From: an uncultured Mycoplasmatota bacterium
GTDB lineage: Bacteria > Bacillota_I > Bacilli_A > RF39 > UBA660
Length of the DNA stretch: 64,000 nucleotides
Direction of reading: 5' to 3'
Assembly (NCBI GenBank): GCA_900542735.1
Contig: UQOS01000002.1
Span: 7,545-71,544, forward strand
Part shown: positions 1-64,000 of the stretch, piece after piece
Position numbering within the stretch: the first letter of the stretch is position 1
How the letters are laid out: every line of letters begins with the position of its first letter
Notes under the pieces: generated by a model
What the model was told of the DNA's origin: nothing
The model's input: only the letters and a program-made list of their open reading frames with translations
Database searches by the model: none
Made by a program: the position numbers and the translations under genes

Positions 1-988
1 ATCCAAATAATTCTTGATTTATATGTAAGCCTGGCTCTGTATGAATATTAGATAAATCAACTTCAGCAATTTCTGGACCATTTTTAGTAAAAGAATAAGA
101 GATAATTGGTTCTTCTGTGTTAGCTTTTTCTGTACTCATATCTTGTTCTAATTCTTCATCTATTTCTTCATAATTCTCTTCTTGGACAGGTTGGCTAGTT
201 TTATATTCTTTTACTTTCATCATAACATCTTTAATATCAGCTATAACTGCTAAAGAACATCCAGTAGCTAAAATACCAGCTAAAAAGCCAACAGCAGGAT
301 TCATAACACCTACTACAATTGTACCTGTTAATATAATACCTTGGATTATAGTAAATAATGTTGCATTCGCAATATCCATTTTAGTAGTTGATTCTTTTAA
401 TTCAGAATTAAATTTTTTCATAACTTTTGCTTTTAAATTTTGGAAAAAGCCACGAATACCTTTTTTCTTTTTTGACATAACATTCATATCAATTTCTTCT
501 TGGGTAGGTTCTTGAATATTCATGTTTATTTCTTCTTTAACTGGAGTTGTTTCTTTTTTAGTTTTCTTTAAATTTTGGAAAAAGCTACGAATACCTTTTT
601 TCTTCTTAGGTATAACATTCATATCAATTTTCTCTTCAATAGGTTCTTGAATATTTATATCTATTTCTTCATTAACTGGAGGTGTTTCTTTTTTAGTTTT
701 CTTTAAAATTTGGAAAAAGCCACGAATACTTTTTTTCTTCTTAGGTATAACATTCATATCAATTTCTTCTTCAGTAGGTTCTTGAATATTCATGTTTATT
801 TCTTCTTCATTAGGTTCTTTAATATTCATATCTATTTCATTTGTATTTTCAACTTCTTCATAAGTTGATTCTGGAACTTCCTCAGGATCACCATATTCTT
901 CTTCTAATTCTCTTTGAAGTTTTTGATATTTTTTTTCTTCTCTTTCTTCTAAATATTTATTAATTTTGTCTAACATTTCTGTAAACAT
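1..988 (-). CDS. hypothetical membrane protein with 45-aa tandem repeats (C-terminus lies beyond the window edge)
   Basis: ATG at 986-988 (minus) 5 nt after a GAGGGGGA RBS. The frame stays open to position 1. Translation starts MFTEMLDKINKYLEE, has three EEI.MNIQEP..EEIDMNV..KKKK.IR.FFQ.LKK units, then a hydrophobic segment TLFTIIQGIILTGTIVVGVMNPAVGFLAGILATG. Confidence 0.6.
   Translation of the reverse strand, partial: MFTEMLDKINKYLEEREEKKYQKLQRELEEEYGDPEEVPESTYEEVENTNEIDMNIKEPNEEEINMNIQEPTEEEIDMNVIPKKKKSIRGFFQILKKTKKETPPVNEEIDINIQEPIEEKIDMNVIPKKKKGIRSFFQNLKKTKKETTPVKEEINMNIQEPTQEEIDMNVMSKKKKGIRGFFQNLKAKVMKKFNSELKESTTKMDIANATLFTIIQGIILTGTIVVGVMNPAVGFLAGILATGCSLAVIADIKDVMMKVKEYKTSQPVQEENYEEIDEELEQDMSTEKANTEEPIISYSFTKNGPEIAEVDLSNIHTEPGLHINQELFG
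415..810 (-). repeat. three tandem in-frame repeats with a 135-bp (45-codon) period
   Basis: The anchor tggaaaaagc recurs at 441, 576 and 711, an exact 135-nt spacing. Flanking sequence is near-identical over about 90 nt per unit. Confidence 0.8.
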
Positions 989-1091
989 TAGAATCCCCCT
1001 CTTTCAATATGGACTGTATTATAGCATATTGTTAATAAAAAGTCAATTTTTTAGCACATAAAAAAGTAGCCACCAGACCACTTTTTTACTA

Positions 1092-2321
1092 TTATCTATT
1101 AATGTTTTCTTTTGATACAACTACAACTGGTCTAACTCCTGTTTTCGTATTTTCACTTGCGTTTTGAACATAACTATTATTATATTCTCCCACTACATTC
1201 CATACATAAGCAGAATTTATTGTAGAAGCTGTTTTTGTCCAATAATTAGTAGTAGTAAGAAAGCTAGCATTAAAAGTAATTTGATTTTGTTCAAAAGTTT
1301 GGTTATCTGCTAAAGCTAACTCTTCCATAGTAGGAAGTGAAACACTTAAACTTTCTAGGTTACCATTTGCATTTGTTAAAGATTGTTTTAATAGTGGTAA
1401 ATAAACAGTATCTAGCCATGTTTTTACAGTTGAATCTTTTAAAACACCACTACCATTTTGTTCATAGATATTGCACCCATTTTCTGCTAATAAACAATAA
1501 GAATTACTAGACTGTGGTCTATTATTTTCTAAGTCAAATACTTGAGGAGCACAGTTTGTGGTATTATTAATATCTTTTCCACAACTAGTATTATAAGTAG
1601 CATCACTATTTAAATTATAATCAGATAATAAAGTAACACTTGCACTACTAGAACTACTATCTTTTATTACATGCCATTTACTTCCATCTTTTAAAGTAAC
1701 ACTATCTCCTTTTTTATATTCCACCTTCAAACTTTCATCAATACCACTTTGTGTAGTTTCTATTACTACTTTACCATGGAAATGTTTTCCTAAAATATCA
1801 TTTGGCGCACTAGAATCAATCCATAGTCTAATTTCGTGAATTTCACTACTACCTGGTAATAAATTATTAGCTTCATAAATTAAGTAATCTTGATCTTGTT
1901 TACTACTTAATAATATAGGACTTTCATTATCAAATTTATATTTTACATATTTCTGTTGTAATAGATTATTTTTGCATCCATCTTCATTAATAATAGAATC
2001 ATCATAAAGAATCTTAATTTTAAAATCAGCTGTAATACTACCTGTATTCGTAATACTAAAACGATATGGCGTACTAGTAGAACCAACATCATCACTAATT
2101 GGGTAAGCACCATTTAAAGATAATACATCACTGTAACCATCTCCAGTATCTACATAACTAATTTCAAGTTGTCCTACCTTTAACACATTATATTCATCAG
2201 CTTTACTAGTAGAAGAAAAGATAGCATAACTTCCACCTATCATACTAACAACTACACTAAAAACAAAGATAGCTGTTACTAATACTTGATGTTTAAATAA
2301 TTTTTTTCTATTATTTCTCAT
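1092..2321 (-). CDS. secreted or membrane-anchored hypothetical protein with a TasA/SipW-type signal-like N-terminus and a DUF6273-like C-terminal half (tentative)
   Basis: 409-aa ORF. Basic N-terminus plus TM (LVTAIFVFSVVVSMIGGSYAIF), then SSTSKADEYNVLKVGQLEISYVD, resembling the TasA/camelysin signal region. The C-terminal part (KWHVIKDS..TLLSDYNL..KTWLDTVYLP..NYWTKTAS..TGVRPVVVV) resembles DUF6273-type domains. Confidence 0.7.
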   Translation of the reverse strand: MRNNRKKLFKHQVLVTAIFVFSVVVSMIGGSYAIFSSTSKADEYNVLKVGQLEISYVDTGDGYSDVLSLNGAYPISDDVGSTSTPYRFSITNTGSITADFKIKILYDDSIINEDGCKNNLLQQKYVKYKFDNESPILLSSKQDQDYLIYEANNLLPGSSEIHEIRLWIDSSAPNDILGKHFHGKVVIETTQSGIDESLKVEYKKGDSVTLKDGSKWHVIKDSSSSSASVTLLSDYNLNSDATYNTSCGKDINNTTNCAPQVFDLENNRPQSSNSYCLLAENGCNIYEQNGSGVLKDSTVKTWLDTVYLPLLKQSLTNANGNLESLSVSLPTMEELALADNQTFEQNQITFNASFLTTTNYWTKTASTINSAYVWNVVGEYNNSYVQNASENTKTGVRPVVVVSKENINR

Positions 2322-2415
2322 TTTATCACCTATTTCAAAGTATTTACTGTTATTACTATTATATCATGATTTAGCTAGAAAGCTAGCACTTTTAAAAAAA
2401 ATAAAAGATACTAAG

Positions 2416-3111
2416 TTAGTAACCTAATCTTAGTACCTCTAATTGACTACCAGAAACAATACTACGACTATTAGCTTGTGCTTCACTTGATTCTAATAAG
2501 TCGATTTGAAATTTCTTGCCGTCACCTATTCCACCACCACGGTCTAAAACAATAGCAGTAATTGTAGAACCTTGATAAGAAAGACGCACAATACTACCTA
2601 ATGGATATTTGCTATCAGCAGCTACTACCCTTACGCTACCAAAAGTAGCATCTTGATAATAAATTCTACCATCACCAATATAATATCCACTAGCTGTATG
2701 TCCAGAACTACATCCATAACAGTCGTGCCCGTAATGACTAATATTTACTGTTTCTTGACTTAAAACAGTAAAATTAGATGTGTCTACAATGTTGATAGTT
2801 TCTTGTATGCTTTCTTTCTTCTCTGTTACCGTTTCTTCTATCTTTACTTCTTCTTTTTCCGTTTGGTTATCTGTAGAAGATTCTTCTACTTCTTTTATAC
2901 TTTCTTCTGGTAGTGTTTCTTCTTCTTTATTTTTTACTTCTTGATGAGATTTTGCTAACACAACACTACCTAATATCTTTTCTTGATTTACATTATATAC
3001 TTTTCTATCATAGTGATCAATTTTTATTTCAAAATTAGAAATAGAAAAAAATGATAACACTAAAATATAGATACATACCAACTGGAAAGTATAATTATAA
3101 AATTTTTTCAT
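2416..3111 (-). CDS. 3D (RlpA-like double-psi barrel) domain protein, membrane anchored
   Basis: 231 aa. N-terminal TM, a Glu/Lys-rich linker, and C-terminal motifs HYGHDCYGCSSGHTASG..VAADSKYPLGS..AIVLDRGGGI..QIDLL typical of 3D-domain cell-wall proteins. Confidence 0.8.
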   Translation of the reverse strand: MKKFYNYTFQLVCIYILVLSFFSISNFEIKIDHYDRKVYNVNQEKILGSVVLAKSHQEVKNKEEETLPEESIKEVEESSTDNQTEKEEVKIEETVTEKKESIQETINIVDTSNFTVLSQETVNISHYGHDCYGCSSGHTASGYYIGDGRIYYQDATFGSVRVVAADSKYPLGSIVRLSYQGSTITAIVLDRGGGIGDGKKFQIDLLESSEAQANSRSIVSGSQLEVLRLGY

Positions 3112-3261
3112 AATTCCTCTTTCTCGGGCTTTATTAGTATAGCATATTTTTCTAGAATATGCAAATTTGCCTGGCTTAAAGATACAACTTTCCCTAATAT
3201 ATTATATGTAAAATGCTTATTTTAAACACTTTTTCTTAAACTTTACTGGAAACAATTACCA

Positions 3262-3288
3262 AAAGAAAAAATTAGCCATAAGACTAAT
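3262..3288 (-). terminator. rho-independent terminator after rubrerythrin
   Basis: Minus strand reads ATTAGTC-TTAT-GGCTAAT followed by TTTTTTC. The stem is 7 bp with one G:U pair. Confidence 0.6.
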
Positions 3289-3289
3289 T

Positions 3290-3841
3290 TTATTCATAAT
3301 TATTAGCTTTTACTTCCATAAAGCTTTTAGGATGCTTGCATACAGGGCATACTTCTAATGCTTTAGTTCCAATATAAACATGACCACAGTTACGACAAAT
3401 CCAAATTTTATCTTCTTTCTTTTCAAATATTGTTTCATCTTCTATATTTTTAAGTAGTGTTAAATATCTCTTTTCATGTTCTTTTTCAATTTTACCTACT
3501 GCATCAAATAAATAAGCAAGTTCTGTAAATCCTTCTTCTTTTGCTTCTTCACTAAACTTTTGATACATATCTGTCCATTCATAATTTTCACCAGCTGCTG
3601 CATCTTTTAAGTTAGTAAGAGTTGTTGGTACTTCTCCATTATGTAAATATTTAAACCATAATTTTGCATGTTCTTTTTCATTATTAGCTGTTTCTTCAAA
3701 GATAGCAGCAATTTGCTCATAACCATCTTTTTTAGCTTTAGAAGCATAGTAAGTATACTTATTTCTGGCTTGACTTTCTCCACTAAAAGCAGTCATTAAA
3801 TTCTGTTCTGTTTTACTTCCTTTTAATTTTTCAAAATCCAT
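3290..3841 (-). CDS. rbr: rubrerythrin
   Basis: 183 aa. Ferritin-like diiron motifs ([24 protein letters not shown]) plus a C-terminal rubredoxin-like CRNCGH...CPVCKHP. Confidence 0.93.
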
Positions 3842-3842
3842 T

Positions 3843-4241
3843 TTATTTACCTTCTTTCTCTTTTTCCTTTTTACAACTACTACAATAGCCCTCTAACATT
3901 AAATTATAAATGTTAATTTCTTCTTCTCTATTTTGAAATCTATTTACTAGTTTTTTTAATAATTCATCATCAAAAATATCTATAATCTTACCACAATTTA
4001 AACATTCGAAATGAAAATGGTCTTTATAATAATCATAGTGATTTACTCCTTCTTGCATCGGAAGCTGTACTATTTCATTTTCTTTAACAAACTGTTTTAC
4101 ATTTCTGTATACGGTAGCTTGCCCTATTGTTGGATCGATTTTTTTTACATCTTCATATATTTCAGATATTGTAGGATGATTTCTATTTTCTTTAAGTGCT
4201 TTAAAAATAACATATTTTTGTCTAGTTTTTCTTGATTCCAT
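3843..4241 (-). CDS. perR: Fur-family peroxide-responsive repressor (PerR-like)
   Basis: 132 aa. Winged-helix region (GQATVYRNV), HFHFEC, and two CxxC pairs (CLNCGK, CSSCKK). Separated from rbr by 1 nt, so probably one operon. Confidence 0.8.
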
Positions 4242-4252
4242 ATTTACTCCTA

Positions 4253-4302
4253 TTGATAATAGTTATCAATAACATTATAAGATAAATCTAAGTAAAATGC
4301 AA
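4253..4302 (-). promoter_or_regulatory. sigma-A type promoter plus palindromic Fur/PerR-box operator upstream of perR-rbr
   Basis: Minus strand has TTGCAT (4302-4297), a 17-nt spacer and TATAAT (4279-4274). A perfect palindrome TTGATAA-TAG-TTATCAA (4253-4269) lies between the -10 and the AGGAG RBS. It contains TGATAAT-A-GTTATCA, one mismatch from the 7-1-7 Fur-box form. Confidence 0.65.
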
Positions 4303-4345
4303 GTAATATTACTCAAATTTTACCAAAATTAAAAGTAAACACCAA

Positions 4346-6088
4346 TTAGGCATCTACTTTAGTTTGTTTGATTTCTTTTCTTGTTTTTAATTTCTTCTTT
4401 TTTGTTTTAGGTTTCATTTCAGAGTCATTTCCACTATTATCTTTTTTCTTTTTTACTACTTTTTTCATAAATAACATGATACTAATACCAAATACCATTC
4501 CTAATAGAAAAATAAGTAAATAAACTATAATATTCATAATAGAAAATTCTTGTACTCTCAATGTATAAATATCGTATTCTCCACTAGCTGAAGTTACTAG
4601 TAAATAAATTGTTTTTCCTTCTTCTATTATATTTACTGTACTATTTTCATCTTCTAAAACTACTTTTTCTATTTTAAAATTTTTATATCTTTTATAAGAA
4701 TATTCTCTTTTAGTAGAATCTATTTTACCAACTAAACTACCATTTTTAAATTTTATTTCTTTAATATTTGTATTAGAAGAAAGATTTGTTTCTAAAAGAT
4801 TATTTCCTCTTGCTACAATTACTGTATATTCTTTAATAGAATTATCTTCTGCTGTTACTAAAATTTTATAATTATTATTTCCTACATTTAATTTATTTGG
4901 TCCTTCTATTTTAACTTTAGCATATTTAATATCTTCTACTACTGTTTCAAATTGAATACTATCTACTTCATAAGGAAGATAAACAATATACTTGGTTTGT
5001 TCTTTATTAAAAGATGGACTTAAAGTACCAGTTGATACTGTTAAACTAGATAAATTATTATTTGTAGATAACACTTTATTAGGATCTTTTCCACGAGTTG
5101 CATGAATAGTATAGGTCTTTGTACTTCCATTTTCTGCTGTTACTACTATTTTTACATCTGTTGTTTCTTCAGCAGTTAAATTGGTATTCGTAATACTGAT
5201 TTTAGCTTTCTCATCTTCTGTTTTAGCATTTACTTTTAAATTAGAAATACTATAAGGAACTGATACACTATAACTATCTGTATTTGCATTAAATTTAGGA
5301 CTTAATTCTGCTCCATTTACGCTTAAACTAGCTAGTTTATTATTACCACTACGATTATCTTTTCTATTAACAGTAATTGCATATGTTTTTTTATCACCAC
5401 TAGGTGCAGTTACTACAATATAAAACTGATTATTTCCATAATTTAAATTCTTAGTACCTGTTCCTGTAATACTAGCATCACTATCTTCTGCTGATGCTGA
5501 TATATTAATAGAAGTAATATTATTTTCTACTGTTACTTGGTAACTTGTGTTATTTTTATTAAAATTGATATTAGCATTACTTACTGATAAACTACTTAAG
5601 TTATTATTCGTACTAGGTGGTGTAGTTATCGTAATTGTTTTACTACTTCCACTAATATTAACAGGAGATGCACTAGCATCAGGTTGACTACTTCCTGTAT
5701 AAGAAACATTAGCAGTACCAGTTTCTTTAGCACGGAAAGTAAGCCTCATAATATTTTGATAACCTTTAATAGTATTAGCACCAAATCCACCAAACTTAGT
5801 TCCTACTAAATCAATATTAAAGGGAGCTAAAGAAGTCGCACCAATTAATTCTAATTTATCACTAGAATAATTTAAGTTACCACCAAAAGCAGCTAATCCA
5901 CCATCATCAGTTGTACCTGATACACTTCCAATATATAAAGTAATATCAATGGTATTTCCTACATAAACACTACTATTTCCATTAAAACCTGTAGTAGCAT
6001 TTCCTAGTGCGTATATTTTAAAAGGACATAAAAAAAGAAAGAAGGAAAGAAGAAAAAAGGTTATTTTTTTTATATTCAATCTTTTCAT
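4346..6088 (-). CDS. membrane-anchored cohesin-domain scaffold protein with four cadherin-like modules (580 aa)
   Basis: Start moved to the ATG at 6088 (MKRLNIKK), 7 nt after a GGAGG RBS. Order: signal peptide, cohesin-like module, 4 cadherin-like beta-sandwich repeats, C-terminal TM (IVYLLIFLLGMVFGISIMLF), Lys-rich tail. Confidence 0.85.
   Translation of the reverse strand: MKRLNIKKITFFLLSFFLFLCPFKIYALGNATTGFNGNSSVYVGNTIDITLYIGSVSGTTDDGGLAAFGGNLNYSSDKLELIGATSLAPFNIDLVGTKFGGFGANTIKGYQNIMRLTFRAKETGTANVSYTGSSQPDASASPVNISGSSKTITITTPPSTNNNLSSLSVSNANINFNKNNTSYQVTVENNITSINISASAEDSDASITGTGTKNLNYGNNQFYIVVTAPSGDKKTYAITVNRKDNRSGNNKLASLSVNGAELSPKFNANTDSYSVSVPYSISNLKVNAKTEDEKAKISITNTNLTAEETTDVKIVVTAENGSTKTYTIHATRGKDPNKVLSTNNNLSSLTVSTGTLSPSFNKEQTKYIVYLPYEVDSIQFETVVEDIKYAKVKIEGPNKLNVGNNNYKILVTAEDNSIKEYTVIVARGNNLLETNLSSNTNIKEIKFKNGSLVGKIDSTKREYSYKRYKNFKIEKVVLEDENSTVNIIEEGKTIYLLVTSASGEYDIYTLRVQEFSIMNIIVYLLIFLLGMVFGISIMLFMKKVVKKKKDNSGNDSEMKPKTKKKKLKTRKEIKQTKVDA
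5627..6007 (-). other. cohesin-like module of the 580-aa protein
   Basis: GNATTGFNGNSSVYVGNTIDITLYIG...GGNLNYSSDKLELIGAT...MRLTFRAKETGTANVSY. The pattern fits the cohesin fold and is more divergent than the other two copies. Confidence 0.55.
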
Positions 6089-6092
6089 CTTC

Positions 6093-8276
6093 TTACCTCC
6101 AATCGTCATTATCATTTTCTTGATACTTTCTTTGTTCCTCTTCTTTTTTCATTAACTCTTTTTTCTTTTGATTTAGTGCATCTTGCTGTAATAACATTTT
6201 TAACTTTGATGGATCTTTGGTTCTAGTTGCTTCATGAATAGCGTCTATAATTTCTTTTTTGGTAACTGTTTCATCATATGGATCATATGGTGTATTTTCA
6301 TTTTCTTCATATCTAGCTTCATAAGTATTGGTACTACCTAATCTTTTTAATTCACTATCTTTTGTAGTTACTTCACTGTTTTGATTATAGTTACCATGAA
6401 TAACGTCATCATCTGATGTATTTTTAGATCCAAAATTAAATTCTGGTTTTACTTCAATAATTGGAGTTACTCTTTTATCATTATCGTCATCATCATCTTT
6501 TTTCTTACGGAATAATAAGAATAAGATAAGTAATAAAAGTAAACTAATAATACCAGCGATAATACCAAATTGTAGTGGAGTTAAACCTAAAATTTTAGAT
6601 TCTTCTTTCTCTTTTTCTACATCAATTGAATAATATTTCGTAAAACCATCTTTATCAGTAACTTTTATTAATACAGTATTATGACCAACTTTTAAGTTTT
6701 CATTACCAATAATTTCTACTTTACTACTACTATCACTTGGTGTAGCTTTAATATCTAATTTATTAGTATTTCCATCTACTTTAGCAGTATATTCTTGATT
6801 ATTAGGATCAAACTTAGGAGTAATACTTACATTATCTATCGTAATATCTTTTAAATCTGTCTTACTAGAAGCTGTACTACGAGTAACATTTAAAGAATAA
6901 ATTCTAACACTACCATCTTCTGCTGTTACTTTAATTTCTACTGTATTTACACTACCAACTTTAAAGTTTTCATTACCAGTAATTTCTACTTTAGCTTTTT
7001 CATTGCTTGTAATGTAACTTAAATCTAATTTTTCTACTTCATAAGGTACTTTAATATTATAACTATTTACATTTTTATTAAAACCTGGTTCCATTTCATG
7101 TGATGATTTAACTGTTAAACTTTTTAAATAGTTATCATTAGACTTAGTATCTGTTTTCGTATCATTATTAGATGAAGCTCTTTCTACATTTACTATATAA
7201 GTATTTACTGTACCATCTTCGGCTGTTACTTTAATCGTAACGGTATTATTTCCCTCTTTCCAGTTTTTATTACCAGATATTACTACTTTAGCTTTGTTAT
7301 TATTAGGAATTGCTGTAACATCTAAACTTGTGATATTATTTTTAACTTTCATAGAATAATTGTTTACATTACTCTTAAAAGTTGGTGTTAAGGTATAACC
7401 ACTAATATCTAATTTCTTTAGTGTTGCATCATTTGATTTTTTTACTTCTTCTTGTTTTTCTTTTTCAATTTTTACAGTATATGTTTTAACACTTCCATCT
7501 TCTGCTGTTACTTTAATAGTAGCAACTGTTTCATTACCTGTTAAAGTAATATTTCCAAGTCCTGATACTGTAGCTTTACTATGATTAGTAGCACCTTCTA
7601 ATTTTATCGTTGTTGCTGTAGAAGGAACTGTTACTGTATATGATGTTGTATTTGCTTTAAAGCTAGGTGATAAAGTATAACCACTAGCTGATAAACTTTT
7701 TAAAGTGGCATCACTACTCTTAGTAGAAGGAGTAGGACTAGTTGATGGTGATGGACTAGTTGTAGGTGTTGGACTAGTTGTAGGAATAGGATTGGCGTCT
7801 GTAATTGTAATACTTTTTGGTGTTACAGTAGTAGTTAATTTACTAGATACATCACTTAATTTAGCATTCGTTAAAGTTACTTGAGTGGTACCTACTTTCT
7901 TTGCTTTAAAGACAAAAGTAAATACTTCAGTCTTACTTGTAATACCACTAGATAAAGTAGTATCTAATCCCGCAATTATATAATTAGCATTTGTATTAAT
8001 TTGAAAAGTATAGGGACTAGTTGTACCTGTTCCTGATACATATTCTAGGTAATTACTATCAAAAGATAAATTACCACCTACGCTAACGATACCACCATCT
8101 GTTGAATTATCACCATTTACATACATTTTAATGGTAATTTTATCATTTAGGCTAACCGTTGAATTACCACTAAATCCAACGGTAGCACTACTTGCTTTTA
8201 CTGGTACTAGATAAGTTAATAGTGAAAAACCAACTACTAATGCCATTAATAAATTTAAACTTTTTATTCTTTTCAT
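6093..8276 (-). CDS. membrane-anchored cohesin-domain scaffold protein with a Pro/Thr/Ser linker, four cadherin-like modules and a long charged cytoplasmic tail (727 aa)
   Basis: AGGAGG RBS before the ATG at 8276. Order: signal peptide, cohesin-like module, linker PIPTTSPTPTTSPSPSTSPTPST, 4 cadherin-like repeats, TM (FGIIAGIISLLLLLILFLLF), then a 138-aa acidic/basic tail. Confidence 0.88.
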   Translation of the reverse strand: MKRIKSLNLLMALVVGFSLLTYLVPVKASSATVGFSGNSTVSLNDKITIKMYVNGDNSTDGGIVSVGGNLSFDSNYLEYVSGTGTTSPYTFQINTNANYIIAGLDTTLSSGITSKTEVFTFVFKAKKVGTTQVTLTNAKLSDVSSKLTTTVTPKSITITDANPIPTTSPTPTTSPSPSTSPTPSTKSSDATLKSLSASGYTLSPSFKANTTSYTVTVPSTATTIKLEGATNHSKATVSGLGNITLTGNETVATIKVTAEDGSVKTYTVKIEKEKQEEVKKSNDATLKKLDISGYTLTPTFKSNVNNYSMKVKNNITSLDVTAIPNNNKAKVVISGNKNWKEGNNTVTIKVTAEDGTVNTYIVNVERASSNNDTKTDTKSNDNYLKSLTVKSSHEMEPGFNKNVNSYNIKVPYEVEKLDLSYITSNEKAKVEITGNENFKVGSVNTVEIKVTAEDGSVRIYSLNVTRSTASSKTDLKDITIDNVSITPKFDPNNQEYTAKVDGNTNKLDIKATPSDSSSKVEIIGNENLKVGHNTVLIKVTDKDGFTKYYSIDVEKEKEESKILGLTPLQFGIIAGIISLLLLLILFLLFRKKKDDDDDNDKRVTPIIEVKPEFNFGSKNTSDDDVIHGNYNQNSEVTTKDSELKRLGSTNTYEARYEENENTPYDPYDETVTKKEIIDAIHEATRTKDPSKLKMLLQQDALNQKKKELMKKEEEQRKYQENDNDDWR
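7800..8192 (-). other. cohesin-like module of the 727-aa protein
   Basis: ATVGFSGNSTVSLNDKITIKMYVNG..GGIVSVGGNLSFDSNYLEYVSGTG..PYTFQIN..NYIIAGLD..FTFVFKAKKVGTTQVTLTNAKL. Close paralogue of the module at 30601-30993. Confidence 0.6.
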
Positions 8277-8286
8277 AAATTTCCTC

Positions 8287-11200
8287 CTAATGCAATGAAA
8301 TTCTTCCTAAATAATGATTTAAAATCATTACTGAATCAAATAAGTCAATATCAGTATCATCATTGACATAAGCTGCTTCTTGATAAGCTCCTGTTAATAA
8401 TGTTTTCGATAAATAGTGATTTAAAATTTTAACAGCATCGAATAAATCAATTTCACCATCACCTGAAGTATCTCCTTTGATGACTACATATTTACGATCT
8501 TTTTCTACCCCATCAATTACTAGTTTAACAATCATACCAGTAGCTAGTTTTTCATCATCATTTATTTTTCTTGTTTCAGTTGCATCCCAAATTTCTAAAT
8601 ACTCATTTTCATTATCTAATTGATTTTTCATTTCTTGTCCAGTAGTATTTAATTTTACAGTTCTAATATAATTATTCATAATCGTATGTCCAAATTGAAT
8701 AGAAGTAATAGTGCTAGCAGGATCAGCTTCTTTATTTACATTAATTTTATAAGTTAATACTGTACCATTTTCACTAGTTACTAAAATAATTACTTCTGTA
8801 TTTCCACTCATTAATGGTGATAGTGTTAAAGTATGTGGTGAAGTATAAGTAGTTCCATTCATTTTCATAATAGCTGTGTTATCTTCTGTAATTGCCGTAA
8901 TATCAATTGATGATACGGTTCTATCTACATTAACGGTATATAGGAATGTATTTTTATTAAATGTAAGGTTACCTTCACTTACTAAAATATTACTTAAGTA
9001 AGCATTAGTTGATGCTTCTTTTTCATAAGTAATTTTATAGTTTTTAATTGTAGTTCCATCTTCTGCTGTTACTTGAACAGTAATGGCAGATTTTCCTTCT
9101 ATCTTAGGAATATTTACAGTATTACTTGACTGTTTTACCCCATTTACTAAATAACTTATTTTAGAAGTTCCCATGTTAGGAGTTGCATGAATAGTAAGTG
9201 TTTCTAAACTAAATGGTATTTTTCCAATAGAATATTCTAAAGAGTCCATACTAAACTTTTTATCAAGTTCATAACCTTCTACATTTAAACTACTTAAGTT
9301 AGCATCTGTTGATGCTTTTCTTTCTAGTCTTTTAATAATAACGATATAAGTTCTAGTAGAATTATCTTGGGCTTTTACGATAATACTTACTGGATTATTT
9401 CCTACTACTAAGTTATCTATCGTAACTGTTTTTGGAGTAAATGATACATTACCATTTATATCAACGGTTGCATTACTATCTTCTGTTTCCATAGAAAGAT
9501 CAATACTAGTTACTTCATTTTCTACTGTTAAATTATAATTTTCTTTGGTTTTAATAAAATCAATTGAACCAATTGATGGTGCTAAGCTAATTAAATAATT
9601 ATTACTTGATGGAATTATATTATAAGAAATATTATATGTTTTATTAGTGATACCATCAGCAGCTGTTACTACTACTGTAATTACTTTATTACCCATTACA
9701 TTTGGTATACTAACAATATTACTATCTTGTTTAATACCGTCTACATAGTATTCTATTGTAGATAAATTATTATTAGGAGTTGCATTTATTTTTAATTGAG
9801 TAGTTCCATATGGTAAATCTCCTAATGAATAATCTAGTGTTGTTTGAACAAAAGCTTTATCAAGAGGGTATCCTGTTACTGATAAATTACTTAATGTTGC
9901 ATCTTTACTTAAGGCTTCAACTACTGTAAAGTGATAATTTAAAATCGTACCGTCTTCTGCTGTTAAAGTTAGAGTTACTTTATTATCAGATAAATGATAG
10001 TTACCATTTCCAGATACAGTAGTTTTATTAATGGTTGGAACTCCTTCAATAGAAAAATCATTGCTTCCATAAGGAACTGTTATTGTATATTCATATTTAT
10101 TTGATACAAAAATTGGTGATAATGTTGCTCCTGTTAGTTTAACTTCTTTTAAAGAAGCATCACTTGATTTTGGTCTAATTACTTTAATCGTATAAGTTTT
10201 TGTTGTTTTACCATCTTCAGCAGTTACAGTTACAGTATAATAATTATCTTGTGTTGTTGATAAAGTAATTTCTTCTTGTTTTGCTATAGTGGCATTACTA
10301 TCTTCTAAGATAGCTGTTACTTCAGTTGGAGATAATTTTTCTTTAGTAGCTTCTACTGTTACTTCATAATCATATATTTCACTATTAAAAGTTGGAACTA
10401 AAGCATAACCAGTTACTGCTAAAATACTTAAGTTAGCATTATTATTTTTATTTCTAGTAATATTTATTTTATAAGTTTTAATAGTACCATTTTGAGCTGT
10501 TACAGCTATTTCAAATGTATTTAATCCAGTAGTTAATCCTTTAGTACCAAGACCACTAATCGTTGCATCAGAATCTACTGTAGTAGCACCTATTTCAATA
10601 CTTGTTTTTGTATATACTACATTATCTAAAGTATATTCTAAAGTATCTTTATTAAAATCTTTTACAGGATTACCATCTACTGTTAATGTTAATAAGTCAT
10701 TATTTTCTTTTTTAGCCCTTACTACATTAATTACATAGTTTTGTCTAGCACCTGATTCACTTTCTACAGTAATCGTAATCGTATTATTACCAACATTTAA
10801 ATCATGATTTCCAGTACCTGATAAAATCTTAGCACGACTATCAGATAAGGTAGCTTCGATATCAATAGAATCAATACTTCCACCTACATTTACGGTATAA
10901 GCAGTAGTATTTTGATTAAATTCAGGTGATAAATTTCCTTCACTTACAGTAATAGAAGATAATGTATTATCACTAGATTTCGTTCTAGATATATTTAATT
11001 TATAAGTTTTAGTTACTGTTAAATCTTCACTTACTACCACTACTTCTATTTCTTTTGTACTTTCTGTCATAGTATAATGACCAATTCCAGATGTGATACT
11101 AGCATGAGGCTCAGTAGTAATTGCACTTACATCAAATTCAGTTGTTTCAACAGGAACAGTTACATTATATTCTAAAGTATCTTTATTAAAACTTGGATTA

Positions 11201-14200
11201 AATGAACCATTTGTTACTGTTAATTTATCTAAAGTAGCGATATTTGATTTTTCCTTAGTAACAGCTAAGATATAATTTTTAATTGTGCCATCTTCTGCAG
11301 TTACTGTAATAATTACTTCATTTATAGTTGTTGTAACTAAAGGAGTATTTGTAAATGATACCGTAGCTTTTTTATCAAGATTAGTAATTGGATCATTTAC
11401 TTCTACACTTAAATTACTACTATTTGCTTCAGTTATATTATTAGGAACAGTTACTTCATACTTCTTAGATGAAGTGTTATAAGTAGCTTTTTTACCTGCT
11501 AAAGTTATATTTTTAATACTTGTATCATTATTAAGATTACGTTTTACATTAATAATATAATCATGTGTAATACTAGTATCATGTGCAATAACTGTTATAG
11601 TTATCTTATTATTACCAGTATTAATTCTAACTAAACCATCACCTGTTTTGGTAGCTAAGTTATCATTAGGAGTAGCTACTATATTTAACTGATGAGTATT
11701 ATATGGTAAGTCTGTTAAAGTGTAATTATCTTTTGTACTAGTAAAATCTGATATCGTTACCCCATTAATCGTTAAATCTTTTAAAGTAATGTCTTGTCTA
11801 TGACTTCTAGTAATATAAATGGTATAAGTTTTTCTAGTATCATCTTCTGATTTAACTGTTACTTCAATTTTATTTCTAGTATCAAATTCTAATGGGAATG
11901 GATTAGATAAATCAGTGGTAATTTCTGCTTTATCAGTATCTTCTACTGTAGCACTTACTACTACTTCACTAGTTGTTCCTGGAACAGTTAATTCATAAGT
12001 TTGAGTTAATGGATTAAAGTTTTTAACAGTAGTTCCATTTACTGTTAAATCAGCTAAGTTATTATTAGAAGATTTTTGTCTAATAACATTTACAGTATAA
12101 GCAGTAATTGTTCCATCTTCTGCTGTTACTGTTAAGATAATTGTTTTAGTTGATTCACTAGCAGGCATTTGATAAGTTGTACCATTTACTGGTGAAACAC
12201 TAGCAGTATCACTAATTTCAGCACTTAATTGAAATTGTAAAGTGTTAACTGGAACTTCAATACGACAGTTATTACTACTATCTACTAAACAGTACCTAGA
12301 ATCGTCATCACCTATCGTTAGATTAATTCTAGATACTCTAGAATCATTAGCCTTAGTTCTAGTTACTTTAATAGAATATTCTTGTTCGGTACCATCTTCA
12401 GCTGTTACTGTAAAACGATAATCATTTACCATAGTAGTAACTAGTTGAAGTGTTTGATTTTTAGTTATTTTAGCATCAGATGAAGTTGTAAATAAAACAT
12501 CATTAGGTGTTAAAACAGTTACACTATTTGGTACAGTTACTTCATAAATTCCAACATCAGTATTTACTGCTTCAATACCAGCAACAGTTAAATTTGAAAT
12601 TGAAACATCACTATTACGAGCACGTTTAATATTTAATTTATATACTTTTTCTGTACCATTTTGAGCTGTTACTGTAATTAATATTTCATTGTTTCCAGTT
12701 TTTAAAGTAACATTACCATCACCTTTTACAGTAGCATAAGAATTAGTTTTAGAAGTTTCAATATTAATATCTTTTTTATTAAATTCAACACTATCTAATG
12801 TATATTCAAAAGTATCTTTATTGAAGTTTTTAACACTGATGCTATCTACTTTAATATCATCTAAAGTAGCTATATCATATTCTTTTCTAGTAACATTAAT
12901 GATATAAGAAGAAGTTGTTTTATTTTCAGCTTCTACTATTACTTCTACTTGATTAGCACCAAACTTTAAGTTTGTATTTCCGGTAATAGATTTAATATTT
13001 CCATATAAAGAATTTGGAACAGCATCTACATTAATTTCAGTTATATCAGCATCAACAGTAGCAGTATATGTTCTAGTACTTTGACTAAATAATGGTGATA
13101 AAGTTCCGTGATCAATTGTTAAAGATTTTAAACTACTATCAGCTGATTTTGATCTAATTAGATTAATCGTATAAGTATTTATAGTACCATCTTCAGCAGT
13201 TACAACAACTGATACATCAGTAGTTGAGATTGGAAAAGTCTCAGTTTTGGTATTTGGACTAGCTGTTGTGGTACCAGTAGCATTATCATAAATAGCTACA
13301 CTTGCTTTACCAGTATCTTTTACTGTAGCAGTAATAGTAACATCAGTTACAGTAGCATCATAATTATAAGAATAAGTTCCATTAAAGCTTTCTTGAAATG
13401 TTGGTGACATAGTTGCTTGAGGAGTAGATGTAATTGTTAAATTAGATAATTTGTTTTCATTAGATAGACGATAAACTTTTAGTTTATAATTTCTAGTTGT
13501 GTTATCTTGTGCAGTTACTTTTATCGTAAACTCATTAGCACCTACCTTTAAATTAACCGTTCCAAGTCCACTAATAGTAGCTTTTCCTGTATCATCTACT
13601 AAACCATTTAGAAGTAATGAGGTTTTATTATTTGCTACTTGTCCTAAATCATATTCTTGAACAGTTTTATTAAAATTATTTACTAAATTACCATCAACTG
13701 TTAATGTTTTTAAGTAGCTATTATTACTTGCTGCTTCACGATTTATTGTTAAATTATAATTTTGAGTAGTACAGGTATTACCTGGAACACTAGCATATTT
13801 ACTAAGACAGTTTTCGGCTTTTACTACTAAAGTTTTATTATTTGATAAATTTCCAGAATTAGGTAGATTCCAATTTCCTAATCCACTATCAACATAAGCA
13901 TTTTTATGATTCGTAGTAGCACTTACTGATGTTGAATTAATAGCATAAGGAATTGTCGTTTGATAAGTATAAGTTCCACTAATCATATTTCCAAAACTAA
14001 TACTGTTCGTTAAATTAATTGCTGATAATGTTGCATCATTTGATAATCTATAAACATTAATGGTATAAGTTTCTGTATTACCATAGGCAGCTGTTACTGT
14101 TAGATTAAAGGTATTACTTCCTACATTTAAGTTCTTTTTACCAATACCACCTGATAAGACAGATGCTTGACTATGATTAGCTGTTGCTGATAAATTAATA

Positions 14201-15006
14201 AAACTAATATTATTAGGAACAATATAATCATAAGTTTTTTGACTACTGCCTGCTACAAATGAAGGAATAGACTGATAAGTAGTGCTGCTATTAGTTACAG
14301 TTAAAGTTCCAAGTGTTGCATCATGTGATATTTCCTCACCTGGTACCACAAAAGAAATGTCATCCGTTTCATAATTAAGTTTCTTTCCATTTCCATCACT
14401 AATTGTGGTTCTACCATTGGTAGTATCAAATTTTAATTCTGCTGTTCCACTAGGTGCTGAATCATTTATTTTCATAAAAAAGTAACCAATTTCAGTATCA
14501 CCATTCAAAGAATAATGGTATTGTGAACCTTCCTTTGCATATACAATGATTTGACTAGTACTCGTATCTAAATTTACATAATTTGACCAACTTGCTGGTT
14601 TCCTACTAGTTCCTTTAGGAAGGTCATTTATATTATTGTAAGCTGCAAAAGAATCATCACTATAATAAACTGGACTCCAAATTGATGAATCATATGTAAT
14701 AGCTGAGTTAATTCCAATAACTTCTGATACATCACCCATTTTATAGCTAGCTACAATTATCACAACAGTACCCGGTTGAATTTCATCATTATTATTTTTA
14801 ATATAGGAATCAAGTGTTCCACTTTTATAATCTTCATAACAATTATCTAAATTGACATCATTATCTGAATCATTATATACAGTTGGATCACATACTACAG
14901 CCTTTAAATTTAACCCATGAGATAATGCATAAGCATTGGTATCAAATGTTAATACAAACATTAAAATAAACCCAAAAATTATTTTTTTCATAACTCTACT
15001 ATTCAT
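8287..15006 (-). CDS. giant secreted cadherin-like repeat protein (2239 aa) with a cohesin-like N-terminal module and a C-terminal dockerin
   Basis: Start moved to the ATG at 15006 (MNSRVMKKIIFGF), 5 nt after AGGAAG. Signal peptide, about 20 modules of 85-95 aa ending Y.I.V.R (counted by eye), then an X-like segment and a dockerin. Only a 10-nt gap to the next gene. Confidence 0.9.
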   Translation of the reverse strand: MNSRVMKKIIFGFILMFVLTFDTNAYALSHGLNLKAVVCDPTVYNDSDNDVNLDNCYEDYKSGTLDSYIKNNNDEIQPGTVVIIVASYKMGDVSEVIGINSAITYDSSIWSPVYYSDDSFAAYNNINDLPKGTSRKPASWSNYVNLDTSTSQIIVYAKEGSQYHYSLNGDTEIGYFFMKINDSAPSGTAELKFDTTNGRTTISDGNGKKLNYETDDISFVVPGEEISHDATLGTLTVTNSSTTYQSIPSFVAGSSQKTYDYIVPNNISFINLSATANHSQASVLSGGIGKKNLNVGSNTFNLTVTAAYGNTETYTINVYRLSNDATLSAINLTNSISFGNMISGTYTYQTTIPYAINSTSVSATTNHKNAYVDSGLGNWNLPNSGNLSNNKTLVVKAENCLSKYASVPGNTCTTQNYNLTINREAASNNSYLKTLTVDGNLVNNFNKTVQEYDLGQVANNKTSLLLNGLVDDTGKATISGLGTVNLKVGANEFTIKVTAQDNTTRNYKLKVYRLSNENKLSNLTITSTPQATMSPTFQESFNGTYSYNYDATVTDVTITATVKDTGKASVAIYDNATGTTTASPNTKTETFPISTTDVSVVVTAEDGTINTYTINLIRSKSADSSLKSLTIDHGTLSPLFSQSTRTYTATVDADITEINVDAVPNSLYGNIKSITGNTNLKFGANQVEVIVEAENKTTSSYIINVTRKEYDIATLDDIKVDSISVKNFNKDTFEYTLDSVEFNKKDINIETSKTNSYATVKGDGNVTLKTGNNEILITVTAQNGTEKVYKLNIKRARNSDVSISNLTVAGIEAVNTDVGIYEVTVPNSVTVLTPNDVLFTTSSDAKITKNQTLQLVTTMVNDYRFTVTAEDGTEQEYSIKVTRTKANDSRVSRINLTIGDDDSRYCLVDSSNNCRIEVPVNTLQFQLSAEISDTASVSPVNGTTYQMPASESTKTIILTVTAEDGTITAYTVNVIRQKSSNNNLADLTVNGTTVKNFNPLTQTYELTVPGTTSEVVVSATVEDTDKAEITTDLSNPFPLEFDTRNKIEVTVKSEDDTRKTYTIYITRSHRQDITLKDLTINGVTISDFTSTKDNYTLTDLPYNTHQLNIVATPNDNLATKTGDGLVRINTGNNKITITVIAHDTSITHDYIINVKRNLNNDTSIKNITLAGKKATYNTSSKKYEVTVPNNITEANSSNLSVEVNDPITNLDKKATVSFTNTPLVTTTINEVIITVTAEDGTIKNYILAVTKEKSNIATLDKLTVTNGSFNPSFNKDTLEYNVTVPVETTEFDVSAITTEPHASITSGIGHYTMTESTKEIEVVVVSEDLTVTKTYKLNISRTKSSDNTLSSITVSEGNLSPEFNQNTTAYTVNVGGSIDSIDIEATLSDSRAKILSGTGNHDLNVGNNTITITVESESGARQNYVINVVRAKKENNDLLTLTVDGNPVKDFNKDTLEYTLDNVVYTKTSIEIGATTVDSDATISGLGTKGLTTGLNTFEIAVTAQNGTIKTYKINITRNKNNNANLSILAVTGYALVPTFNSEIYDYEVTVEATKEKLSPTEVTAILEDSNATIAKQEEITLSTTQDNYYTVTVTAEDGKTTKTYTIKVIRPKSSDASLKEVKLTGATLSPIFVSNKYEYTITVPYGSNDFSIEGVPTINKTTVSGNGNYHLSDNKVTLTLTAEDGTILNYHFTVVEALSKDATLSNLSVTGYPLDKAFVQTTLDYSLGDLPYGTTQLKINATPNNNLSTIEYYVDGIKQDSNIVSIPNVMGNKVITVVVTAADGITNKTYNISYNIIPSSNNYLISLAPSIGSIDFIKTKENYNLTVENEVTSIDLSMETEDSNATVDINGNVSFTPKTVTIDNLVVGNNPVSIIVKAQDNSTRTYIVIIKRLERKASTDANLSSLNVEGYELDKKFSMDSLEYSIGKIPFSLETLTIHATPNMGTSKISYLVNGVKQSSNTVNIPKIEGKSAITVQVTAEDGTTIKNYKITYEKEASTNAYLSNILVSEGNLTFNKNTFLYTVNVDRTVSSIDITAITEDNTAIMKMNGTTYTSPHTLTLSPLMSGNTEVIILVTSENGTVLTYKINVNKEADPASTITSIQFGHTIMNNYIRTVKLNTTGQEMKNQLDNENEYLEIWDATETRKINDDEKLATGMIVKLVIDGVEKDRKYVVIKGDTSGDGEIDLFDAVKILNHYLSKTLLTGAYQEAAYVNDDTDIDLFDSVMILNHYLGRISLH
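8290..8480 (-). other. dockerin (two F-hand segments) of the 2239-aa protein
   Basis: GDTSGDGEIDLFDAVKILNHYL ... NDDTDIDLFDSVMILNHYL. The D.S.D.E....D calcium-loop spacing appears in segment 1; segment 2 is degenerate. Confidence 0.65.
14338..14916 (-). other. cohesin-like N-terminal module of the 2239-aa protein (tentative)
   Basis: About 190 aa after the signal peptide: PGTVVIIVASYKMGDVSEVIGINSAITYDSSIW ... TEIGYFFMKINDSAPSGTAELKF. This parallels the cohesin strand pattern but is longer than a canonical cohesin. Confidence 0.35.
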
Positions 15007-15035
15007 GTAACTTCCTACTTTCTTATTCTTATATA

Positions 15036-15044
15036 AGTATACCA
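15036..15044 (-). promoter_or_regulatory. possible extended -10 promoter (TGgTATACT) ahead of the 2239-aa gene
   Basis: Minus strand reads TTGGTATACT about 30 nt upstream of the ATG at 15006. No clear -35 element. Confidence 0.3.
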
Positions 15045-15091
15045 ATTTTTTCGATATATTTCTACAAAAATTAATAAATGTTTTTATTTTC

Positions 15092-15137
15092 TAAAGATAT
15101 AAAGTGCAAACACTAAATTTTGCACCTTATATCTTTA
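15092..15137 (-). other. 19-bp RNA hairpin between the two giant genes
   Basis: Arms 15092-15110 and 15119-15137 with an 8-nt loop. Fully paired in the minus-strand transcript (one G:U), but A:C mismatched on the plus strand. A second small hairpin GCGAA-TTT-TTCGC sits at 15139-15151. No T-run follows. Confidence 0.6.
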
Positions 15138-15162
15138 GGCGAAAAATTCGCTTAAAGATTTT

Positions 15163-18100
15163 TTATTTATCTTCTAGTTGTTCATATAAGTCAGTATTTA
15201 AAGAAGAATTTAATCTTAAAATATAGTTTTGCATTTTTGTTACATCAGCTACTGTAACATAATTATCAACATCAATATCAGCAGCAACAAACTCAATTTT
15301 ATCTAATTTGCTTAATCTCAATATTGAATTTTCTGCTAATGTTACATCTGCTACTGTAATATAACCATCACCATCAATATCACCTTTCACTACTAAATTA
15401 AGTTGATCATAGGTAATATTATTAATTACTAGTTTTACTATATATTTAGTCTTTACATTCTCTTCATTTTCTACCACATTTGTTTCTGTACTTTCATACA
15501 CTTTCAAGTTTTCTCTTTCATTTTTTAAATTACTTAAGAAATCATCTACTATTGTATTTGGTTCCATTCCTGTTATGTAATTATTATCTTCATCATCACG
15601 ATTAATATAATAAGTATCACTTTGTATTACTGGATTAATTACATGAACGGTAACTGTTTTCGTTAATGATTTATTTCTAGTAGAAGTTATAGTAATCGTT
15701 GTATCTCCTACTGTTAATGGTGTAATTAAACCTGTATCTGATACAGTAAGAATAGATTTATTATTTACTGTATAAGTCATACCGTTATAATCAGTATTTT
15801 CAGGATTATATTTTATGTCAATTTGATAATCATTGCCAACTGGTACATTAATTTCTAAATCTGTATCAAAAGAAATAATATCTGTTTTCTTATATACTTC
15901 AATATTTACTGATTCTTGTGTAATACCATCTTCAGCAATAGAAGTAATTGTAATGATATTTTTACCAGCAAATAAAGTTGTTACACCATTACCAACTACT
16001 AATGTATCTTTTGAATTAGTAGTAACATCAAAGGAAATATTATTAACATCACCTTCTACTTCTATAGTGTAAGATTTAGTATCTGATGTAAAACTAGGAT
16101 TAAGACTACCAACACTTGGTTTAATATTAGTAATTAAAGCATCGTGACTAGCTTCTCTTACAATAGTAACTTCATAAGTATTTACTAAACCACTTTGAGA
16201 AGTAACAGTAATATATTTAGTTACTGTTCCAACGGTTAATGGATAAGTTTCTAATCCGTTAACGGTAGCATTTTCTGATACAGTTCCTGATAATGTTACA
16301 TATTTAGTACCAACTGGTACATTTAAAGTATAACTATTTACATCTTTATCAAACTTAGGAGTAATATTACCTGTACTACTTTCTAGAGTTAATAATTTAT
16401 TTTCATCACTATTTTCTCTAGTAACAACAAGTTTATATACTCTTTCTGCTTTGGAAATACTAACTACTTTAATATAAATTGTGTTCTCTCCTGGCGTTAA
16501 ATTAATAGTTGTAACTCCTGCTGTTTCTTTATAATCTGTATCTTTTTTAATATAAACGGTACTTGTTGATAACTCTGGTGTTGCTTTTAATTCAATGGAA
16601 GCTATATTATTTGCTACTGTTAAAGTATAATTTTGAATTGTTTTATCAAACTCTGGTGTAATATCATGATTCATTACAGATAAAACATTTAAATAAGTAT
16701 TACTTGCTTCTTGTCTAATAGCATCAATTGTATAAGTAGTATCTTCTCCATTATAAGATACTTTGACAGTAATGATATTATGACCAACTTCTAAGTTATC
16801 ATTTCCATAAATATCTACTACAGCATCAGGATTATGAACTTTATAAGTAACAGTAGCACTTTCATATTCATTTGGAATATTTACAATATAGTTAAGAGTA
16901 TTTGGATTAAAATCTGGTGTTAAAGCACCCTCTAATACACTTAAATCTTCTAGTAGTGTTTGTTCTAATTCATTTTCTTTTCTAGTTACTGTTATTGTAT
17001 AAGTTTTAATTGTTCCATCTTCTGCTGTTACCATAATCTGAATTTTATTTTTTCCTTCTACAAGATTATAATTACCATTTCCAGATACAGTAGCTTTATC
17101 TGATTCACTTTTACCAGTTACATTAATAGAATCAATATAATTTTCAAGTTCTACTGTATATTCTAAAGTATCTTTATCAAAGTTAGGTACTAATTCACCA
17201 TTATTAATCGTTAAACTTTCTAGATTATTATCAGATTCTTTTTTCTTAGTTACTACTACAGTATATACTTTTGTAGTTCCATCTTGGGCTACTACAGTAA
17301 GTTTTACTGTTAAATCTTCACCAGTTAACTGATAAATACCATTTCCAGTTATTTTAGCAGTAGTATCTTCTCTAATACCAATTATTTGAATAGTATTTAT
17401 ATTACTTTCTACATGATAAATATAATTATATTTTTCTTTATCAAAAGTAAAATCCTTTTCTGGGAAAGTAACGATATCACTTAAGTAAGCATTACTTGAT
17501 GCTTTTTTAGTAACAATAATAGTATATTCTAAACTTGTTTTACCATCTTGAGCAAGAGTCGTAATAGTAATGGTATTTTCACCTATTTTTAAGTTTTTAT
17601 TACCACTTATTGTATAAGTTGCTTTTTCATCCATCATAGTTACTGTTTCTGTTAACTTAGTTACAGTATTCTCAACTTCCATTGTATAAGCATTTTTATT
17701 TTTATCAAATACAGGAGCTAATGTACCATAATCAAATGATAAATTTTTAATACGAGCTTCATTTGGTCCAGCACGATAAATATCTAATTGATAGTTTCTA
17801 ACACTACCCTCATAGTTGGTAACTCTGATAACAAAAGAGTTTTTACCAGCATCTACATTTAACATAATCTTAGGATCATCTACTTTCATATCTACTTTTG
17901 TTTTCGTAGTAGAACCTAATTTATATACTTCAACAGTTGAATACATTTTTTCTTCTGCTTGTAAGTGTAGATTAACCCTTTTTGTATCTTTTAAAACTTC
18001 AGCTGTATAATTCATAATACCAATATTAAAGACTGGTTCTAATGTAGCTTCATCAATATACATATTAATTAAGCGATTACTTGCTGTAGGTTTTGGAAGT

Positions 18101-21100
18101 TTAGTAGCATGAATAATATAGGTTTTAATATCTCCATTTTCTGCTGTTACTATTACTTCAATATCTTTGGTAATACCAATTTCTAAATCTGTATTATTTC
18201 TTATTTCAACAGTTGCATCTTTAGAATTTGTTTCATAAATAACAGTAGCACTATCATATTCATATGGAATATCAACATTATATTCTAAAATATCTTTATT
18301 AAAGCTTGGATCTATTAATCCTTCTGCTACTTGCAATGATTTTAACGAATTATCACTACATTTTTTTCTATTAACATGAATTATATAATCTCTACTATTT
18401 TCACCATAACTTACAGTAATTACTATATCATTATTACCTGTATTTAATTGATATTCACCTAATCCATTAATATCATTTAATGTTTCTTTTAAAGTAGCAT
18501 CAACGATAACACTATCAATTTCATAATCAACCGAAACATTATATTCTAAAGTATCTGGATCAAATACTGGATCTAAATCATAAATAGTATCATCATGACT
18601 TACAGTTAAACTGTTTAATCCAAATTCAAATTCTCTATTTATAGTTATATTATAAGTATTTACTAATCCACTTTCACTAGTTACCGTAATTGGAATTACA
18701 TTAATTCCATAATCTAAAATATAACTACCATTTCCCACTATTGTTTGCATTTTTTGACCTTTAATAGTTTTAATGTTTATTTCACTGATATCTTTTGAAA
18801 CATTTACAGTATAATCATTTACTTCATTATTAAAGTCTGGTGTTAATGGATAAATAGTTTCTATATCATTTTTCATAGAAGAAACAGTAATACCATTTAA
18901 TAAATTATTATCACTTGCACTCCTATTAGCATGAATTTTATAAGTTTTACCACGTGTTTTATCAGCAGATAATACTACAACATTTACGATATTTTCACCA
19001 GTTACAAAGTTAGAATTACCAGTAATATATACTAATTGGTCTTCTGCTTCTTTAGTATAAATAATATCTAATTGGTTAACGGTACTATCAATATTAATGT
19101 AGTAGTCAACGGTATTTTTAACAAACTCTGGTGATAATTCATAACCTGTTACTTTCAAATTAGCTAAGTTAACATTATCACTTTGTTTTCTTATAATATT
19201 TAAAGTATATGTAGATGGATCACCTATTTCTGGTGTTACTATAATTTGGAAAGTATTTAAACCAGGTGTTAAATTAAATTCACCATTTCCAAATACTGTA
19301 GCATGAGTAGTATTAACAGCAGTACCCTCAATTTTAACGGTACTAATTTCACTATCTACTTCTAATACATAATCAAATTTATACTTATTGAAAACTTGTA
19401 AGAAATCACCGGTATCACCTGATGAAACAGTTAAACTAGCAAGTAGATTACTATATTTTTCATTACGATAAGCATGAATGATATAGTCTTTTTCGTTACA
19501 ACCATATCTAGTTTTAACAGTAGTAGAACAGCTTTCTGATTTAGTATGAACTATAATATCATTACGTCCAAAGTATAATACTTTAGCACCTTTTATTTCT
19601 ATTTGTTGATTATCATTTTTCTTTTCAACATCAAGTTCATATTTACCACTTTCTATTGCATTAAATTCTACGTTGTATTCATATAAATTTTCATCAAAAT
19701 CTGTAATCTCATATTCTGGAGTAATAAAGGAAACACCTAGAATATTAGGATCACTATTTGCTTCTCTATATACTGTTAAAGTATAATCAAAAGTTTCATT
19801 TAATGAATTTTTAACTCTTATGATAATAGTATTTTCACCAACACTTAAATTACTATTTCCAATTATTTCATAAGTTTGTAGATTGTTTTTAGGTGTTATT
19901 ACTAAATCATCTAAACTAGTAATTTCATTAGGAATATAGATTTCATAGTTAGTAGTATCTTCATTAAATACTTTATCAAAAGTACATATACCACTACAGT
20001 CATCTTCTTTTTGGAAATTAGCTTCAATATTAGCTAATTTTAACTCTCTTGTTTTACTTCTTACCAAGTTAACAGTATAAATAGCTACATCACCATTTTC
20101 AGCTGTTACCATAAATTGATACTGATTATCATAAGTTAATTTTTGAGGAAGCATTACATTGTGAACAGCATATTCATTACTTAATGTAATAGAAGTAAGA
20201 GTAGCATTTGTATCTGTATCAAAGATATCATAACTAAACTCTTTATCACTGTTTGGTTTTATCTCAACACCATCTACTACAATTTTATCAACATTATTAT
20301 TAGTAGATAACTCTGGTAATACAGAAATGTGATAATACTTCTGAACGACGCCATCACCTGCTGTTACTGTAATCGTATAGATATTACTTGTTTTATCAAA
20401 ATCAATATCTAGTTTATTATCTAAAGTAATACTAGCATTTTTATCTGCTAAACTGTAAATTATTTCATCTCTAGTTAATGTTTTTTTCGTTCTTGGAACT
20501 CTAATTGTATATTCAGTTTCTTCTGGATCATAAGTTTCTTCAAATGGGTAATTTTTTACTGATAAACTACTAAGTTGTGCATTAACTGAATCACATCTAG
20601 TAATTTCTATTGTATAAGTTTTTTCTGTCTTATCTTCAGCTCTTACTACTATTTCAATCGTATTAAGTCCATACTCTAGATTAAATGGTTTACTTAAATC
20701 TGTTACAACAGTAGCTTTTGTATCAGCTAAAACTGCCGTTATCATTACTTGATTCATAGTACCAATTACGGTTTTCTCATAACTTAATTTAGTTGATGAA
20801 AAATTAGGTAATGAAACATAGTTTACTTGTAGGTCCATTAAATCATTATTACTAGATTCACTACGAATAATACGAACAGTATAAGTATCAGTAGTATCAT
20901 CTTCAGCTGTTACTGTTAAAGAAATATCTTTATTATATTCTGTAGCTAATAGAGTATGTTTAGATGGATTAGCTGGATTAACACTAGCCATATCAGGAAG
21001 TGTTGCTTCTAAAGTAAAATCAGAAGTATTACTTGGTACTTCAATAGTACATAATTTAGAAGTTGGGTCCATATTACAACTAAATTTATTATCAGATACT

Positions 21101-24100
21101 GTTACATTAACACTAGAAATTGTTGTATCACTAGATTTTTCACGACTTACATTTAATATATAAGTTGATTTATTAGTTCCATCTTCTGATGTAGATACAA
21201 TTGTATATTTTGTTACTTTTCCTGATACTAAATCTTTGTCTTCAAAAGTTACTGTACTATCTGGATCTAGTGTTGTATAAGTAAAATTATCTTTACTTAA
21301 ATGGTTTATAAAGTTAGGTACTGTTACATTATATTCATAAGTATCAGATTGGAAAACTGGATCTAGTGTATAGGTACTAAGTTCTAAATTAGACAATCTA
21401 GATTCATTAGAAAGTGGTCTTCTTATTGTAACATTATATACTCTTTCTTCTCCACGACTTGATGTTACAGTAATAGGAATATCTAAATATTTTTCATTGG
21501 CTGGGAAGTTATAATCACCATTTCCAGTAATTGTAGCAATATCAACTTCTTTAGTAGCTAATACAGTACAAGAAGTTACATTGCTTTCTGTAAATACAGT
21601 ATAAGAAGTAGTTTCTCTATCAAAAACTGGATCTAAATTACCACAACTAACATTTAAAGTAGATAAATAATTATTAATTACTACTTCATCTGTTAAAGTT
21701 AAAGTATAAGTAGTTTCAGTATTATCTTCTGCTTTTACAGTAACCGTAATATTACTACTTGTAGTAATATCAGGTATCGTAATTACATTTTTATAAGTAT
21801 TTGAAGAAGTAGTTACTTGCTCATTATTATCTATCATAATACTTTTAATAGTAGCTGTATTCTTTAGTGTTTTTAACTCTAGGTTAGCACTTGTTAGAGT
21901 ACTAGGTATAAATACTTCATAAGTAGTTGTATCTTTATCAAACTTAGGAGTAAATCCATAATTACCAAGTTTAAATATCTCTAATCTAGAATCTGTTGAT
22001 ACTACTTTGGTAACAGTAAGTTTATAAGTATTTGTAGTTTTCTTATCCTCAGCTGTTACTTTGATTAGAACTTCTTGCGTTTGATCATTTGTAAAATTAC
22101 TATTACCTTCTACTGTATAAGTAGCATAAGAATCTGTTAAGACAATATTATCTAAATTCAAACTAGATTCATCAGTAGTAATTGTATAATTAAAGGTATT
22201 TTTATCAAATGTTTCATTAGTAATAATACCTAGTGAATCAATAGTAGCAATATTATTATCTGATCTATTTATCACTAAATTATAAGTAGATGTCGTATTA
22301 TCTTCAGCAGTAACAATAATCATATAAATATTACTTCCTGTTATTAAATTAATATCATTATCTACAATATCACCATTAATATCATAAATTTTATAACTAG
22401 CATACTCATTTCTAACAGTTGGTGTGATAGTAAGATTATGAGCTTTTGTATTTAAAGTATATTGATAACTTTCAGAATTAAATTCTTCATTTAATCCTTC
22501 ACTAGTCGTTAAGTTTGATAGTTTAGAATCACTACTCTTATTTCTATTAATAGTAATTTTATAAGTTCTAACATTACCATTTTGAGCAGTAACATTTACA
22601 AAGAAAATATTTTCTCCTAAAGTTAATTCTTGTGGGAAAGTATCTATAACGTTACCAGTTGAATCAGTGATAGAATAAGTAGCATTCTTACTTTCTATAG
22701 TAGCATTTATCGTAATACGACTATCTTCTGTTGTTTTTGTATATTCCAATAATTCTTTTGAAAATTCTTGTTCCAATCCAGTGTTGGTAGTTAAATTTGA
22801 TAAATAATTATTATCATCTAATACAAAATTGGCATTAATTTTATAGATTCTAATATCTCCCGTTTCACTGGTTACTTTAATTTCAATTTCATTTAATCCA
22901 AGATTTAGTTTTAAATTTCCAATTATTTCTACTTTAGCATATTTATTATTTGGAATTGCAGTAATTTCAATATTTACTTTATGGGTATCAAAATTATATT
23001 CTAAAGTATTTGGATCAAATGAAGGATTAAGAATAATATCTTTTACTTCTAGTGTTTTTAAAGTATTATCACTACTTAATTCTCTTGTTACAGTTAAAGT
23101 ATATACTTTTTCTACACCAGTTTCACTAGTTACGGTAATTGTGATGATATTCTCCCCTGGTACTAAATTTTTAGCATTATCACTAATTACTACTTTGGCA
23201 TATTTGTTATTTGGAACTGCCTTAATATTTAGTGAATGATCATTGGTAGTAAAACTATAATTTAAGGTATCTGAATTGAAATTAGGAATTAGAGTATTCT
23301 CTTCTACTTCTAAACTAGCTAGTGTATTATCACTGGATTTTTCCCTTGTGATTATTACAGAGTATGTTCTAGTAGTTCCATCTTCTGCAGTCACAACAAT
23401 ATTATTTTCAGAAGGATTATCTGATAATAAATTAATATTTTTTACATATACACTACTATTTCCAATTGATGCACGCTTTTTACCATTAGAAGTTGCAGTT
23501 AAGACTACATTCGTTATATCATTTGGTAAATTTAATACATATTTATCATATAATGGATCAAAATTTGGTGTTAGTATGTAATTTTCATTACCATTTGTTA
23601 CTAATAATGATTGTAAGTAATTATCATTGTAGCCAGTACGATTTACTATTAATTTATAATCACAAGTTGATTTATCTTCTGATGTTACTCTAATAGTTAT
23701 TTCATTTTTACCAGCAATTAAATTATTGTAATTACCTATTATTTGATATGTAGAAGTTCCTGCTTGAGGTGTTGCATTTATAGTTAGTTTTTCAACTTCT
23801 CCAGTTACATATAAATAATATACAAATTTTGTAGATTCAAACTTTTCTGTTAGTGGAGCTTCATCTACTGTTAAATCAGCAAGTAAAGTATTACTATTTG
23901 CTTTTCTTCTTACCACAATAGTATAAGTTAAACTGCTGCCATCTTGAGCTGTTACTACTACATTAATAGTATTTGCACCAACATTTAAGTCATATTCTTG
24001 TAAACCAGTAGAAGTTGCTAATAATTCATCTTCTAAAGTACCGGTTAAAGATATTTTTGAAACAGAGTTTTCTACTTCTAGGTCATATTTTAAATTCATT

Positions 24101-27100
24101 TTGTTGAATTCTGGACTAAGAGTTATTTTTTTAGGATTATCTTTGTTTGTAATATCTGTTACTGTTAAATCTGTTAAGAAAGCATTATTACTTTCTAGTC
24201 TAGTAACATAAATGGTATATTGTTTTTCGGTACCATTTTGAGCTGTTACTGTTATCTTAATAGTATTTTGTCCATAATCTAAGGTATCAGGTTTGGTAAT
24301 TTTTACAGTAGCATTTGGATCATCTGCTATAGCTTCTATTTCAACATTTTCTGTTTCATGAGGAACTGTTACATAATAATCCGTTATATTGTAAGAATAA
24401 TTAATATCATACTCAGGTGAAGTCATCTTTAAAGATCTTAAATCAGCATTACCTGTCATATCACGGTAAATATCATAATACCATGAAGTAGTATTATTTT
24501 TATCTTCTGATGTAACATCTATTTGGAATTTATTGCTTCCACCTGATAATTCATATAAACCATCGCCATTTACTGTTTGGAAATAATGAGCTTTATCTAC
24601 TACCATTACGATTTCACGGATAGTATATGGTACTTTTACTTGATATGAGTTAGTATTTTCATCAAATTTATAAACACAAGTACCTTCCATAGAAGAACAG
24701 TATTCTTGAAGTAAACCATTAATTAAAATATTTTTAGGAGAAGCATTAGTATCAGCTTTTCTTGTTACTACTACTTTATAAGTTTTGGTATAACCGTTTT
24801 CAGCAGTTACCACTAATGGTATTTCTGTAGTACCAGCTTCAATAATATAATCACCATTTCCAACAACACTTGCTTTACCATCTGAAGGAACTCCTTCAAC
24901 ATTAATTTCAACTTCATCACTTGCTAAGGTTAAGTAATAAGTATCGGTATTATAATCCCAGTCTGGAGTCATTACTCCTTTATTTGAAATGATACCATCA
25001 AGGTAGTTATTTTCACTTTCTTGATAAGGAATTGTGATTTTGGCATAACCATTACCGGCATGTCCTGTTTCTTTTGTTCCTGTTGGTGAGGTAAAGGAAT
25101 TAGAACCACTTAAGGTGTTGGCGTTTGTTAAATAATAATCACTGTTTAATAACCATTTACTGTCATTTTCAATTACGGATGCGTTTTCTTCGGTATAGAT
25201 GAAACCAGATCCACCACCGCCACCGTTAGACCAGCCGCTTGTAGCTCCACTTCCTCCACCGTACCAGCCGCCTCCGCCGCCACCACCGTAGTAATTTCCA
25301 CCACTAGTAGGAGCGTTAGCACCAATACCAAATTTACCTATTGTTCCAATTGCGCTACTATATTTTCCGTAAGTTCCACCTTCAGTTTGAGTACCACCAC
25401 CAGCTTGAGTTCCACATGAACCACTGGCGCTAGATCCACCACCATTAAGGCCTCCACCTACAGCACCACTAGCACAACCATCTGATCCGTGTCCGCCACC
25501 ACCACCGGCAACGATTACACGACTATATAAGGAATCTGTACCTATACGAATATCTGATGCTCCTCCACCTTTACCAACGCGAGAAGTACCACCACCATTA
25601 AATCCACCACTGGCACCACTTCCACCAGCATATACATAAAGAATAGTACCTTTGGTTAAGTAAATATTACCATAAGAGTAACCACCACGGCCACCACCAT
25701 TACCACCTTGGGCTCCCCAAACTTCTAGTAAATATTCATGGTCGTATGGAATAATTACAGTTTGAACATTACCATTATAACTTAAATCTTTTTCATAACC
25801 ACTTACAGTTACTCGTTTTACATGAAGAATATAAGTTGTTGCATCAACATGTGGCTCTGTTACATTGATCGTAATATCAAAATTGTCAGATTCAATGTAG
25901 CCATCGCCAGTTACTGTAGCTTTAGCTTCATTATCATATAAATCAACAATAGTATTTACTGCTGCTATATGGCTTTCAAATTCAATATCAAATTCCGTTT
26001 GATCATTAGGAATTGGTATTTCTATTACTGAACCACCACTACTGTTAAAGGTTAGTTTTTTAATTTTACTTGAGTGAGGTAAAGTAATGTTTAAAGTATA
26101 AGTTTTCGTACTTGTACCAGTTTCATTAGTTACTGAAATTGGTATTTTATAAGTATTATTTTTATTAGAAATATGACCGATATTAGTAATAATTTGGTCG
26201 GCTGAACCTTTATCAACTGTTAAATCATACTCATCCATATAATAAGGTAAGGTTACATTATAAGTTAAAGTATCTTTATCAAAAGTTTTATCAGAAAATT
26301 CAGAGATAGAATATTCATCAAAATAGATATTATTTAAATAATCAATATCATTTGCTTCACGGTGAATGTGATATGTAAATACTTCTACAGCGCCATTAAT
26401 ATAAGTAATGGTTATATTATAAGTATTATCACCAACATGAATTTCTTGTTTACCATCACCATCTACTTTTAAGATAGAATCACTATCAGTTACTGTGAAG
26501 GTTACTAAAGAAGAATCATTACTAGATAAAGTTCCAGTATATTCTTTTGTATCATAATCAAATTCTTTATCTAAAGTAACATTATCACTAACGATAATAT
26601 CATAATCATATGATAATGAGAAAGATATTTTAACGAATCCATTACCAGTATGACCTGTTTCATTGCCACCTTTTGGTGCTGGGAAGCTAGTGTTTCCGGC
26701 TTTAGTAGATGCTTCAGATAGATATTGACTAGATGATAATAAGTATTCATCAGGTACGATAGACGCGTTTGATTCGGTCCAAACAAAACCAGAACCTCCA
26801 CCGCCTCCACGGTCATCGTCTCTAGAACCGTCAACGCCAGCTCCGCCACCGCCGTACCAGCCGCCGCCACCGCCTCCGCCGTAGCCACCATTAGCAGCAA
26901 TTCCGGATCCTCCTTTTCCAAAGGTTCCGATATTGGCACCGCCTGAAGTTTGACTAGCACCTTGAGCACCATCACCGTAATCACCTGCACCGTTGCCACC
27001 GGAAGTTCCGCCACCAACTCCGCCGGTATTACCACTAGCGCCAACGGAACCACCTCCGCCAGCAACTATTAAACGATTATATAATGATTGGCCACCTAAG

Positions 27101-29592
27101 CGAATATCTGATGCACCACCACCATAGATAGTGCCATAGCCTGCTTTTCCACCACCGTTCCAGCCACCATTATTACCGTTACTTCCAACATATACATATA
27201 AAATTTGCCCTTTATTTAAGAAAATTTGTCCAGTTGAATAGCCACCTTTTCCACCATTATTACTTCCACGATGTCCACCTTGGGCACCCCATGCTTCAAG
27301 AGTATAAATTCCAGCTGCAGGGGCAATAAATTTTTGTGGTAAACCATTATATTCATACCCATAAGCTCCTGTTGAACCACTCATTAAGTAATCACTTTGC
27401 TTATGGAAAGTAATTTTATAATTAACTGTTAAACCAGTAATATCATTTTTTACATCAACACTATATACATATTGTTTACTGTTTGTGATATCATAGCTAC
27501 CGGTATGACTTTCAACCATAGAATAGCCATCATTTAGTTGAAGGTTAACATTAATACTATTTACACTATCAAGTACTGAAATATTGTATTCATAAATTGT
27601 GTAATCAAAGTCAATAGGAACTGTACCATCATTAATCGTAATATCAGCAACACCATTGATTAATTTAGGACTAATTCTGACATAACCATTACCCGCATGT
27701 CCTGTTTCGTTAGAACCAGTTGGTGATAAAAATGAAGCATTACCATTTATTAAAGAAGCATTTGTCAAATAATTTTTATCAGTAACTAAGTAACCTTCTG
27801 GTACATATTTACTATTTTCACTAGTAAAGGCAAAGTTAGATCCTCCTCCTCCACCTTTATCGTCATCTCTACTGCCATCTGGATTAGCACCACCACCGCC
27901 GTACCAGCCACCACCACCGGCGCCAGCATAGCCACCTGATCCAAATGTTCCATCTCCACCATAACCGAATCCTGCGCGATAGCTTCCAGCAGCATTAATA
28001 GAAGCAGCTGTTCCACCAGATCCGCAACCAGATGATGCACTAACGCCACCTGCTCCACCGCCATTACCACTAGCTCCAACGGAACCACCACCACCAGCAA
28101 CTAGGACTCTATTATATAAAGTATTACCACCATAGCGAATATCAGTAGCTCCACCACCATAGGTATTAGTAGTTTCATGCCAAACACCACCAGTTGTATA
28201 ATAACCAACGGTATGGCCACCACCATTATATCCTTTTTTTAAACCATCTTTTGTGGTAGTAGAACCAGACCCACCAACATAAATATATAGTACTTCTCCT
28301 TTAACTAAATACATGTCAGCTTTAGAGTAAGCTCCTTTTCCACCATTATTACTTCCACGATGACCACCTTGAGCTCCCCAAGTTTCAAGAGTATAAATAC
28401 CTGTTGCTGGTACATAGAATTTTTCATAATCACCAGCATATGAGTAACCATATGATACACTGCTACGATTTTCTAAGTAAGCATTTTGTTTTTTTACTGT
28501 TACTGTATAAATCTGCACAACACCTGTTTCGTTATCTGTTAAAGTAATAGTATTCGTAACAGATAATTTATCAGTCATATCGGTACTACGATTTGATTGA
28601 GTTAAATTGTAACCTTCCTCAGTAGTTATATTAAAACGAATATTTTCAATGTCATTATCTACAGTTAAATCATAATTATAGATATTATATTTATAATCTA
28701 TTGGAACATTTCCACGATTGATTTCAAAATTAGTAATTCCATCTAATTTTACAGCAGTTATTTTAGCATAACCATCACCAGCTCTATTTCCATCAGTATA
28801 GTTAACACTTGTCATAAAATAATCTTCGCTGACTGAGTAACCAGTTGGTACATATTGTTTTGTTTGAGAGTTCCAAGTAAAACTTGAACCTCCTCCACCA
28901 CCGCGATCATCATCTCTACTGCTGTCCGGATTAGCTCCGCCACCACCGTACCAGCCGCCACCACCGGCACCAGCATAGCCGCCTGCACCTGATGTTCCAT
29001 CTCCACCATAACCGAATCCTGCACGAAGACTACCGGCTGTAGATAATGAAGCACCTATTCCACCAAAACCACAACCGCTTGTAGAGCCACCAGTGACACC
29101 TCCTGCTCCACCAGTATTACTATTAGAACCAACGGAACCTCCACCGCCACCAACAATTAATCTTGATTTAAGGCTTGTTTCATTATTCCATTCACCAGAT
29201 ACAAAACGAATATCAGTAGCACCGCCACCATATATTTTTAACTGTGGTTGAAATCCTCCACCATTGTATCCTGTATGAGTTTGACCACTACCACCAACAT
29301 AAATATATAGAGTATCTCCTCTTTTTAGATATACTTCTCCTGTTGCATAGCCACCTTTTCCACCGTTATTAGACCCGCGGTGTCCACCTTGAGCTCCCCA
29401 AGTTTCAAGTTTATAAATACCACTTCTTGGAACAACAAAAGTTTGATAATCACCTGTGTAATTAAATTCATATATATTACTATTAGTTCCTGCATTTACT
29501 ATTGGCAATCCTAAAAATCCTGTTAATAAAGTTACTAGCAAGATACTAAATACCCTTTTACTTCGTTTTAATTTATTAAATACTCTATTCAT
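15163..29592 (-). CDS. giant secreted protein (4809 aa): four glycine-rich modules, about 38 cadherin-like modules, a Big_2-like module and a C-terminal dockerin
   Basis: Single uninterrupted 14.4-kb ORF. Signal peptide MNRVFNKLKRSKRVFSILLVTLLTGFLGLPIVNA. Repeated LS.L.V..G.L.P.F......Y...V......V.V.A...A.V....L..G.N...I.VTAEDG...Y.I.V.R modules (counted by eye). Confidence 0.92.
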   Translation of the reverse strand: MNRVFNKLKRSKRVFSILLVTLLTGFLGLPIVNAGTNSNIYEFNYTGDYQTFVVPRSGIYKLETWGAQGGHRGSNNGGKGGYATGEVYLKRGDTLYIYVGGSGQTHTGYNGGGFQPQLKIYGGGATDIRFVSGEWNNETSLKSRLIVGGGGGSVGSNSNTGGAGGVTGGSTSGCGFGGIGASLSTAGSLRAGFGYGGDGTSGAGGYAGAGGGGWYGGGGANPDSSRDDDRGGGGGSSFTWNSQTKQYVPTGYSVSEDYFMTSVNYTDGNRAGDGYAKITAVKLDGITNFEINRGNVPIDYKYNIYNYDLTVDNDIENIRFNITTEEGYNLTQSNRSTDMTDKLSVTNTITLTDNETGVVQIYTVTVKKQNAYLENRSSVSYGYSYAGDYEKFYVPATGIYTLETWGAQGGHRGSNNGGKGAYSKADMYLVKGEVLYIYVGGSGSTTTKDGLKKGYNGGGHTVGYYTTGGVWHETTNTYGGGATDIRYGGNTLYNRVLVAGGGGSVGASGNGGGAGGVSASSGCGSGGTAASINAAGSYRAGFGYGGDGTFGSGGYAGAGGGGWYGGGGANPDGSRDDDKGGGGGSNFAFTSENSKYVPEGYLVTDKNYLTNASLINGNASFLSPTGSNETGHAGNGYVRISPKLINGVADITINDGTVPIDFDYTIYEYNISVLDSVNSINVNLQLNDGYSMVESHTGSYDITNSKQYVYSVDVKNDITGLTVNYKITFHKQSDYLMSGSTGAYGYEYNGLPQKFIAPAAGIYTLEAWGAQGGHRGSNNGGKGGYSTGQIFLNKGQILYVYVGSNGNNGGWNGGGKAGYGTIYGGGASDIRLGGQSLYNRLIVAGGGGSVGASGNTGGVGGGTSGGNGAGDYGDGAQGASQTSGGANIGTFGKGGSGIAANGGYGGGGGGGWYGGGGAGVDGSRDDDRGGGGGSGFVWTESNASIVPDEYLLSSSQYLSEASTKAGNTSFPAPKGGNETGHTGNGFVKISFSLSYDYDIIVSDNVTLDKEFDYDTKEYTGTLSSNDSSLVTFTVTDSDSILKVDGDGKQEIHVGDNTYNITITYINGAVEVFTYHIHREANDIDYLNNIYFDEYSISEFSDKTFDKDTLTYNVTLPYYMDEYDLTVDKGSADQIITNIGHISNKNNTYKIPISVTNETGTSTKTYTLNITLPHSSKIKKLTFNSSGGSVIEIPIPNDQTEFDIEFESHIAAVNTIVDLYDNEAKATVTGDGYIESDNFDITINVTEPHVDATTYILHVKRVTVSGYEKDLSYNGNVQTVIIPYDHEYLLEVWGAQGGNGGGRGGYSYGNIYLTKGTILYVYAGGSGASGGFNGGGTSRVGKGGGASDIRIGTDSLYSRVIVAGGGGGHGSDGCASGAVGGGLNGGGSSASGSCGTQAGGGTQTEGGTYGKYSSAIGTIGKFGIGANAPTSGGNYYGGGGGGGWYGGGSGATSGWSNGGGGGSGFIYTEENASVIENDSKWLLNSDYYLTNANTLSGSNSFTSPTGTKETGHAGNGYAKITIPYQESENNYLDGIISNKGVMTPDWDYNTDTYYLTLASDEVEINVEGVPSDGKASVVGNGDYIIEAGTTEIPLVVTAENGYTKTYKVVVTRKADTNASPKNILINGLLQEYCSSMEGTCVYKFDENTNSYQVKVPYTIREIVMVVDKAHYFQTVNGDGLYELSGGSNKFQIDVTSEDKNNTTSWYYDIYRDMTGNADLRSLKMTSPEYDINYSYNITDYYVTVPHETENVEIEAIADDPNATVKITKPDTLDYGQNTIKITVTAQNGTEKQYTIYVTRLESNNAFLTDLTVTDITNKDNPKKITLSPEFNKMNLKYDLEVENSVSKISLTGTLEDELLATSTGLQEYDLNVGANTINVVVTAQDGSSLTYTIVVRRKANSNTLLADLTVDEAPLTEKFESTKFVYYLYVTGEVEKLTINATPQAGTSTYQIIGNYNNLIAGKNEITIRVTSEDKSTCDYKLIVNRTGYNDNYLQSLLVTNGNENYILTPNFDPLYDKYVLNLPNDITNVVLTATSNGKKRASIGNSSVYVKNINLLSDNPSENNIVVTAEDGTTRTYSVIITREKSSDNTLASLEVEENTLIPNFNSDTLNYSFTTNDHSLNIKAVPNNKYAKVVISDNAKNLVPGENIITITVTSETGVEKVYTLTVTRELSSDNTLKTLEVKDIILNPSFDPNTLEYNFDTHKVNIEITAIPNNKYAKVEIIGNLKLNLGLNEIEIKVTSETGDIRIYKINANFVLDDNNYLSNLTTNTGLEQEFSKELLEYTKTTEDSRITINATIESKNATYSITDSTGNVIDTFPQELTLGENIFFVNVTAQNGNVRTYKITINRNKSSDSKLSNLTTSEGLNEEFNSESYQYTLNTKAHNLTITPTVRNEYASYKIYDINGDIVDNDINLITGSNIYMIIVTAEDNTTSTYNLVINRSDNNIATIDSLGIITNETFDKNTFNYTITTDESSLNLDNIVLTDSYATYTVEGNSNFTNDQTQEVLIKVTAEDKKTTNTYKLTVTKVVSTDSRLEIFKLGNYGFTPKFDKDTTTYEVFIPSTLTSANLELKTLKNTATIKSIMIDNNEQVTTSSNTYKNVITIPDITTSSNITVTVKAEDNTETTYTLTLTDEVVINNYLSTLNVSCGNLDPVFDRETTSYTVFTESNVTSCTVLATKEVDIATITGNGDYNFPANEKYLDIPITVTSSRGEERVYNVTIRRPLSNESRLSNLELSTYTLDPVFQSDTYEYNVTVPNFINHLSKDNFTYTTLDPDSTVTFEDKDLVSGKVTKYTIVSTSEDGTNKSTYILNVSREKSSDTTISSVNVTVSDNKFSCNMDPTSKLCTIEVPSNTSDFTLEATLPDMASVNPANPSKHTLLATEYNKDISLTVTAEDDTTDTYTVRIIRSESSNNDLMDLQVNYVSLPNFSSTKLSYEKTVIGTMNQVMITAVLADTKATVVTDLSKPFNLEYGLNTIEIVVRAEDKTEKTYTIEITRCDSVNAQLSSLSVKNYPFEETYDPEETEYTIRVPRTKKTLTRDEIIYSLADKNASITLDNKLDIDFDKTSNIYTITVTAGDGVVQKYYHISVLPELSTNNNVDKIVVDGVEIKPNSDKEFSYDIFDTDTNATLTSITLSNEYAVHNVMLPQKLTYDNQYQFMVTAENGDVAIYTVNLVRSKTRELKLANIEANFQKEDDCSGICTFDKVFNEDTTNYEIYIPNEITSLDDLVITPKNNLQTYEIIGNSNLSVGENTIIIRVKNSLNETFDYTLTVYREANSDPNILGVSFITPEYEITDFDENLYEYNVEFNAIESGKYELDVEKKNDNQQIEIKGAKVLYFGRNDIIVHTKSESCSTTVKTRYGCNEKDYIIHAYRNEKYSNLLASLTVSSGDTGDFLQVFNKYKFDYVLEVDSEISTVKIEGTAVNTTHATVFGNGEFNLTPGLNTFQIIVTPEIGDPSTYTLNIIRKQSDNVNLANLKVTGYELSPEFVKNTVDYYINIDSTVNQLDIIYTKEAEDQLVYITGNSNFVTGENIVNVVVLSADKTRGKTYKIHANRSASDNNLLNGITVSSMKNDIETIYPLTPDFNNEVNDYTVNVSKDISEINIKTIKGQKMQTIVGNGSYILDYGINVIPITVTSESGLVNTYNITINREFEFGLNSLTVSHDDTIYDLDPVFDPDTLEYNVSVDYEIDSVIVDATLKETLNDINGLGEYQLNTGNNDIVITVSYGENSRDYIIHVNRKKCSDNSLKSLQVAEGLIDPSFNKDILEYNVDIPYEYDSATVIYETNSKDATVEIRNNTDLEIGITKDIEVIVTAENGDIKTYIIHATKLPKPTASNRLINMYIDEATLEPVFNIGIMNYTAEVLKDTKRVNLHLQAEEKMYSTVEVYKLGSTTKTKVDMKVDDPKIMLNVDAGKNSFVIRVTNYEGSVRNYQLDIYRAGPNEARIKNLSFDYGTLAPVFDKNKNAYTMEVENTVTKLTETVTMMDEKATYTISGNKNLKIGENTITITTLAQDGKTSLEYTIIVTKKASSNAYLSDIVTFPEKDFTFDKEKYNYIYHVESNINTIQIIGIREDTTAKITGNGIYQLTGEDLTVKLTVVAQDGTTKVYTVVVTKKKESDNNLESLTINNGELVPNFDKDTLEYTVELENYIDSINVTGKSESDKATVSGNGNYNLVEGKNKIQIMVTAEDGTIKTYTITVTRKENELEQTLLEDLSVLEGALTPDFNPNTLNYIVNIPNEYESATVTYKVHNPDAVVDIYGNDNLEVGHNIITVKVSYNGEDTTYTIDAIRQEASNTYLNVLSVMNHDITPEFDKTIQNYTLTVANNIASIELKATPELSTSTVYIKKDTDYKETAGVTTINLTPGENTIYIKVVSISKAERVYKLVVTRENSDENKLLTLESSTGNITPKFDKDVNSYTLNVPVGTKYVTLSGTVSENATVNGLETYPLTVGTVTKYITVTSQSGLVNTYEVTIVREASHDALITNIKPSVGSLNPSFTSDTKSYTIEVEGDVNNISFDVTTNSKDTLVVGNGVTTLFAGKNIITITSIAEDGITQESVNIEVYKKTDIISFDTDLEINVPVGNDYQIDIKYNPENTDYNGMTYTVNNKSILTVSDTGLITPLTVGDTTITITSTRNKSLTKTVTVHVINPVIQSDTYYINRDDEDNNYITGMEPNTIVDDFLSNLKNERENLKVYESTETNVVENEENVKTKYIVKLVINNITYDQLNLVVKGDIDGDGYITVADVTLAENSILRLSKLDKIEFVAADIDVDNYVTVADVTKMQNYILRLNSSLNTDLYEQLEDK
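15205..15390 (-). other. dockerin (two F-hand segments) of the 4809-aa protein
   Basis: GDIDGDGYITVADVTLAENSIL ... ADIDVDNYVTVADVTKMQNYIL. Both segments show the D.D.D.....D calcium-loop spacing followed by a helix. Confidence 0.7.
15628..15876 (-). other. bacterial Ig-like group 2 (Big_2)-like module
   Basis: ISFDTDLEINVPVGNDYQIDIKYNPENTDYNGMTYTVNNKSILTVSDTGLITPLTVGDTTITITSTRNKSLTKTVTVHV matches the usual Big_2 pattern (..Y.S....ATV...G.VTA...G.A.ITA). Confidence 0.55.
25030..29475 (-). repeat. four diverged glycine-rich modules (about 240-260 aa each; ALK/LTK-type Gly_rich, PF12810-like)
   Basis: Modules at about 28750-29475, 27670-28455, 26620-27363 and 25030-25785. Each has Y.Y.G..Q.F..P..GIY.LE.WGAQGG..G..GGKGGY..G...L.KG..LY.YVGG.G, GGGA.DIR, R..VAGGGG, GWYGGGG and ETGH.GNGY.KI. 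Dense GGN codons make them GC-rich islands in AT-rich DNA. Confidence 0.7.
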
Positions 29593-29618
29593 ACTATCAC
29601 CATTTTACTCTATAAATA

Positions 29619-29647
29619 AGTATACTATATTTGTCTTATTTTGTCAT
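29619..29647 (-). promoter_or_regulatory. candidate sigma-A promoter of the 4809-aa gene
   Basis: Minus strand has ATGACA (29647-29642), a 17-nt spacer and TATACT (29624-19). An A8 tract lies just upstream, and the promoter follows the preceding terminator. Confidence 0.45.
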
Positions 29648-29680
29648 TAAAATGGAACTTTTTTTTCACTTTTATACGCA

Positions 29681-29706
29681 TAAAAAGTCTGCTATATTTA
29701 GCAGAC
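29681..29706 (-). terminator. rho-independent terminator after the 151-aa gene
   Basis: Minus strand reads GTCTGCT-AAATAT-AGCAGAC followed by TTTTTA. Confidence 0.7.
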
Positions 29707-29716
29707 CATCTATTTC

Positions 29717-30172
29717 TTATTTTGTTTCTTCTACTTCAAATCCACACACTAGATTTGTATCAATACGGTAATCCTTTTTACCATAAGGCTCTTTAGGATA
29801 AATAATAACCATCGAATTTGTTTTATCACATTCTTGATTTGTTTTACTATTTACAAATTTCTTGATAATTTCTTCTGACTCATCTTTTTTATAACGAGCT
29901 AAATTATCTAAACTTACTTTAATACCAATATCAGTATATTTTTCTAAGAATGTTTTCTTTTCTTCATCAGTTTTCCCTATTTGATTATAGTAAAAATCTT
30001 CATAAAATGATATCCCTAGTTCTTTTAATTCTTTTGTTAGTTTTTGAGACTCATTTTTTGAGTGATTATTAAATATCAGAAATAAACTGATAATTACTAT
30101 TAATAGTAATATAATACCTCCTATTATATAATAATGTTTTTTATTTAGTTTTTTTAAATTTATTTTTTTCAT
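29717..30172 (-). CDS. small N-terminally anchored hypothetical protein
   Basis: 151 aa. TM helix YYIIGGIILLLIVIISLFLIF, then a soluble domain with two Cys (QECDK...LVCGF). Lies between the small cohesin gene and the giant gene. Confidence 0.75.
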   Translation of the reverse strand: MKKINLKKLNKKHYYIIGGIILLLIVIISLFLIFNNHSKNESQKLTKELKELGISFYEDFYYNQIGKTDEEKKTFLEKYTDIGIKVSLDNLARYKKDESEEIIKKFVNSKTNQECDKTNSMVIIYPKEPYGKKDYRIDTNLVCGFEVEETK

Positions 30173-30312
30173 AATTCTACCTACCTAACGCATTCATTAT
30201 AACATATTTTTATCATTTGAAACATATAAGTGTAAAAAAATACTAACTCTCTATCTCTATTTAGAGAAAGTTAGAATTAGTATTTATATTTATTATCATT
30301 TTATTACTCAAA

Positions 30313-31065
30313 TTATTTAAATAAATTTAAAATTTGTTGAAAGAAGTTGGTTACACTTTTCGTTATTTTTTGTATTAGGCTTTTTTCTTTTTGAGTAGTA
30401 ACTTGGTGTGAAACTATTGTATTCTTTTCCTTTTTTTTACTTTCTACTTCTTCTTGTTTTACGATTTCATTATTTTCTTTTTCAGCATTTAAATTTATTT
30501 CATTTTCTGGTTCTACCTTGATTTCTTTTTCATTCTTTATAGATTCAGTGTTTATAACTGGTATTTCTATATTTTTTAGTTCTTCATTTTTATTTTTTTG
30601 AATAATATCAATTTCTTTAGTTACCACATTATTAGCAATATAATCTTTACTATCTGTTAGTTTTGTGTTTGTTAGAGTAATTGTAGTAGTACCTTCTTGT
30701 AAAGCTTTGAATGTAAATTCATATACAGTTAAATTATCTTTAATACCGTTCTCTAGAGTAAAGTCAAGTCCAGCTATTTTATAGTTATAATCCTCATTAA
30801 TTTGAAATTGGTATGGTGTATCTATTCCTTTTGAAGAAATATATTCAATTTTTGTGTTATCAAATGATAAATTACCACCCATACTAACAACACCATCGTA
30901 AGTATCTTTAATATCTTCAACATTCATTTTTACTGTAAAAGTATCTCCAACTGTAACTGTATCATCACTATTAAATGATACTGTAGCATTTCCCATAGCA
31001 TAAACAGAAGTAGTAGAGCTTAATAAACAAATTGTCATTAATCCTACAAGTATTTTATTTTTCAT
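30313..31065 (-). CDS. small secreted cohesin-domain protein (250 aa) with no TM anchor or dockerin
   Basis: Signal peptide MKNKILVGLMTICLLSSTTSVYA, a cohesin-like module, then a Glu/Lys-rich tail ending in an amphipathic LIQKITKSVTNFFQQILNLFK. RBS AAAGGGGGA. Confidence 0.85.
   Translation of the reverse strand: MKNKILVGLMTICLLSSTTSVYAMGNATVSFNSDDTVTVGDTFTVKMNVEDIKDTYDGVVSMGGNLSFDNTKIEYISSKGIDTPYQFQINEDYNYKIAGLDFTLENGIKDNLTVYEFTFKALQEGTTTITLTNTKLTDSKDYIANNVVTKEIDIIQKNKNEELKNIEIPVINTESIKNEKEIKVEPENEINLNAEKENNEIVKQEEVESKKKEKNTIVSHQVTTQKEKSLIQKITKSVTNFFQQILNLFK
30601..30993 (-). other. cohesin-like module of the 250-aa protein
   Basis: GNATVSFNSDDTVTVGDTFTVKMNVED..GGNLSFDNTKIEYISSKG..PYQFQIN..NYKIAGLD..YEFTFKALQEGTTTITLTNTKL. 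Motif-by-motif parallel to 7800-8192. Confidence 0.6.
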
Positions 31066-31119
31066 ATAAATTTTCCCCCTTTTTATCTAAGATGCCCCTT
31101 TCCTTTTAAGTTGTGCGTT

Positions 31120-31128
31120 ATTATACCA
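31120..31128 (-). promoter_or_regulatory. extended -10 promoter (TGgTATAAT) for the small cohesin gene
   Basis: Minus strand reads GTGGTATAAT about 55 nt upstream of the ATG at 31065. Confidence 0.45.
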
Positions 31129-31167
31129 CAAAATGTCAAAAAAAGCAAACTTTTTCATTTCTATAAG

Positions 31168-31196
31168 TTGACATTTACATTTTTTTAAGATAGAAT
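31168..31196 (+). promoter_or_regulatory. sigma-A promoter of the tRNA-Cys/tRNA-Gly pair
   Basis: TTGACA (31168-73), a 17-nt spacer and TAGAAT (31191-96), about 45 nt before tRNA-Cys. Confidence 0.6.
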
Positions 31197-31241
31197 TGAA
31201 ATGTACTCAAAAAAGAGGAATAAACATATAATAAAATATAT

Positions 31242-31315
31242 GGGTCTATAGCCAAGTGGTAAGGCGTGGGACTGCAACTCCCTGATCGTTGGTTCAAATC
31301 CGACTAGGCCCTCCA
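31242..31315 (+). tRNA. tRNA-Cys (GCA)
   Basis: Acceptor GGGTCTA/TAGGCCC, D-loop with GG, anticodon loop CTGCAAC, T-arm GTTGG-TTCAAAT-CCGAC, encoded CCA. Confidence 0.85.
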
Positions 31316-31322
31316 CTTTTAT

Positions 31323-31396
31323 GCGGACATAGTTTAATGGTAGAATACAACCTTGCCAAGGTTGCTGTGGGGGTCCGATTCCCCTTGTCCGCTCCA
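31323..31396 (+). tRNA. tRNA-Gly (GCC) with a non-canonical T-loop (TCCGATT)
   Basis: Acceptor GCGGACA/TGTCCGC, anticodon arm CAACC-TTGCCAA-GGTTG, T-arm GGGGG-TCCGATT-CCCCT, encoded CCA. Confidence 0.8.
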
Positions 31397-31407
31397 TTTG
31401 AATTAAT

Positions 31408-31441
31408 ACTCGCACACTTATATAGTGATTGCGAGTTTTTT
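31408..31441 (+). terminator. rho-independent terminator after tRNA-Gly
   Basis: ACTCGCA...TGCGAGT stem with inner CACT/AGTG pairing, followed by TTTTTT. Confidence 0.65.
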
Positions 31442-31569
31442 AATCTGTTTTTATTTAAGAATACTCTACCCTTTACAAAAAAGTGTCACAAAACTAAACA
31501 AAAAAGAGCTATCAATCTCCATAAAAAGAATAAGATAGCTCTTTTATAATCTAAAAATTAACAGTTTTT

Positions 31570-33174
31570 CTATTTATAATTATAATCAAATTTATGTATT
31601 TCTAAATGTTTATCTGATTTATCATACTTCATTGCATATATTTCATAGTTACTAGCTATAGTAGGTAAAGTATTGTATTCATTAGTAGTTTTATTATAAA
31701 TTGAATAGTAGGCATCAAAGTCAGATTTTAGTTGTGATGGAATTAATATTTTTAATTCTGATTTTATTTCTTTACTTAAAATCCAGTTATTACTATTCTC
31801 AATACCATTTACCAAATCATTTACATCTTCCTTATCGTAATAAACATTAATGATTGTGTAATTTGTTTTATCTTCATCAAAATAGGTTCCCCAATTTCGA
31901 ATTTCAAGTTCTCCATTATTTGGAAGAGGTGCATCAATATAATTTTTATATGCATCAATTTTATTATAATCTTGTTCAAAGGTTGGCATTAGGCAAAACG
32001 AACCATATATTAGCATTAAAAATCCTATTATAAATCCACCAACAATATTTTTAGTACATTTAAAACCAGCATTTTTATATTTAAATCCCAAAATGATAGA
32101 TAACACCGGAATTGGCAACCAACACCAAAATACCCAAGCATTTCTAATAAAGTTAAATCCATGTTGTGGATTTATTTCACTAACAAAAGCAAATGTCCAC
32201 AACGCTCCCCATAAACTGCATATCGTTATTATAAATAATATATTCATAAAATTTCTAATAAATTTAGGATTATGATATTCTTTAACACCTTTAAAATTAG
32301 AATTATCCCCTATATGATTCTCTATTTTAAAAGTTGTCCTTATAAAATTTATTAACTCTAAATCACATCTATTTTTCTGCAAATTTATAACCATATTTTG
32401 GTTAGGATATTCTAAATAAAAATTAGTATCATTCTCAATGCATCTAGTTATTTCTGAGTAGTTGGCTGTTATTGAAACATTTTTCCCTTTTCTTATAAAA
32501 TAATCCTCATAAAACTCTATTTCAGAACTAGCTTCTATTTCACCACGCTGTAACCTAGCATTGTGAACTTTTTCGGCCATTGATCCCAATCTTATCCTAT
32601 ATAGAATTAACAAATATATTTCAAATACTATAAAGAAAATCAGTGTTTCAATCCAACTTTGAGAGATTATTGCAATGAAAGCTGTTATTAATATATTAAG
32701 AATAGTCCCTCTAAGTGCAAATACCCAGTACACTTTTTTAGGAAAATACTTTACCATCTTTTTATATTCATAACCGTCCACTATACTTTCACAAATATAT
32801 AAACATTTACTATTTTTCTTTGCTTCATTTTGAGTTTTATCTTTTTGAATTTCTTCAGTTTTTATAACAATTTTATCATTTGGACTTGCTATATACTGAA
32901 CTTCTTTAATTATTTTTGTTTTGGGTTTACTCTTCTTAACTTCATTGATAGTCAAAGTTATCACAAATGAAATAATAAACCAAACTGCTATTGCAATCAA
33001 CGTTTCTTGTAATAATTCAGTCCAAGTAATAATATAACCATCTTCATCAGGTATGTTTTTTGACAATATTTCTAATAATATCAAACTAATTGAAGGTATT
33101 CCAAATAATTTTAGAAAAAAACTAGATCTTAAAATTTTTTCTTTTTTATCTTTTTCTTTGTTCAATTTAACCAC
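31570..33174 (-). CDS. polytopic membrane protein with a YcxB-like central domain (hypothetical)
   Basis: 534-aa ORF with several TM helices. The central region (RLQRGEIEASSEIEFYEDYFIRKGKNVSITANYSEITRCIENDTNFYLEY) resembles the YcxB-like fold. The start is uncertain (GTG at 33174 or TTG at 33165). Confidence 0.7.
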   Translation of the reverse strand: MVKLNKEKDKKEKILRSSFFLKLFGIPSISLILLEILSKNIPDEDGYIITWTELLQETLIAIAVWFIISFVITLTINEVKKSKPKTKIIKEVQYIASPNDKIVIKTEEIQKDKTQNEAKKNSKCLYICESIVDGYEYKKMVKYFPKKVYWVFALRGTILNILITAFIAIISQSWIETLIFFIVFEIYLLILYRIRLGSMAEKVHNARLQRGEIEASSEIEFYEDYFIRKGKNVSITANYSEITRCIENDTNFYLEYPNQNMVINLQKNRCDLELINFIRTTFKIENHIGDNSNFKGVKEYHNPKFIRNFMNILFIITICSLWGALWTFAFVSEINPQHGFNFIRNAWVFWCWLPIPVLSIILGFKYKNAGFKCTKNIVGGFIIGFLMLIYGSFCLMPTFEQDYNKIDAYKNYIDAPLPNNGELEIRNWGTYFDEDKTNYTIINVYYDKEDVNDLVNGIENSNNWILSKEIKSELKILIPSQLKSDFDAYYSIYNKTTNEYNTLPTIASNYEIYAMKYDKSDKHLEIHKFDYNYK

Positions 33175-33354
33175 CCTTACTATAAAAATATCTTCTAAAA
33201 AAATTATAACATATTTTTTTCTATTCCAACATTTTATTTACTTTCTACAAGACTTTGCTTGAATGTTCTATTAAAAAAGTGAAGTAATCCAGATATTATT
33301 TTAGAAAATTAAAATAGTATTCCTACTAATTTATACTCAAATTTTAGTAGCTAA

Positions 33355-33549
33355 TTACATTTGCTGAAGTAGTGTTATGGTAAATGATGTAGTATTTAAA
33401 ACATTTTCATCGTTTTTACCTATATAAATAAAAAGTGATGTAGAAGATAAAGGTGTTACTTTACCAACATAATCTTTATAAACTAAACTATCAGTAAGTT
33501 GTATATTAGTCCAACTGGGTTTGTTATAAATTTCTTTTCTAGTTAGTGT
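33355..33549 (-). pseudogene. possible gene relic (64 open codons with no start codon)
   Basis: Minus-strand frame reads TLTRKEIYNKPSWTNIQLTDSLVYKDYVGKVTPLSSTSLFIYIGKNDENVLNTTSFTITLLQQM*, bounded upstream by TAA. Its only Met is the last residue. Confidence 0.3.
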
Positions 33550-33688
33550 TTAGTTTTTTTTAAATACTAATTTAAAATTATCAATTTTTTACTACTTTAT
33601 ATTATTAATTTTCCTAATTATAGATATTGTCACAGTCAAGAAGAGGTTTTCTTACATACTTTATATTAACTATTATGGAGGTTAAATT

Positions 33689-34688
33689 ATGAATCATAAA
33701 GATAAGATAAACGAAATTATAGAAGTAAGTAAAAAGCGTTTGGAACTTAAAAAAATTGGTTTACTTCCTTATGCAATTTGGCCAACTGGTCCTACTGGGC
33801 CTAGTGGTAGAGGGTTAGAAATTATAGGTAGTTATGCTAGTTTAGAAGAATTAAAAAAAGATCACCCTACTGGTAAAGATGGCGATAGTTATATTTATCA
33901 ATGGTGAATTATATATTTGGGATTCTACTATTCATAACTGGACTGATATTGGTAATATTAAGGAGCCTAAAGGAGATACTGGAGATACTGAGACTTTTAT
34001 TATTCAAAAAACTACTACAGGAGAAGCTGGTACAAAAGCACAGGTAATTGACAATAAAACTGGATTAGAACATCACTTAAATTTTATAATTCCTAAGGGT
34101 GATAAAGGTGAGACTGGTAACGAAGGTAAAATGGGGCCTACTGGTCCTAAAGGAAAAAAAGGAGAAATAGGTCCTAAAGGTGAAACTGGTCTTCAAGGAG
34201 AAATAGGCCCTATAGGAATTCAAGGGCCAACTGGGCCAACTGGACCAACGGGACCACGAGGAACTGCTAGTCCAACTGATTATAATACTATTGGCTTTGC
34301 TAGTATTATAAATACCAAAAAAGCTGGAACTACTCAAATTTGTAACACAAGAGTAATCCCTGGCGTTAGTGATTATATAGTGATTAACGGTAATAGTATC
34401 ACGATTAAAAAAACTAGTGTGTTTGAAATTGTACTTTGTGGTAGAATTTCTGGAGTTACTCAAAATACAGGAGCATCTTTTTCATTATTTAATACAGAAA
34501 CAAATGCTGTAGTTAGTGACTTATTATTTGTATTAGAAGCAGGAAATACGCCTGATATGAATTTTTCTGAAATGACTGTAACGGATATTATAGGTCCTAC
34601 TACTTTAGAAGTTAGAACGACTATTAATGGTAATGATGAAATTAGTTTTTCAGAAATGAATGTATTACTTAAAAGCTATAATATTTAG
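33689..34688 (+). CDS. collagen-like triple-helix repeat protein (BclA-like) with the reading frame broken by a 1-nt shift near 33893-33899 (possible pseudogene)
   Basis: GGAGG RBS before the ATG at 33689. ORF1 (33689-33907) and ORF2 (33879-34688) overlap in frames offset by +1. Skipping one T of ATTT gives ...KDGDSYIINGELYIWDSTIHNWTDIG. G-X-Y runs are present (GPTGPTGPSG; GDKGETGNEGKMGPTGPKGKKGEIGPKGETGLQGEIGPIGIQGPTGPTGPTGPRG), followed by a C-terminal globular domain. Confidence 0.7.
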
Positions 34689-34694
34689 AAAATA

Positions 34695-34740
34695 AAAACT
34701 ATAAACAAATTTAAAAAGTAAAGCTGTTTATAGTTTTTTT
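34695..34740 (+). terminator. rho-independent terminator after the collagen-like gene
   Basis: AAAACTATAAACA and TGTTTATAGTTTT arms with a 17-nt loop, followed by a T-run. Confidence 0.65.
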
Positions 34741-34918
34741 ATTATTTTAATAAATGGTAGACCTGATTAAGACATTAGGTATTGTTCCTTTTAAAATAAT
34801 TTTTAGTAGATATGAGCACATCAAATTACATAAATTTATTATTTTTTCGATAGTGTATTCACTTTGTTATTAGGTACCTACTTAAAAGTTTTAGTCTTTA
34901 AAGAATAGTAAAAAGAAC

Positions 34919-35452
34919 CTATAAAGAGGTTCTTATTTGATTATTTTTAGGATAAACGATTAATTGTTCTGGTAAGAGATAAATATTTTGATTATAGTAT
35001 AAGATCTCATTTACTGGTACTTGTAAATCTTCTGTAATCTTTTTAAGAGTATCATCATCTTTGGTAATATAAACTCCTACTCCAGCTTTTGGTATTAATA
35101 ATGTTTGGTCTGGATAAATATATTCATTTAACTCTAAACCATTTATTTCTGCTAATGTTTTATCACTTATATTATACTTTTTAGCAATTGCATATAAGTT
35201 ATCACCTTTTTTTACCGTATAGTATTCAAAGGCACCATTATTACTACTATTAGTTGTAGTATTCATGGTATTACCATTCGCATTGTTAGTAGAATTATTA
35301 TTGTTAGAAATAGGAATAATTAATTCTAAGCCTGGCACCAAATAATAAATATTTTCTAAATTATTTTCTCTTACTAAACTAATAACATCAACATTAAACT
35401 TTTGTGCAATACTATTAATAGTATCACCTGGCATCACAATATAAGTTTGCAT
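34919..35452 (-). CDS. LysM-repeat peptidoglycan-binding protein
   Basis: 177 aa. Two clear LysM motifs (YIVMPGDTINSIAQKFNV..; YYTVKKGDNLYAIAKKYNIS..) and a third degenerate one, joined by an Asn-rich linker. AGGAGG RBS. Confidence 0.85.
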   Translation of the reverse strand: MQTYIVMPGDTINSIAQKFNVDVISLVRENNLENIYYLVPGLELIIPISNNNNSTNNANGNTMNTTTNSSNNGAFEYYTVKKGDNLYAIAKKYNISDKTLAEINGLELNEYIYPDQTLLIPKAGVGVYITKDDDTLKKITEDLQVPVNEILYYNQNIYLLPEQLIVYPKNNQIRTSL

Positions 35453-35496
35453 AATAACCTCCTACATCATTATATGTAAAAAGGTTAGAATATTAA

Positions 35497-36753
35497 CTAT
35501 TTTTGATAGATATCTACTCTATTTACCGTATTATAACGAAGTTCATTATTTTTTAAAACTGGTATAATGTTAGATCCTTCGTCTTGATAATATAGAGTAT
35601 CATCTATTATAAAGTAAATTGTATTTGCTACTACTTTTAAGTTGTGAATACCATTTTGTTTATATAATAAGATAGGACTATCTAAATGATGATTAGATAC
35701 TCGATATACTTCTCCTTGTTTTGTTAGAATGTAATAATTATTATTACTCATGATAATTTGTTGGTAATCAAATTTATTTTTTACTTCTTCTACTATTTCT
35801 TCTTCAAATAATATATGATTTTCTCTAAAGTCATAAATATTAGCATTTTGCCATTTTCCATTATATAACTGTCCACCTATTTCATTACTACCAATTAATC
35901 TAGCTATTTTCTTTACTGGATTTATCTCTATTTGTAGTAAGTTAGAAGGATCTGTATAATATAGTTTATTATCAACTATGCCATTAATATAAGTATCACT
36001 TGATAAAGTATACCCTAAAGAAATAGTATCTGTTTTTGAATTTTCTAGATTAATTAAGGTAACAGAATCAAATTCTTGAACTTTACTACTTAAATAATTT
36101 GGTACAATATAATAATTTCCTACTAAATAGCCTTGAGTATTTTCATACTTATCAAAGTTTAAAATAGGTTTTACACTTGCATTTTTACTACGAATAATCT
36201 CAATTCCTTTATAATTCCATAAAGTAATGGTATCTTTTTCTTTTAAATTCTTAGTATATACACTAGAAGTTCCAACTGCTTCTTTGGTTTCTAAATCAAT
36301 ATTAAAAGGCTCTATCTTAATATTTTTTTCTGTTAAAAATGCTTTCATATTCGTAATAATACTTTGATTTTGTAAAGTCAATTCTGTATATAATTGATTA
36401 TCTTGAATGCATTCTATATAAGTACCAGTTTTATTTTCTAATATTGGGTAAATACACTCTATACCATTTTCTTGATAATATAAAATTTCTTTAATAATCT
36501 TCTTTTGTTTATTATATTGATTACCAATTACATAAGAATATTTATGATTATCATTGGTAATTAAAATATCATAAATATCAGTAGAAGTTTTTTCATATAC
36601 TTCATCTACTTGAAACTTTTTATCGTTAAAATATACTTCATAATTTACTTCATGTCCTTTTTTAAAGAAAGTAAAACCCCACTCAAAAGCTAAAAACATT
36701 AAAATCATTAAAATTAAAATAGAAATTACTTTTTTCACACTAACCACTTCCAA
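35497..36753 (-). CDS. N-terminally anchored hypothetical protein
   Basis: 418-aa ORF. TM VISILILMILMFLAFEWGFTFF, then a Tyr/Asn-rich, probably beta-rich ectodomain. The start is uncertain (TTG at 36753 or GTG at 36738). Confidence 0.7.
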   Translation of the reverse strand: MEVVSVKKVISILILMILMFLAFEWGFTFFKKGHEVNYEVYFNDKKFQVDEVYEKTSTDIYDILITNDNHKYSYVIGNQYNKQKKIIKEILYYQENGIECIYPILENKTGTYIECIQDNQLYTELTLQNQSIITNMKAFLTEKNIKIEPFNIDLETKEAVGTSSVYTKNLKEKDTITLWNYKGIEIIRSKNASVKPILNFDKYENTQGYLVGNYYIVPNYLSSKVQEFDSVTLINLENSKTDTISLGYTLSSDTYINGIVDNKLYYTDPSNLLQIEINPVKKIARLIGSNEIGGQLYNGKWQNANIYDFRENHILFEEEIVEEVKNKFDYQQIIMSNNNYYILTKQGEVYRVSNHHLDSPILLYKQNGIHNLKVVANTIYFIIDDTLYYQDEGSNIIPVLKNNELRYNTVNRVDIYQK

Positions 36754-36800
36754 TTATATTTATTATATCTAATATTTTGCCCAAAAAAAAGATAAATTTA

Positions 36801-37274
36801 CTATTTATCTTTTGAAATTCTTAATTTTTGTTTTTCTTTCATCATATAATCGGTAATCATAGTTTCAATTTCAGGAAGTGCTCTCTTATCAATATTAGAT
36901 AGAGTTACAAATTCATTAATAGTATCAATATAAATTTTTCCCCAAATCACACCAGATAACACTTTTAAATCGTTAAACATATCGGGCGTAATAGAATCTA
37001 AAAAGTAACCAAACACTACTCTTTTACGACCTATCAAGATTCTTTTATTGGTTAAAGCTATAACGGCAGTAGAAAAAAGATCAAACATATTATCATTTTT
37101 TTGAGCAGTAAAAGCATAAAGTATTTTCTCATTTGGATTTAAATGTTTTTCCACAATCTTAGCATTCTTTTTAATACGCCAAGCTACACTCATTTTATAT
37201 TTTTTCTTAAATTTACTTGCTAATTCATAAGCAGAGTTACCTTTATTATCCATAACTACACTACCCTTCTTCAT
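36801..37274 (-). CDS. bacterial PH (YdbT/DUF304-like) domain protein (tentative)
   Basis: 157 aa. NPNEKILYAFTAQKN...IALTNKRILIGRKRVVFGYF...IYIDT resembles bPH_2-type domains. Confidence 0.6.
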   Translation of the reverse strand: MKKGSVVMDNKGNSAYELASKFKKKYKMSVAWRIKKNAKIVEKHLNPNEKILYAFTAQKNDNMFDLFSTAVIALTNKRILIGRKRVVFGYFLDSITPDMFNDLKVLSGVIWGKIYIDTINEFVTLSNIDKRALPEIETMITDYMMKEKQKLRISKDK

Positions 37275-37281
37275 AGCCTTA

Positions 37282-37944
37282 TTATATCATATCTTCGATA
37301 AATTTTAAAATATTTTCTAATATGTCATCAATAAAACTAGTAATCGATGCTAGTAAATTATCAAAGAAGCTTTGAAAAGAATTTTTCTTTTTAGTATTTT
37401 TTAATTCTGTTTGCTTATTTTCAGTAGTAGTTTCTTTTTTCCATATTCCTACTTGACTATTTTTTGCTTCTTTTTCACTTTTCTCTAAGGAAGAAAAATA
37501 CTTAGAATTACTATATAAATTATCTACTTTACCATATCCAGATTTTATAATACTATCTTGAATTAATATATCATCTACAAAAACCCAAGCAAGGGTTCTG
37601 CCATATACATCTTCTTCTTTAAAATTATCATCTGTTACTAATTTTATTTCTTTAGCTTTTGTTAGAGTCGTACAAGTATACTCTTTTGCTTCTTTTAAAA
37701 TAGGAGTTTCTACACTACTTACTCCATCATCAATATCTTCTATATTAAGTGCTAAAAATCTTACTTTGATGATACTATTACTAGATGTTCTAAATTTAGC
37801 AGTATTAATATCTACACATTCTTCTAGTGTTACTTTTTCTTCTACTACTTTTTCTTGTTCTTCTTTATCTATTTCTTCTGCATAACTCATAATGGGAGAA
37901 AATAAAAGAAATCCCATTAAAAACATATATACCACTTTTTTCAT
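37282..37944 (-). CDS. secreted thermonuclease (SNase)-family protein
   Basis: 220 aa. Signal peptide plus SNase-like motifs (VRFLALNIED..., EDVYGRTLAWVFVDDILIQDSIIKSGYGKV, EKEAKNSQVGIWK). Confidence 0.7.
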   Translation of the reverse strand: MKKVVYMFLMGFLLFSPIMSYAEEIDKEEQEKVVEEKVTLEECVDINTAKFRTSSNSIIKVRFLALNIEDIDDGVSSVETPILKEAKEYTCTTLTKAKEIKLVTDDNFKEEDVYGRTLAWVFVDDILIQDSIIKSGYGKVDNLYSNSKYFSSLEKSEKEAKNSQVGIWKKETTTENKQTELKNTKKKNSFQSFFDNLLASITSFIDDILENILKFIEDMI

Positions 37945-37954
37945 AATTCACCTA

Positions 37955-38695
37955 CTACTTATATTGATTAATTTCTAAAATAATATTATCTTTTTTTGTA
38001 TTTCCTAATTTTGTACCAATCTTAAATTTTCCCACATGACGAATGGATAAAATATCATTTTCTTTTAAAAGAATACTATTATTTTTTAATTCTTGATAAT
38101 TTAAGAATATTTTTTTAGATGTTATTAAATCCTTTACTTGACTACGACTTTTATTTGCTAGTTTACTAACAATAATATCTACTCGCATACTACTTACCAT
38201 AATCGTAAAATTTTGAAAATGATTTTCTGTTAGTGATAATTCAGATATAGGAATTAATTCAATTAATTTGTTACCCACATAATGAAAGTTCTCTAATAGA
38301 TATGAATCTAATTTAGAAAGACTTACATAATAACTATCTTTTTCTACAAAGATATCACCTATTACATTATCATTTAGACCAAGTGCAAATAAGCTTCCTA
38401 AAATTTCATAGTGAGTAAGAGAAGTATCTGTTTTTATTTGATAAAAAGTAAGATAAGATTCATACTCTCCAAAATAAATAATTTTCTTCTCTAAAAAGGG
38501 ATACTTATCATAGATAGAATATGGTATCTGATAATAATTTAAGTAGTTTGTAACAAGTTTCATTTCACTAGGATTTAAAAAGTTACTGGCTACTCCTTTT
38601 TTTGTTTTCTGATATTGTCTGTATTTATCTAATATACTAGATACTAAAATTCTATCTTTTTTATTTAAGGTTAACAATTTATCTTTTTCTATCAT
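37955..38695 (-). CDS. ylmH: YlmH-like RNA-binding S4-domain protein
   Basis: 246 aa. The N-terminal region parallels YlmH (SNFLNPSEMKLV). C-terminal S4 motif MRVDIIVSKLANKSRSQVKDLITSKKIFLNYQ. Confidence 0.75.
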   Translation of the reverse strand: MIEKDKLLTLNKKDRILVSSILDKYRQYQKTKKGVASNFLNPSEMKLVTNYLNYYQIPYSIYDKYPFLEKKIIYFGEYESYLTFYQIKTDTSLTHYEILGSLFALGLNDNVIGDIFVEKDSYYVSLSKLDSYLLENFHYVGNKLIELIPISELSLTENHFQNFTIMVSSMRVDIIVSKLANKSRSQVKDLITSKKIFLNYQELKNNSILLKENDILSIRHVGKFKIGTKLGNTKKDNIILEINQYK

Positions 38696-38792
38696 AACAT
38701 CTCCAGTAATATTATATATGATTTTGAATAGAAAAAAAAGAAATGTCTTTCACTATACATTTCTTTACAGTTTTATTATCTTGCTTTTAAAG

Positions 38793-39431
38793 TTAAATTT
38801 TCTTTGGTGTAATACTTTTTTCTAAAACTTTTTGTTTTTCTTCTATGATAGGATTCACTATTTTAAATTCAATATTATCATGTTCTAGTTTATGAGAGGC
38901 AATTTCTAGTAAACATTCATGACAATTATGTTCAAAGAAATTACATCTAGATTCAAAACCAGACATATGATTACCGCTAGCACATAAATCATAATCTTCC
39001 CATACTTTTACTATTTCTAATGGTGTTAGTTTTCCTTTTTTATGAATCTCATTTTCCTGTTCTTCTGTAATTGAAGCATAAAATCTTTTTATCTGTGCTT
39101 TTATAATAATATGTTCACATAATTTTTTTAAAGCTACTATTTGTCCTTTACTTCCTGTTGTGTAAATAGCTAAATTAATCACATCATCATCTATATTATC
39201 AAGATACATCAGAAAGAATCTTCTATACTCGTTATAATTGTCAAAAATATATACATCATTAAAATCAGATTCACTAATATTTAAATTAAGTTTATCTTTG
39301 ACTTCTTTAATCTCAATATGTTTTTTTATTTTTGCTTTTGTAATATGCAAAAATAGGCTTGTTTTTAAATCTAAATTTTTCATTTCAAATCTTTCTCCCA
39401 GAAAGTTATTAAAATTAGAATCATCATACAA
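38793..39431 (-). CDS. hypothetical protein with a Cys/His cluster
   Basis: 212-aa ORF (TTG start at 39431; alternative ATG at 39383). Contains CNFFEHNCHECLLEIASHKLEH. Driven by a consensus promoter at 39511-39539. Confidence 0.65.
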   Translation of the reverse strand: MYDDSNFNNFLGERFEMKNLDLKTSLFLHITKAKIKKHIEIKEVKDKLNLNISESDFNDVYIFDNYNEYRRFFLMYLDNIDDDVINLAIYTTGSKGQIVALKKLCEHIIIKAQIKRFYASITEEQENEIHKKGKLTPLEIVKVWEDYDLCASGNHMSGFESRCNFFEHNCHECLLEIASHKLEHDNIEFKIVNPIIEEKQKVLEKSITPKKI

Positions 39432-39510
39432 ATCTAATTAATATATTTAAAATATATTTTTTCTATTTCATCTTTACATAATAAATTCTCTTTGATAGTT
39501 ATGTTTTCAT

Positions 39511-39539
39511 ATTATAGCCACTAAGTAAATTGGTGTCAA
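39511..39539 (-). promoter_or_regulatory. consensus sigma-A promoter
   Basis: Minus strand has TTGACA (39539-34), a 17-nt spacer and TATAAT (39516-11). Confidence 0.65.
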
Positions 39540-39595
39540 CTAAATTATGTATTTTTATTTTGATACAATCTATCCAACAATAACATAATAGTTAG

Positions 39596-39617
39596 AAAAA
39601 GTGGACAAAAAGTCCAC
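39596..39617 (-). terminator. rho-independent terminator after tRNA-Thr(CGT)
   Basis: Minus strand reads GTGGAC-TTTTT-GTCCAC followed by TTTTT. Confidence 0.7.
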
Positions 39618-39630
39618 TTATTTTTATTTA

Positions 39631-39706
39631 TGGTGCCGATTATCGGATTCGAACCAATGACCTACGCGTTACGAGTGCGTTGCACTACCAACTGTGCTAA
39701 ATCGGC
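39631..39706 (-). tRNA. tRNA-Thr (CGT)
   Basis: Acceptor GCCGATT/AATCGGC, anticodon loop CTCGTAA, T-arm ATTGG-TTCGAAT-CCGAT, encoded CCA. Confidence 0.88.
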
Positions 39707-39750
39707 ATAAAAAAACACTACTCAAATATGAGTAATGTTAAACTCAATTT

Positions 39751-39826
39751 TGGTGGGCTGTTAGGGATTCGAACCCTAGACCCACTGATTAAGAGTCAGT
39801 TGCTCTACCAACTGAGCTAACAGCCC
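39751..39826 (-). tRNA. tRNA-Lys (CTT)
   Basis: Acceptor GGGCTGT/ACAGCCC, anticodon loop CTCTTAA, T-loop TTCGAAT, encoded CCA. Confidence 0.9.
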
Positions 39827-39937
39827 AAAATTTGAATTACTTCTATAGTATATCATAAAAATTAAAAAAGAAAATATTTTTTTTATATTTTCTTCAACTT
39901 TTTTCTGTCCTGAAATTTCAAAGTAAAATTCATCCCT

Positions 39938-40230
39938 AATAAAAAGGGTTGCATTTACTTTGACTCACTCTCTTTTTGATTTAGATTTTTTCTATTTTTT
40001 TATAATTCCTCTTATCAGTTGTATTTGCTATGACTTTTATGAATTGCATTTACTTTGCTATTTTACCTCTTTATGTTCCTTTAAGTAGGAATAGTCTGGT
40101 TTAGAAAGGCAAAAATTAATTTTACGAATTAACATTTTTATTTTTTTATAGTCCTCTTAAGTGGGAATATCTAAATTAAAAAGGGCAAATCTTACTTTGT
40201 AAATATTTCTATTTTTATAATTCGTCTAGG
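39938..40230 (+). repeat. three to four degenerate tandem units in the 530-bp leader of the CotZ/ExsY-like gene
   Basis: AAAAAGGG(T)TGCAnnTTACTTTG-type boxes at about 39941, 40041 and 40178. TTTCTATTTTT(TT)ATA(A/G)T(T/C)C(C/G)TCT(T)A-type boxes at about 39988, 40133 and 40205. Confidence 0.5.
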
Positions 40231-40385
40231 TAATAATAATACACCAAAAAGCAGTTATGAGAATATCTTATAGTAGATAATTATAAAGGACTACATACTA
40301 TGTAACCAAAAAAATCATAAACTAGATTTGCTACAAACAAATGCCTACTGAATAATTATCAACTTTTATGAAAGGAGGTATTTTC

Positions 40386-40811
40386 ATGTGTCCAGAAAAT
40401 AATAACACAAACAACAACTGCTGCTTAGCAAACATTCTAGAAGTAATTGTGAAACTACAAGACCGTAGTGAAAAATTTGATTGTTTAGGAGATGGTTGTG
40501 ACCGTCCGTTCTTAGGACCAACACCTGCTACTGTTTGTTACAACACTAGACCAGTTACTTTTTATCAATGCTCAAATGGAGAATTATGGAGTTTCCCTTA
40601 TACATTAAATGGTGCAGATAATACAAGTAATGTATTTAGATGTGAACATGTAGAAGGTTGTTGTGCAACATGCCGTGTATTAGCTCCTAATACAGATGAA
40701 GCAACTGCTACAACTACTCCATATCTTCCAACCGATTCATACTTTACAATTAATTTAAACTGCGTTGGTGCATTAAGATGCTTACCAGATACATTTATTG
40801 CTTGTAGTTAA
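40386..40811 (+). CDS. CotZ/CotY/ExsY-family cysteine-rich spore coat or exosporium protein
   Basis: Start moved to the ATG at 40386 (MCPENNN), 7 nt after AAAGGAGG. CCLANILEVIVKLQ..C..GC..PFLGP...FRCEHVEGCCATCRVLAP...INLNCVGALRCL is collinear with B. subtilis CotY/CotZ motifs. Confidence 0.8.
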   Translation: MCPENNNTNNNCCLANILEVIVKLQDRSEKFDCLGDGCDRPFLGPTPATVCYNTRPVTFYQCSNGELWSFPYTLNGADNTSNVFRCEHVEGCCATCRVLAPNTDEATATTTPYLPTDSYFTINLNCVGALRCLPDTFIACS

Positions 40812-40813
40812 AA

Positions 40814-40836
40814 GGATCGCTAAAAGCGATCTTTTA
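40814..40836. terminator. bidirectional hairpin shared by two convergent genes
   Basis: GATCGCT-AAA-AGCGATC flanked by A/T runs. It overlaps the last codons of the minus-strand gene that ends at 40820. Confidence 0.55.
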
Positions 40837-41161
40837 TTATAATGTTTCGAATTGTCTTAATAGGAATAATATCACCATCTACCGTAATTAAATTATCATT
40901 TAATTTACCAGCTACTTTAGTATCATAAGTTTTAGTATCTGTCTCTATCATGACATGAATATTAAAAACATAACGACTACTTTTAAAAAGTTTTCTAATT
41001 TCTGTTTCTACACTATTAAGAGAATCTTGACTAATAGGAGTATCGACACTACGATATTCCTTTTTTTTATCATCTTGTAATCCTGCATAATACACTTTTT
41101 TATTATTATCATGACTACTACTTACATCTTTTTTAAAAATTTTAGGTAATTCTTTTTTCAT
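40820..41161 (-). CDS. hypothetical protein (possible CotO-like spore coat motif, tentative)
   Basis: 113 aa. The C-terminal FNIHVMIETDTKTYDTKVAGKLNDNLITVDGDIIPIKTIRNIIIKD resembles the conserved C-terminal pattern of CotO-family proteins. Confidence 0.6.
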   Translation of the reverse strand: MKKELPKIFKKDVSSSHDNNKKVYYAGLQDDKKKEYRSVDTPISQDSLNSVETEIRKLFKSSRYVFNIHVMIETDTKTYDTKVAGKLNDNLITVDGDIIPIKTIRNIIIKDRF

Positions 41162-41239
41162 ACAACCTTTCCTTTCAATATATTCTATTCTAAATAAATA
41201 TTTTTAAAACTTTTTTCCATATTAATAAAGAGGGATAAA

Positions 41240-42373
41240 ATGATGAAACTAAAAAAATTTAAACTAAATAAATCACTAATAATTTGCGTATTTATTTTCA
41301 TGATAATTAGTATAGTAACAATTTATAGTGCTATGACCTACTTACCAGACTATTTAGGAAATTTAGCATTCAAACAGTTTATGTGGTATTTAGTTGGTTT
41401 TTTCATGATAATTATTGTGAATAAAATATCAGTAGAAAACATATACTATTTTAATTGGTACATATATATTACTAGCATTTTATTACTAGCTATCTTGTTA
41501 GTGATAGGAGAACCTATTAATGGCAGTAAATGTTGGTTTACCATTCCTAAAATTGGATCTATTCAACCAAGTGAATTTGCTAAGATTAGTTTAATTTTAA
41601 CAGTAAGTATCATAACCGAAAACTGGGCAAAAAAAATAAGAAAAGTCCCCACTTTAAAAGAAGAAATAATATTACTAGCTAAAATATTTATAATATGGCT
41701 AATTCCTTCTTTTTTAACTTTTCTAGAGCCAGATACAGGTGCCATTTTTATTTATAGCATTATCGTAATAGCAATTTTATTTGTATCTCCTTTAAGAAAA
41801 AGATGGTTTATTCTTGCAATGATATTAATAGGAATTGGATTAGGTAGTTTTTTATTTTTATACTTCTTGAAAAAAGATATATTTGTAAATATATTTGGTA
41901 CCGAATTATTCTACCGAATTGATCGACTTTTAGACTGGAAAAATGGAACAGGTATGCAGTTAGAAAATTCTTTAACATCAATTGGCTCTAGTAGTATTTT
42001 AGGACATGGTTACAATAAAACACCCATTTATTTTCCAGAGTCAGGAACCGATTTTATTTTCGCTGTATATGCATCTAATTTTGGACTATTAGGAAGTATC
42101 TTTTTAATAGTTATAATCTTATATTTTGATATTACCATTATAAAAATTGCCAAAAATGCTAGTAATATTACTGAAAAATTCACAGCAGTTGGCATTTTAG
42201 GAATCCTAGTATATCAGCAAATTCAAAATATAGGTATGACACTGGGAATTCTACCAATTACTGGAATTACTTTACCATTTATTAGCTATGGTGGTTCTTC
42301 ACTACTTTCTTATATGTTAATGATTGGCATTTTATTAAATATTCATAATGACACTTATAAAACTATTAATTAA
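41240..42373 (+). CDS. FtsW/RodA/SpoVE-family (SEDS) peptidoglycan polymerase
   Basis: 377 aa and polytopic. Typical SEDS motifs (IQPSEFAKI, EPDTGA, TDFIFA, LPITGITLPFISYGGSS). GAGGGA RBS. Confidence 0.9.
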   Translation: MMKLKKFKLNKSLIICVFIFMIISIVTIYSAMTYLPDYLGNLAFKQFMWYLVGFFMIIIVNKISVENIYYFNWYIYITSILLLAILLVIGEPINGSKCWFTIPKIGSIQPSEFAKISLILTVSIITENWAKKIRKVPTLKEEIILLAKIFIIWLIPSFLTFLEPDTGAIFIYSIIVIAILFVSPLRKRWFILAMILIGIGLGSFLFLYFLKKDIFVNIFGTELFYRIDRLLDWKNGTGMQLENSLTSIGSSSILGHGYNKTPIYFPESGTDFIFAVYASNFGLLGSIFLIVIILYFDITIIKIAKNASNITEKFTAVGILGILVYQQIQNIGMTLGILPITGITLPFISYGGSSLLSYMLMIGILLNIHNDTYKTIN

Positions 42374-42558
42374 AAATTTAAATGGTAAATAAAAATGCTA
42401 GAAAATTAAAATACAACCTTAGAGTAGACATTAAAGACTTACATCAAAAATCTAGTGTTTTTTTGTTTAATTAGGTACTATTACGTTAATATTAGAGGCT
42501 AAAAAGTAATGATAATATTTACTAAATTGAAACTATCTAGAAATTAAAAAAAGAAGCA

Positions 42559-43569
42559 CTATTTTTGTTTTAGTACTTCTTCGTAAACACTTTTTAACTG
42601 CTTTCCAATATTTTTTTGATCTCTTTCAATAGCTACTGGGTAAGCATTTTTACTAACACTTTTTAATTTGCCACTCATAAATTCTTTAATTTTAAATTCA
42701 AAATCATCAACATCTTTTGCTTTATAGACATTTTTTCCATCTTCTAGCCAACCATCAAAGATAGGAATATCACGAATAATAGCATCTGTACCACAAGAGA
42801 TTGCTTCAATAATAGGAATTCCTTCCGTTTCTTCAAAAGTTGGAAATAAATATAAGTTGCACCCATTTAAAGCTGCTCTAATCATATCTCTTTCTACATA
42901 TCCAGCAAAAGTTAAGTTATCTAATTTTGTATTTACCGCTTTTCTAACTGGTTCGGTTGCTACTGCTAAAGGACTGTAACCAAACCAAATAAATTTATAT
43001 TCAGGCATTCTTTTAGCAAGTTCTACAAAATCAACAATACCTTTTCGTTCAATATATAAACCAATTCCTACAATAATCTTGTCATTTTCAGTATATCCAT
43101 ATTTTTTTCTAAATTCTTCTCCATATTTTTTATTCTTTATAAAAAAGTCTAATTCTACTCCATTTGATATAGCATATATCTTTTTATTTTCTAATCCCTT
43201 ATACCCTTCTAATAAGTTTTTAGAATAGATAGTAGGCGTAATAATGACATCACCAAGTGAATAACACTTAATCAGCCACCATTTAATAAGTTTAGAAGTT
43301 TGTTTTGCTAAAATAAACCCATTTTTATAATCTTCTTCTGTAGAATGAGCATGGTAAACAATCTTTTTGCCCTTTCTTTTCGCACGCTTAGCCATAAAAT
43401 AAGATTTTAGAAACCAAGTATTGATATGTAAAATATCATAATCATCTTTAGGATTTAAGGTATAATCAATATTTTCATCTTCCAACGCTTTCATTTGGTG
43501 TTGAATTGCTTTACCTAAGCCACTCTTTCCTATTGTTTTTAAACCTTCCGCATATAATAAAATTTTCAT
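42559..43569 (-). CDS. GT4-family glycosyltransferase
   Basis: Preferred start is the ATG at 43569 (MKILLYAEG); the ORF also extends to a GTG at 43590. The GT-B C-terminal region carries an EETEGIPIIEA (E-x7-E) motif. Confidence 0.8.
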   Translation of the reverse strand: MKILLYAEGLKTIGKSGLGKAIQHQMKALEDENIDYTLNPKDDYDILHINTWFLKSYFMAKRAKRKGKKIVYHAHSTEEDYKNGFILAKQTSKLIKWWLIKCYSLGDVIITPTIYSKNLLEGYKGLENKKIYAISNGVELDFFIKNKKYGEEFRKKYGYTENDKIIVGIGLYIERKGIVDFVELAKRMPEYKFIWFGYSPLAVATEPVRKAVNTKLDNLTFAGYVERDMIRAALNGCNLYLFPTFEETEGIPIIEAISCGTDAIIRDIPIFDGWLEDGKNVYKAKDVDDFEFKIKEFMSGKLKSVSKNAYPVAIERDQKNIGKQLKSVYEEVLKQK

Positions 43570-43632
43570 ATTAAATTTAATTCCTTTCACTTTGTTTTAG
43601 ACATTATATCTATGAAAAATAATTATTTTTAA

Positions 43633-44136
43633 CTATCTTCCTCCCATAGAATTTTCACCTTTTAAGCTTTCATCTACATAGTGCATTAAAAGTTTACTAC
43701 CTTGTTTTAAATCATCAATATTTTCATATAAAGAATAAAAACTTTCTGTTTCTTCATTATATTTTTCCAAGAAAATACATTTGATTTTATCAATTTCTTC
43801 TTGATAAGCAGTTAGAATTTCTTTTTGTATAAGTGTTGTTTTAACAGGTAAATAAAATTGAGCAGAGCTTATACTGTCATTAGAAAATAGCTTATGATTT
43901 TCATAAATAATATTTCCATCTTGAATTAGCATATTAAAAAAGAAAAATTTAGAAGTATCATCATCTCTAGAAAAGGTTAAACCAAAAGAGTTTCGTATTA
44001 AATAAGGATTTCGTTTAGAAAAATCTTGTAAATACTGATAATGATTTACATATTTATTATTGCATGATATTTCCATCACTTCACCACTAGGTCTTATTAT
44101 CATATAAACAATGTCTTGTAACACTTCTATCACCAC
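43633..44136 (-). CDS. hypothetical protein
   Basis: 167-aa ORF with no family recognised. Confidence 0.6.
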   Translation of the reverse strand: MVIEVLQDIVYMIIRPSGEVMEISCNNKYVNHYQYLQDFSKRNPYLIRNSFGLTFSRDDDTSKFFFFNMLIQDGNIIYENHKLFSNDSISSAQFYLPVKTTLIQKEILTAYQEEIDKIKCIFLEKYNEETESFYSLYENIDDLKQGSKLLMHYVDESLKGENSMGGR

Positions 44137-44169
44137 TTTATTATTATATCATCAAAAAACAAACAAAGA

Positions 44170-44197
44170 AAGAAAAAAACTAGGCATCAACCTAGTT
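44170..44197 (-). terminator. rho-independent terminator after tRNA-Glu
   Basis: Minus strand reads AAACTAGG-TTGATG-CCTAGTTT followed by TTTTC. Confidence 0.65.
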
Positions 44198-44206
44198 TAG
44201 TATCAA

Positions 44207-44284
44207 ATGGTGATCTGTACGGGATTCGAACCCGAGAATGCCACCTTGAGAGGGTGGTGTGTTAAGCCACTTCACCAACAGACC
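44207..44284 (-). tRNA. tRNA-Glu (CTC) with an atypical T-arm
   Basis: Acceptor GGTCTGT/ACAGATC, anticodon arm CCACC-CTCTCAA-GGTGG, encoded CCA. It is 78 nt, and the T-arm TCGGG-TTCGAATC-CCCGT needs an 8-nt loop or a mismatch. Confidence 0.7.
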
Positions 44285-44373
44285 AAAAGTCAACCTAATG
44301 ACTTTTATAGTTTAACATAACTTAAATCAAAAAGGCAATCATTTATGAATATTTTTTGTAATTTAAAAATTTA

Positions 44374-44661
44374 CTACTTTTTCATTTCATTGAGGCGAGC
44401 TCTAATTAATAATGTCAACTCCATAGAACCCTTAACCTTAGGCAATATAAGTAAAGCATCTTGTAGTTTTGTCTTTAAAGGTAATTTTTCAAGTTCATCT
44501 GCTATTTTGTAATAATCTATTGGTATTGGATAAAGTTGTATAAAACTACGAATATAATCTTCTATATCTTTTAAAACATATACTTTTGATGTATATTCAT
44601 CTATTTCTGAAACTCCATAATAGCCACTAACTAATAATCTAAATTCTTCTTCTAAAGTCAT
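44374..44661 (-). CDS. hypothetical protein
   Basis: 95-aa ORF with helical character and no family recognised. Confidence 0.6.
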   Translation of the reverse strand: MTLEEEFRLLVSGYYGVSEIDEYTSKVYVLKDIEDYIRSFIQLYPIPIDYYKIADELEKLPLKTKLQDALLILPKVKGSMELTLLIRARLNEMKK

Positions 44662-44690
44662 AAAAACTCCTATTATTATATTTAATATTG

Positions 44691-45293
44691 TTAATTACAT
44701 TCTGTGCAGATATTGCTACCAGTGTCTGCTATCATTTTTTCTAATTTTTCTTTTAAGTCATTAACTTCATCTGTATTCCAATACTCATCTGGTGTTTCAA
44801 ATCCTTTTGTATCCCAAGCTGTTTCATCATCAAAACCAACGATTTCTCCCTTTTTTAAAGCAATGACACTTGGTACATAAATGCGTTTATTACCTTCTTC
44901 ATCATTTTGTAAATAATTTTCTAAAATCGATACAATTTTCTGATAATTTTCAGTGTTTAGCTTTCTATCTTCACGAATATTATAGTAGTATACTTTACTA
45001 ATACCCATGTCCATAGATACTTCATTTAAATATTTAGTATATCTCTGACACCATTTACATTCAGGAAATCCTAAATACACAATACCAGTTCCCTTTTCCA
45101 AAATATTAATAATTTCATCAATATTACGATATACAAATACATTATTCTTAGCTACTTCATGATATTCAGCACTAAATTTTTCCATATCACTTGCTGTTTT
45201 TTTATCTTTCTTTAAAAATAAAACTAAACTTACTACTCCAATCATAAATAAAATGATTGCACTAACTAAAATCATGATTCTTTTCTTTTTCAT
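44691..45293 (-). CDS. membrane-anchored thioredoxin-like protein
   Basis: 200 aa. N-terminal TM, then VYLGFPECKWCQRY with a CxxC active-site-like motif. A further CTEC lies at the C-terminus. Confidence 0.75.
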   Translation of the reverse strand: MKKKRIMILVSAIILFMIGVVSLVLFLKKDKKTASDMEKFSAEYHEVAKNNVFVYRNIDEIINILEKGTGIVYLGFPECKWCQRYTKYLNEVSMDMGISKVYYYNIREDRKLNTENYQKIVSILENYLQNDEEGNKRIYVPSVIALKKGEIVGFDDETAWDTKGFETPDEYWNTDEVNDLKEKLEKMIADTGSNICTECN

Positions 45294-45316
45294 ACAAACC
45301 TCTCTACAATTTACAA

Positions 45317-46444
45317 CTATATTTTAATTTTCTTCTTATTCAATCTATCGTTAGTTACTTTTCTTAAAATTGCATATAAGATAGATGCCAGTGGAAGCCC
45401 TATTATCATTCCTACAATTCCAAACATACTTCCACCTAAAATAACGGCCATTAATGTCCACATAGAAGCAAGACCAACTGACTTTCCAACTACTTTAGGG
45501 TAAATAAAATTATTTTCTATTTGTTGAATTACTTGGAAAACAATAATAAATAGAACAGCTTCAAGTGGATTAGTAACAGCTATTAATAACGCACCTATAA
45601 TCATAGCTATCATAGCTCCAAACATTGGAATTAATGCTGTAACTGTAGTTATTACTGAAATAATTAAAGCATATGGAAAACGAAGAAGTGTTAAAACAAC
45701 AAAGAAAATAGTTCCTAAAATAAAAGCTTCTACACACTGTCCAGATATAAACTTCGAAAAAGTACGATTTGATAAAGAAGCAATGTCTGTAATTTTTTCT
45801 ACATGATCTTTCTTCAAATAAGCATACATCATTTTGGTAACTCCGCGATGCAAATATTCCTTTTGACTAAGCATATAGACAGCAAATACAATAGCCGTAA
45901 AAATAGTAAATAAACTAGAAATTAAGGAAGTAATAAAATTTATAGAACCATTAATGATATAATTTAAAACATTTATCATAATATTATTAACATTTGTAGT
46001 ATCTTTAAACACTTCTTGAATTTTAGTCTGTATTTCTGGATAATTTCCTGCTAGATTTAAAATCCAAGTTTGAATATTCTCAAAAAAATGAGGAATATTT
46101 TTAATCAGCAATTGAATATTGTCAATTAATTCTGGTATTAATAAAAAGCAGATTAATAAGATAAAAGCGAGAAAGAAAACTAGTGATAAAGTAATAGAAA
46201 TGGTTCTAATTGGAAGTTTAGTATTTTTATTTTTAAGTTTACCTTTTATAAATGATTCAATTTTTGTCATTGGAATATTTAAAATAAAAGCAATTATGGC
46301 ACCTATGATAAAAGGAATCAGTAAATGAATAAAATGGGAAAGAAATCCCAAAACTAATTCTAAATTACTAAGAATCCAAAAAAGTCCGATGCCAAAAGAA
46401 ATTAGAATCATTAATTGTTGCATATTCTTTTTATTTAGTTCCAT
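45317..46444 (-). CDS. AI-2E family transporter (PerM/YtvI-like)
   Basis: 375 aa and polytopic. The conserved C-terminal region is IENNFIYPKVVGKSVGLASMWTLMAVILGG..GMIIGLPLA. Confidence 0.85.
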   Translation of the reverse strand: MELNKKNMQQLMILISFGIGLFWILSNLELVLGFLSHFIHLLIPFIIGAIIAFILNIPMTKIESFIKGKLKNKNTKLPIRTISITLSLVFFLAFILLICFLLIPELIDNIQLLIKNIPHFFENIQTWILNLAGNYPEIQTKIQEVFKDTTNVNNIMINVLNYIINGSINFITSLISSLFTIFTAIVFAVYMLSQKEYLHRGVTKMMYAYLKKDHVEKITDIASLSNRTFSKFISGQCVEAFILGTIFFVVLTLLRFPYALIISVITTVTALIPMFGAMIAMIIGALLIAVTNPLEAVLFIIVFQVIQQIENNFIYPKVVGKSVGLASMWTLMAVILGGSMFGIVGMIIGLPLASILYAILRKVTNDRLNKKKIKI

Positions 46445-46492
46445 AGTATCAAATCCTTTTCTAGTAATATTATATAATTTTTTTTGCTATTT

Positions 46493-46525
46493 TAAAAGAA
46501 AAGAATAGAAATAAACTTCTATTCT
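46493..46525 (-). terminator. rho-independent terminator after gltX
   Basis: Minus strand reads AGAATAGAA-GTTTAT-TTCTATTCT followed by TTTCTTTT. Confidence 0.65.
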
Positions 46526-46536
46526 AGTTAATCATT

Positions 46537-48189
46537 TTACATAAACCTATAAAATCTACTAATAATTCTATCTTTTCCTAATAGTTTTAGTATTTCATAT
46601 AAATCAGGTGTCATAGAGCTGGTAGTAGCTGCAACACGAATAACAGTAGAAACATCAGCAACGCTGCCCTTATACATATCTGGATTTTCCCTATAAGCTT
46701 TCATATCAGCACAATATCCTAATTCTTCTGTTAAATCCTTAATTTTATGAAACCATGTGTCCTTATCATCAGCAGCATCATAGTATTTTTCAATGTATGT
46801 TTTTAAAATTGTTTTAACTTCTTCCTTATCTGTGATTTTACCAAAATTGTATGTTACATCATTATTAAAATACTCATCATACATATACCAAATATTACTT
46901 TTAATAGATGAAAATGATTCAAAGTCTTTACGAGGCTTTTTTTGTTCTCTTTCAATATTTAAAATAGAAATAGAATAATCTTTGTATTTTTCTAAAATAG
47001 TAGCAAATTCTGTATCAAATTCTTTAGCCCAAGTAAGAGCTTTTTCATATACTTCACTAGCTTTTAATCTACTGATATAGCTTTTGGAGATATTTAATAA
47101 CTTTTCTAAATCAAATAAAGAACCACTAACACTCATCTTCTTAAAATCAAATTTAAAATCATCGATTCCAAGTGTCGGATTTTGATCCCACCAACCTTCA
47201 AAATTAGAATTAGCAATAGTCATTAGATAAAGTTTTACTGCTTCTACTGGAATACCTTTTTGATGATAATAGCTAACTGCAGCTTCAGGATCCTTTCTTT
47301 TAGAAAGTTTACGCCTTGTTCCATCTTCATCAATTTTCATAACTACACCTAAGTGAGCATATTTTGGAGTTTTAAAACCTAGTACTTGGAATAATTGTAG
47401 ATGAACTGGAGTTGATGAAATCCATTCTTCTCCTCTTAAAACATGAGTAGTACGCATTAAATGATCATCAATAACATGGGCAAAATGGTATAAAGGTAAT
47501 CCATCACTCTTAATTAAAACGATATCCATATCATTTTCCGGAAATTCAATTTTTCCGCGTACTAAATCATTTAATACAATTTTCTTATTAAAATTACCCG
47601 GTGACTTTAATCGAATAATATAAGGAACACCATTCTTTATTTTTTCAGCACGCTCTTCATTGGTTAAGAAACGACATTTTGCATAGCTACCATAGATGCC
47701 TATTCTTTCTTTATTTAATTCCTGCATTTTTCTAGTTTCGTCAATTTCTTCTTGAGTACAAAAGCATGGATAAGCAAGGCCTTCTTCTACTAAATGTTTA
47801 GCATAAGTATCATAAATTTCTTTTCTTTCACTTTGAATGTATGGACCATATTTACCAATTTGTTCTGTTTCTGATACAACACCCTCATCGATTTTTATAT
47901 CAAAATTATTTAAATCATCAATAATACCTTGAACACCATTTTCAACACTACGCTTGCCATCAGTATCTTCTATTCTTAAGTAAAAAACACCATTTGTTTC
48001 TTTTGGAACTTTGCTAGCAATAAAAGCTGATAATAAACTTCCCATGTGTACAAATCCAGTTGGACTAGGTGCAAAACGAGATACAACTGCTCCTTCAGGT
48101 AAATTTCTTTCAGGGTATAATGCTTCATAATAATCAACATCATGTTTTACATTAGGAAACATTAACTCTGCTAATTCTTTATTCGTCAT
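46537..48189 (-). CDS. gltX: glutamate--tRNA ligase (long form)
   Basis: 550 aa. RFAPSPTGFVHMGS (HIGH-type), LRIEDTDGKRS and KLSKRK (KMSKS-type), which is the GluRS pattern rather than GlnRS. Confidence 0.88.
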   Translation of the reverse strand: MTNKELAELMFPNVKHDVDYYEALYPERNLPEGAVVSRFAPSPTGFVHMGSLLSAFIASKVPKETNGVFYLRIEDTDGKRSVENGVQGIIDDLNNFDIKIDEGVVSETEQIGKYGPYIQSERKEIYDTYAKHLVEEGLAYPCFCTQEEIDETRKMQELNKERIGIYGSYAKCRFLTNEERAEKIKNGVPYIIRLKSPGNFNKKIVLNDLVRGKIEFPENDMDIVLIKSDGLPLYHFAHVIDDHLMRTTHVLRGEEWISSTPVHLQLFQVLGFKTPKYAHLGVVMKIDEDGTRRKLSKRKDPEAAVSYYHQKGIPVEAVKLYLMTIANSNFEGWWDQNPTLGIDDFKFDFKKMSVSGSLFDLEKLLNISKSYISRLKASEVYEKALTWAKEFDTEFATILEKYKDYSISILNIEREQKKPRKDFESFSSIKSNIWYMYDEYFNNDVTYNFGKITDKEEVKTILKTYIEKYYDAADDKDTWFHKIKDLTEELGYCADMKAYRENPDMYKGSVADVSTVIRVAATTSSMTPDLYEILKLLGKDRIISRFYRFM

Positions 48190-48393
48190 GATATCACATT
48201 CCTTTTCTGTTTATATTTTATAATATTTTTAAAAAATATACAATCTCTTTCAATTTGGGTCCAATATTTTTCTAATCATTAATCTTAACTATAAATACAA
48301 ATAGTTTTAAAAAGTTTTTATTGTTTATTAAGGACAGTATTTTTAGTCAATAATTTCAATAAATTTATAAAACTTTACCAAAACTCAAACTTT

Positions 48394-48425
48394 CAAAAAA
48401 TAAAATCCTTATTATTTAAGGATTT
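48394..48425 (-). terminator. rho-independent terminator after tRNA-Gln(CTG)
   Basis: Minus strand reads AAATCCTTA-AATAA-TAAGGATTT followed by TATTTTTT. Confidence 0.65.
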
Positions 48426-48434
48426 ATTACATAT

Positions 48435-48509
48435 TGGCTGCCCCAGTTAGATTCGAACTAACGCATAATAGATTCAGAGTCTACTGCCTTACCGCTTGGC
48501 TATGGGGCA
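48435..48509 (-). tRNA. tRNA-Gln (CTG)
   Basis: Acceptor TGCCCCA/TGGGGCA (U1-A72), anticodon arm GTAGA-CTCTGAA-TCTAT, T-loop TTCGAAT, encoded CCA. Confidence 0.88.
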
Positions 48510-48553
48510 ATAACACTATAAATCTTAACATAGTTCCAATCAAAATTCAATCA

Positions 48554-49198
48554 TTACTGAATATCTTTTACGACTTTTTCAATATAATTTTTTATATCAG
48601 AGCTTGGTGCTTTCTTTAAGAAGAAGGAAAGAAAATTATCACGATTAATTGTTTGTACTAAGAAATCATAATCAACCTCTTTTAATACAGTCATCATATC
48701 TTTATGCGTAATTTTTTTGATATTATCTAAAATTTTCTTATTCTCCTGTTCTTTCTCTCTTCTCTCAACAGGATAACCACCACCAAAACTATTAGCAAAT
48801 AATTTTTCAAAGAGATAAGTAAGAGTTAATTCACTTCCCCAACCAAAACCTTTTGCAAAAGGAATACTAATAGCATTACCAGCATTAATTTGACTAAATA
48901 AATAAGCATCTGTTGCATCGTTAATTAAACCACATTCTACATTGGGAAAACTATTTAAGGCAAGCATAGCCCCTTCACCTGTTCCACAGCCTGTTACTAC
49001 AAAATCAACAGCTTTACTATTTAGTAAAATTGCTGCCATTAAACCACTTTGGACATAAGTAAGATTAGGGTCACTACCAGAGGTCATACCTAAATTATAT
49101 AATTCATACTTCTTTTCTTGACATACTTGATTAAGAGCATTAAAAATAACTTGATTTTTATCAGCTTGACTATTTTCATTAATTAAAGCAATTTTCAT
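48554..49198 (-). CDS. RpiB/LacA/LacB-family sugar-phosphate isomerase with a C-terminal extension
   Basis: Preferred start is the ATG at 49198 (MKIALINE), after a GAAGG RBS. VVTGCGTGEGAMLALNSFPNVECGLINDATDA parallels the RpiB active-site region. Confidence 0.72.
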   Translation of the reverse strand: MKIALINENSQADKNQVIFNALNQVCQEKKYELYNLGMTSGSDPNLTYVQSGLMAAILLNSKAVDFVVTGCGTGEGAMLALNSFPNVECGLINDATDAYLFSQINAGNAISIPFAKGFGWGSELTLTYLFEKLFANSFGGGYPVERREKEQENKKILDNIKKITHKDMMTVLKEVDYDFLVQTINRDNFLSFFLKKAPSSDIKNYIEKVVKDIQ

Positions 49199-49276
49199 TA
49201 AAATACCTTCTTTCATTTTATATTATAGATTAAAATTAAAAAAATCCGAACTATAAGTCCAGATCTAATTCAAATA

Positions 49277-49352
49277 TGGTGGAGCATAACGGGATCGAAC
49301 CGTTGACCTCCACGGTGCAAACGTGGCGCTCTCCCAGCTGAGCTAATGCCCC
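49277..49352 (-). tRNA. tRNA-Ala (TGC)
   Basis: Acceptor GGGGCAT/ATGCTCC with the G3:U70 identity pair, anticodon arm CCACG-TTTGCAC-CGTGG, encoded CCA. Confidence 0.9.
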
Positions 49353-49405
49353 ATATTATCACTTAATACAGTTTTAATAGGCATACAAACTGCATCAGTG
49401 ATTTA

Positions 49406-49434
49406 ATAATACCCTAGCATTTAAAAAAAGTCAA
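49406..49434 (-). promoter_or_regulatory. candidate sigma-A promoter of tRNA-Ala
   Basis: Minus strand has TTGACT (49434-29), a 17-nt spacer and TATTAT (49411-06). Confidence 0.5.
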
Positions 49435-49678
49435 TACTTATTTTAAAATATTTCAAATTATTCAAATTTTTGTGGTTGATTAGTAATTTTATATTACTAA
49501 TTAACAATTTTGCATCCTTTTGAATTTTAAAGATTTTAAATTTCTCTGCAATTGAAACTTTAATAAGAAACTAAATTATATCGAAAATATATTATCATAT
49601 AAAAATATTAAATCAAAATAATTTTTTCAAACACCAACTCATTTTAGAACTATATCTGCAAAAATAATTATTCTAAAT

Positions 49679-50383
49679 TTATTTACTTTTTGATGAAATA
49701 ACGAAAGCTTCGAATATTTTCCCCATAGAATAATCATAGTTAATCATACTTTCAGGGTGCCATTGAACACCAAGAGCAAATTTACAGTTTGGAATACTAA
49801 TTGCCTCGATTAAGCCATCTTCAGAATATGCCTCTATATGAAAATAAGGTTTAGGCGTAATATGATAATTATGTCTACTATTTACTGTTATTTTATCTGT
49901 ATTTAAAATTTGATATAAAATGCCAGGCATAATAAAACAATCATGAACATATTTTTTATCAATTTGGCAATGATTAATATTTGTATCGTTTCTTACGGTA
50001 AAATCATGATTTCCATCAATATCAAAAACATCTATGCTTCCTAAAATTTGCATACCCAAGCAAATGCCTAAAATAGGAATATTATTTTTTAAAGCATAGG
50101 CACAAATATATTCATCAAAATCATACCAACAATACCCACCTGGCATAAGAATGCCATCACATTTTTCTAAAATTAAAGATAAGTCGTTCTTTTCATCATC
50201 AGTTAAATGATGTCCTATATTAGGCTGTGAAATTCCATAGTAGAAAGTATCATTAGGAACGATTTCTATAGGAATTCCTCCAGCCTTTACTATGGCTATT
50301 CGATATTCTTCGTTTAGCTGTATTACAGGCTGATTTTCTAGCAAATAACTTCTTCCTACTATTCCAATAATTGGCTTTTTCAC
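49679..50383 (-). CDS. class I glutamine amidotransferase-like (peptidase C26 / gamma-glutamyl-GABA hydrolase family) protein
   Basis: 234 aa with a GTG start after GGAGGA. PIIGIVGR, ILMPGG, nucleophile elbow PILGICLGMQILG and VQWHPE. Confidence 0.85.
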   Translation of the reverse strand: MKKPIIGIVGRSYLLENQPVIQLNEEYRIAIVKAGGIPIEIVPNDTFYYGISQPNIGHHLTDDEKNDLSLILEKCDGILMPGGYCWYDFDEYICAYALKNNIPILGICLGMQILGSIDVFDIDGNHDFTVRNDTNINHCQIDKKYVHDCFIMPGILYQILNTDKITVNSRHNYHITPKPYFHIEAYSEDGLIEAISIPNCKFALGVQWHPESMINYDYSMGKIFEAFVISSKSK

Positions 50384-51119
50384 TATTCATTCCTCCAATT
50401 AACATATACTCTATAAAATTGTATGCAAAACTACGACAAATTATAAATTTGAGTATAAAAAGAACTAATTAATGATTAATTAATGATTAAATTTTGTTTC
50501 AATTTCAGCTTTCAAACGCTTAAATGCAATTGGCATAGCATAATCATTTTCCAACTCATCAAAAGTAGCACATGAAAATTCAGTTAGCTAGTAACTACTT
50601 TTCAAAAATATAATATATGAAAAAATATTTGAAAATTGCCACATTCCAGAAAGTAATCTTTATTTATCTCTTTTTGAAATTGCTATTAAATCTTTATAGA
50701 TAAATAATAAAGTTGTATAATTTTCCTTCGATTTTTCCTTTTTCGATAACTTAACTGATAGTGATAAGAAGGCCTTTTGACTATAGGCATGACAATAACG
50801 TATCTAAATGGCAATTAGCAAAATTTTCAATTGTTGGAAATTTCTAAATAAACCTATTATAATATGTGATAACGGCTTCAATCCTAGTTTGTTAAGGGAT
50901 AATTTCAGAATCCAAACATGATAGGAATTTTTATCTATTCTCCAAAGTAAAGCGCTTTTATTTTGGTAAAATAAATTCAATAATGGAAAAACAAAATCTT
51001 TCATAATATTGCACTACAGAATTAAATTATACAAAAATGATAAAAAAATTAAGGAAATTTCAGATTTTTGAAGTAAAGTTTAATTTTTTATAAATAATAT
51101 AATAGAGGGAGTGAATATT

Positions 51120-51857
51120 ATGACAAAAATAAGTATATTTCAAGAATTAAAAAATAAAGCCATTACTAATAAATGGATTGAAGGAAAAAGTAAAGGATTT
51201 GGTGATGCTGGTATTACACTGGAAGCAATCCTAGGAAAAGAAAGAGAAAATTTTGAATTACCAGATTATCAAGGAATAGAAATAAAGACAAAATATTCCA
51301 CAAAAGAAAGCTATATTACTTTATTTACTGCAGTACCAGATAGTTATTTATTTGAAATTAAAAGAATTGTTCGTGAATATGGATATCCAGATAGTAATTA
51401 TCCAGAATTCAAGGTCTTTAATTTATCACTATATGGAAATAGAAAGAAAAAACTTAATAATAATTATTTTTCTATATATGTAGATAGAAAAAATGAGAAA
51501 GTTGTATTAAGAGTTTATGATTTAAAACACAATATCATAGATGAACTAACAACATGGTCTTTTGAAATGTTAAAAGAAAAATTAGAAAGAAAGTTAAAGT
51601 ATTTAGCTATTATATATGCTGTTAGAAGATTGGAACATAACATTTCATATTATAAGTATACTAAAATCAACTGCTATGAATTAAAAGACTTTGAACAATT
51701 CTTGCTACTCTTAGAAAATGGAATGATCCGTATTACATTTCGTATCGGAATATATAAGTCAGGCAAACGATTTGGGCAAATATATGATCATGGAACTAGC
51801 TTTTCGATAGATGAATGTGATATAAATAGACTTTTTGATAAAATAAAAATTGATTAG
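51120..51857 (+). CDS. MvaI/BcnI-family (MutH-like, PD-(D/E)xK) restriction endonuclease-like protein
   Basis: ATG at 51120, 8 nt after AGGGAG. GDAGITLEAILGKERENFELPDYQGIEIKTK, ITLFTAVPD and IYDHGTSFSI are collinear with my recollection of BcnI (GVVGQILERQFGVQENNITLGDLGEFELKG, LTLF, HDRGPHLRI). No methyltransferase gene is adjacent. Confidence 0.65.
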   Translation: MTKISIFQELKNKAITNKWIEGKSKGFGDAGITLEAILGKERENFELPDYQGIEIKTKYSTKESYITLFTAVPDSYLFEIKRIVREYGYPDSNYPEFKVFNLSLYGNRKKKLNNNYFSIYVDRKNEKVVLRVYDLKHNIIDELTTWSFEMLKEKLERKLKYLAIIYAVRRLEHNISYYKYTKINCYELKDFEQFLLLLENGMIRITFRIGIYKSGKRFGQIYDHGTSFSIDECDINRLFDKIKID

Positions 51858-51895
51858 AGAACCGGTTATAGTTAAAGACCAAGGGGTAAAAAAAA

Positions 51896-51918
51896 AGCCT
51901 TATAAATAAGACTTTTTA
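51896..51918. terminator. bidirectional rho-independent terminator (nuclease gene / tRNA operon)
   Basis: AGCCTTA-TAAA-TAAGACT is flanked by A9 upstream and T5 downstream, so it works on both strands. Confidence 0.65.
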
Positions 51919-51926
51919 TAACCTAA

Positions 51927-52003
51927 TGGTCGGGAAGACAGGATTTGAACCTGCAACCCCTTGGTCCCAAACCAAGTGCTCTACCAAGTTGAGCCACTTC
52001 CCG
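51927..52003 (-). tRNA. tRNA-Pro (TGG)
   Basis: Acceptor CGGGAAG/CTTCCCG, anticodon arm CTTGG-TTTGGGA-CCAAG, T-loop TTCAAAT, encoded CCA. Confidence 0.9.
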
Positions 52004-52006
52004 ATA

Positions 52007-52083
52007 TGGTGCGCTCGAAGGGATTCGAACCCCTGACCTTTTGGTTCGTAGCCAAACACTCTATCCAGCTGAGCTACGAGCGC
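52007..52083 (-). tRNA. tRNA-Arg (ACG)
   Basis: Acceptor GCGCTCG/CGAGCGC, anticodon arm TTTGG-CTACGAA-CCAAA, encoded CCA. Confidence 0.9.
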
Positions 52084-52115
52084 ATGACCCATTTAACCGG
52101 TCAAATATTAAAAAT

Positions 52116-52191
<76 letters not shown>

Positions 52192-52196
52192 AAATA

Positions 52197-52273
52197 TGGC
52201 GGTCTCAACGGGACTCGGACCCGCGATCTTCTGCGTGACAGGCAGACGTGTTAACCAGCTGCACCATGAGACC
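52197..52273 (-). tRNA. tRNA-Asp (GTC) with a non-canonical T-loop (TCCGAGT)
   Basis: Acceptor GGTCTCA/TGAGACC, anticodon arm TCTGC-CTGTCAC-GCAGA, T-arm GCGGG-TCCGAGT-CCCGT, encoded CCA. Confidence 0.85.
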
Positions 52274-52277
52274 AATA

Positions 52278-52354
<77 letters not shown>

Positions 52355-52360
52355 ATATTG

Positions 52361-52453
52361 TGGCGGAGGAAAAGGGATTCGAACCCCTGCGCCGCTTGCA
52401 CGACCTCCCGGTTTTCAAGACCGGTCCCTTCAACCAGACTTGGGTATTCCTCC
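52361..52453 (-). tRNA. tRNA-Ser (TGA)
   Basis: Anticodon arm CCGGT-CTTGAAA-ACCGG, long variable arm, 93 nt, encoded CCA. Confidence 0.9.
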
Positions 52454-52455
52454 GT

Positions 52456-52544
52456 TGGTGCCTAAGGTCGGACTTGAACCGACACGAGTGTTGAAGCTCG
52501 CAGGATTTTAAGTCCTGTGCGTCTACCTATTCCGCCACTCAGGC
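52456..52544 (-). tRNA. tRNA-Leu (TAA)
   Basis: Anticodon arm CAGGA-CTTAAAA-TCCTG, long variable arm, 89 nt, encoded CCA. Confidence 0.9.
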
Positions 52545-52550
52545 ACATAA

Positions 52551-52626
52551 TGGTGTCCCGTTGGAGATTCGAACTCCAGACCCTCTGATTAAAAGTCAGA
52601 TGCTCTACCGGCTGAGCTAACGGAAC
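52551..52626 (-). tRNA. tRNA-Lys (TTT)
   Basis: Acceptor GTTCCGT/ACGGGAC, anticodon arm TCTGA-CTTTTAA-TCAGA, encoded CCA. Confidence 0.9.
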
Positions 52627-52645
52627 AAATAATAACTAATATAAA

Positions 52646-52720
52646 TGGCTGCCTCGGCTAGATTCGAACTAGCGCATGTCAGAGTCAAAGTCTGATGCCT
52701 TACCACTTGGCTACGAGGCA
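52646..52720 (-). tRNA. tRNA-Gln (TTG)
   Basis: Acceptor TGCCTCG/CGAGGCA (U1-A72), anticodon arm TCAGA-CTTTGAC-TCTGA, encoded CCA. Confidence 0.9.
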
Positions 52721-52726
52721 ATTTAG

Positions 52727-52810
52727 TGGTGGAGAGAGATGGATTCGAACCATCGAACCGTTAGGAACAGATTTACAGTCTGCCGCGTTTAGCCACTTCG
52801 CTACCTCTCC
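52727..52810 (-). tRNA. tRNA-Tyr (GTA)
   Basis: Anticodon arm GCAGA-CTGTAAA-TCTGT, long variable arm, 84 nt, encoded CCA. Confidence 0.9.
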
Positions 52811-52817
52811 AAAATAA

Positions 52818-52893
52818 TGGTGCCGAAAACAGGAATCGAACCCGTAACCTATTGATTACAAATCAATTGCTCTACCAATTGAGCTATTTCGGC
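52818..52893 (-). tRNA. tRNA-Thr (TGT)
   Basis: Acceptor GCCGAAA/TTTCGGC, anticodon arm ATTGA-TTTGTAA-TCAAT, encoded CCA. Confidence 0.9.
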
Positions 52894-52900
52894 ACATAAA

Positions 52901-52977
52901 TGGTGGGCGATATAGGACTCGAACCTATGACCCCCTGCTTGTAAGGCAGGTGCTCTAACCAACTGAGCTAATCGCCC
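52901..52977 (-). tRNA. tRNA-Val (TAC)
   Basis: Acceptor GGGCGAT/ATCGCCC, anticodon arm CCTGC-CTTACAA-GCAGG, encoded CCA. Confidence 0.9.
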
Positions 52978-53018
52978 GAAATATAATTGCCAACGAACAT
53001 AACGACTTGACAGTATCA

Positions 53019-53047
53019 AATATATCATTTTGAAATATATTTGTCAA
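53019..53047 (-). promoter_or_regulatory. strong sigma-A promoter with an extended -10, driving the 12-tRNA operon
   Basis: Minus strand has TTGACA (53047-42) and a 17-nt spacer ending in TGA, then TATATT (53024-19). It lies about 40 nt upstream of tRNA-Val. Confidence 0.65.
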
Positions 53048-53150
53048 TACAAATAATTGCTTTTTTTTATTTTTTTATAAATTTTAAAATTAAAGTGGGC
53101 AAACAAGCCCAAAAATTAGAATATTCAATATATTTAAAGTAACTAGATTA

Positions 53151-53519
53151 CTAAAATTTTTCACTCTTTGCATTAATTTCATCTAACTTGTCAGAAATCC
53201 ACCCAGATAAATTTTCTTCTAATGGGTCAAATCCTCTAGAAACTTCTTTTAATTTCTTTCTAGGATATTTATTTATTTTATAATTTAAATTTTTAATACT
53301 AAGTTTCACATGATATGTTTCAGAATCAACTTCTACAATTCTGGCATGTATAGTATCACCAATATCAACATAATCTCCTGTATTTTTAACAAAGCCATCA
53401 GATATTTCGGAAATATGTATTAATCCACTATAAAACTCATCTAAGCTTACAAATATTCCATATTTTTCAATACCAGTAACTTGCCCAGTTACAATTTTAC
53501 CTTTTTCGTATTTTAACAT
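53151..53519 (-). CDS. S1 RNA-binding domain protein (YugI/GSP13-like)
   Basis: Preferred start is the ATG at 53519 (MLKYEKGKIV), after AGGTG; the ORF extends to 53531. The S1 motif is GQVTGIEKYGIFVSLDEFYSGLIHISEISDGFVKN..GDTIHARIVEVD. Confidence 0.85.
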   Translation of the reverse strand: MLKYEKGKIVTGQVTGIEKYGIFVSLDEFYSGLIHISEISDGFVKNTGDYVDIGDTIHARIVEVDSETYHVKLSIKNLNYKINKYPRKKLKEVSRGFDPLEENLSGWISDKLDEINAKSEKF

Positions 53520-53583
53520 AAAGCACCTCATTTATATAACTATGCTATATTATAACAAAATTAATTTTTTTATTCAACTTATG

Positions 53584-53612
53584 TTGAAATAAAATTAAAA
53601 TAATCTTATAAT
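53584..53612 (+). promoter_or_regulatory. sigma-A promoter of the NifU-like gene
   Basis: TTGAAA (53584-89), a 17-nt spacer and TATAAT (53607-12). Confidence 0.55.
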
Positions 53613-53627
53613 GTTTTTGGTGATATT

Positions 53628-53870
53628 ATGAAAGAAACAGAAAAAAAAATTATTGAAATCATAGATAAAATAAGACCTTTTCTAATTAGTGATGGTGGAA
53701 ATATTGAATATATAAAATATGAAGACGGCATTGTATATGTAAAAATGATTGGACATTGTCAAGATTGCCCAATGATTGATTTAACATTAAAAGACAGTAT
53801 AGAAATGGCAATTACTAGTGAAATTCCTGAGGTAATTGAAGTAAGAAACATAAACGACAGTGAAATATAG
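53628..53870 (+). CDS. NifU-like (C-terminal domain) Fe-S cluster protein
   Basis: 80 aa. IRPFLISDGGNIEYIKYEDGIVYVKMIGHCQDCPMIDLTLKDSIE with a CxxC motif. Confidence 0.85.
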   Translation: MKETEKKIIEIIDKIRPFLISDGGNIEYIKYEDGIVYVKMIGHCQDCPMIDLTLKDSIEMAITSEIPEVIEVRNINDSEI

Positions 53871-53871
53871 T

Positions 53872-54786
53872 TTATGTTTCTTTTATTATCCAAGATAACA
53901 TAGGAATATCATATTTATTCATGAAAAAAGTGCCAATTTCTCTAATAAAATTTTCAAATTCCTCTGCTCTGCTTTCTAAAAGCAAAACATTAATATCAGA
54001 ACTATGAAGTATCATATTTTCTAAATCATCGAAGAAAAAACTTGGAAAAAGAATTCTAGCAAAAATCATTCTAATACCATATCTAGAAAAATAATTTCTG
54101 TCTAAATACTGACTTAAAATATCTAAGTCCCAAACTCTGTGCAAAAACATTGATTTAATATACTCACTAATATCTCTACTACTATGATCAATAATAATAT
54201 TCACAGGATTATAATAATCATACAACTCATAATCAATAGTAATTCGACTATGAGAAATCACAACCCTGTCACTATCTTCCTGTTCTTCTTCCTGAATAGT
54301 CTGTTTTAAATACAATAAGGCATTCTCAGCAATACCAATAAAATAATGAAATATTGGGTATATTTTTTTATAACTCTCCTTCTTTGAAAACAGTATTCTT
54401 TCAAAATAATCAATTTTATTTTCCCATAATCTCGTCCATGGGAAACGATTTAAATTTGAAATTTTGCCATGTACATCAATAAAATAATCATTTTTAATAT
54501 CAAAAATACTAATTTTACTATTAATCATATTGTTTAACTTTAACAATAAATATGGCTTATTTTCAATTAATGTAATATAGTTATTATCTTTATTTAAAAC
54601 AAATGAAAAAAAATAATAATATTGATTTAACTGATAATTAATTTCATTACAGTAGGAAATTATAGTAGGATTTTCACAGGTCTGAAGCATATATTTTTCA
54701 TTACCAATTTGAAAAAAATACTTGTTATTACTGAAATATATATTGTTAATATAAAATCCGTAATAATAATTAATAAAATTTTTCAT
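53872..54786 (-). CDS. yutH: YutH-like spore coat protein (CotS/kinase-like family)
   Basis: 304 aa. NYYYGFYINNIYF..NEKYML, RFPWTRLWENKIDYFE, FHYFIGIAENALLYL and IIIDHSSRDISEYI are collinear with B. subtilis YutH as I recall it. Confidence 0.6.
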   Translation of the reverse strand: MKNFINYYYGFYINNIYFSNNKYFFQIGNEKYMLQTCENPTIISYCNEINYQLNQYYYFFSFVLNKDNNYITLIENKPYLLLKLNNMINSKISIFDIKNDYFIDVHGKISNLNRFPWTRLWENKIDYFERILFSKKESYKKIYPIFHYFIGIAENALLYLKQTIQEEEQEDSDRVVISHSRITIDYELYDYYNPVNIIIDHSSRDISEYIKSMFLHRVWDLDILSQYLDRNYFSRYGIRMIFARILFPSFFFDDLENMILHSSDINVLLLESRAEEFENFIREIGTFFMNKYDIPMLSWIIKET

Positions 54787-54863
54787 ATTATCTACCTATA
54801 ATAAAATATGAAAAAAGCACTAAAAATATTAGTGCTTTTTGATTTAAATATCAATAATATAAA

Positions 54864-55907
54864 CTACGCAATCCTTTTAACTTTTTCCTCTTCATTTGAA
54901 ATTTCTGAAACTGCAGCATTACCAGAAGCATTAGTATTTTGTAAAGCATCTAAAATTGCTTGCTTTCTAGCAATACTTTCGTTAAAGTTCGTAATATTAC
55001 TACGACTACTATCCATTTTAGCTTGGAATTGTAAAATTTTATTTTCATTTTCCTGGCGTCTAATATTAGCAGATTTAATAGTATCTTCATAATCTTTACG
55101 AGCATTAACTAATGTATTAGATTGACTTTCATAAGCTGCAACTAATAACTTGTCTAATTCCAAATCTCTTTTTTTGGCTTCTGCCTCTTGTTTTTCAAGT
55201 TCACTAGCTTCTACACTAATCTTATTTAAATTTAAATCAGATGCATCAGCTTCTTCTTGTGCTAATCTTGCCTGCTCTTTAATATTTTTAATTGATTCTG
55301 TCTCATTACCTAATTTAGCAATATAATCATCAATATTAATAATAGTTTTTTCTTCTACAGAAACATTGGAATCAGTAGAAGGTAAGCTATTATTAGTATC
55401 ACTAACATTTTCAGAAACAATATTATCATGATTAACTACTGTTTCATTAACAGTGGTATCTGGATGTTCACTAACAATTGTAGATTGTTCTTGTGTTTTT
55501 TCTTTTTCTATTGCTTCCATTACTAAAGCAGTTGCATGATTTTGAATATTCTTTTCTTTATCTTCTTTTACATTAATTGGTTTAGCACTTCCTGAAACCA
55601 TTTCCAGCTTCATACTTGGAAATGGAATAATTTTATTTTTAACTGAAGTTAAAACACTACTCTTTTCCTCATTGCCTTCTACTTTTGTAGCAGTTGAAAA
55701 AGAAACAATACTATCTTCTTTCTCTTTTACAATTTCTTTATCATTATCTTTCAATTGCTTTCTTGAAAAATGAGGAACATTTTTAATATGTTTCTTTGAA
55801 TTAGCAAGACTCATACTTCTAAGTTTTATTTTTGAACTAGGCATCTGTGGCTCATTATCTATTACAGTATTCATTTCATCTTGTGTAATATTTAGTACAT
55901 TTTCCAT
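54864..55907 (-). CDS. hypothetical coiled-coil protein
   Basis: 347-aa ORF. The N-terminal half is low complexity. The C-terminal roughly 150 aa have a heptad-like, charged, coiled-coil character. Confidence 0.7.
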   Translation of the reverse strand: MENVLNITQDEMNTVIDNEPQMPSSKIKLRSMSLANSKKHIKNVPHFSRKQLKDNDKEIVKEKEDSIVSFSTATKVEGNEEKSSVLTSVKNKIIPFPSMKLEMVSGSAKPINVKEDKEKNIQNHATALVMEAIEKEKTQEQSTIVSEHPDTTVNETVVNHDNIVSENVSDTNNSLPSTDSNVSVEEKTIINIDDYIAKLGNETESIKNIKEQARLAQEEADASDLNLNKISVEASELEKQEAEAKKRDLELDKLLVAAYESQSNTLVNARKDYEDTIKSANIRRQENENKILQFQAKMDSSRSNITNFNESIARKQAILDALQNTNASGNAAVSEISNEEEKVKRIA

Positions 55908-55919
55908 TTTATCACCCTT

Positions 55920-56198
55920 CTAGTCATTTTTTGATAATTCTCTTAAAACATCTTTAATCTTTGACCATTCCTCATCACTTTCTATTGCGCCCATTTTAGG
56001 AATTTCACCACTTCTATCCACACTAGAAATATAAACAGTCACATTACCATTTTCATCTTTTTCATTTCTTGTATAAACTACGTATTCTTTTTTGGTATCA
56101 TTAAATGTAAAACAAATTAATAATTCTACTTCTTCTTTTGTTCCATCTTCTTTAATAATAGAAAGAACTTTTTTTTCTTCTTTATCTTTATTTGCCAT
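55920..56198 (-). CDS. DUF1292 (UPF0473) family protein
   Basis: 92 aa. EEVELLICFTFNDTKKEYVVYT...VYISSV...IESDEEWSKIKDVL. Confidence 0.8.
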   Translation of the reverse strand: MANKDKEEKKVLSIIKEDGTKEEVELLICFTFNDTKKEYVVYTRNEKDENGNVTVYISSVDRSGEIPKMGAIESDEEWSKIKDVLRELSKND

Positions 56199-56273
56199 AA
56201 CTTATCCTCCCTTTATTATCTAAGCTAATTGTAGCACATATTTCCCAATAAATTCAAGTGTTTTAGTGTTTTT

Positions 56274-56549
56274 TTATAACTTTTTTATTACATAATAACC
56301 ACAATTATAACTACAATACTCTTTCAAATATTCATGAACTTTCTCATAATCATTGTATTCCTGCAATTCCTTATTATTTTTGTTATAAAAACCTTTTAAT
56401 CTTAACTTACCATATGAATAATCTCCTAGAACATAATCAAAGGTTTCAAAATAATCCGTAAATTTATCAGTTAACTCTTCTAAATTAAAAACATTTTTAT
56501 AATTTTCTATTACTTCATAATGACAATCATTTAAAACTATATTCTTCAT
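56274..56549 (-). CDS. yutD: YutD-like (DUF1027) protein
   Basis: 91 aa. FNLEELTDKFTDYFETFDYVLGDYSYGKLRLKGFY matches the YutD signature. Confidence 0.75.
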   Translation of the reverse strand: MKNIVLNDCHYEVIENYKNVFNLEELTDKFTDYFETFDYVLGDYSYGKLRLKGFYNKNNKELQEYNDYEKVHEYLKEYCSYNCGYYVIKKL

Positions 56550-56796
56550 GTATCCTTTTCTCCAATCTTGCTTTGATAATAGCAGTGTACCAAATTTCTA
56601 ACGAAAAGTCATCAAAATCACAAATAAAAGACACATGATATGTTAATATAGCCTATGGATCAAAAGAAACTATAAATTCATGTGTCATATATATTATACA
56701 CTTATTTTAAATAATTTAAACAAAAAATTGTTTCTTTTTTAAACAAAAAATTGTTTTTTTTGATTAGAAAGAGGGAATAAATATAAAAATATGTCA

Positions 56797-57561
56797 TTAC
56801 TTATCTAAAGGAATCGAGTAAAGAGAAGAATCTTTCACTAAACCACTTCCATAATAATTTGGTACAGTTCCTTGTATCATTTTAATTGCAAGAGGTATAT
56901 CACAGTTCAAAACCATCTTGTCAGTTAAAAAAGGAAGAATAATTTGTGCTGTCATCTCTAGTTTTACTCCAATTTTAACTAAAGCATTATTAATTCCATA
57001 AGGGGTAATTTCAGTAGTAATGTTACTATTCACATCTCCAACATAATGTAGGCGAATTGGAATTTCAGGACCTATATTTGCTAACAAGGAATTTTTAGTG
57101 ATAACGCCAATAGGAATTTTAGCAATTATTCCTTTCTTCAAATCATTAATTCTATCTTCAGGTAAATCCATATCATAAATTCCTATATTATCTAAGTTAC
57201 CCTCCTCTAATAACTTTAAATTATTCTGAACAACACTAGTAGCAATATTTAAGACTTGGTTAACAATAATAGGATTAAAGTCAATTGTTTGAATTTGACC
57301 GTTATTATCTATAATGGTATCGAATAAATTATCAGTATTAATTTTGTCTTCTAGCACCTGAGCAATTGCCTTATTTATAACGATTGTAGAAAACTTGCCT
57401 ATTTCAAGTTCAGCTGTTTCAACCAAAATAGGAGTAAATCGTTTGTTAATATAATTTAAAGATAGAATAACACCCAAAGCACTAAATAACATGGTCACAA
57501 ATAAAAACTTTTTCTTACTAATCTTTCTTCTTTTTTTCTTTAAATGAATCCTCTGTTTCAT
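56797..57561 (-). CDS. yunB: sporulation protein YunB
   Basis: 254 aa. Basic N-terminus plus TM, then LEIGKFSTIVINKAI..., IPIGVITKNSLLANIGPEIPIRL and ITPYGINNALVKIGVKLEMTAQIILPF. Confidence 0.8.
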   Translation of the reverse strand: MKQRIHLKKKRRKISKKKFLFVTMLFSALGVILSLNYINKRFTPILVETAELEIGKFSTIVINKAIAQVLEDKINTDNLFDTIIDNNGQIQTIDFNPIIVNQVLNIATSVVQNNLKLLEEGNLDNIGIYDMDLPEDRINDLKKGIIAKIPIGVITKNSLLANIGPEIPIRLHYVGDVNSNITTEITPYGINNALVKIGVKLEMTAQIILPFLTDKMVLNCDIPLAIKMIQGTVPNYYGSGLVKDSSLYSIPLDK

Positions 57562-57772
57562 ACCTACCTTCTCCTACATTAATCTTATGTAATAGAAAAA
57601 AAAGTAGAAAACATAAACAATTCCTAAAAAATAGTACCACTAAATAATGTTTCAAAAAAAAAGCACCTAGAAATTAACTAAATTCTATTTGCCACTATAC
57701 AAAAAATGAAATTTATATTAAACCATTAGTGCCTTAGATTTGTCTTTTAACAACTTCCTATATTCTTTCTTT

Positions 57773-58171
57773 TTAAAAGGAAAAGAAATTTCTAACAATT
57801 CCATACATTAAACAAAAAATTAGAAAAAATATAGTTAAATTTCTAGGATAAATGCTAGAAAAAGAAACAAATTTTCTATGTTGAAAAAAAGAATATGCAT
57901 TATAAAATGCGTAAATACTAAAAATGGGAATTAAAAAAATTATCAGAAAATTATAATAAATTGCTTGCAAAAAATTACCATTAGAAATAGCAATAAATGC
58001 CCTAGTCATTCCACATCCGGGACACAATAGCCCAGTAAATTCATGAAATACACAAGGAATATGAATGTATTTACCGAAACACCAAACAAATAGCCAGCCT
58101 AAAAATAAAAGAAGAAAAAAGAAAAAAATAGCTAATACCTTTTTAATCATACTTTTCATCATTGCATTCAT
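57773..58171 (-). CDS. DUF2752 family membrane protein
   Basis: 132 aa. The CPGCGMTRAF motif is followed by TM helices. Confidence 0.8.
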   Translation of the reverse strand: MNAMMKSMIKKVLAIFFFFLLLFLGWLFVWCFGKYIHIPCVFHEFTGLLCPGCGMTRAFIAISNGNFLQAIYYNFLIIFLIPIFSIYAFYNAYSFFQHRKFVSFSSIYPRNLTIFFLIFCLMYGIVRNFFSF

Positions 58172-58186
58172 AAATAATACTTAAAG

Positions 58187-58552
58187 CTACTTTGAATAGT
58201 CAAAATCTGCAAGTCTATTAAGTTCACTTTGAATTAAAATATAACTAATAAAATCAAATTTTAATAAAGAAAGAATTAAATAAACTGCTGAATTATCAGT
58301 AGCTGGTAAATTGCGTTTTTGCTGAGCTATAAATATTCTCTTACCCATTTGGTAATTCCAGTACCAAGTATAAAAACCACAAGTAATAAGAGAAAGCAAA
58401 AAGCTAGTAACACCATCCATAGAATCGTCCCCACTTGCTTTAGAACAGTCATCAGTAATTCTTATAAACCAAAAAATAGTATAAATACCACAAGTGATAA
58501 TAGAAAGTAATACACAGGTAACAATATCTTTTTTCTGTACTCTAGAAATCAT
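58187..58552 (-). CDS. DUF4234 family membrane protein
   Basis: Start moved to the ATG at 58552 (MISRVQKKD), 6 nt after AGGAGG. Duplicated TCG.YT..W motifs (ITCGIYTIFWF, ITCGFYTWYWNY). Confidence 0.8.
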   Translation of the reverse strand: MISRVQKKDIVTCVLLSIITCGIYTIFWFIRITDDCSKASGDDSMDGVTSFLLSLITCGFYTWYWNYQMGKRIFIAQQKRNLPATDNSAVYLILSLLKFDFISYILIQSELNRLADFDYSK

Positions 58553-58568
58553 AAAAAACCTCCTAAAA

Positions 58569-59465
58569 TTAAATAAATCTATAAACAATATAACCAACAA
58601 TTGCAATTACTAAAACAATAAAACAAACAAGAAATATTTTCTTTGTCGTACTCATTTTAGATTCTTCTAAAAAAGAATCATCGTCACTATCGTCATCATC
58701 TATTTCAAAATCTTCCTTAGATAAATCCATAGATTTTGTATAAAAAGAACGATCTATTTCCATTTCATTAGTTGTATCTTTTAAAAAATCTTCTTTATCA
58801 GAATCCTCTTTATCAGAATCTTCATTAACCTTATTTTTTTCTAAAGCAATGTCTTCTGTATCTTCAATACTTGCTAATAACTCCTTAGAAATAATAGTTT
58901 CATCTTCCTCTGTTGGAAGTAAATCACTTAGCAATTCATCATCTATTTTTTTTCTTAAGCTATTAGAAGTAATGGTATGAATTAGCTCCTCCAAATTTTC
59001 TTCTTCATCTTTGGACATTTTCTTTTTATTTTCACGATACTCAGCCAATTTTTCTTTGCTCAAATCAGATAAAATACTATATTCTACCGTCTTTAGGCGT
59101 TTCTTTTCATCATTACTAGTAAGACTTCTGTTTTTCCTAGCTTCACTTAAAATATCATTAATATCATAATTTTTTTCTGATGGATCTTCGATAATTTTAT
59201 CGATAGAATTTGGAAAAGCCACTTTTTCTTCTACTACATCGGCTCTATAATTAGGAAAACTAGCTTTATTTTTTTGATAATTTTCTCTCCTATTTGAGCT
59301 ACTAGAAGTACCACTCGTTAAATCTAGTACGTTATTATTAATTTCTGAAAACTCTGTTACAACTTTATTATTATATAAAGATTCATACAAATGTTCATTT
59401 TTTTGAAAACGGCTTTGATTTGCTGGAATAGATTCTGAATGATATTTATCCATTCTACTTACCAT
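58569..59465 (-). CDS. acidic hypothetical protein with a C-terminal TM anchor
   Basis: Start moved to the ATG at 59465 (MVSRMDKYH), 7 nt after AGGGAG. Highly Glu/Asp/Lys-rich. The C-terminus is KIFLVCFIVLVIAIVGYIVYRFI. Confidence 0.75.
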   Translation of the reverse strand: MVSRMDKYHSESIPANQSRFQKNEHLYESLYNNKVVTEFSEINNNVLDLTSGTSSSSNRRENYQKNKASFPNYRADVVEEKVAFPNSIDKIIEDPSEKNYDINDILSEARKNRSLTSNDEKKRLKTVEYSILSDLSKEKLAEYRENKKKMSKDEEENLEELIHTITSNSLRKKIDDELLSDLLPTEEDETIISKELLASIEDTEDIALEKNKVNEDSDKEDSDKEDFLKDTTNEMEIDRSFYTKSMDLSKEDFEIDDDDSDDDSFLEESKMSTTKKIFLVCFIVLVIAIVGYIVYRFI

Positions 59466-59587
59466 GCTATCACTCCCTATCATAATTACCATAATCATAC
59501 CATAAAATAATCAAAAGAAAAAGTTTTTCCGGAAATTTTTATTTACGGTATAATTTTTCATGTTATAATTTATATAAGGAGGAAGAA

Positions 59588-59821
59588 ATGAAAGCAAGAG
59601 TAAAAAAAGATACTTGTATCGGTTGTGGTGCTTGCACAGTAATTGCTGATAATATTTTTCAAATTGGTGACGATGGCTTAGCTGAAGTTATAAATCCAAT
59701 AGATAATAATAATGAAAAAGTAGCAATAATTAAAGAAGAAGACATTGAGAATGTACAAGATGCTTCTGAAAGTTGTCCAACTGGTGCGATTGAGTTAATA
59801 GAAAACGAGGAAGAAAACTAA
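59588..59821 (+). CDS. ferredoxin (single 4Fe-4S type)
   Basis: 77 aa. CIGCGACTVIA...SCPTGAI. AGGAGG RBS. Confidence 0.88.
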   Translation: MKARVKKDTCIGCGACTVIADNIFQIGDDGLAEVINPIDNNNEKVAIIKEEDIENVQDASESCPTGAIELIENEEEN

Positions 59822-60561
59822 TATCTTTCTCGTTTATTTTTATTTGCTAACACATATAATCTACTAATTTCTTTATTATTTAATTTACGATACTCTCCAG
59901 AATTTAGGCCATCTACTGTTAAAAATGCAAGACGCTCTCTTTTTAATTTTTCAACATGATATCCAACTGCTTCAAACATTTTCTTTACCTGATGATTTTT
60001 TCCTTCATGTATCGTAATTTCAACTAAAGAATGATTACTTTCTAAATCTGTTTTCTTTACTTTTACTCTACTAGCATTTACAGTAACACCATCTATAGTA
60101 ACACCATTTTCTAATGCTATAATCGCATCTTTTTTCAAAATACCTTCTATTTTGGCAACATATACTTTATCAATTTCATTTTTAGGGTGCATAATCATAT
60201 TGGCAAATTCTCCATCATTAGTAAGAATTAAAACACCAGTTGTATCATAATCAAGTCTTCCAACAGGATAAATTCTTTTATCGGTATCTATTAAATCGAT
60301 AACAGTCTTTCTCTTTTTATCATCTGTTGTAGTAGTTACTACTCCCCTAGGCTTATTTAGTAAATAGTAAACCTTTTCTTCCTGACTAGTTAACTTACCA
60401 TCTATCATAATTTCATCTTTTTTGCCTACTTTTACTCCTAATTCTGTAATGGTTTCTCCATTTACTTTAACCTTTCCAGCTAATATAATTTCTTCTGCTT
60501 TTCTTCTAGAACAGTAGCCACTATTAGCAATTGCTTTTTGTAAACGCATCTTTTGTTCCAT
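59818..60561 (-). CDS. rluB: pseudouridine synthase, RsuA/RluB family
   Basis: 247 aa. The S4 domain is MRLQKAIANSGYCSRRKAEEII..GKVKVNG and the catalytic motif is GRLDYDTTGVLILTNDGE. Confidence 0.88.
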   Translation of the reverse strand: MEQKMRLQKAIANSGYCSRRKAEEIILAGKVKVNGETITELGVKVGKKDEIMIDGKLTSQEEKVYYLLNKPRGVVTTTTDDKKRKTVIDLIDTDKRIYPVGRLDYDTTGVLILTNDGEFANMIMHPKNEIDKVYVAKIEGILKKDAIIALENGVTIDGVTVNASRVKVKKTDLESNHSLVEITIHEGKNHQVKKMFEAVGYHVEKLKRERLAFLTVDGLNSGEYRKLNNKEISRLYVLANKNKRERY

Positions 60562-60571
60562 AACATTTCTC

Positions 60572-62596
60572 CTATCTTATTTTCTTAGATATAAAATGAC
60601 GCACTTCGTCAATATCATCTGTAATATTTTTAAATGGTAAAGATTCAAAAATAATATTATCATAATTAGTATTATAATCATAAATTCTAGAATCTAAAAT
60701 TGAAATAACGGCAGTATCATCTTCACTACGGATTGCCCTTCCAGTCCCTTGCTTTAATTTAGAAATCATCTCTGGTAAGTAAACTTCCATGAATCCATCT
60801 TTAAATTTATTTGCCTTATAATCTACAACCGGATCAACAACTGGAAAAGGAAGTTTTGCGATAATAACTTGGCTTAAAGAGCTACCTTTTATATCAATTC
60901 CTTCATAAAAAGAACCCGTTGCAAATAAACATGAGGAAACATTCTTTTCAAAATTTTCTTTTAACGCCTTAACATTAACATTTTCTTTTTGAATATAAAT
61001 AGGAAAAGGAAAGTTTTCTACCCCAATATTTTCATAAACATAATTCATATTACTTTTAGAGGTAAATAATACCAAAGTTTTGCCACCTGTTGCATCAATT
61101 AAAGTACAAATACGCTCCGTAATATCTTTTAAATATTCATCTTTTTGATGAGGGGAAGCAATATCACGAGGGCAATATAAAATTGTATGGTCTGAATAAT
61201 CGTAAGGTGAGTTTTGAGGATATTCCATAGTAACAGGCTTACCAATAATTTTATTTAATCCCATAGAATTAGCATAATAAGAATATCCATTCTCTACCAT
61301 TTTAGACTGAGTTATTAGAGTTGCACTCGTTAAAACAATGCCACCATGAATTTTTGATAACATTTTAGAAGACAATAAATTAATATCTTTAGGTGCATAA
61401 GTAAGTCTAACATAATTACCCTTGCTGTCTACAAAATTTACCCAATAAAGGTTATTACTTTTATCTTTTTTAGTAACATCGATAAAAACATTAATAACTT
61501 CTTTTAAATTTTCTAGTTTTTCTTTATTTAAAGAAATATTTTCATATCTACTTTTTTCTTCTAATTCTTGAATAAGTAATTGCAAAGAGTTAACACATTT
61601 AAGAATAATTTCTGTTAATTTAATTCCACAATTAAATTTTACACGATTACATTCTTCGTAAGTATCAATTGTATCATTAACCTTACGAATTTCATTTTTA
61701 CTACTAGCACGAAGTCTAGTAAATAATTCTGTTAATTCTACATCAATTTCTTGAAATAAATATTGATTTAATTCATTTTCTCCTAGAGAATAATATAACT
61801 GGTATATTAAAGATTCAATATATCTTTTATCGATTTCAAAAACATAAGCATTACGAATTTTTTCTTCCAAGTTATGAGCTTCATCAATTACTACAACTTT
61901 ATCTTGAGAAAATAAACGTTCATCTTCATCATGTTTTAAATCTTGAACTAAAAAATCTTGATTCGTAATAATGATTTTAGATTTTTTATAGTCAATTCTG
62001 TCATGAACAATTTGACAGTCAGCATAATATGGACATGACATACTAGCACATACACGAACATTAAAATCTCTCCACATTTTATCACTAATATCTTCAAAAT
62101 CTTTTTTATCAATAGAATTTTTTTCTAAAACTCTGTCTAAAATATATTGGTACTGACTATTTCCTGTAGTATTTAAAAAATCATGTAATCTTTTCATACA
62201 AATAAAATTATTTTTTCCCTTAGCCAAACTAATTTTAATATCATCTTTGCCAAGTATTTTACCAACGGCTTCTACATCTCGTACTAATTGCTCCTGTAAA
62301 GCAATAGTAGAGGTAGCAATAATAGCTCCTTCAAAATCATCATTATCTTTAATTGACTGAATAATAGGAATTAAATAAGCATAACTTTTACCAATTCCTA
62401 CCCCAGCTTCAATTAATAAAACACTTTTACTTTTAATAGCATCTACTACACTATAAGCCATATTTCTTTGGCCATCACGATACTCCAAATATTCACTATT
62501 TTGAATATTATCAAAAAAACTTTCTACTTCTAAAAATAAACTATCATCTTGTGTATTTTTCTTTTCTTGTTTCCAAATGCTAGTATTATTATTCAT
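60572..62596 (-). CDS. DinG/XPD-family ATP-dependent DNA helicase
   Basis: 674 aa. Walker A EAGVGIGKS, DEAH-like VIDEAHNL, a Cys cluster (CMKRL, CASMSCPYYADC) consistent with an Fe-S domain, and C-terminal helicase motifs (LFTS, QGTGRAIRS). Confidence 0.85.
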   Translation of the reverse strand: MNNNTSIWKQEKKNTQDDSLFLEVESFFDNIQNSEYLEYRDGQRNMAYSVVDAIKSKSVLLIEAGVGIGKSYAYLIPIIQSIKDNDDFEGAIIATSTIALQEQLVRDVEAVGKILGKDDIKISLAKGKNNFICMKRLHDFLNTTGNSQYQYILDRVLEKNSIDKKDFEDISDKMWRDFNVRVCASMSCPYYADCQIVHDRIDYKKSKIIITNQDFLVQDLKHDEDERLFSQDKVVVIDEAHNLEEKIRNAYVFEIDKRYIESLIYQLYYSLGENELNQYLFQEIDVELTELFTRLRASSKNEIRKVNDTIDTYEECNRVKFNCGIKLTEIILKCVNSLQLLIQELEEKSRYENISLNKEKLENLKEVINVFIDVTKKDKSNNLYWVNFVDSKGNYVRLTYAPKDINLLSSKMLSKIHGGIVLTSATLITQSKMVENGYSYYANSMGLNKIIGKPVTMEYPQNSPYDYSDHTILYCPRDIASPHQKDEYLKDITERICTLIDATGGKTLVLFTSKSNMNYVYENIGVENFPFPIYIQKENVNVKALKENFEKNVSSCLFATGSFYEGIDIKGSSLSQVIIAKLPFPVVDPVVDYKANKFKDGFMEVYLPEMISKLKQGTGRAIRSEDDTAVISILDSRIYDYNTNYDNIIFESLPFKNITDDIDEVRHFISKKIR

Positions 62597-62752
62597 CTAA
62601 TCACCGCCGTTTTTATCGATTAGATTATATCATAGATTTCAAAAATTTGCACTGAAAACAGGAATTAACCTTTAGAAAAAAGCGTATATTCTAAAAATAA
62701 TGACTAACTTCTAGGAAAGAAAAAAACTTTCAAAAAAAAAAAAAGAAAAAGG

Positions 62753-63283
62753 CTAGCTTCCAAACACCAAGCTAACCAATAAAACACTCATAATTAAAGT
62801 AACCAAATCAGCAAATAATCCAGCCTTTAGACTATAACGAATATTTTTAATTCCAATACTACCAAAATATAAACTTATCACATAAATTGTTGTATCGGTT
62901 GCCCCTTGCATTACAGATACAATTCTACCAAGGTAAGAATCGACCCCATATGTTTGAATCACATTAATCATAACAGCAAAACTAGCATTACCAGAAATAG
63001 GGCGAATAATTGCCATAGGTAATATTTCAATAGGTATTCTAAGAAAATCAAAAACTGGTCTAAAAAAAACAAAAATATTTTGTAAAATTTCACTCTTTAG
63101 TAAGATGTTAATTCCAAAAATCATGCCAATTAAATAAGGAAAAATAGAAATTCCCATACCAAGACCTTCTTTAGCACCACTAACAAATTCGTCATAAACA
63201 TCAACTTTTTTCATAATAGCTACTAATAAAATTATAAACACAACACAGGGTAATAAAATATTTCCAATATTAGTGATATTCAT
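62753..63283 (-). CDS. spmB: spore maturation protein B
   Basis: 176 aa, a nucleoside-recognition-type membrane protein. It overlaps spmA by 14 nt and follows it as in B. subtilis. Confidence 0.8.
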   Translation of the reverse strand: MNITNIGNILLPCVVFIILLVAIMKKVDVYDEFVSGAKEGLGMGISIFPYLIGMIFGINILLKSEILQNIFVFFRPVFDFLRIPIEILPMAIIRPISGNASFAVMINVIQTYGVDSYLGRIVSVMQGATDTTIYVISLYFGSIGIKNIRYSLKAGLFADLVTLIMSVLLVSLVFGS

Positions 63284-63863
63284 GGTATTTGTCCCTCTTC
63301 CATAAAATACGGTCTACTAATAAAGCTAAAGTAGTATTAACAATTGTAGCAATTATCGTTATCATAATTAAATCTGTAGGATTACTACTACCATACATCA
63401 TTCTAACAGCAATAATATCAGTAGCTACTAAAGTAACACCACTCGTATTTAGTACCAAAAAAGTAATCATACTTCTAGTAGCCGTTTTCTTGTCTTTATT
63501 TTTTTCCTGCATAAGTTTCATAGCTTTTAAACCAAAAGGTGTTGATGCATTATGGATTCCTAACATATTAATGGTTAGATTAGAGGCAATATAACCTAAT
63601 GTTTCATCATTTTCATCAATATCTGGAAAAATAATACGAAAAAGAGGCCTCATTTTTTTAGAAAGGAAATCAAGAATACCAGCTTTTTTCGCAATATTCA
63701 TAATCCCACTCCATAAAATCATCATAGGAAACATACTTAAAAATAAATTCAAGCTAGTCTCTCCACACTCGATAATTTCTTTATTTATAACATCAACCCT
63801 ACCTGTAAAAAAGCCATAACAAATACCAACAAGAATAAATCCAGCCCATAATTTATTAATCAA
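63270..63863 (-). CDS. spmA: spore maturation protein A
   Basis: 197 aa with a TTG start. MINKLWAGFILVGI parallels the N-termini of SpmA homologues. Confidence 0.8.
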   Translation of the reverse strand: MINKLWAGFILVGICYGFFTGRVDVINKEIIECGETSLNLFLSMFPMMILWSGIMNIAKKAGILDFLSKKMRPLFRIIFPDIDENDETLGYIASNLTINMLGIHNASTPFGLKAMKLMQEKNKDKKTATRSMITFLVLNTSGVTLVATDIIAVRMMYGSSNPTDLIMITIIATIVNTTLALLVDRILWKRDKYHEYH

Positions 63864-64000
63864 ATAACCACGACCACATCTTTTTAAAAAAGCCCTTTTT
63901 TGCTTCTTCTTTTACTTTTACATATACCTTTTCTCTAAAAATTTCTTCTGTTTTTAGTTTCACAATTACTACCCCTACTTCATCATTATTATTTGGTTTA
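63856..64000 (-). CDS. C-terminal end of a probable DacB-type D-alanyl-D-alanine carboxypeptidase (N-terminus outside the window)
   Basis: Open frame from the window edge: ..KPNNNDEVGVVIVKLKTEEIFREKVYVKVKEEAKKGFFKKMWSWLFD*. The amphipathic C-terminal tail and the position upstream of spmA-spmB match the B. subtilis dacB-spmA-spmB order. The stop overlaps the spmA start. Confidence 0.45.
   Translation of the reverse strand, partial: KPNNNDEVGVVIVKLKTEEIFREKVYVKVKEEAKKGFFKKMWSWLFD

Follow-up and report, generated by a model that had tools for sequence, protein, structure and literature searches.

The 64-kb stretch of DNA analyzed here, hereafter the window, contains a locus of six open reading frames (ORFs): A580 (4346-6088, 580 aa), a membrane anchor; B727 (6093-8276, 727 aa), a further membrane anchor; C2239 (8287-15006, 2239 aa), an adaptor; D4809 (15163-29592, 4809 aa, 523 kDa), the putative distal fiber; E151 (29717-30172, 151 aa), a putative accessory protein; and F250 (30313-31065, 250 aa), a secreted single-cohesin protein. 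All six, referred to below as A to F, lie on the minus strand, as do all modules described below, at the coordinates given in an earlier reading of the DNA made without database searches (the sequence-only reading). In the gene order D-C-B-A, each dockerin-coding 3' end adjoins a cohesin-coding 5' end. The sequence-only reading had proposed a search for this order in related genomes, and it proved to be conserved in five or more species-level MAGs and on 24 human-gut contigs. Related loci were retrieved by a scan with a tighter profile, A2; a genome scan with F250 as the query gave no match. In metagenomic data, the locus proteins fall into clusters of 300-585 near-identical copies, all annotated as hypothetical, and the D protein was present in identical or near-identical form in many independent assemblies. 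Literature searches on PF12733 with cohesin or dockerin, on bacterial PF12810, and on polymorphic cohesin-dockerin systems returned no description of the locus.

The host appears to be a walled, AT-rich, Gram-positive, uncultured bacterium of the human gut. Judging from its genes, it is probably spore-forming, as had been suggested, and YunB, a sporulation-type gene in the window, scored above the cutoff. The relatives carry the database labels uncultured Bacilli, Tenericutes, or Bacillales, and the label "Romboutsia timonensis" on one fragment was set aside in view of these. A collagen-like gene, possibly BclA-like, lies 3 kb from the locus, and the genes flanking the locus are not kept with it in other species. 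The GC-rich segment at 24-30 kb was considered as possible foreign DNA, an idea that was rejected since this segment is the head of D, whose abundant Gly codons account for its composition. No DNA tandem repeats were found by TRF, which speaks against a recent expansion of repeats or their collapse during assembly. Promoter scans of the locus were uninformative because, in this AT-rich DNA, the counts were no higher than those of shuffled sequences. A terminator-like hairpin follows E151 (29707-29686), and another hairpin is located at the stop codon of A (4360-4332).

A consists of a signal peptide followed by an alpha-type cohesin (5591-6007), four cadherin-like domains (4550-5578), and a transmembrane (TM) helix (4454-4549) with a short Lys-rich cytoplasmic tail. 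B likewise begins with a signal peptide and an alpha-type cohesin (7782-8192), which is joined by a Pro/Thr/Ser linker to four cadherin-like domains (6612-7676); its TM helix (6501-6593; aa 562-592) is followed by RKKK and a conserved cytoplasmic tail of ~135 aa (6096-6500) that is 57-76% identical across all related loci. With TM helices followed by positive-inside tails, A and B are predicted to be single-pass, type-I membrane proteins. In F250, the signal peptide, the alpha-type cohesin (about 30586-30996; 47% identical to that of B), and a K/E-rich tail were found, with no hydrophobic segment beyond the signal peptide. The sequence-only reading had described three membrane-anchored cohesin scaffolds; this holds for A and B and not for F250, which has no TM segment. 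F-like genes were also present in the related loci L007 and L015. E151 has a TM helix near its N-terminus (aa 12-39) together with a domain of ~110 aa that contains two Cys. Its homologues within the related loci L007, L013, and L015 are ~50% identical, and it is likely to be a conserved accessory component.

The cohesins proposed at the N-termini of A, B, and F were supported by several lines of evidence. The B module passed the Pfam Cohesin model PF00963 (26.2 bits; cutoff, 24.1), and its AF2 model (pLDDT 92.4) showed the fold of cohesins, a nine-stranded beta-sandwich (jelly-roll), with all of the best 18 PDB fold matches being cohesins (TM 0.66-0.78). The A and F modules alone gave no match to Pfam Cohesin; they were clearly recovered as homologues by a profile built without them (E=5e-15 for A and 8e-45 for F). 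For homologues P0001 and P0004-P0007, PF00963 is among the precomputed annotations. The alpha-cohesin profile also pulled out true scaffoldins with 5-8 cohesins and CBM2 or CBM3.

C and D both end in dockerins, as the sequence-only reading had claimed, although it had swapped their sequences: GDIDGDGYITVADVT comes from the 4809-aa protein, and GDTSGDGEIDLFDAV is found in the 2239-aa protein. A dockerin is defined here by a duplicated segment of ~22 residues in which a 12-residue, EF-hand-like calcium loop (D/N at positions 1, 3, 5, 9, and 12) precedes a helix. In the dockerin of D (DocD, 15190-15387), the loop is duplicated and both copies, DIDGDGYITVAD and DIDVDNYVTVAD, are canonical. Against Pfam PF00404 (cutoff, 22.9 bits), DocD scored 30.1 bits in isolation and 22.6 bits within the full-length protein. 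Its best PDB match was the Clostridium thermocellum Xyn10B dockerin (2CCL_B, E=1.3e-6), and all of its significant matches were dockerins. The dockerin of C (DocC, 8290-8484) reached 19.2 bits, which is under the cutoff, and nine of its nine PDB sequence matches were dockerins (best, 2Y3N_B, E=1.7e-3). DocC is atypical because its loop 2, YVNDDTDIDLFD, has neither the position-1 Asp nor Gly6; loop 1, DTSGDGEIDLFD, is canonical. DocC and DocD are distinct sequence types. A small beta module, here called X, directly precedes each dockerin (8485-8730 in C and 15388-15633 in D), and the two X modules are 38% identical. All 24 metagenomic carriers of a DocC-type dockerin were C-type stalk proteins.

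The N-terminus of C, missed as a cohesin by the sequence-only reading, is predicted from profiles and a structural model to be a fourth, divergent cohesin of beta type (Coh-beta, 14332-14919), located after the signal peptide. Coh-beta of the window itself scored 14.2 bits against Pfam Cohesin (cutoff, 24.1). Among its orthologues, which were drawn from related loci, four of six matched Pfam Cohesin (best E=2.4e-5), and the Coh-beta profile matched the cohesin in PDB 6KGC with E=0.006. The AF2 model was of moderate confidence (pLDDT 72.2), owing to a shallower alignment made without the locus-derived orthologues; it was likewise cohesin-like in fold, and its top 50 PDB fold matches were all cohesins, with TMt up to 0.71. 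The fold matches include 5K39, 5M0Y, and 2B59. When the N-terminal domain of C was used by itself as the query of a word-indexed homology search, no match was obtained. By hhalign, Coh-beta had no significant similarity to the alpha cohesins (probability 1.5%), and the two were therefore treated as separate cohesin types. With a cohesin at the N-terminus, 20 cadherin-like domains (8731-14265), and a C-terminal dockerin, C has the organization of a cohesin-stalk-dockerin adaptor, as in ScaC-like adaptors, in which one polypeptide combines a cohesin with a dockerin that differs from it in specificity; the two specificities would also differ in C. In loci L015 and L007, the Coh-beta adaptor is retained although a D-type giant is missing from its vicinity, so that additional partners of Coh-beta may exist.

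D begins, after its signal peptide, with a head of four Gly-rich, ALK/LTK-type domains interleaved with five cadherin-like domains (24976-29487), followed by a stalk of 33 further cadherin-like domains (15889-24975), one Big_2 domain identified by Pfam (15652-15849), the X module, and DocD. The four Gly-rich stretches belong to PF12810 (E=3e-136, 453.7 bits; cutoff, 24.5). A weak PDB sequence match (E=0.07) to the ALK homologue SCD-2 (7LIR) was also obtained. The cadherin-like repeats of all four proteins belong to PF12733, with E values of 4e-28 (A), 6e-36 (B), 5e-132 (C), and 1e-198 (D), bit scores of 98 to 645 (cutoff, 24.2), and an arrangement in tandem arrays. Our iterated HMM counted 4, 4, 20, and 38 repeats in A, B, C, and D, respectively (66 in sum), exactly the numbers that had been counted by eye; the median identity of neighboring repeats was 31%. 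With Pfam, PF12733, PF12810, Big_2, the B cohesin, and the isolated D dockerin expected by the sequence-only reading were thus recovered, whereas the A and F cohesins and DocC stayed below the cutoffs.

In the six proteins and the genes on either side, we found no catalytic Pfam domain, whether of a glycoside hydrolase (GH), a PL, a CE, or another type; there were no enzymes in any related locus and no GH, PL, CE, or CBM in the locus, the 64-kb window, or the loci related to it. The locus proteins have no unassigned stretch large enough for a hidden catalytic domain. Neither SLH domains (by Pfam) nor a C-terminal LPXTG motif was found in the six proteins, in agreement with the absence of GH, CBM, SLH, and LPXTG reported earlier. 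The locus differs from cellulosomes and amylosomes in three respects: dockerin-bearing carbohydrate-active enzymes were not found in the locus, the window, or the relatives; each protein has a single cohesin, in place of a multi-cohesin scaffoldin with a CBM; and anchoring is by the C-terminal TM helices of A and B, not by SLH or a sortase LPXTG signal.

Among conspecific strains, the DNA of the locus was ~97% invariant, with the sole exception of an allelic cassette of 1.3 kb (14352-15654) that comprises the X-DocD end of D, a spacer, and the signal peptide and tip cohesin of C. Inside the cassette, 35% of the columns were identical in all four aligned conspecific alleles versus 96.6% outside, and its edges coincided with module edges, one lying where Big_2 of D ends and the other where Coh-beta of C ends. 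DocD and Coh-beta were the only strain-hypervariable modules; the cohesins of A, B, and F, DocC, and the stalks were 97-100% conserved (stalks, 97-99% within species). DocD and Coh-beta each fell into four discrete allele groups, which were paired 1:1 on 11 contigs, and the distance matrices of the two modules were correlated (Mantel r=0.87), a correlation that could reflect mere physical linkage since the coding regions are <300 bp apart. The four DocD alleles were 55-72% identical within species. Their calcium-ligand positions were conserved and their helix faces differed, with the two helices varying in concert (74% identity within an allele versus 45% between alleles). One cassette allele was common to different species in both modules: in the cross-species comparison of L016 and L012, DocD was 85% and Coh-beta 62% identical, compared with 44-50% and 31-35%, respectively, in conspecific comparisons. 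Head-to-tail polymerization of C by insertion of DocC into Coh-beta was considered and rejected, as DocC is invariant and Coh-beta hypervariable. Between species, DocC (66-91%) and CohB (60-79%) evolve slowly.

We consider it fairly probable that the six genes specify a cohesin-dockerin system, self-contained and free of enzymes, that forms a very long surface fiber by serial docking. Serial, fiber-on-fiber assembly is favored because Coh-beta is located on C and is inherited together with DocD in the hypervariable cassette. The four cadherin-like domains and linker of A and B would carry the N-terminal cohesins out through the wall, where the invariant DocC of the adaptor would plug into them and possibly into the secreted F. 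The 20-domain stalk of C would end in Coh-beta, which would capture the symmetric, calcium-loop DocD of secreted D in a presumably calcium-dependent manner. The 38-domain stalk of D would then present the four Gly-rich, ALK/LTK-type domains at the distal tip as a likely ligand-binding head, suggesting an adhesin exposed on the cell surface. The full chain would contain ~62 beta-sandwich domains and, by analogy with tandem-Ig adhesins, extend ~200-300 nm. The sequence-only reading had the giant fibers hang side by side on membrane-anchored scaffolds; its cohesins and dockerins on non-enzymatic, cadherin-like proteins and its anchors A and B were retained, whereas the side-by-side wiring is incomplete, since C has a cohesin of its own. 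Several observations count against the serial model: the locus has three alpha cohesins and a single DocC, DocC falls below the Pfam cutoff with an atypical loop 2, the Coh-beta model is of moderate confidence, the DocD/Coh-beta correlation could stem from linkage, and Coh-beta adaptors occur in L015 and L007 with no D-type neighbor.

Because the C-D joint exists in discrete cognate alleles, D should dock only onto the matching C. We tentatively propose that the cassette possibly encodes orthogonal lock-and-key joints that restrict D, a very costly secreted fiber, to cells with its matching adaptor and thereby serve self/non-self discrimination, kin privatization, or cell-cell recognition. Balancing selection would maintain the alleles, and uncultured human-gut Bacilli of different species would exchange them. 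Cognate-only binding is a directly testable prediction of such a cassette. Its alleles would also supply synthetic biology with a natural set of cohesin-dockerin pairs that may be orthogonal and offer a way to study the evolution of cohesin-dockerin specificity and kin or partner discrimination by gut bacteria.

A parallel wiring, in which C is attached to B through DocC and D to A through DocD while the tip cohesin of C takes a dockerin from a third party or another cell for cell-cell recognition, is unlikely in our judgment. A-type anchors and D-type giants do occur together in the window, L011, L012, and L013 and are both locally absent from L015, CohA varies more between species than its own stalk, and Coh-beta persists in loci without a D-type neighbor. 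However, CohA shows almost no variation within species (0-4 variable columns per 60), while the four DocD alleles are divergent, so one CohA is unlikely to fit all of them; moreover, the cassette swaps DocD together with Coh-beta and not with CohA. Species-level rate comparisons did not separate serial from parallel wiring, and strain-level data were better suited.

It is distinctly unlikely that the locus is a cellulosome- or amylosome-like scaffold whose cohesins mainly recruit dockerin enzymes encoded elsewhere and whose cadherin-like arrays are carbohydrate-binding stalks. The absence of GH, PL, CE, and CBM, the restriction of DocC-type dockerins to C-type stalk proteins in all 24 carriers, and the single cohesin per protein argue against such a scaffold, even though the alpha-cohesin profile shares homology with the cohesins of true scaffoldins, the four cohesins of the locus outnumber its two dockerins, and the enzyme search was of the locus, the window, and related loci, not of whole genomes. 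The modules might also be unpaired, with the giants acting as independent secreted adhesins or a sheath and the variable block reflecting immune or phage pressure on exposed epitopes. Peer et al. are said to have found in 2009 that non-cellulosomal cohesin- and dockerin-like modules are widespread, with their function unknown, which is compatible with this explanation. We nevertheless regard it as very unlikely: C and D have no other anchoring device (TM, LPXTG, or SLH), the variation is limited to one dockerin and one cohesin in which calcium ligands are conserved and both helices change in concert, and the equally exposed stalks are conserved. A spore-surface or exosporium appendage, as opposed to a structure of the vegetative cell surface, is highly improbable despite the sporulation-type genes in the window and the nearby collagen-like gene, as A and B are ordinary Sec/TM proteins, nothing links the locus to sporulation regulation, and the neighboring genes are not conserved with it in other species.

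Cohesins and dockerins are best known for holding enzyme complexes together; if serial docking is true, this cellulosome glue is used here to join megadalton structural fibers end to end on a common uncultured gut bacterium. Giant tandem-Ig adhesins (SiiE, LapA/MpIBP, and Ebh) extend hundreds of nanometers through tandem beta-sandwich repeats and carry a distal ligand-binding region. The locus resembles them in its divergent repeats and distal head; however, they are single polypeptides whose anchors are T1SS retention modules, LPXTG, or TM segments, whereas three polypeptides with non-covalent cohesin-dockerin joints would be combined here. Type II/III XDoc dyads are known from cellulosome anchoring (C. 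thermocellum CipA and Ruminococcus flavefaciens CttA). As in C and D, a small beta module precedes the dockerin, and the dyad serves load-bearing attachment and not enzyme recruitment; here X is part of the cassette. The likeness of the X modules is one of position, and the dockerins here score as type I in Pfam.

Like C, R. flavefaciens ScaC is a secreted protein that carries a cohesin and a dockerin and plugs into another scaffoldin, and its gene belongs to a compact cluster of scaffoldin genes (sca). ScaC is small and recruits enzymes, whereas C has a 20-domain stalk and a non-enzymatic, 4809-aa partner, and anchoring here is by TM helices and not through a sortase substrate such as ScaE. 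Marked intraspecific diversity is known for scaC, with "117 scaC-types" (PMC3197198); here, cohesin and partner dockerin vary together within a single swappable cassette. Adhesion by cohesins and dockerins free of enzymes has a precedent: for ANME archaea and their sulfate-reducing partners, predicted "adhesins" of this kind have been proposed to act in adhesion and partner recognition (PMC10553843). Those belong to other phyla, habitats, and architectures and were not described as serial giant fibers or polymorphic cassettes; both systems are known from predictions. The Clostridium perfringens NagH/NagJ complexes (2OZN, 2JH2, 2VO8, and 2W1N) also use cohesin-dockerin pairs for purposes other than cellulose degradation, in a Gram-positive gut bacterium of low GC content. 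Their modules are located on secreted glycoside hydrolases or toxins and form enzyme complexes, whereas the modules here cap repeat stalks and anchors with no enzymes. Among PDB entries, those of the NagH/NagJ type came closest to the B cohesin in structure (TM 0.77-0.78) and to the alpha-cohesin profile in sequence.

The locus (window 4346-31065) comprises six genes, all on the minus strand: F (250 aa; 30313-31065), E (151 aa; 29717-30172), the giant D (4809 aa; 15163-29592), the adaptor C, and the anchors B (727 aa; 6093-8276) and A (580 aa; 4346-6088). The C open reading frame occupies 8287-15045, with the likely ATG at 15006 downstream of an AGGAAG ribosome-binding site, yielding 2239 aa. 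Several independent metagenome assemblies carry identical proteins in unchanged order, and the 90%-identity clusters contain 300-585 members for each locus protein, named solely "hypothetical protein [bacterium]". The sequence-only reading, an enzyme-free cohesin-dockerin locus with giant cadherin-like proteins, was confirmed as an observation with minor corrections, concerning the dockerin assignment and the anchoring of F.

The cohesins proposed in A, B, and F were borne out. Scanned alone, the B module passed the Pfam Cohesin cutoff (26.2 versus 24.1 bits), and the best 18 PDB matches of its AF2 model (pLDDT 92.4) were all cohesins (TM 0.66-0.78). Profiles from which A and F had been left out matched them (E = 5e-15 and 8e-45, respectively), and the profile combining A, B, and F with homologues gave a full-length alignment with the Clostridium perfringens NagJ cohesin (E about 0.17). 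Over 1.84 billion representatives, the A/B/F cohesin profile matched 572 clusters, including bona fide scaffoldins with 5-8 cohesins and CBM2 or CBM3. The N-terminal ~200-aa domain of C is a further, divergent cohesin (Coh-beta). Four of six orthologues matched Pfam Cohesin (best E = 2.4e-5), their profile matched C. acetobutylicum CohA2 (E = 0.006), and the best 50 PDB matches of the AF2 model (pLDDT 72) were all cohesins; similarity to A/B/F-type cohesins was below detection in profile comparison.

The C-terminal dockerin of D (DocD), when isolated, scored 30.1 bits against the Pfam dockerin model, and its match to the dockerin of C. thermocellum Xyn10B had E = 1.3e-6. That of C (DocC) scored 19.2 bits, and its PDB matches were dockerins in nine of nine cases; calcium loop 1 is canonical, and loop 2 is without the position-1 Asp and Gly6. 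The X modules preceding the two dockerins are homologous (38% identity). Dockerin ends had been claimed for both giants and are present, but each quoted sequence had been assigned to the wrong giant. C runs from its cohesin through 20 cadherin-like domains to an X module and dockerin and therefore has the architecture of an adaptor.

Pfam matched cadherin-like domains (PF12733) in A-D and, in D, four ALK_LTK_GRD (Gly-rich) domains, one Big_2 domain, and a borderline dockerin. Iterating an HMM over the locus gave counts of 38, 20, 4, and 4 cadherin-like repeats, exactly the numbers previously estimated by eye. The repeats are old and divergent. Since repeat-to-repeat identity was low (median 31%, maximum 52%) and TRF found no DNA tandem repeats, the giant ORFs are not assembly artefacts. 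GC content rises from ~0.27 to 0.35-0.37 at window 24000-30000; foreign DNA was ruled out as the source, this segment being the glycine-codon-rich head of D with its four PF12810 domains.

The Pfam scan of the locus proteins detected no catalytic domain, CBM, or SLH, a C-terminal LPXTG was absent, and all unassigned stretches were too short to hide an enzyme; the description as enzyme-free was upheld. By the features that define a cellulosome, the locus is not one: enzymes are absent, no scaffoldin combines several cohesins with a CBM, and neither SLH nor sortase anchoring is present. Cohesin-dockerin pairing outside cellulosomes is established in the toxin complexes of C. perfringens (PDB 2OZN and others), adhesins with cohesins and dockerins but no enzymes have been put forward for ANME/SRB consortia (PMC10553843), and the polymorphic adaptor ScaC of Ruminococcus flavefaciens carries a single cohesin (PMC3197198). 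Our literature search found no account of serial giant fibres that are TM-anchored and enzyme-free, or of an allelic dockerin/cohesin cassette inherited as a unit.

Within the species, variable columns clustered at aa 1-240 of C and aa 4681-4800 of D, and the cohesins of A, B, and F were almost without variation. In a DNA alignment of four conspecific alleles (the window, L016, L017, and L019), all-four-identical columns made up 96.6% outside the variable block versus 35% inside. The block (window ~14,352-15,654) is bounded by the end of Big_2 in D and the end of the cohesin in C and thus contains X-DocD, the spacer, the signal peptide, and Coh-beta. DocD and Coh-beta each fell into four discrete allele groups (55-72% and 36-56% identical, respectively), paired 1:1 over 11 contigs with no recombinants. 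Their distance matrices were correlated (Mantel r = 0.87; equally high in 8 of 5040 permutations). The L016 allele resembled alleles from other species more than those of its own: its DocD was 85% identical to that of L012 versus 44-50% within the species, and its Coh-beta was 62% and 54% identical to those of L012 and L011 versus 31-35%. DocD alleles kept the calcium ligands and differed in helix residues, the two helices changing together (identical positions, 10.3/14 within versus 6.3/14 between alleles), as would be expected if a symmetric dockerin were under selection for specificity. A second hot spot among strains was the third Gly-rich head domain of D (aa 841-960, window 26700-27070; 43/120 variable columns versus 5-12 in the stalk), which would fit an exposed region at the distal end that binds a ligand.

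On the simplest reading of these sequences, DocD and Coh-beta would be a cognate pair, and DocC would pair with the invariant anchor cohesins. Physical linkage alone could also underlie the co-variation of DocD and Coh-beta. The combination of an invariant CohA with four diverged DocD alleles speaks against parallel wiring, in which D would dock on A. The serial chain would run from the membrane through A or B to C and then D, with the four Gly-rich domains of D at the distal tip, and gene order mirrors it, since every dockerin-coding 3' end adjoins a cohesin-coding 5' end. The earlier interpretation, long non-enzymatic fibres on membrane-anchored scaffolds, was partly supported and is refined here: assembly would be serial, with one joint polymorphic. 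By analogy with other tandem-Ig adhesins, a chain of ~62 beta-sandwich domains would be ~200-300 nm long, and the architecture suggests an adhesin role. Elsewhere, the genome may encode further dockerin proteins.

A and B each have a strongly hydrophobic helix near the C-terminus with Lys/Arg after it and are therefore oriented N-out/C-in; F, previously taken as a membrane-anchored scaffold, has no membrane anchor. The ~135-aa cytoplasmic tail of B (aa 593-727, window 6096-6500) had no Pfam match, was 57-76% identical across all related loci, and may link the fibre to something intracellular. E has an N-terminal TM and ~110 aa with two Cys, and ~50% identical homologues lie within the system in related loci L007 (4087-4584), L013 (13802-14248), and L015 (4182-4637).

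The gene order, with the giant Cad-Doc first, then Coh-beta-Cad(14-20)-Doc, then two Coh-Cad4-TM genes, was retained in species-representative MAGs; these carry the labels uncultured Bacilli, Tenericutes (GTDB genus UMGS872, a taxon of the human gut), or Bacillales. One public B-protein fragment is labelled Romboutsia timonensis. Metagenome contigs with a DocC-type X-dockerin came from human gut and had C-B-A order in 24/24 cases each. In comparisons between species, DocC and CohB are conserved, at 66-91% and 60-79% identity, respectively; Coh-beta and DocD evolve fast, at 22-46% and 23-55%, even with the C stalk at 89%. In a second lineage (L007, L008, L009, and L015), a ~300-aa cohesin-Big_2-dockerin mini-adaptor replaces the A-type anchor (L008 3488-4399; L009 4463-5362; L015 12094-13011). 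Its dockerin is of a third type (…KDAMEIMYIV…), and additional Big_2/LRR dockerin proteins are encoded downstream.

Matches to sporulation-type genes lie at window 56797-57561, 53872-54786, and 45317-46444, YunB scoring above the NCBIfam cutoff and the YutH-like and YtvI-like matches below it, which supports the earlier remark on a spore former. Together with a RodA/FtsW-like protein and an LTA-anchor glycosyltransferase, YunB points to a walled, probably sporulating Firmicute. The sole plus-strand gene near the locus (33879-34688) encodes a collagen-like protein of 269 aa (Pfam Collagen, 36 bits), in which a GXY run at ~aa 74-130 is combined with a globular C-terminal part of ~140 aa; the protein may form filaments on the spore or surface, like BclA. 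Two tRNAs (31242-31393, plus strand) lie immediately upstream of F on the opposite strand, and an array of 13 tRNA genes (51930-52977, minus strand) accounts for a GC bump at 52-54 kb. The gene at window 1092-2321 (minus strand) and at 17289-18578 of L001-L004 encodes 409 aa, with a hydrophobic segment at the N-terminus and weak matches to Lcl_C/DUF6273; the following gene has a strain-dependent length (294, 429, 339, or 145 aa) on otherwise identical contigs.

Follow-up and report, generated by a model that had tools for sequence, protein, structure and literature searches.

Related systems

The closest described counterparts of the assembly analysed here are the adaptor scaffoldins of cellulosomes, such as ScaC and ScaA of Ruminococcus flavefaciens and ScaB of Acetivibrio cellulolyticus. 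Each of these proteins pairs a cohesin with a dockerin of another specificity; they carry an X module ahead of the anchoring dockerin and belong to multi-tier hierarchies in which an anchoring cohesin is bridged to a further dockerin-bearing component. The 2239-aa protein of the present locus, C2239, would follow the same plan, with a cohesin and a dockerin that may also differ in specificity. However, enzymes, CBMs, and a multi-cohesin scaffoldin are all absent from the locus, and the cargo would be another giant repeat protein, D4809. In C2239, ~20 Cadherin-like repeats separate cohesin and dockerin, and the adaptor cohesin belongs to a new divergent subtype. Anchoring would be through a C-terminal TM helix, in contrast to the SLH domains or sortase of the cellulosomal systems.

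Cohesin-dockerin modules outside cellulose degradation are also found in a gut Firmicute, Clostridium perfringens, in the NagJ cohesin and NagH dockerin (PDB 2jh2, 2ozn, 2w1n). The nearest sequence relative of the A/B/F-type cohesins of the present locus is the NagJ cohesin. In C. perfringens, such modules link secreted glycoside hydrolases or toxins in pairs, whereas the role proposed here is a serial connection of membrane anchors with non-catalytic giant fibres. A third parallel is the CttA X-dockerin with the ScaE cohesin of R. flavefaciens, where a C-terminal X-dockerin dyad on a non-enzymatic adhesion protein is held by a cell-anchored cohesin and is expected to bear mechanical load. Unlike the present proteins, CttA is a small cellulose-binding protein and ScaE is attached by sortase; the pair has no second tier. 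Finally, Gram-positive bacteria have giant repeat adhesins (Ebh, SasG, and Cadherin-like/Big repeat proteins) that use tandem Ig-like or Cadherin-like rods to project a tip domain far out. In contrast to the single polypeptides of the Ebh/SasG type, the rod proposed here would be split over three polypeptides with non-covalent joints and exchangeable junction alleles.

Organization of the locus

The window, the whole 64,000-nucleotide stretch of DNA analysed, contains a cluster of six genes, all on the (-) strand, encoding A589, B727, C2239, D4809, E151, and F250. The cluster appears to specify a non-enzymatic cell-surface cohesin-dockerin assembly of an uncultured low-GC bacterium of Bacilli from the human gut. 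Genomes of this kind carry the label 'Tenericutes' in some MAG records. Pfam identified only Cadherin-like, ALK_LTK_GRD, Big_2, cohesin, and dockerin domains in the six proteins, with one cohesin per cohesin-bearing protein; it found no enzymes, CBMs, or multi-cohesin scaffoldin among them. Cellulosomes and amylosomes are defined by dockerin-bearing glycoside hydrolases and a multi-cohesin scaffoldin with a CBM, and the cluster has neither. The genes flanking it are unrelated.

C2239 (8287..15006) consists of a signal peptide, a divergent N-terminal cohesin, ~19-20 Cadherin-like repeats (Pfam, 19 matches, E 1e-131), an X module, and a dockerin, and is proposed to be a stalk or adaptor. Its ATG at 15006 has a GGAAG-type ribosome-binding site just upstream, which makes the 2239-aa protein the likely product. 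D4809 (15163..29592), proposed to form the distal fibre and its adhesive end, comprises by Pfam and translation a signal peptide, four glycine-rich ALK_LTK_GRD domains, 31 Cadherin-like repeats, a Big_2 domain, an X module, and a dockerin. B727 (6093..8276) has a signal peptide, a cohesin (7797-8192), four Cadherin-like repeats, a TM helix seen in the translation, and a cytoplasmic tail, and is the proposed membrane anchor for the C2239 dockerin. A589 (4346..6115), a second membrane cohesin, has a signal peptide, a divergent cohesin (5621-6004), 3-4 Cadherin-like repeats, and a TM helix. F250 (30313..31065) combines a signal peptide, a cohesin (30598-30993), and a K/E-rich tail, without a TM helix. 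It is accompanied in related loci by E151 (29717..30172), a small protein with an N-terminal TM helix.

The synteny of the locus is directly observed. The order from D-like gene to C-like gene to membrane cohesin(s) is kept in 39 loci from genomes and 79 from metagenomes. Both dockerin classes persist with it in the related loci, which number more than 100 and come from MAGs of uncultured gut Bacilli and from metagenomes. The architecture of C2239 is likewise kept in more than 100 loci, and every complete C-like protein of the related loci has the N-terminal cohesin-like module.

Dockerins and their preceding modules

A dockerin comprises two tandem ~22-residue segments, each a Ca-binding loop of the form D-x-[DN]-x-D-G-x-[IV]-x-x-x-D followed by a helix. 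Both giants end in such a duplication, reading GDTSGDGEIDLFDAVKILNHYL / VNDDTDIDLFDSVMILNHYL in C2239 and GDIDGDGYITVADVTLAENSIL / ADIDVDNYVTVADVTKMQNYIL in D4809. In the second loop of C2239, Y replaces D at position 1. Against Pfam Dockerin_1 (PF00404; cut-off 22.9 bits), the D4809 tail scores above the cut-off (E 5e-7, 30.2 bits) and the C2239 tail below it (E 1.3e-3, 19.3 bits); dockerins are the best matches of both tails among PDB sequences (E 1e-6 for D4809, with 2ccl_B at E 1.2e-6; E 1.7e-3 for C2239). The C2239 dockerin (8290..8475), with two near-identical helices, represents the class 'IDLFDAVKILNHYL', whereas that of D4809 (15166..15393) belongs to the class 'ITVADVT..N.IL' and has an SLN tail. 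An earlier note had drawn attention to the differing helices and to a conserved segment of ~80 aa ahead of both dockerins, and comparison across loci bears it out on each: the helices of the two classes remain distinct throughout the related loci, and the segment is the X module, present in all of them (alignment A2 for the C2239 module). The X module of C2239, ~78 aa, lies at 8476..8709 and that of D4809 at 15394..15636, and the two X-dockerin tails are homologous (33% identical over 123 aa, E 1e-20). No sequence match was found between these X modules and the solved X modules in the PDB.

Cohesins of the cluster

Three of the cohesins can be assigned to the family (PF00963) by sequence. The B727 module scores above the Pfam cut-off (26.5 bits), that of A589 gives E 0.0097, and a profile of the A/B/F-type cohesins matches the entire NagJ cohesin of C. 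perfringens (E 1e-7). The modules of B727 and F250 are 47% identical (E 2e-41), and the A589 cohesin is 34% and 29% identical to them, respectively. The division anticipated in the earlier note, with the 727-aa and 250-aa proteins as a close pair and a 580-aa protein apart, recurs as the same two clusters across loci. The 580-aa protein is A589, its length there having been counted from an internal start.

The fourth module, at the N-terminus of C2239 (residues 26-229; 14320..14931), is far more divergent. It scores 14.2 bits against Pfam Cohesin, below the cut-off of 24.1 (E 0.053), and hhalign aligns it with the locus's own cohesins at a probability of only 10%. The profile of its family has cohesins as its top four PDB matches (best E 0.004). 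An AF2 model built on 17 homologues (pLDDT 92, pTM 0.88) predicts the nine-stranded jelly-roll beta-sandwich of the cohesin type. In a Foldseek search of the PDB, the best 50 matches of this model are all cohesins, of types I, II, and III as well as non-cellulosomal (E down to 3.5e-9; target TM 0.74-0.79). A lack of structural similarity to cohesins, which by the earlier note would have spoken against C2239 as an adaptor, is contradicted by the model, and the predicted fold encloses the cohesin-like region of ~190 aa proposed there at 14338-14916. Judged by this fold, the module is a genuine, very divergent cohesin and a remote family member by sequence. It is a new cohesin subtype with an inserted helix that is pinned by two invariant cysteines, C14 and C31 (alignment A1).

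Strain variation and covariation

A direct comparison of strains locates the variation of the locus. In two species, the X-dockerin of D4809, the intergenic region, and the signal peptide and N-terminal cohesin of C2239 are exchanged as one unit (14300..15636 in the window), and everything outside is 99-100% identical, including both membrane cohesins. Between the window and a contig of the same species (L053), nucleotide identity is 97-100% outside the block and drops to 44-76% inside. The edges of the cassette fall on module borders, at 15631, the start of the D4809 X module and the left edge of the cassette, and at about 14300, the end of the N-terminal cohesin. Within the window's own species, contigs show 100% identity in the B727 cohesin and, for C2239, in the final Cadherin repeat, the X module, and the dockerin, and their A589 and B727 genes are 98.7% identical at the nucleotide level; in contrast, identity falls to 64% in the D4809 X module, 52% in its dockerin, and 42% in the N-terminal cohesin of C2239. 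The identical block varies in the second species. The allele classes are common to both species, and in either allele class the dockerin keeps its matching cohesin class in both species. On this comparison of sequences, the junction between the D4809 dockerin and the C2239 cohesin appears to be a matched lock-and-key cassette with alternative alleles within a species.

Covariation was assessed over 18 loci in mirror-tree fashion, by partial Mantel tests and multiple regression on distance matrices. The D4809 dockerin covaries with the N-terminal cohesin (partial Mantel r=0.43, p=4e-4) and not with the first membrane cohesin (r=0.08, p=0.24), whereas the C2239 dockerin covaries with the latter (r=0.63, p=2e-4). 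Multiple regression returns the same reciprocal pairings, with beta 0.54 (p=0.0013) for the D4809 dockerin on the N-terminal cohesin, 0.62 (p=0.009) for the C2239 dockerin on the membrane cohesin, and cross terms of zero or below. Bootstrap support for these mirror-tree differences is only 90-96%. On the DNA, the D4809 dockerin adjoins the N-terminal cohesin of C2239, and the C2239 dockerin adjoins the B727 cohesin; linkage alone therefore adds to both the covariation and the joint swap, and the X modules, used as controls, lessen this confound and do not remove it. Because the dockerin and the N-terminal cohesin of C2239 vary independently between strains and do not covary, their specificities may differ, as an adaptor would require.

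Proposed order of assembly

These observations favour a serial arrangement, which the earlier note had suggested as an order from membrane cohesin to the 2239-aa adaptor to the 4809-aa fibre. With a probability of about 0.72, we read the locus as encoding a three-tier stack of membrane cohesin, C2239 stalk, and D4809 fibre, with a matched allele cassette at the junction. Four independent lines of comparative evidence support this order over the alternatives: the cassette alleles, the distance-matrix regression, loci with a single anchor, and natural variants.

In such a stack, the C-termini of all subunits would face the cell. B727, and possibly A589, would sit in the membrane via the C-terminal TM helix, the B727 cohesin being held out on its four Cadherin-like repeats. 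This B727 cohesin would take up the X-dockerin at the C-terminus of C2239 (class IDLFDAV..NHYL), and C2239 would form a stalk of ~20 repeats with the second, very divergent cohesin at its distal N-terminus. This cohesin would receive the X-dockerin of D4809 (class ITVADVT), whose 31 repeats would extend to a tip of four glycine-rich ALK/LTK-type domains, probably the adhesive or ligand-binding end. The outcome would be a three-tier fibre, stacked non-covalently. A beta-sandwich repeat spans ~4 nm, from which the stacked fibre is estimated at a few hundred nanometres. The binding pairs, the stoichiometry, this length, and the adhesive function of the fibre are what we infer from the comparisons. 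Besides the linkage and the bootstrap values, further points count against the serial reading. It assigns no partner or role to the cohesins of A589 and F250, and the dyads of both giants resemble the case of R. flavefaciens, in which two X-dockerins share one anchoring cohesin. In class III loci (L010, L013, L016, L017), moreover, the N-terminal cohesin is present although no D-like giant lies next to it, indicating that it can have other partners.

Alternatively, the giants could stand side by side, C2239 on B727 and D4809 on A589, with the N-terminal cohesin recruiting a dockerin protein encoded elsewhere. The window holds exactly two divergent TM-anchored cohesins together with two dockerin classes, and both giants bear X-dockerin dyads, which in known cellulosomes (type II/III X-Doc) typically bind anchoring cohesins. 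The class III loci, in which the N-terminal cohesin has no D-like gene beside it, also speak for this arrangement. However, many loci encode both dockerin classes and only a single membrane cohesin gene, and another (L015) has both classes with two membrane cohesins that are 93% identical. Whether a locus has an A-like cohesin is not linked to its type of D4809 dockerin: L014 has such a cohesin and a very different dockerin, and L015 lacks it and has a window-like dockerin. Between strains, this dockerin shifts to 52% identity while both membrane cohesins stay identical, and it does not covary with the first of them (partial r 0.08, beta -0.26). Finally, the gene directly after the giant in L049 encodes a membrane anchor in which an N-type cohesin is joined to three Cadherin-like repeats and a TM segment. 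Taken together, parallel anchoring is unlikely.

More improbable still is an N-terminal module that folds as a cohesin and binds no dockerin, serving perhaps as a carbohydrate-binding or capping beta-sandwich. The giants would then be independent adhesins on membrane cohesins, and the cassette would reflect antigenic or phage-driven variation of exposed ends. The marginal sequence likeness of the module to bona fide cohesins is compatible with such a role, as is the jelly-roll fold, which is common to some CBMs, and exposed tips of surface proteins are often hypervariable. Nevertheless, all 50 best fold matches are cohesins and not CBMs, and the variable block includes the D4809 X-dockerin, which under this explanation would be buried at the base with its supposed cohesin partners unchanged. 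Furthermore, mini-adaptor proteins of 366-378 aa, encoded between giant and stalk gene in L046, L047, L050, and L051, consist only of an N-type cohesin, an X module, and a D-type dockerin, a combination that is sensible only if the module is a connector.

Head-to-tail polymerisation of C2239, for which its one cohesin and one dockerin are the minimal need, with D4809 bound directly to the membrane cohesins, is hardly credible, since the covariation of this dockerin and cohesin is absent once other modules are included (beta -0.03), the dockerin is still 100% identical between strains in which the cohesin is 42% identical, such a polymer would be left without an anchor, and the mini-adaptors bear D-type and not C-type X-dockerins.

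Biological implications

A further, tentative suggestion, which we consider rather doubtful, is that the junction, formed by the X-dockerin of the tip fibre and the cohesin of the stalk, is a polymorphic specificity cassette, with two or more lock-and-key allele classes that persist within a species and recur in others. Were this the case, gut Bacilli would possess a plug-and-play, non-covalently stacked surface fibre and would set, strain by strain, which tip fibre can be mounted on which stalk. The cassette may then be under balancing or diversifying selection, possibly from phage, host immunity, or kin-specific assembly.

Gene cluster and module assignment

The cluster comprises six genes arranged head-to-tail on the minus strand (4346-31065), whose proteins are named here by a letter and their length in amino acids. 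F250 (30313-31065) consists of a signal peptide, a cohesin and a K/E-rich tail and has no TM helix, and E151 (29717-30172) is a small protein with a TM helix at its N-terminus. For D4809 (15163-29592), Pfam reports four ALK_LTK_GRD glycine-rich domains, 31 Cadherin-like repeats, Big_2 and Dockerin_1; C2239 (8287-15006) carries 19 Cadherin-like repeats. B727 (6093-8276) and A589 (4346-6115) share one architecture, in which a signal peptide and an N-terminal cohesin are followed by 3-4 Cadherin-like repeats and a C-terminal TM helix.

Pfam searches with whole proteins returned zero cohesins and a sole dockerin, that of D4809, slightly under the cut-off; modules were therefore scanned one by one. 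Separate tails matched Dockerin_1 with E-values of 5e-7 (D4809) and 1.3e-3 (C2239), and dockerins ranked first for both tails in a search of PDB sequences. Each dockerin contains a pair of nearly identical helices, a feature that permits a dual binding mode in known systems. As separate modules, the cohesins of B727 (26.5 bits, exceeding the cut-off) and A589 (E 0.0097) matched Pfam Cohesin. A search of the PDB with the single B727 sequence found no cohesin, and a profile of 24 A/B/F-type cohesins matched the NagJ cohesin of Clostridium perfringens over its full length (E 1e-7). In iterated HMM searches for cohesins, strong N-terminal matches alone were retained; the fourth iteration drifted to Cadherin-like repeats.

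These comparisons bear out several claims of an earlier note on this DNA. The helix residues by which it distinguished the two dockerins are present in the C2239 and D4809 sequences. The split it described among the cohesins, with a close pair and a divergent member, is reflected in identities of 47% between B727 and F250 and of 34% and 29% between A589 and, respectively, B727 and F250. The segment said to precede both dockerins corresponds to a putative X module of ~80 aa, and the two X-dockerin tails are 33% identical over 123 aa (E 1e-20). The X-dockerins occupy residues 2100-2239 of C2239 and 4653-4809 of D4809; the cohesins lie at residues 38-165 of A589, 29-160 of B727 and 25-156 of F250.

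The genes around the cluster encode rubrerythrin, a collagen-like protein, tRNAs, LysM and CotZ and are unrelated to it. The closest relatives of the window DNA, which has a GC content of 27%, are MAGs of uncultured gut Bacilli (some labelled 'Tenericutes') and human-gut metagenome contigs. GC rises from ~0.27 to 0.35-0.37 over the four ALK_LTK_GRD domains of D4809 (24000-30000), owing to the codon composition of glycine-rich domains and not to foreign DNA. Two short inverted repeats in the D4809-C2239 intergenic region (15010-15160), tctttaagcg...cgcctaaaga and gtgcaaa...tttgcac, may act as a partial terminator or attenuator between the giant genes. Offset blastn matches suggest a tandem repeat of ~135 nt at 432-805. 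The tRNA genes comprise a 12-gene array and seven others elsewhere (51927-52977, 31242-31396, 39631-39826), with Cys and Gly immediately upstream of F250. A collagen-repeat protein beside the cluster (33879-34688, plus strand; Pfam Collagen E 6e-9) and a 409-aa secreted or TM protein (1092-2321, minus strand) that has no Pfam match, together with the nearby CotZ and LysM genes, suggest that the organism forms spores.

A divergent cohesin at the N-terminus of C2239

The N-terminal module of C2239 (residues 26-229) is difficult to identify by sequence. Pfam Cohesin reached only E 0.053, over profile positions 11-135 of 139; pairwise comparison with the cluster's other modules gave no significant match; and a single-sequence PDB search gave nothing. 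Nor did a word-indexed search through 5.8 billion proteins return anything; it missed even the window's own protein. This blank is not evidence of an orphan, since an exhaustive search of 1.84 billion representatives recovered 20 relatives. The module lies directly behind the signal peptide in all 20. Most are large Cadherin-like proteins with an X-dockerin at the end, and four, of 362-378 aa, consist of the module, an X module and a dockerin and nothing else. An alignment of 17 sequences has no conserved stretch of 7-10 columns. It contains two invariant cysteines, C14 and C31 of the module, which correspond to residues ~39 and 56 of C2239 (window 14830-14890).

Profile and structural comparisons nonetheless place the module among the cohesins. 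The four best matches of the family profile to PDB sequences were cohesins (top E 0.004). An AF2 model from the single sequence was discarded (pLDDT 54), and the model from the 17-sequence alignment reached a pLDDT of 92 and a pTM of 0.88. The top 50 Foldseek matches of that model in the PDB were all cohesins, with E-values from 3.5e-9 and target-normalised TM scores of 0.74-0.79. As judged from the predicted fold, the module is a cohesin, in agreement with the cohesin-like N-terminus that the earlier note had proposed for this protein. It differs from canonical cohesins in that strands 1 and 2 are separated by an additional loop and helix (model residues 15-55). The cysteine pair lies in or flanks this insertion and probably forms a disulfide. 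Because profile-profile alignment with the A/B/F cohesin family was weak (hhalign E 0.003, probability 10%), homology to these cohesins rests on fold rather than sequence. Such weak similarity fits a different binding specificity.

Proposed assembly and its conservation

In the proposed assembly, the C-terminus of every part would face the cell. A cohesin would be displayed by the membrane anchor B727 and perhaps also by A589; that of B727 would take the X-dockerin of C2239, whose distal N-terminal cohesin would in turn receive the X-dockerin of D4809. The outermost tip would then consist of the four N-terminal glycine-rich domains of D4809. Some 55 beta-sandwich modules in series would add up to an estimated fibre length of a few hundred nanometres, and the domain types point to a putative adhesive function. 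Self-polymerisation of C2239 was considered and rejected, as was a role of its N-terminal module as a CBM-like cap.

Scanning with an alignment of C-type (C2239-like) X-dockerins yielded related loci from species-representative genomes (39) and metagenomes (79), in which gene order was read with HMMs made from the window's modules. Most sufficiently long loci share one order, in which a D-like gene is followed by a C-like gene and a membrane cohesin, often with a second membrane cohesin. D-like proteins end in Cadherin repeats, an X module and a dockerin, and C-like proteins consist of an N-cohesin, Cadherin repeats, an X module and a dockerin. All complete C-like proteins have the cohesin-like N-terminal module, and the cysteine insertion is missing in some distant ones. 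The dockerin classes separate in every locus, with helices of the form xDxxDAxKxxNH[YI][LI] in the C-type and I[TN]VxD...N.ILGKI.SLN in the D-type. A search for other cargo of D-type X-dockerins found 8 fragments only, too few to show cargo diversity.

Class III loci (L010, L013, L016 and L017) have the order F-E-C-B and retain the N-cohesin with no adjacent D-like giant; the N-cohesin can therefore take other ligands. F250 and E151 co-occur, and in these four loci they lie directly upstream of the C-like gene. Since F250 is B-like and lacks a TM helix, possible roles are those of an assembly factor, a soluble competitor or a cap. Class III loci also encode small cohesin-Big_2-dockerin proteins bearing a third dockerin type. 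In three of them (L010 12943-13857, L013 12642-15458, L016 12848-14719), the A-like membrane cohesin is replaced by proteins of 302-304 aa that combine an A-like cohesin with a Big_2-like domain and a third-class dockerin; next come a dockerin protein of 256-276 aa and a sortase-like ORF with a TLSTC motif. At another locus, L015 (10434-14436), the cohesins of the two membrane proteins are 93% identical, against 31% in the window, which points to an anchor that was recently duplicated or subject to gene conversion.

Comparative evidence for the proposed dockerin-cohesin pairing

The first line of pairing evidence is a matter of counting. In one group of loci, a single membrane cohesin gene stands behind the C-like gene and is followed by unrelated genes. 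These loci and L015 carry both classes of dockerin. Two dockerin specificities would then need two cohesin types, and the N-terminal cohesin is the one further type visible in loci that reach 10 kb on each side.

Covariation points the same way. Pairwise distances across 18 non-redundant loci gave raw correlations of 0.87 for C-dockerin and membrane cohesin, 0.73 for D-dockerin and N-cohesin, and 0.60 for D-dockerin and membrane cohesin. In partial Mantel tests in which the two X modules and the last Cadherin repeat served as controls, the D-dockerin was correlated with the N-cohesin (r=0.43, p=4e-4) and not with the membrane cohesin (r=0.08, p=0.24), and the C-dockerin was correlated more strongly with the membrane cohesin (r=0.63, p=2e-4) than with the N-cohesin (r=0.33). 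Multiple regression gave the same reciprocal pattern, with cross terms <=0. As a caveat, the members of each proposed pair are also DNA neighbours.

Natural variants of the gene order match the predictions of a serial chain. For example, the gene immediately after the 4240-aa D-like giant of L049 encodes a 620-aa protein in which an N-type cohesin is joined to a TM anchor through three Cadherin repeats and an Ig-like domain. At L046 and L047, the D-like and C-like genes are separated by the gene of a 366-aa protein that is composed of an N-type cohesin, an X module and a D-type dockerin, and the C-like protein also begins with an N-type cohesin; two shorter contigs, L050 and L051, hold the upstream and downstream halves of this arrangement, respectively.

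The strongest of the comparative evidence comes from strain alleles. Eight same-species contigs have 100% protein identity in the B cohesin and, within C2239, from the last Cadherin repeat through the X module to the dockerin; they fall into two allele groups. Allele 2 is 64% identical to the window in the D X module, 52% in the D dockerin and 42% in the C N-cohesin. At the nucleotide level, the window and L053, a contig of the same species, are 97-100% identical over 18781-15632 and 64-76% identical over 15631-15182, a stretch that coincides exactly with the final 157 codons of D4809, those of its X module and dockerin. The D4809-C2239 intergenic region is not alignable between the two; identity is 44-64% over the C2239 signal peptide and N-cohesin, 87% at 14308-14219 and 97-100% further on. 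The A and B genes are 98.7% nucleotide-identical. Docking of D4809 on A589 or B727 is hard to reconcile with a D dockerin that diverges as the A and B cohesins stay constant.

A second species (L007 versus L066) shows a matching block with an identical right-hand edge. The allele classes are common to both species (sp0 and sp1): sp0-a2 resembles sp1-a1 (dockerin 81%, cohesin 61%) and sp0-a1 resembles sp1-a2 (dockerin 59%, cohesin 56%), with a backbone identity of 72-77%. The association between dockerin class and cohesin class therefore holds in a replicated two-by-two design. The sharing of alleles of this cassette, made up of the D X-dockerin and the C N-cohesin (window 14300-15636), suggests trans-species polymorphism or its transfer between species.

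Relation to known systems and significance

Cohesin-dockerin pairs are known chiefly as the glue of cellulosomes. As proposed, the cluster would share the logic of adaptor scaffoldins in complex cellulosomes (R. flavefaciens ScaC/ScaA and A. cellulolyticus ScaB) and the anchoring logic of X-dockerins such as CttA:ScaE, a kind of anchor for which high mechanical strength is expected. In contrast to cellulosomes, it has no enzymes, CBM or multi-cohesin scaffoldin and is anchored by a TM helix; lacking enzymes, it was rejected as a cellulosome or amylosome. By sequence, the non-cellulosomal cohesins of C. perfringens are nearest to its A/B/F cohesins. No description of this cohesin-dockerin system was found in the literature.

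The N-terminal module, on its predicted fold, represents a new and very divergent cohesin subtype, and the matched natural cohesin-dockerin allele pairs would be ready-made orthogonal connectors for protein engineering. Because putative specificity alleles of a protein-protein interface segregate here inside species, the evolution of cohesin-dockerin specificity becomes directly testable. To our knowledge, many non-cellulosomal occurrences of cohesins and dockerins have no assigned function. In widespread, uncultured Bacilli of the human and animal gut, this cluster offers a concrete and testable one, in which giant repeat proteins would be stacked serially and non-covalently into a very long surface fibre.

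Follow-up and report, generated by a model that had tools for sequence, protein, structure and literature searches.

What does a bacterium do with a 4809-aa protein that begins with four copies of a domain best known from the animal receptors ALK and LTK? The gene lies in a 64,000-nt window (the whole stretch of DNA that was analysed) from an uncultured Mycoplasmatota bacterium. The structure of the ALK/LTK glycine-rich domain has been available only since 2021, and the domain is usually viewed as a metazoan oddity. We propose that the protein is secreted and forms a very long fibre on the cell surface and, by analogy with phage and animal relatives, that its N-terminal glycine-rich domains (GRDs) may serve as multivalent ligand-binding heads, a reading to which we assign a probability of about 0.6.

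Domain layout of the giant gene

The 4809-aa open reading frame claimed in a first-pass annotation, which was made from the sequence alone, is present at 15163..29592 on the minus strand, as are all features given below. In the ORF's product, Pfam finds 28 Cadherin-like stretches, four ALK_LTK_GRD domains, a Big_2 domain and a Dockerin_1 domain. The limits of the GRDs were taken from an HMM made in this analysis and those of the cadherin-like domains from an HMM of the protein's own repeats; the signal peptide was assigned by inspection of the sequence. The latter (aa 1-35, MNRVFNKLKRSKRVFSILLVTLLTGFLGLPIVNAG; 29488..29592) combines a basic N-terminus with a VNA-G site read by eye and a stretch at aa 13-35 that is the sole hydrophobic segment of the protein. 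GRD module 1 (aa 37-284; 28741..29484) comes directly after it, with no N-terminal trimerising shaft for baseplate docking, and is followed by one cadherin-like spacer (aa 290-368; 28489..28725) that also gives a PF12733 family match. Module 2 (aa 377-646; 27655..28464), another single spacer (aa 652-731; 27400..27639), module 3 (aa 740-995; 26608..27375), three spacers in a row (aa 1001-1260; 25813..26592) and module 4 (aa 1264-1525; 25018..25803) complete the head region. All four modules are matched by PF12810 and by our HMM, and for modules 3 and 4 there are also AlphaFold2 models with PDB fold matches.

Behind the heads, the stalk (aa 1536-4653; 15634..24987) was delimited with Pfam and the own-repeat HMM and contains 33 cadherin-like domains, the last of them Big_2 by Pfam, which brings the protein to 38 altogether. 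A type I dockerin (aa 4736-4792; 15217..15387; PF00404) ends the chain. With c for a cadherin-like domain, the order is thus signal peptide, GRD-c-GRD-c-GRD-ccc-GRD, 33 further cadherin-like domains and dockerin. The module positions given in the first-pass annotation agree with our HMM limits within 10-20 nt, and its one to three cadherin-like spacers between consecutive copies are borne out; only the module length needs a small correction, from 240-260 aa to the measured 248-270 aa.

The modules had also been described as GC-rich islands, and their GC content is indeed 0.42-0.47 vs. 0.27 in the rest of the gene. These islands arise mainly because 27-31% of the module residues are glycine, compared with 4% in the rest of the protein, so glycine codons account for most of the effect, as had been suggested. 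Horizontal transfer was rejected as the main cause, since the rise is carried by GC1 and GC2, with GC3 at 0.18 in the modules vs. 0.09. This small GC3 excess is left over after the glycine explanation.

At the protein level, the modules are 52-59% identical to one another. Their DNA is only 62-87% identical across stretches of 30-270 nt, and we therefore rejected recent duplication or gene conversion among them. The motifs first reported for all four modules hold as consensus strings but not exactly in each copy: module 1 reads RLIVGGGGG, module 3 reads YVGSNG, and module 4 has HEYLLE where GIY.LE is expected, as well as GWYGGGS, while the closing strand differs between modules (GNGYVRI, GNGFVKI, GNGYAKI). 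A GGKGGY motif had been assigned to modules 1-3, but module 2 instead carries GGKGAY. The distribution of SRDDD.GGGGGS was described accurately, with the motif present in modules 1-3 and missing from module 4, which lacks HRGS and the DDD loop. Module 1 is without the segment preceding the last strand, the one ending in ETGH, and module 2 has a 17-aa insertion following YVGGSG.

Family and fold of the modules

The modules had been likened to PF12810, now named ALK_LTK_GRD and earlier Gly_rich. In hmmscan, the modules taken alone score 119.8, 122.0, 130.1, and 132.6 bits, against a curated gathering threshold of 24.5 bits, and the whole protein reaches 453.7 bits with four matches. The alignments cover nearly the full profile of 243 positions (7-242, 7-241, 7-242 and 9-242 for modules 1-4). 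A chance match is excluded by the single-module E values of 3e-38 to 2.5e-34, the latter from module 1. The domain call on the four modules is solid, as the first-pass annotation had anticipated.

The predicted structures point the same way. AlphaFold2 models of module 3 (pLDDT 92.2, pTM 0.92) and module 4 (pLDDT 89.0) are confident, with no stretch below a pLDDT of 50 in either. In Foldseek searches of the PDB, each model matched 21 ALK/LTK chains with a probability of 1.00, at E values of 1.7e-8 to 1.2e-4 and modest TM scores of 0.37-0.49. These chains make up the best 21 matches of module 3 and all 21 matches of module 4 with E <= 0.001; besides them and one weak phage match, nothing in the PDB fell below E 0.7 for the two modules. 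That match, of module 3 to the tail tip of mycobacteriophage Bxb1 (9d93_Qa; E 9e-4, TM 0.30), was taken as weak because module 4 gives E 1.9 against Bxb1. In both models, β-strands are confined to the first ~105 and last ~40 residues, and the central region is modelled confidently, with isolated bridges but no regular helix or sheet by DSSP, a picture compatible with polyglycine-II helices. Each GRD is thus predicted to be a folded ALK/LTK-type domain, with a TNF-like beta-sandwich built from these two outer parts and a glycine-rich lattice inserted between them.

Searches of the PDB by sequence were nearly blind, so the link of the GRDs to solved structures rests on fold comparison: phmmer reached ALK with no better than E 0.18, in an alignment limited to the first strands, and a 62-sequence profile gave no ALK match. 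These weak or missing matches, along with the high glycine content, are what might be expected if the glycine-rich stretches were flexible low-complexity linkers whose Pfam matches were driven by composition. We give that explanation next to no chance and regard it as already refuted. The Pfam alignments run through the entire profile, its non-glycine β-strands included, and across 62 homologues 30 columns are invariant and about 60 nearly so, many of them non-glycine. The models contain no segment of very low confidence, and their fold matches are specific to ALK/LTK. Because the two models are confident and match ALK/LTK structures, the modules are not disordered linkers.

Relatives in animals, phages and other Bacilli

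In metazoan ALK and LTK, the ligand-binding 'TG' domain combines a TNF-like and a glycine-rich part (PDB 7LRZ, 7N00, 7NX1, 7LIR). The succession of N-terminal strands, glycine-rich region, acidic loop and closing strands is the same in the animal domains and the four modules. However, the modules are only about 20% identical to ALK/LTK, and the fibre has no EGF-like domain, transmembrane (TM) helix or tyrosine kinase by Pfam and hydrophobicity. It also repeats the GRD four times, alternating with cadherin-like domains. No bacterial counterpart is known for the ALKAL cytokine ligands of ALK/LTK.

By sequence and by predicted structure, the closest relatives of the heads are phage proteins that carry the name 'Glycine rich protein [Caudoviricetes sp.]'. 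They share about 55% identity with a module in alignments covering 96% of it, are 300-400 aa long and are encoded in gut siphophages, in the gene blocks for the tail tip. One of this name (P0092, DAI97545.1) is encoded three genes past the tape-measure gene and ahead of holin and endolysin on three phage contigs; another protein, with three GRDs (P0193), belongs to a prophage tail region, six genes ahead of a GH25/CHAP endolysin. A structural search of BFVD added 93 viral matches, with a best TM of 0.96. Some phage proteins carry three or four GRDs back to back. In phage proteins, the GRD is N-terminal with another domain after it, so it need not be the part that contacts the receptor. These proteins differ from the fibre in size (300-1200 aa), in lacking the signal peptide-stalk-dockerin frame and the cadherin-like spacers, and in the location of their genes between tape-measure and lysis genes. 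A tblastn search with module 3 found nothing in 50,697 GenBank phage records, probably because of the low-complexity filter; the Caudoviricetes relatives and BFVD matches show the opposite of an absence of GRDs from phages, which we rejected. GRD-carrying phages are known mainly from metagenomes.

The initial statement that bacterial PF12810 members have no known function holds for PHROGs, where the phage GRD families (phrog_1589, 5811, 7388) are labelled 'unknown function', for NCBIfam, which has no model for the GRD, and for the literature searched, where PF12810 is cited in one unrelated paper, but it missed one precedent. In the myocyanophage Pam3, the distal end of tail fibre gp24 carries a TNF-like domain and a glycine-rich lattice, resembles C. 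elegans ALK (7LIR) and was proposed by the authors to recognise the host receptor (PMC9608196). The protein forms a 3:3 chaperone-assisted trimer, in which a helical bundle at the N-terminus keeps the chains together (PMC9608196). [quoted passage not shown] The phage S16 adhesin gp38 (PDB 6F45) is a more distant likeness than gp24, and neither is among the best 50 Foldseek matches listed for modules 3 and 4. By analogy, the phage relatives support a binding role of the heads without proving one.

Relatives are abundant. About 13,750 cluster representatives, from prokaryotes and viruses, carry a GRD, many of them giants, and at least 20 of the 150 best combine heads, a cadherin-like stalk and a C-terminal dockerin. 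Cultivable carriers of the domain include Erysipelothrix aquatica VA92-K48, Segatella albensis DSM 11370, S. paludivivens DSM 17968 and Peribacillus glennii V44-8. Giant relatives in Erysipelotrichales and other uncultured Bacilli (MEG0726442.1, MEG0415802.1, P0241-P0252, P0266) share the plan of the 4809-aa fibre: runs of 1-4 cadherin-like domains separate 3-9 GRDs, and another 17-34 such domains lead up to the C-terminal dockerin. They differ from it in head number and stalk length. Because this architecture recurs so widely, the fibre is less singular than the first-pass annotation rated it. It belongs to a known but uncharacterised kind of giant protein: the domain assignment is right, but the architecture is a recurrent one and does not amount to a new type of system. 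A literature search found no experimental study of the giant GRD relatives, whose database names are 'glycine-rich protein' or 'cadherin-like beta sandwich domain-containing protein'. More broadly, gut bacteria and their phages use the ALK/LTK-type GRD as a routine component, at the usual positions of binding domains.

Among orthologues, L087 corresponds to the fibre position for position, and the G-c-G-c-G-ccc-G head order is unchanged, without indels, in an 81-83% identical orthologue. Across seven orthologues, the non-glycine identity of the heads (0.64-0.67) compares with 0.58-0.76 in the adjoining cadherin-like domains, and substitutions are spread out, with no hot spot of variation or conservation and no clear conserved-site or diversifying-loop signature. 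Given this even spread and the similarity to the cadherin-like neighbours, we propose no binding site for the heads.

Proposed anchoring and probable role of the fibre

As had been noted, the dockerin lies at the end of the protein farthest from the heads. The isolated C-terminus scores 30.3 bits with PF00404 (cut-off 22.9), contains two calcium-loop repeats, DIDGDGYITVAD and DIDVDNYVTVAD, and matches the dockerin end of CelK in NCBIfam. Cohesin-type proteins are encoded nearby. A 727-aa protein (6093..8276) consists of a signal peptide, a cohesin, a Pro/Thr linker, four cadherin-like domains, a TM helix (aa 562-592) and a charged tail; the cohesin call rests on this single domain, whose PF00963 score of 25.1 bits passes the cut-off of 24.1 by a narrow margin. 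A 589-aa protein (4346..6115), related to it by BLASTP (E 8e-47), has a signal peptide, a cohesin-like domain, three cadherin-like domains, a TM helix (aa 523-554) and a Lys-rich tail. Between the cohesin region of the 727-aa protein and the cohesin-like N-terminal domain of a 250-aa secreted protein (30313..31065), which has no Pfam match of its own above threshold, BLASTP finds 44% identity (E 7e-28), and the N-termini of all three proteins are mutually related. The membrane-anchored 727- and 589-aa proteins are candidate partners of the dockerin, and with two such neighbours the fibre would be tethered at its C-terminus and carry the heads at its distal end.

In the reading we favour, the C-terminal dockerin would dock on these two proteins, and the stalk would separate the anchor from the four N-terminal GRDs, holding them roughly 150-200 nm off the cell (38 domains of about 4 nm each). 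The GRDs would be ligand-binding heads, and four of them per chain would allow multivalent attachment. The likeliest target would be a surface polymer, such as a glycopolymer of bacterial cell walls or else a glycan from the host or its diet, because the closest relatives of the heads are found in a siphophage receptor-recognition block and the metazoan homologue binds a ligand. The 'functional tip' proposed in the first-pass annotation is likewise inferred.

The proposed anchoring resembles that of cellulosome scaffoldins and anchoring proteins in that a type I dockerin sits on the displayed protein and cohesins sit on membrane-anchored carriers, with both encoded in one cluster. Cohesin-dockerin pairs and cadherin-like domains are also typical of fibre-degrading Firmicutes, and the organism inhabits the gut, in Hadza people and rabbits among others. 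On this reading, the fibre would be the substrate-targeting arm of a cellulosome-like system, with GRDs acting like carbohydrate-binding modules (CBMs) on plant or dietary fibre. However, Pfam found no glycoside hydrolase, CBM or other carbohydrate-active enzyme domain among the genes of the cluster and those scanned on its flanks, the cargo here is a fibre rather than a hydrolase, and phage tail proteins, the nearest relatives of the GRDs, are aimed at cell surfaces; we consider a cellulosome-like role quite unlikely. The carriers also differ in being anchored by a C-terminal TM helix, and Pfam gave no match to an SLH domain or sortase motif in them. A somewhat better case, though still doubtful, can be made for GRDs that mediate self-association or assembly instead of ligand binding: the glycine lattices or TNF-like sandwiches of adjacent fibres would pack together, producing a coat or same-species aggregation. 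TNF-like domains oligomerise in TNF and form a trimer in Pam3 gp24 (PMC9608196), four heads per chain (3-9 in relatives) fit avidity-driven association, and heads and stalk evolve at about equal rates.

The strong likeness to phage tail-region proteins could also mean that the modules are left over from, or still belong to, a prophage or phage-tail-like particle, and a collagen-like ORF 4 kb away matches tail-fibre PHROGs. That match comes from repeats only, however, and the neighbourhood of the cluster has no gene for a capsid, portal, terminase, tape measure, holin or integrase, so a prophage context was rejected. The gene is instead found in a chromosome with tRNAs, FtsW and GltX, its order is the same in orthologues from other MAGs, and the fibre carries a signal peptide and a dockerin, with candidate cohesin partners. 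A prophage origin of this kind is highly improbable and already contradicted. A defence-system reading was rejected as well, as neither the heads nor the upstream genes match any PADLOC defence model.

A bolder and, in our estimate, improbable extension of the ligand-binding reading is that gut Bacilli took over a siphophage receptor-recognition domain and multiplied it on the tip of a cohesin-dockerin-anchored fibre of 150-200 nm, with which they would hold on to cell-wall polymers of other bacteria. A corollary would be that the very large prokaryotic and viral pool of GRDs, with its roughly 13,750 cluster representatives, was the source of the ligand-binding domain of metazoan ALK/LTK. If true, phage-style host recognition would have been reused by reduced-genome gut Bacilli for attachment between bacteria. 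The locus is a clean test case for prokaryotic GRD ligands, with four diverged heads on one chain, a defined anchor system encoded alongside, and closely related phage proteins that would allow a comparison of host range. Once identified, a ligand would annotate thousands of 'glycine-rich proteins' from gut metagenomes along with unassigned phage tail proteins, and it would also bear on the origin of the ALK ligand-binding domain.

Two further genes belong to the surroundings of the fibre. A second fibre of 2252 aa (8287..15045) has a 250-aa head, 20 cadherin-like domains and a dockerin-like C-terminus that scores 19.5 bits with Dockerin_1, under the cut-off. Directly upstream of the giant gene lies a gene for a 151-aa membrane protein (29717..30172; TM helix at aa 12-39). 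This neighbourhood is conserved in other genomes: by tblastn, L086, L087, L088 and L139 each have a copy 46-62% identical to this protein immediately ahead of their giant gene, and L118 also has an upstream copy.

Four glycine-rich heads and their fold

The fibre gene is a single ORF of 4809 aa (15163-29592, minus strand), and four diverged copies of a glycine-rich domain (GRD) of the ALK/LTK type lie within the first 1525 residues of its product. With an HMM built from homologues, we placed module 1 at 28741-29484 (aa 37-284), module 2 at 27655-28464 (aa 377-646), module 3 at 26608-27375 (aa 740-995), and module 4 at 25018-25803 (aa 1264-1525), all on the minus strand and 10-20 nt at most from the boundaries that a first-pass annotation had read from sequence alone. 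Its assignment of the modules to Pfam PF12810 (ALK_LTK_GRD) was confirmed by hmmscan, which matched the whole protein to this family four times (453.7 bits summed), along with 28 Cadherin-like stretches, one Big_2, and Dockerin_1. Single modules scored 119.8-132.6 bits (E 2.5e-34 to 3.1e-38). Because these alignments run across profile positions 7-242 of 243, the match is not confined to the glycine runs but includes the non-glycine strands. The shared motifs listed in that annotation hold well as consensus strings, but individual copies deviate from them, for example with GGKGAY in module 2, YVGSNG in module 3, and GWYGGGS in module 4.

Since sequence searches of the PDB were almost blind to the relationship between the modules and ALK/LTK, we compared folds. 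The AlphaFold2 model of module 3, built on a 62-sequence alignment, had a mean pLDDT of 92.2 and a pTM of 0.92, and that of module 4 had values of 89.0 and 0.90. In both models, all strands fell within ~105 residues at the start and ~40 at the end. The ~115 residues between them had no regular helix or sheet but were modelled confidently, and no segment fell below a pLDDT of 50. The ALK ‘TG’ domain has this same layout, with a glycine-rich subdomain inserted into a TNF-like sandwich. In a Foldseek search of 350,542 PDB chains, each model matched 21 ALK/LTK chains from human and C. elegans (E 1.7e-8 to 1.2e-4, probability 1.00), with modest TM-scores of 0.37-0.49. No other PDB fold was matched at E < 0.7 by either model, except that module 3 weakly matched the Bxb1 tail tip (E 9e-4), a result that module 4 did not reproduce and to which we attach little weight. 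Both tests proposed with the original interpretation, the PF12810 match and the fold comparison, were thus positive and support it. Our data contradict every result that it had named as counting against it (absence of PF12810, a fold unrelated to that of ALK/LTK, or disordered linkers), as well as a reading of the modules as mere linkers.

Protein identity among the four modules is 52-59%, their DNA is 62-87% identical across stretches of 30-270 nt, and modules 1-3 are spaced 1020-1089 nt from start to start. These values suggest that a unit of one GRD plus its spacer was duplicated in tandem long ago, without recent gene conversion. The modules had also been described as GC-rich islands, and indeed their GC content was 0.42-0.47, compared to 0.27 in the remaining gene and 0.28 in the window. 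Glycine makes up 27-31% of module residues vs. 4% elsewhere, the GC increase is located in codon positions 1 and 2, and the islands are due mostly to composition. GC3 was low in both the modules (0.18) and the remaining gene (0.09), so that a foreign origin of this DNA is not required, although it was about twofold higher in the modules. This small excess is not accounted for by glycine content because it is also present at non-glycine codons (0.18 vs. 0.10). A 164-aa ORF in another frame, entirely within module 3 (26571-27065, minus strand), was rejected as an artefact: its translation is Val/Leu/Ala-rich nonsense, and the ORF arises because the GC-rich run of glycine codons is stop-poor.

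The fibre and its putative anchoring cluster

Using HMMs built on the protein’s own repeats, we derived a domain order that opens with a signal peptide (aa 1-35) and continues with the heads: GRD, one cadherin-like domain, GRD, one cadherin-like domain, GRD, three cadherin-like domains, GRD. Another 33 cadherin-like domains follow, reaching aa 4653 and giving 38 altogether, and then a linker and a Dockerin_1 domain (aa 4736-4792), all encoded on the minus strand. The C-terminus by itself scored 30.3 bits against Dockerin_1 (cut-off 22.9), and the dockerin contains both calcium-loop repeats. With N-terminal GRDs and a C-terminal dockerin, the polarity suggested previously, in which the heads sit at the fibre end farthest from the anchor, holds.

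The genes for the 2252-, 727-, and 589-aa proteins lie directly downstream. The first encodes a second fibre (8287-15045, minus strand) with 20 cadherin-like domains and a dockerin-like C-terminus; its ~250-aa N-terminal head had no match in Pfam or NCBIfam and may be another kind of binding tip. In the 727-aa protein, a signal peptide and Cohesin are followed by a Pro/Thr linker, a stretch of four cadherin-like domains, and a TM helix with a charged tail; the 589-aa protein is organised alike but has three cadherin-like domains. On the upstream side of the fibre gene, one gene encodes a 151-aa membrane protein and another a 250-aa protein that is similar at its N-terminus to the cohesin of the 727-aa protein (E 7e-28). 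Among these three proteins with cohesin-type N-terminal domains (4346-8276 and 30313-31065, minus strand), only the 727-aa protein passed the Pfam Cohesin cut-off, and narrowly (PF00963, 25.1 bits; cut-off 24.1). Given their C-terminal TM helix and charged tail, the 727- and 589-aa proteins look like membrane anchors for both dockerin-bearing fibres. Judged by these domain assignments, the cluster at 4346-31065 encodes two such fibres and two putative membrane-anchored cohesin-type carriers.

The 151-aa protein (29717-30172, minus strand), encoded just upstream of the fibre gene, carries a single TM helix near its N-terminus and gave no Pfam or PHROG match. Homologues (46-62% identity) are encoded directly 5' of the giant gene, the counterpart of our fibre gene, in four other genomes (L086, L087, L088, and L139), and another copy lies upstream of it in L118 (Clostridium sp. 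CAG:433). This gene is therefore kept upstream in five genomes, immediately adjacent in four of them, and its product appears to be a conserved partner of the fibre gene. A terminator-like hairpin after the 151-aa gene (29707-29686, minus strand) and a promoter-like site before the giant gene (29647-29619, minus strand), each a consensus match only, suggest that the giant gene is transcribed from a start of its own.

The window is chromosomal, with 19 tRNA genes, FtsW/RodA, GltX, and a DinG-type helicase. This GltX is 93% identical to the GltX of a Hadza-derived MAG of an uncultured gut Bacilli bacterium and 80-89% identical to those of other ‘Bacilli’/‘Tenericutes’ MAGs, among them Candidatus Scybalousia, from the guts of rabbits, humans, and chickens. 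A 269-aa collagen-repeat protein (33879-34688), on the plus strand opposite to the cluster, matches many phage tail-fibre PHROGs solely via its Gly-X-Y repeats, and no other phage genes lie near it. Around the fibre cluster we found no genes for capsid, portal, terminase, tape-measure, or lysis proteins, and a reading of the fibre as a phage remnant is contradicted by the data. PADLOC returned no defence-protein match for the heads or the upstream genes. We also noted 13 tRNA genes arrayed in about 1 kb (51927-52977, minus strand) and a tRNA-Cys/tRNA-Gly pair (31242-31396, plus strand) 0.2 kb upstream of the cluster.

Phage relatives and a possible binding role

The proteins most similar to a single module are not giants but proteins of 300-400 aa (about 55% identity, 96% coverage), several of them titled ‘MAG TPA: Glycine rich protein [Caudoviricetes sp.]’. 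One such GRD protein, P0092, is present on three different phage contigs, encoded three genes past the tape-measure gene and ahead of holin and endolysin, at the position that baseplate and receptor-binding proteins occupy in siphophages of Gram-positive hosts. An identical 400-aa GRD gene with its downstream neighbours occurs on contigs L001, L002, and L003 (10001-11203 in each). The head and packaging genes before this tail-tip cassette differ between L001 and L002/L003, which is typical of mosaic exchange. Another relative, P0193 (879 aa), has three GRDs back to back and is encoded in the tail region of a prophage, six genes ahead of a GH25/CHAP endolysin.

Structure comparison with BFVD gave 93 viral matches at E <= 0.001, the best to a Siphoviridae protein (TM 0.96) and others to cyanophage, Caulobacter phage, and giant-virus proteins. 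In a crude neighbour-joining tree, phage GRDs were interleaved with the four window modules, which are about equally distant from one another and from the phage proteins, and module 4 was closest to the phage clade. PHROGs labels phrog_1589, 5811, 7388, and 18810 ‘unknown function’, NCBIfam has no model for the GRD, and in the literature searched PF12810 was cited by just one, unrelated paper. A relevant precedent by analogy is the tail fibre gp24 of the myocyanophage Pam3, whose cryo-EM structure is similar to C. elegans ALK (7LIR) and for which host receptor recognition was proposed (PMC9608196).

The locus combines four folded ALK-type GRDs, 38 cadherin-like domains, a C-terminal dockerin, and neighbouring cohesin-type membrane carriers on a non-phage chromosome. 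We infer that the fibre would be exported and that its dockerin would dock onto a membrane-anchored cohesin, so holding four binding heads some 150-200 nm away from the cell, given 38 domains at the Ig-like length of about 4 nm each. The heads would then bind a surface polymer multivalently. A binding role is suggested because the ALK domain binds ligand, the nearest relatives lie in phage receptor-recognition blocks, and Pam3 gp24 forms a tail-fibre tip. However, two observations count against over-reading this role. In the phage proteins, the GRD occupies the N-terminus and another domain comes after it. Moreover, across seven orthologues, non-glycine conservation was 0.64-0.67 in the heads vs. 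0.58-0.76 in adjacent cadherin-like domains, making the heads no more and no less conserved than their stalk neighbours. Rather than binding a surface polymer, the heads could associate with one another or target dietary fibre. The ligand of prokaryotic GRDs is a directly testable question at this locus.

Distribution of GRD fibres

An exhaustive profile search over 1.84 billion cluster representatives recovered 13,753 GRD proteins at E <= 0.001, of which 7,578 reached E <= 1e-10. Among the best 150 of the 13,753, 51 exceeded 3000 aa, at least 20 had a C-terminal dockerin, and 28 carried GRDs and cadherin-like domains together, mostly in patterns such as GcGcGcccGc34 or GccGccGcc...Gc34 and with up to nine heads. 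The orthologue in L087 (MAG UMGS872) has the same head order with zero gaps within any head domain, at 80-89% identity in the GRDs and 65-81% in the stalk, and the fibre plan is conserved across genomes. In Erysipelothrix MAGs, such proteins are listed by NCBI as ‘glycine-rich protein’ or ‘cadherin-like beta sandwich domain-containing protein’. The GRD family is already curated, giants with the GRD-cadherin-dockerin plan are found repeatedly in public data, and they already receive the label ‘glycine-rich’ from automatic annotation. Our contribution is to place the fibre in a cohesin-dockerin anchoring context, identify its conserved 151-aa partner, link the heads closely to gut-phage tail-tip proteins, and show how large the family is.

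In a mouse-gut Bacilli MAG (MGBC164908; L089, 1-20319), three consecutive giant genes each open with a GRD/cadherin-like head array, and both complete giants (about 2400 and 3017 aa) terminate in a dockerin-like segment. We also surveyed other GRD settings in species-representative genomes. Bacteroidales giants carry 5-8 GRDs without cadherin-like domains. In Segatella/Prevotella (L131, L135, L140, L141, L160, and L162), tandem arrays of 4-8 adjacent genes encode 210-620-aa products with one GRD each, occasionally two, a quite different route of GRD multiplication. Such arrays are present in the cultured strains Segatella albensis DSM 11370 and S. paludivivens DSM 17968, and the GRD was also found in Nomurabacteria, Flavobacteriales, and Myxococcota.
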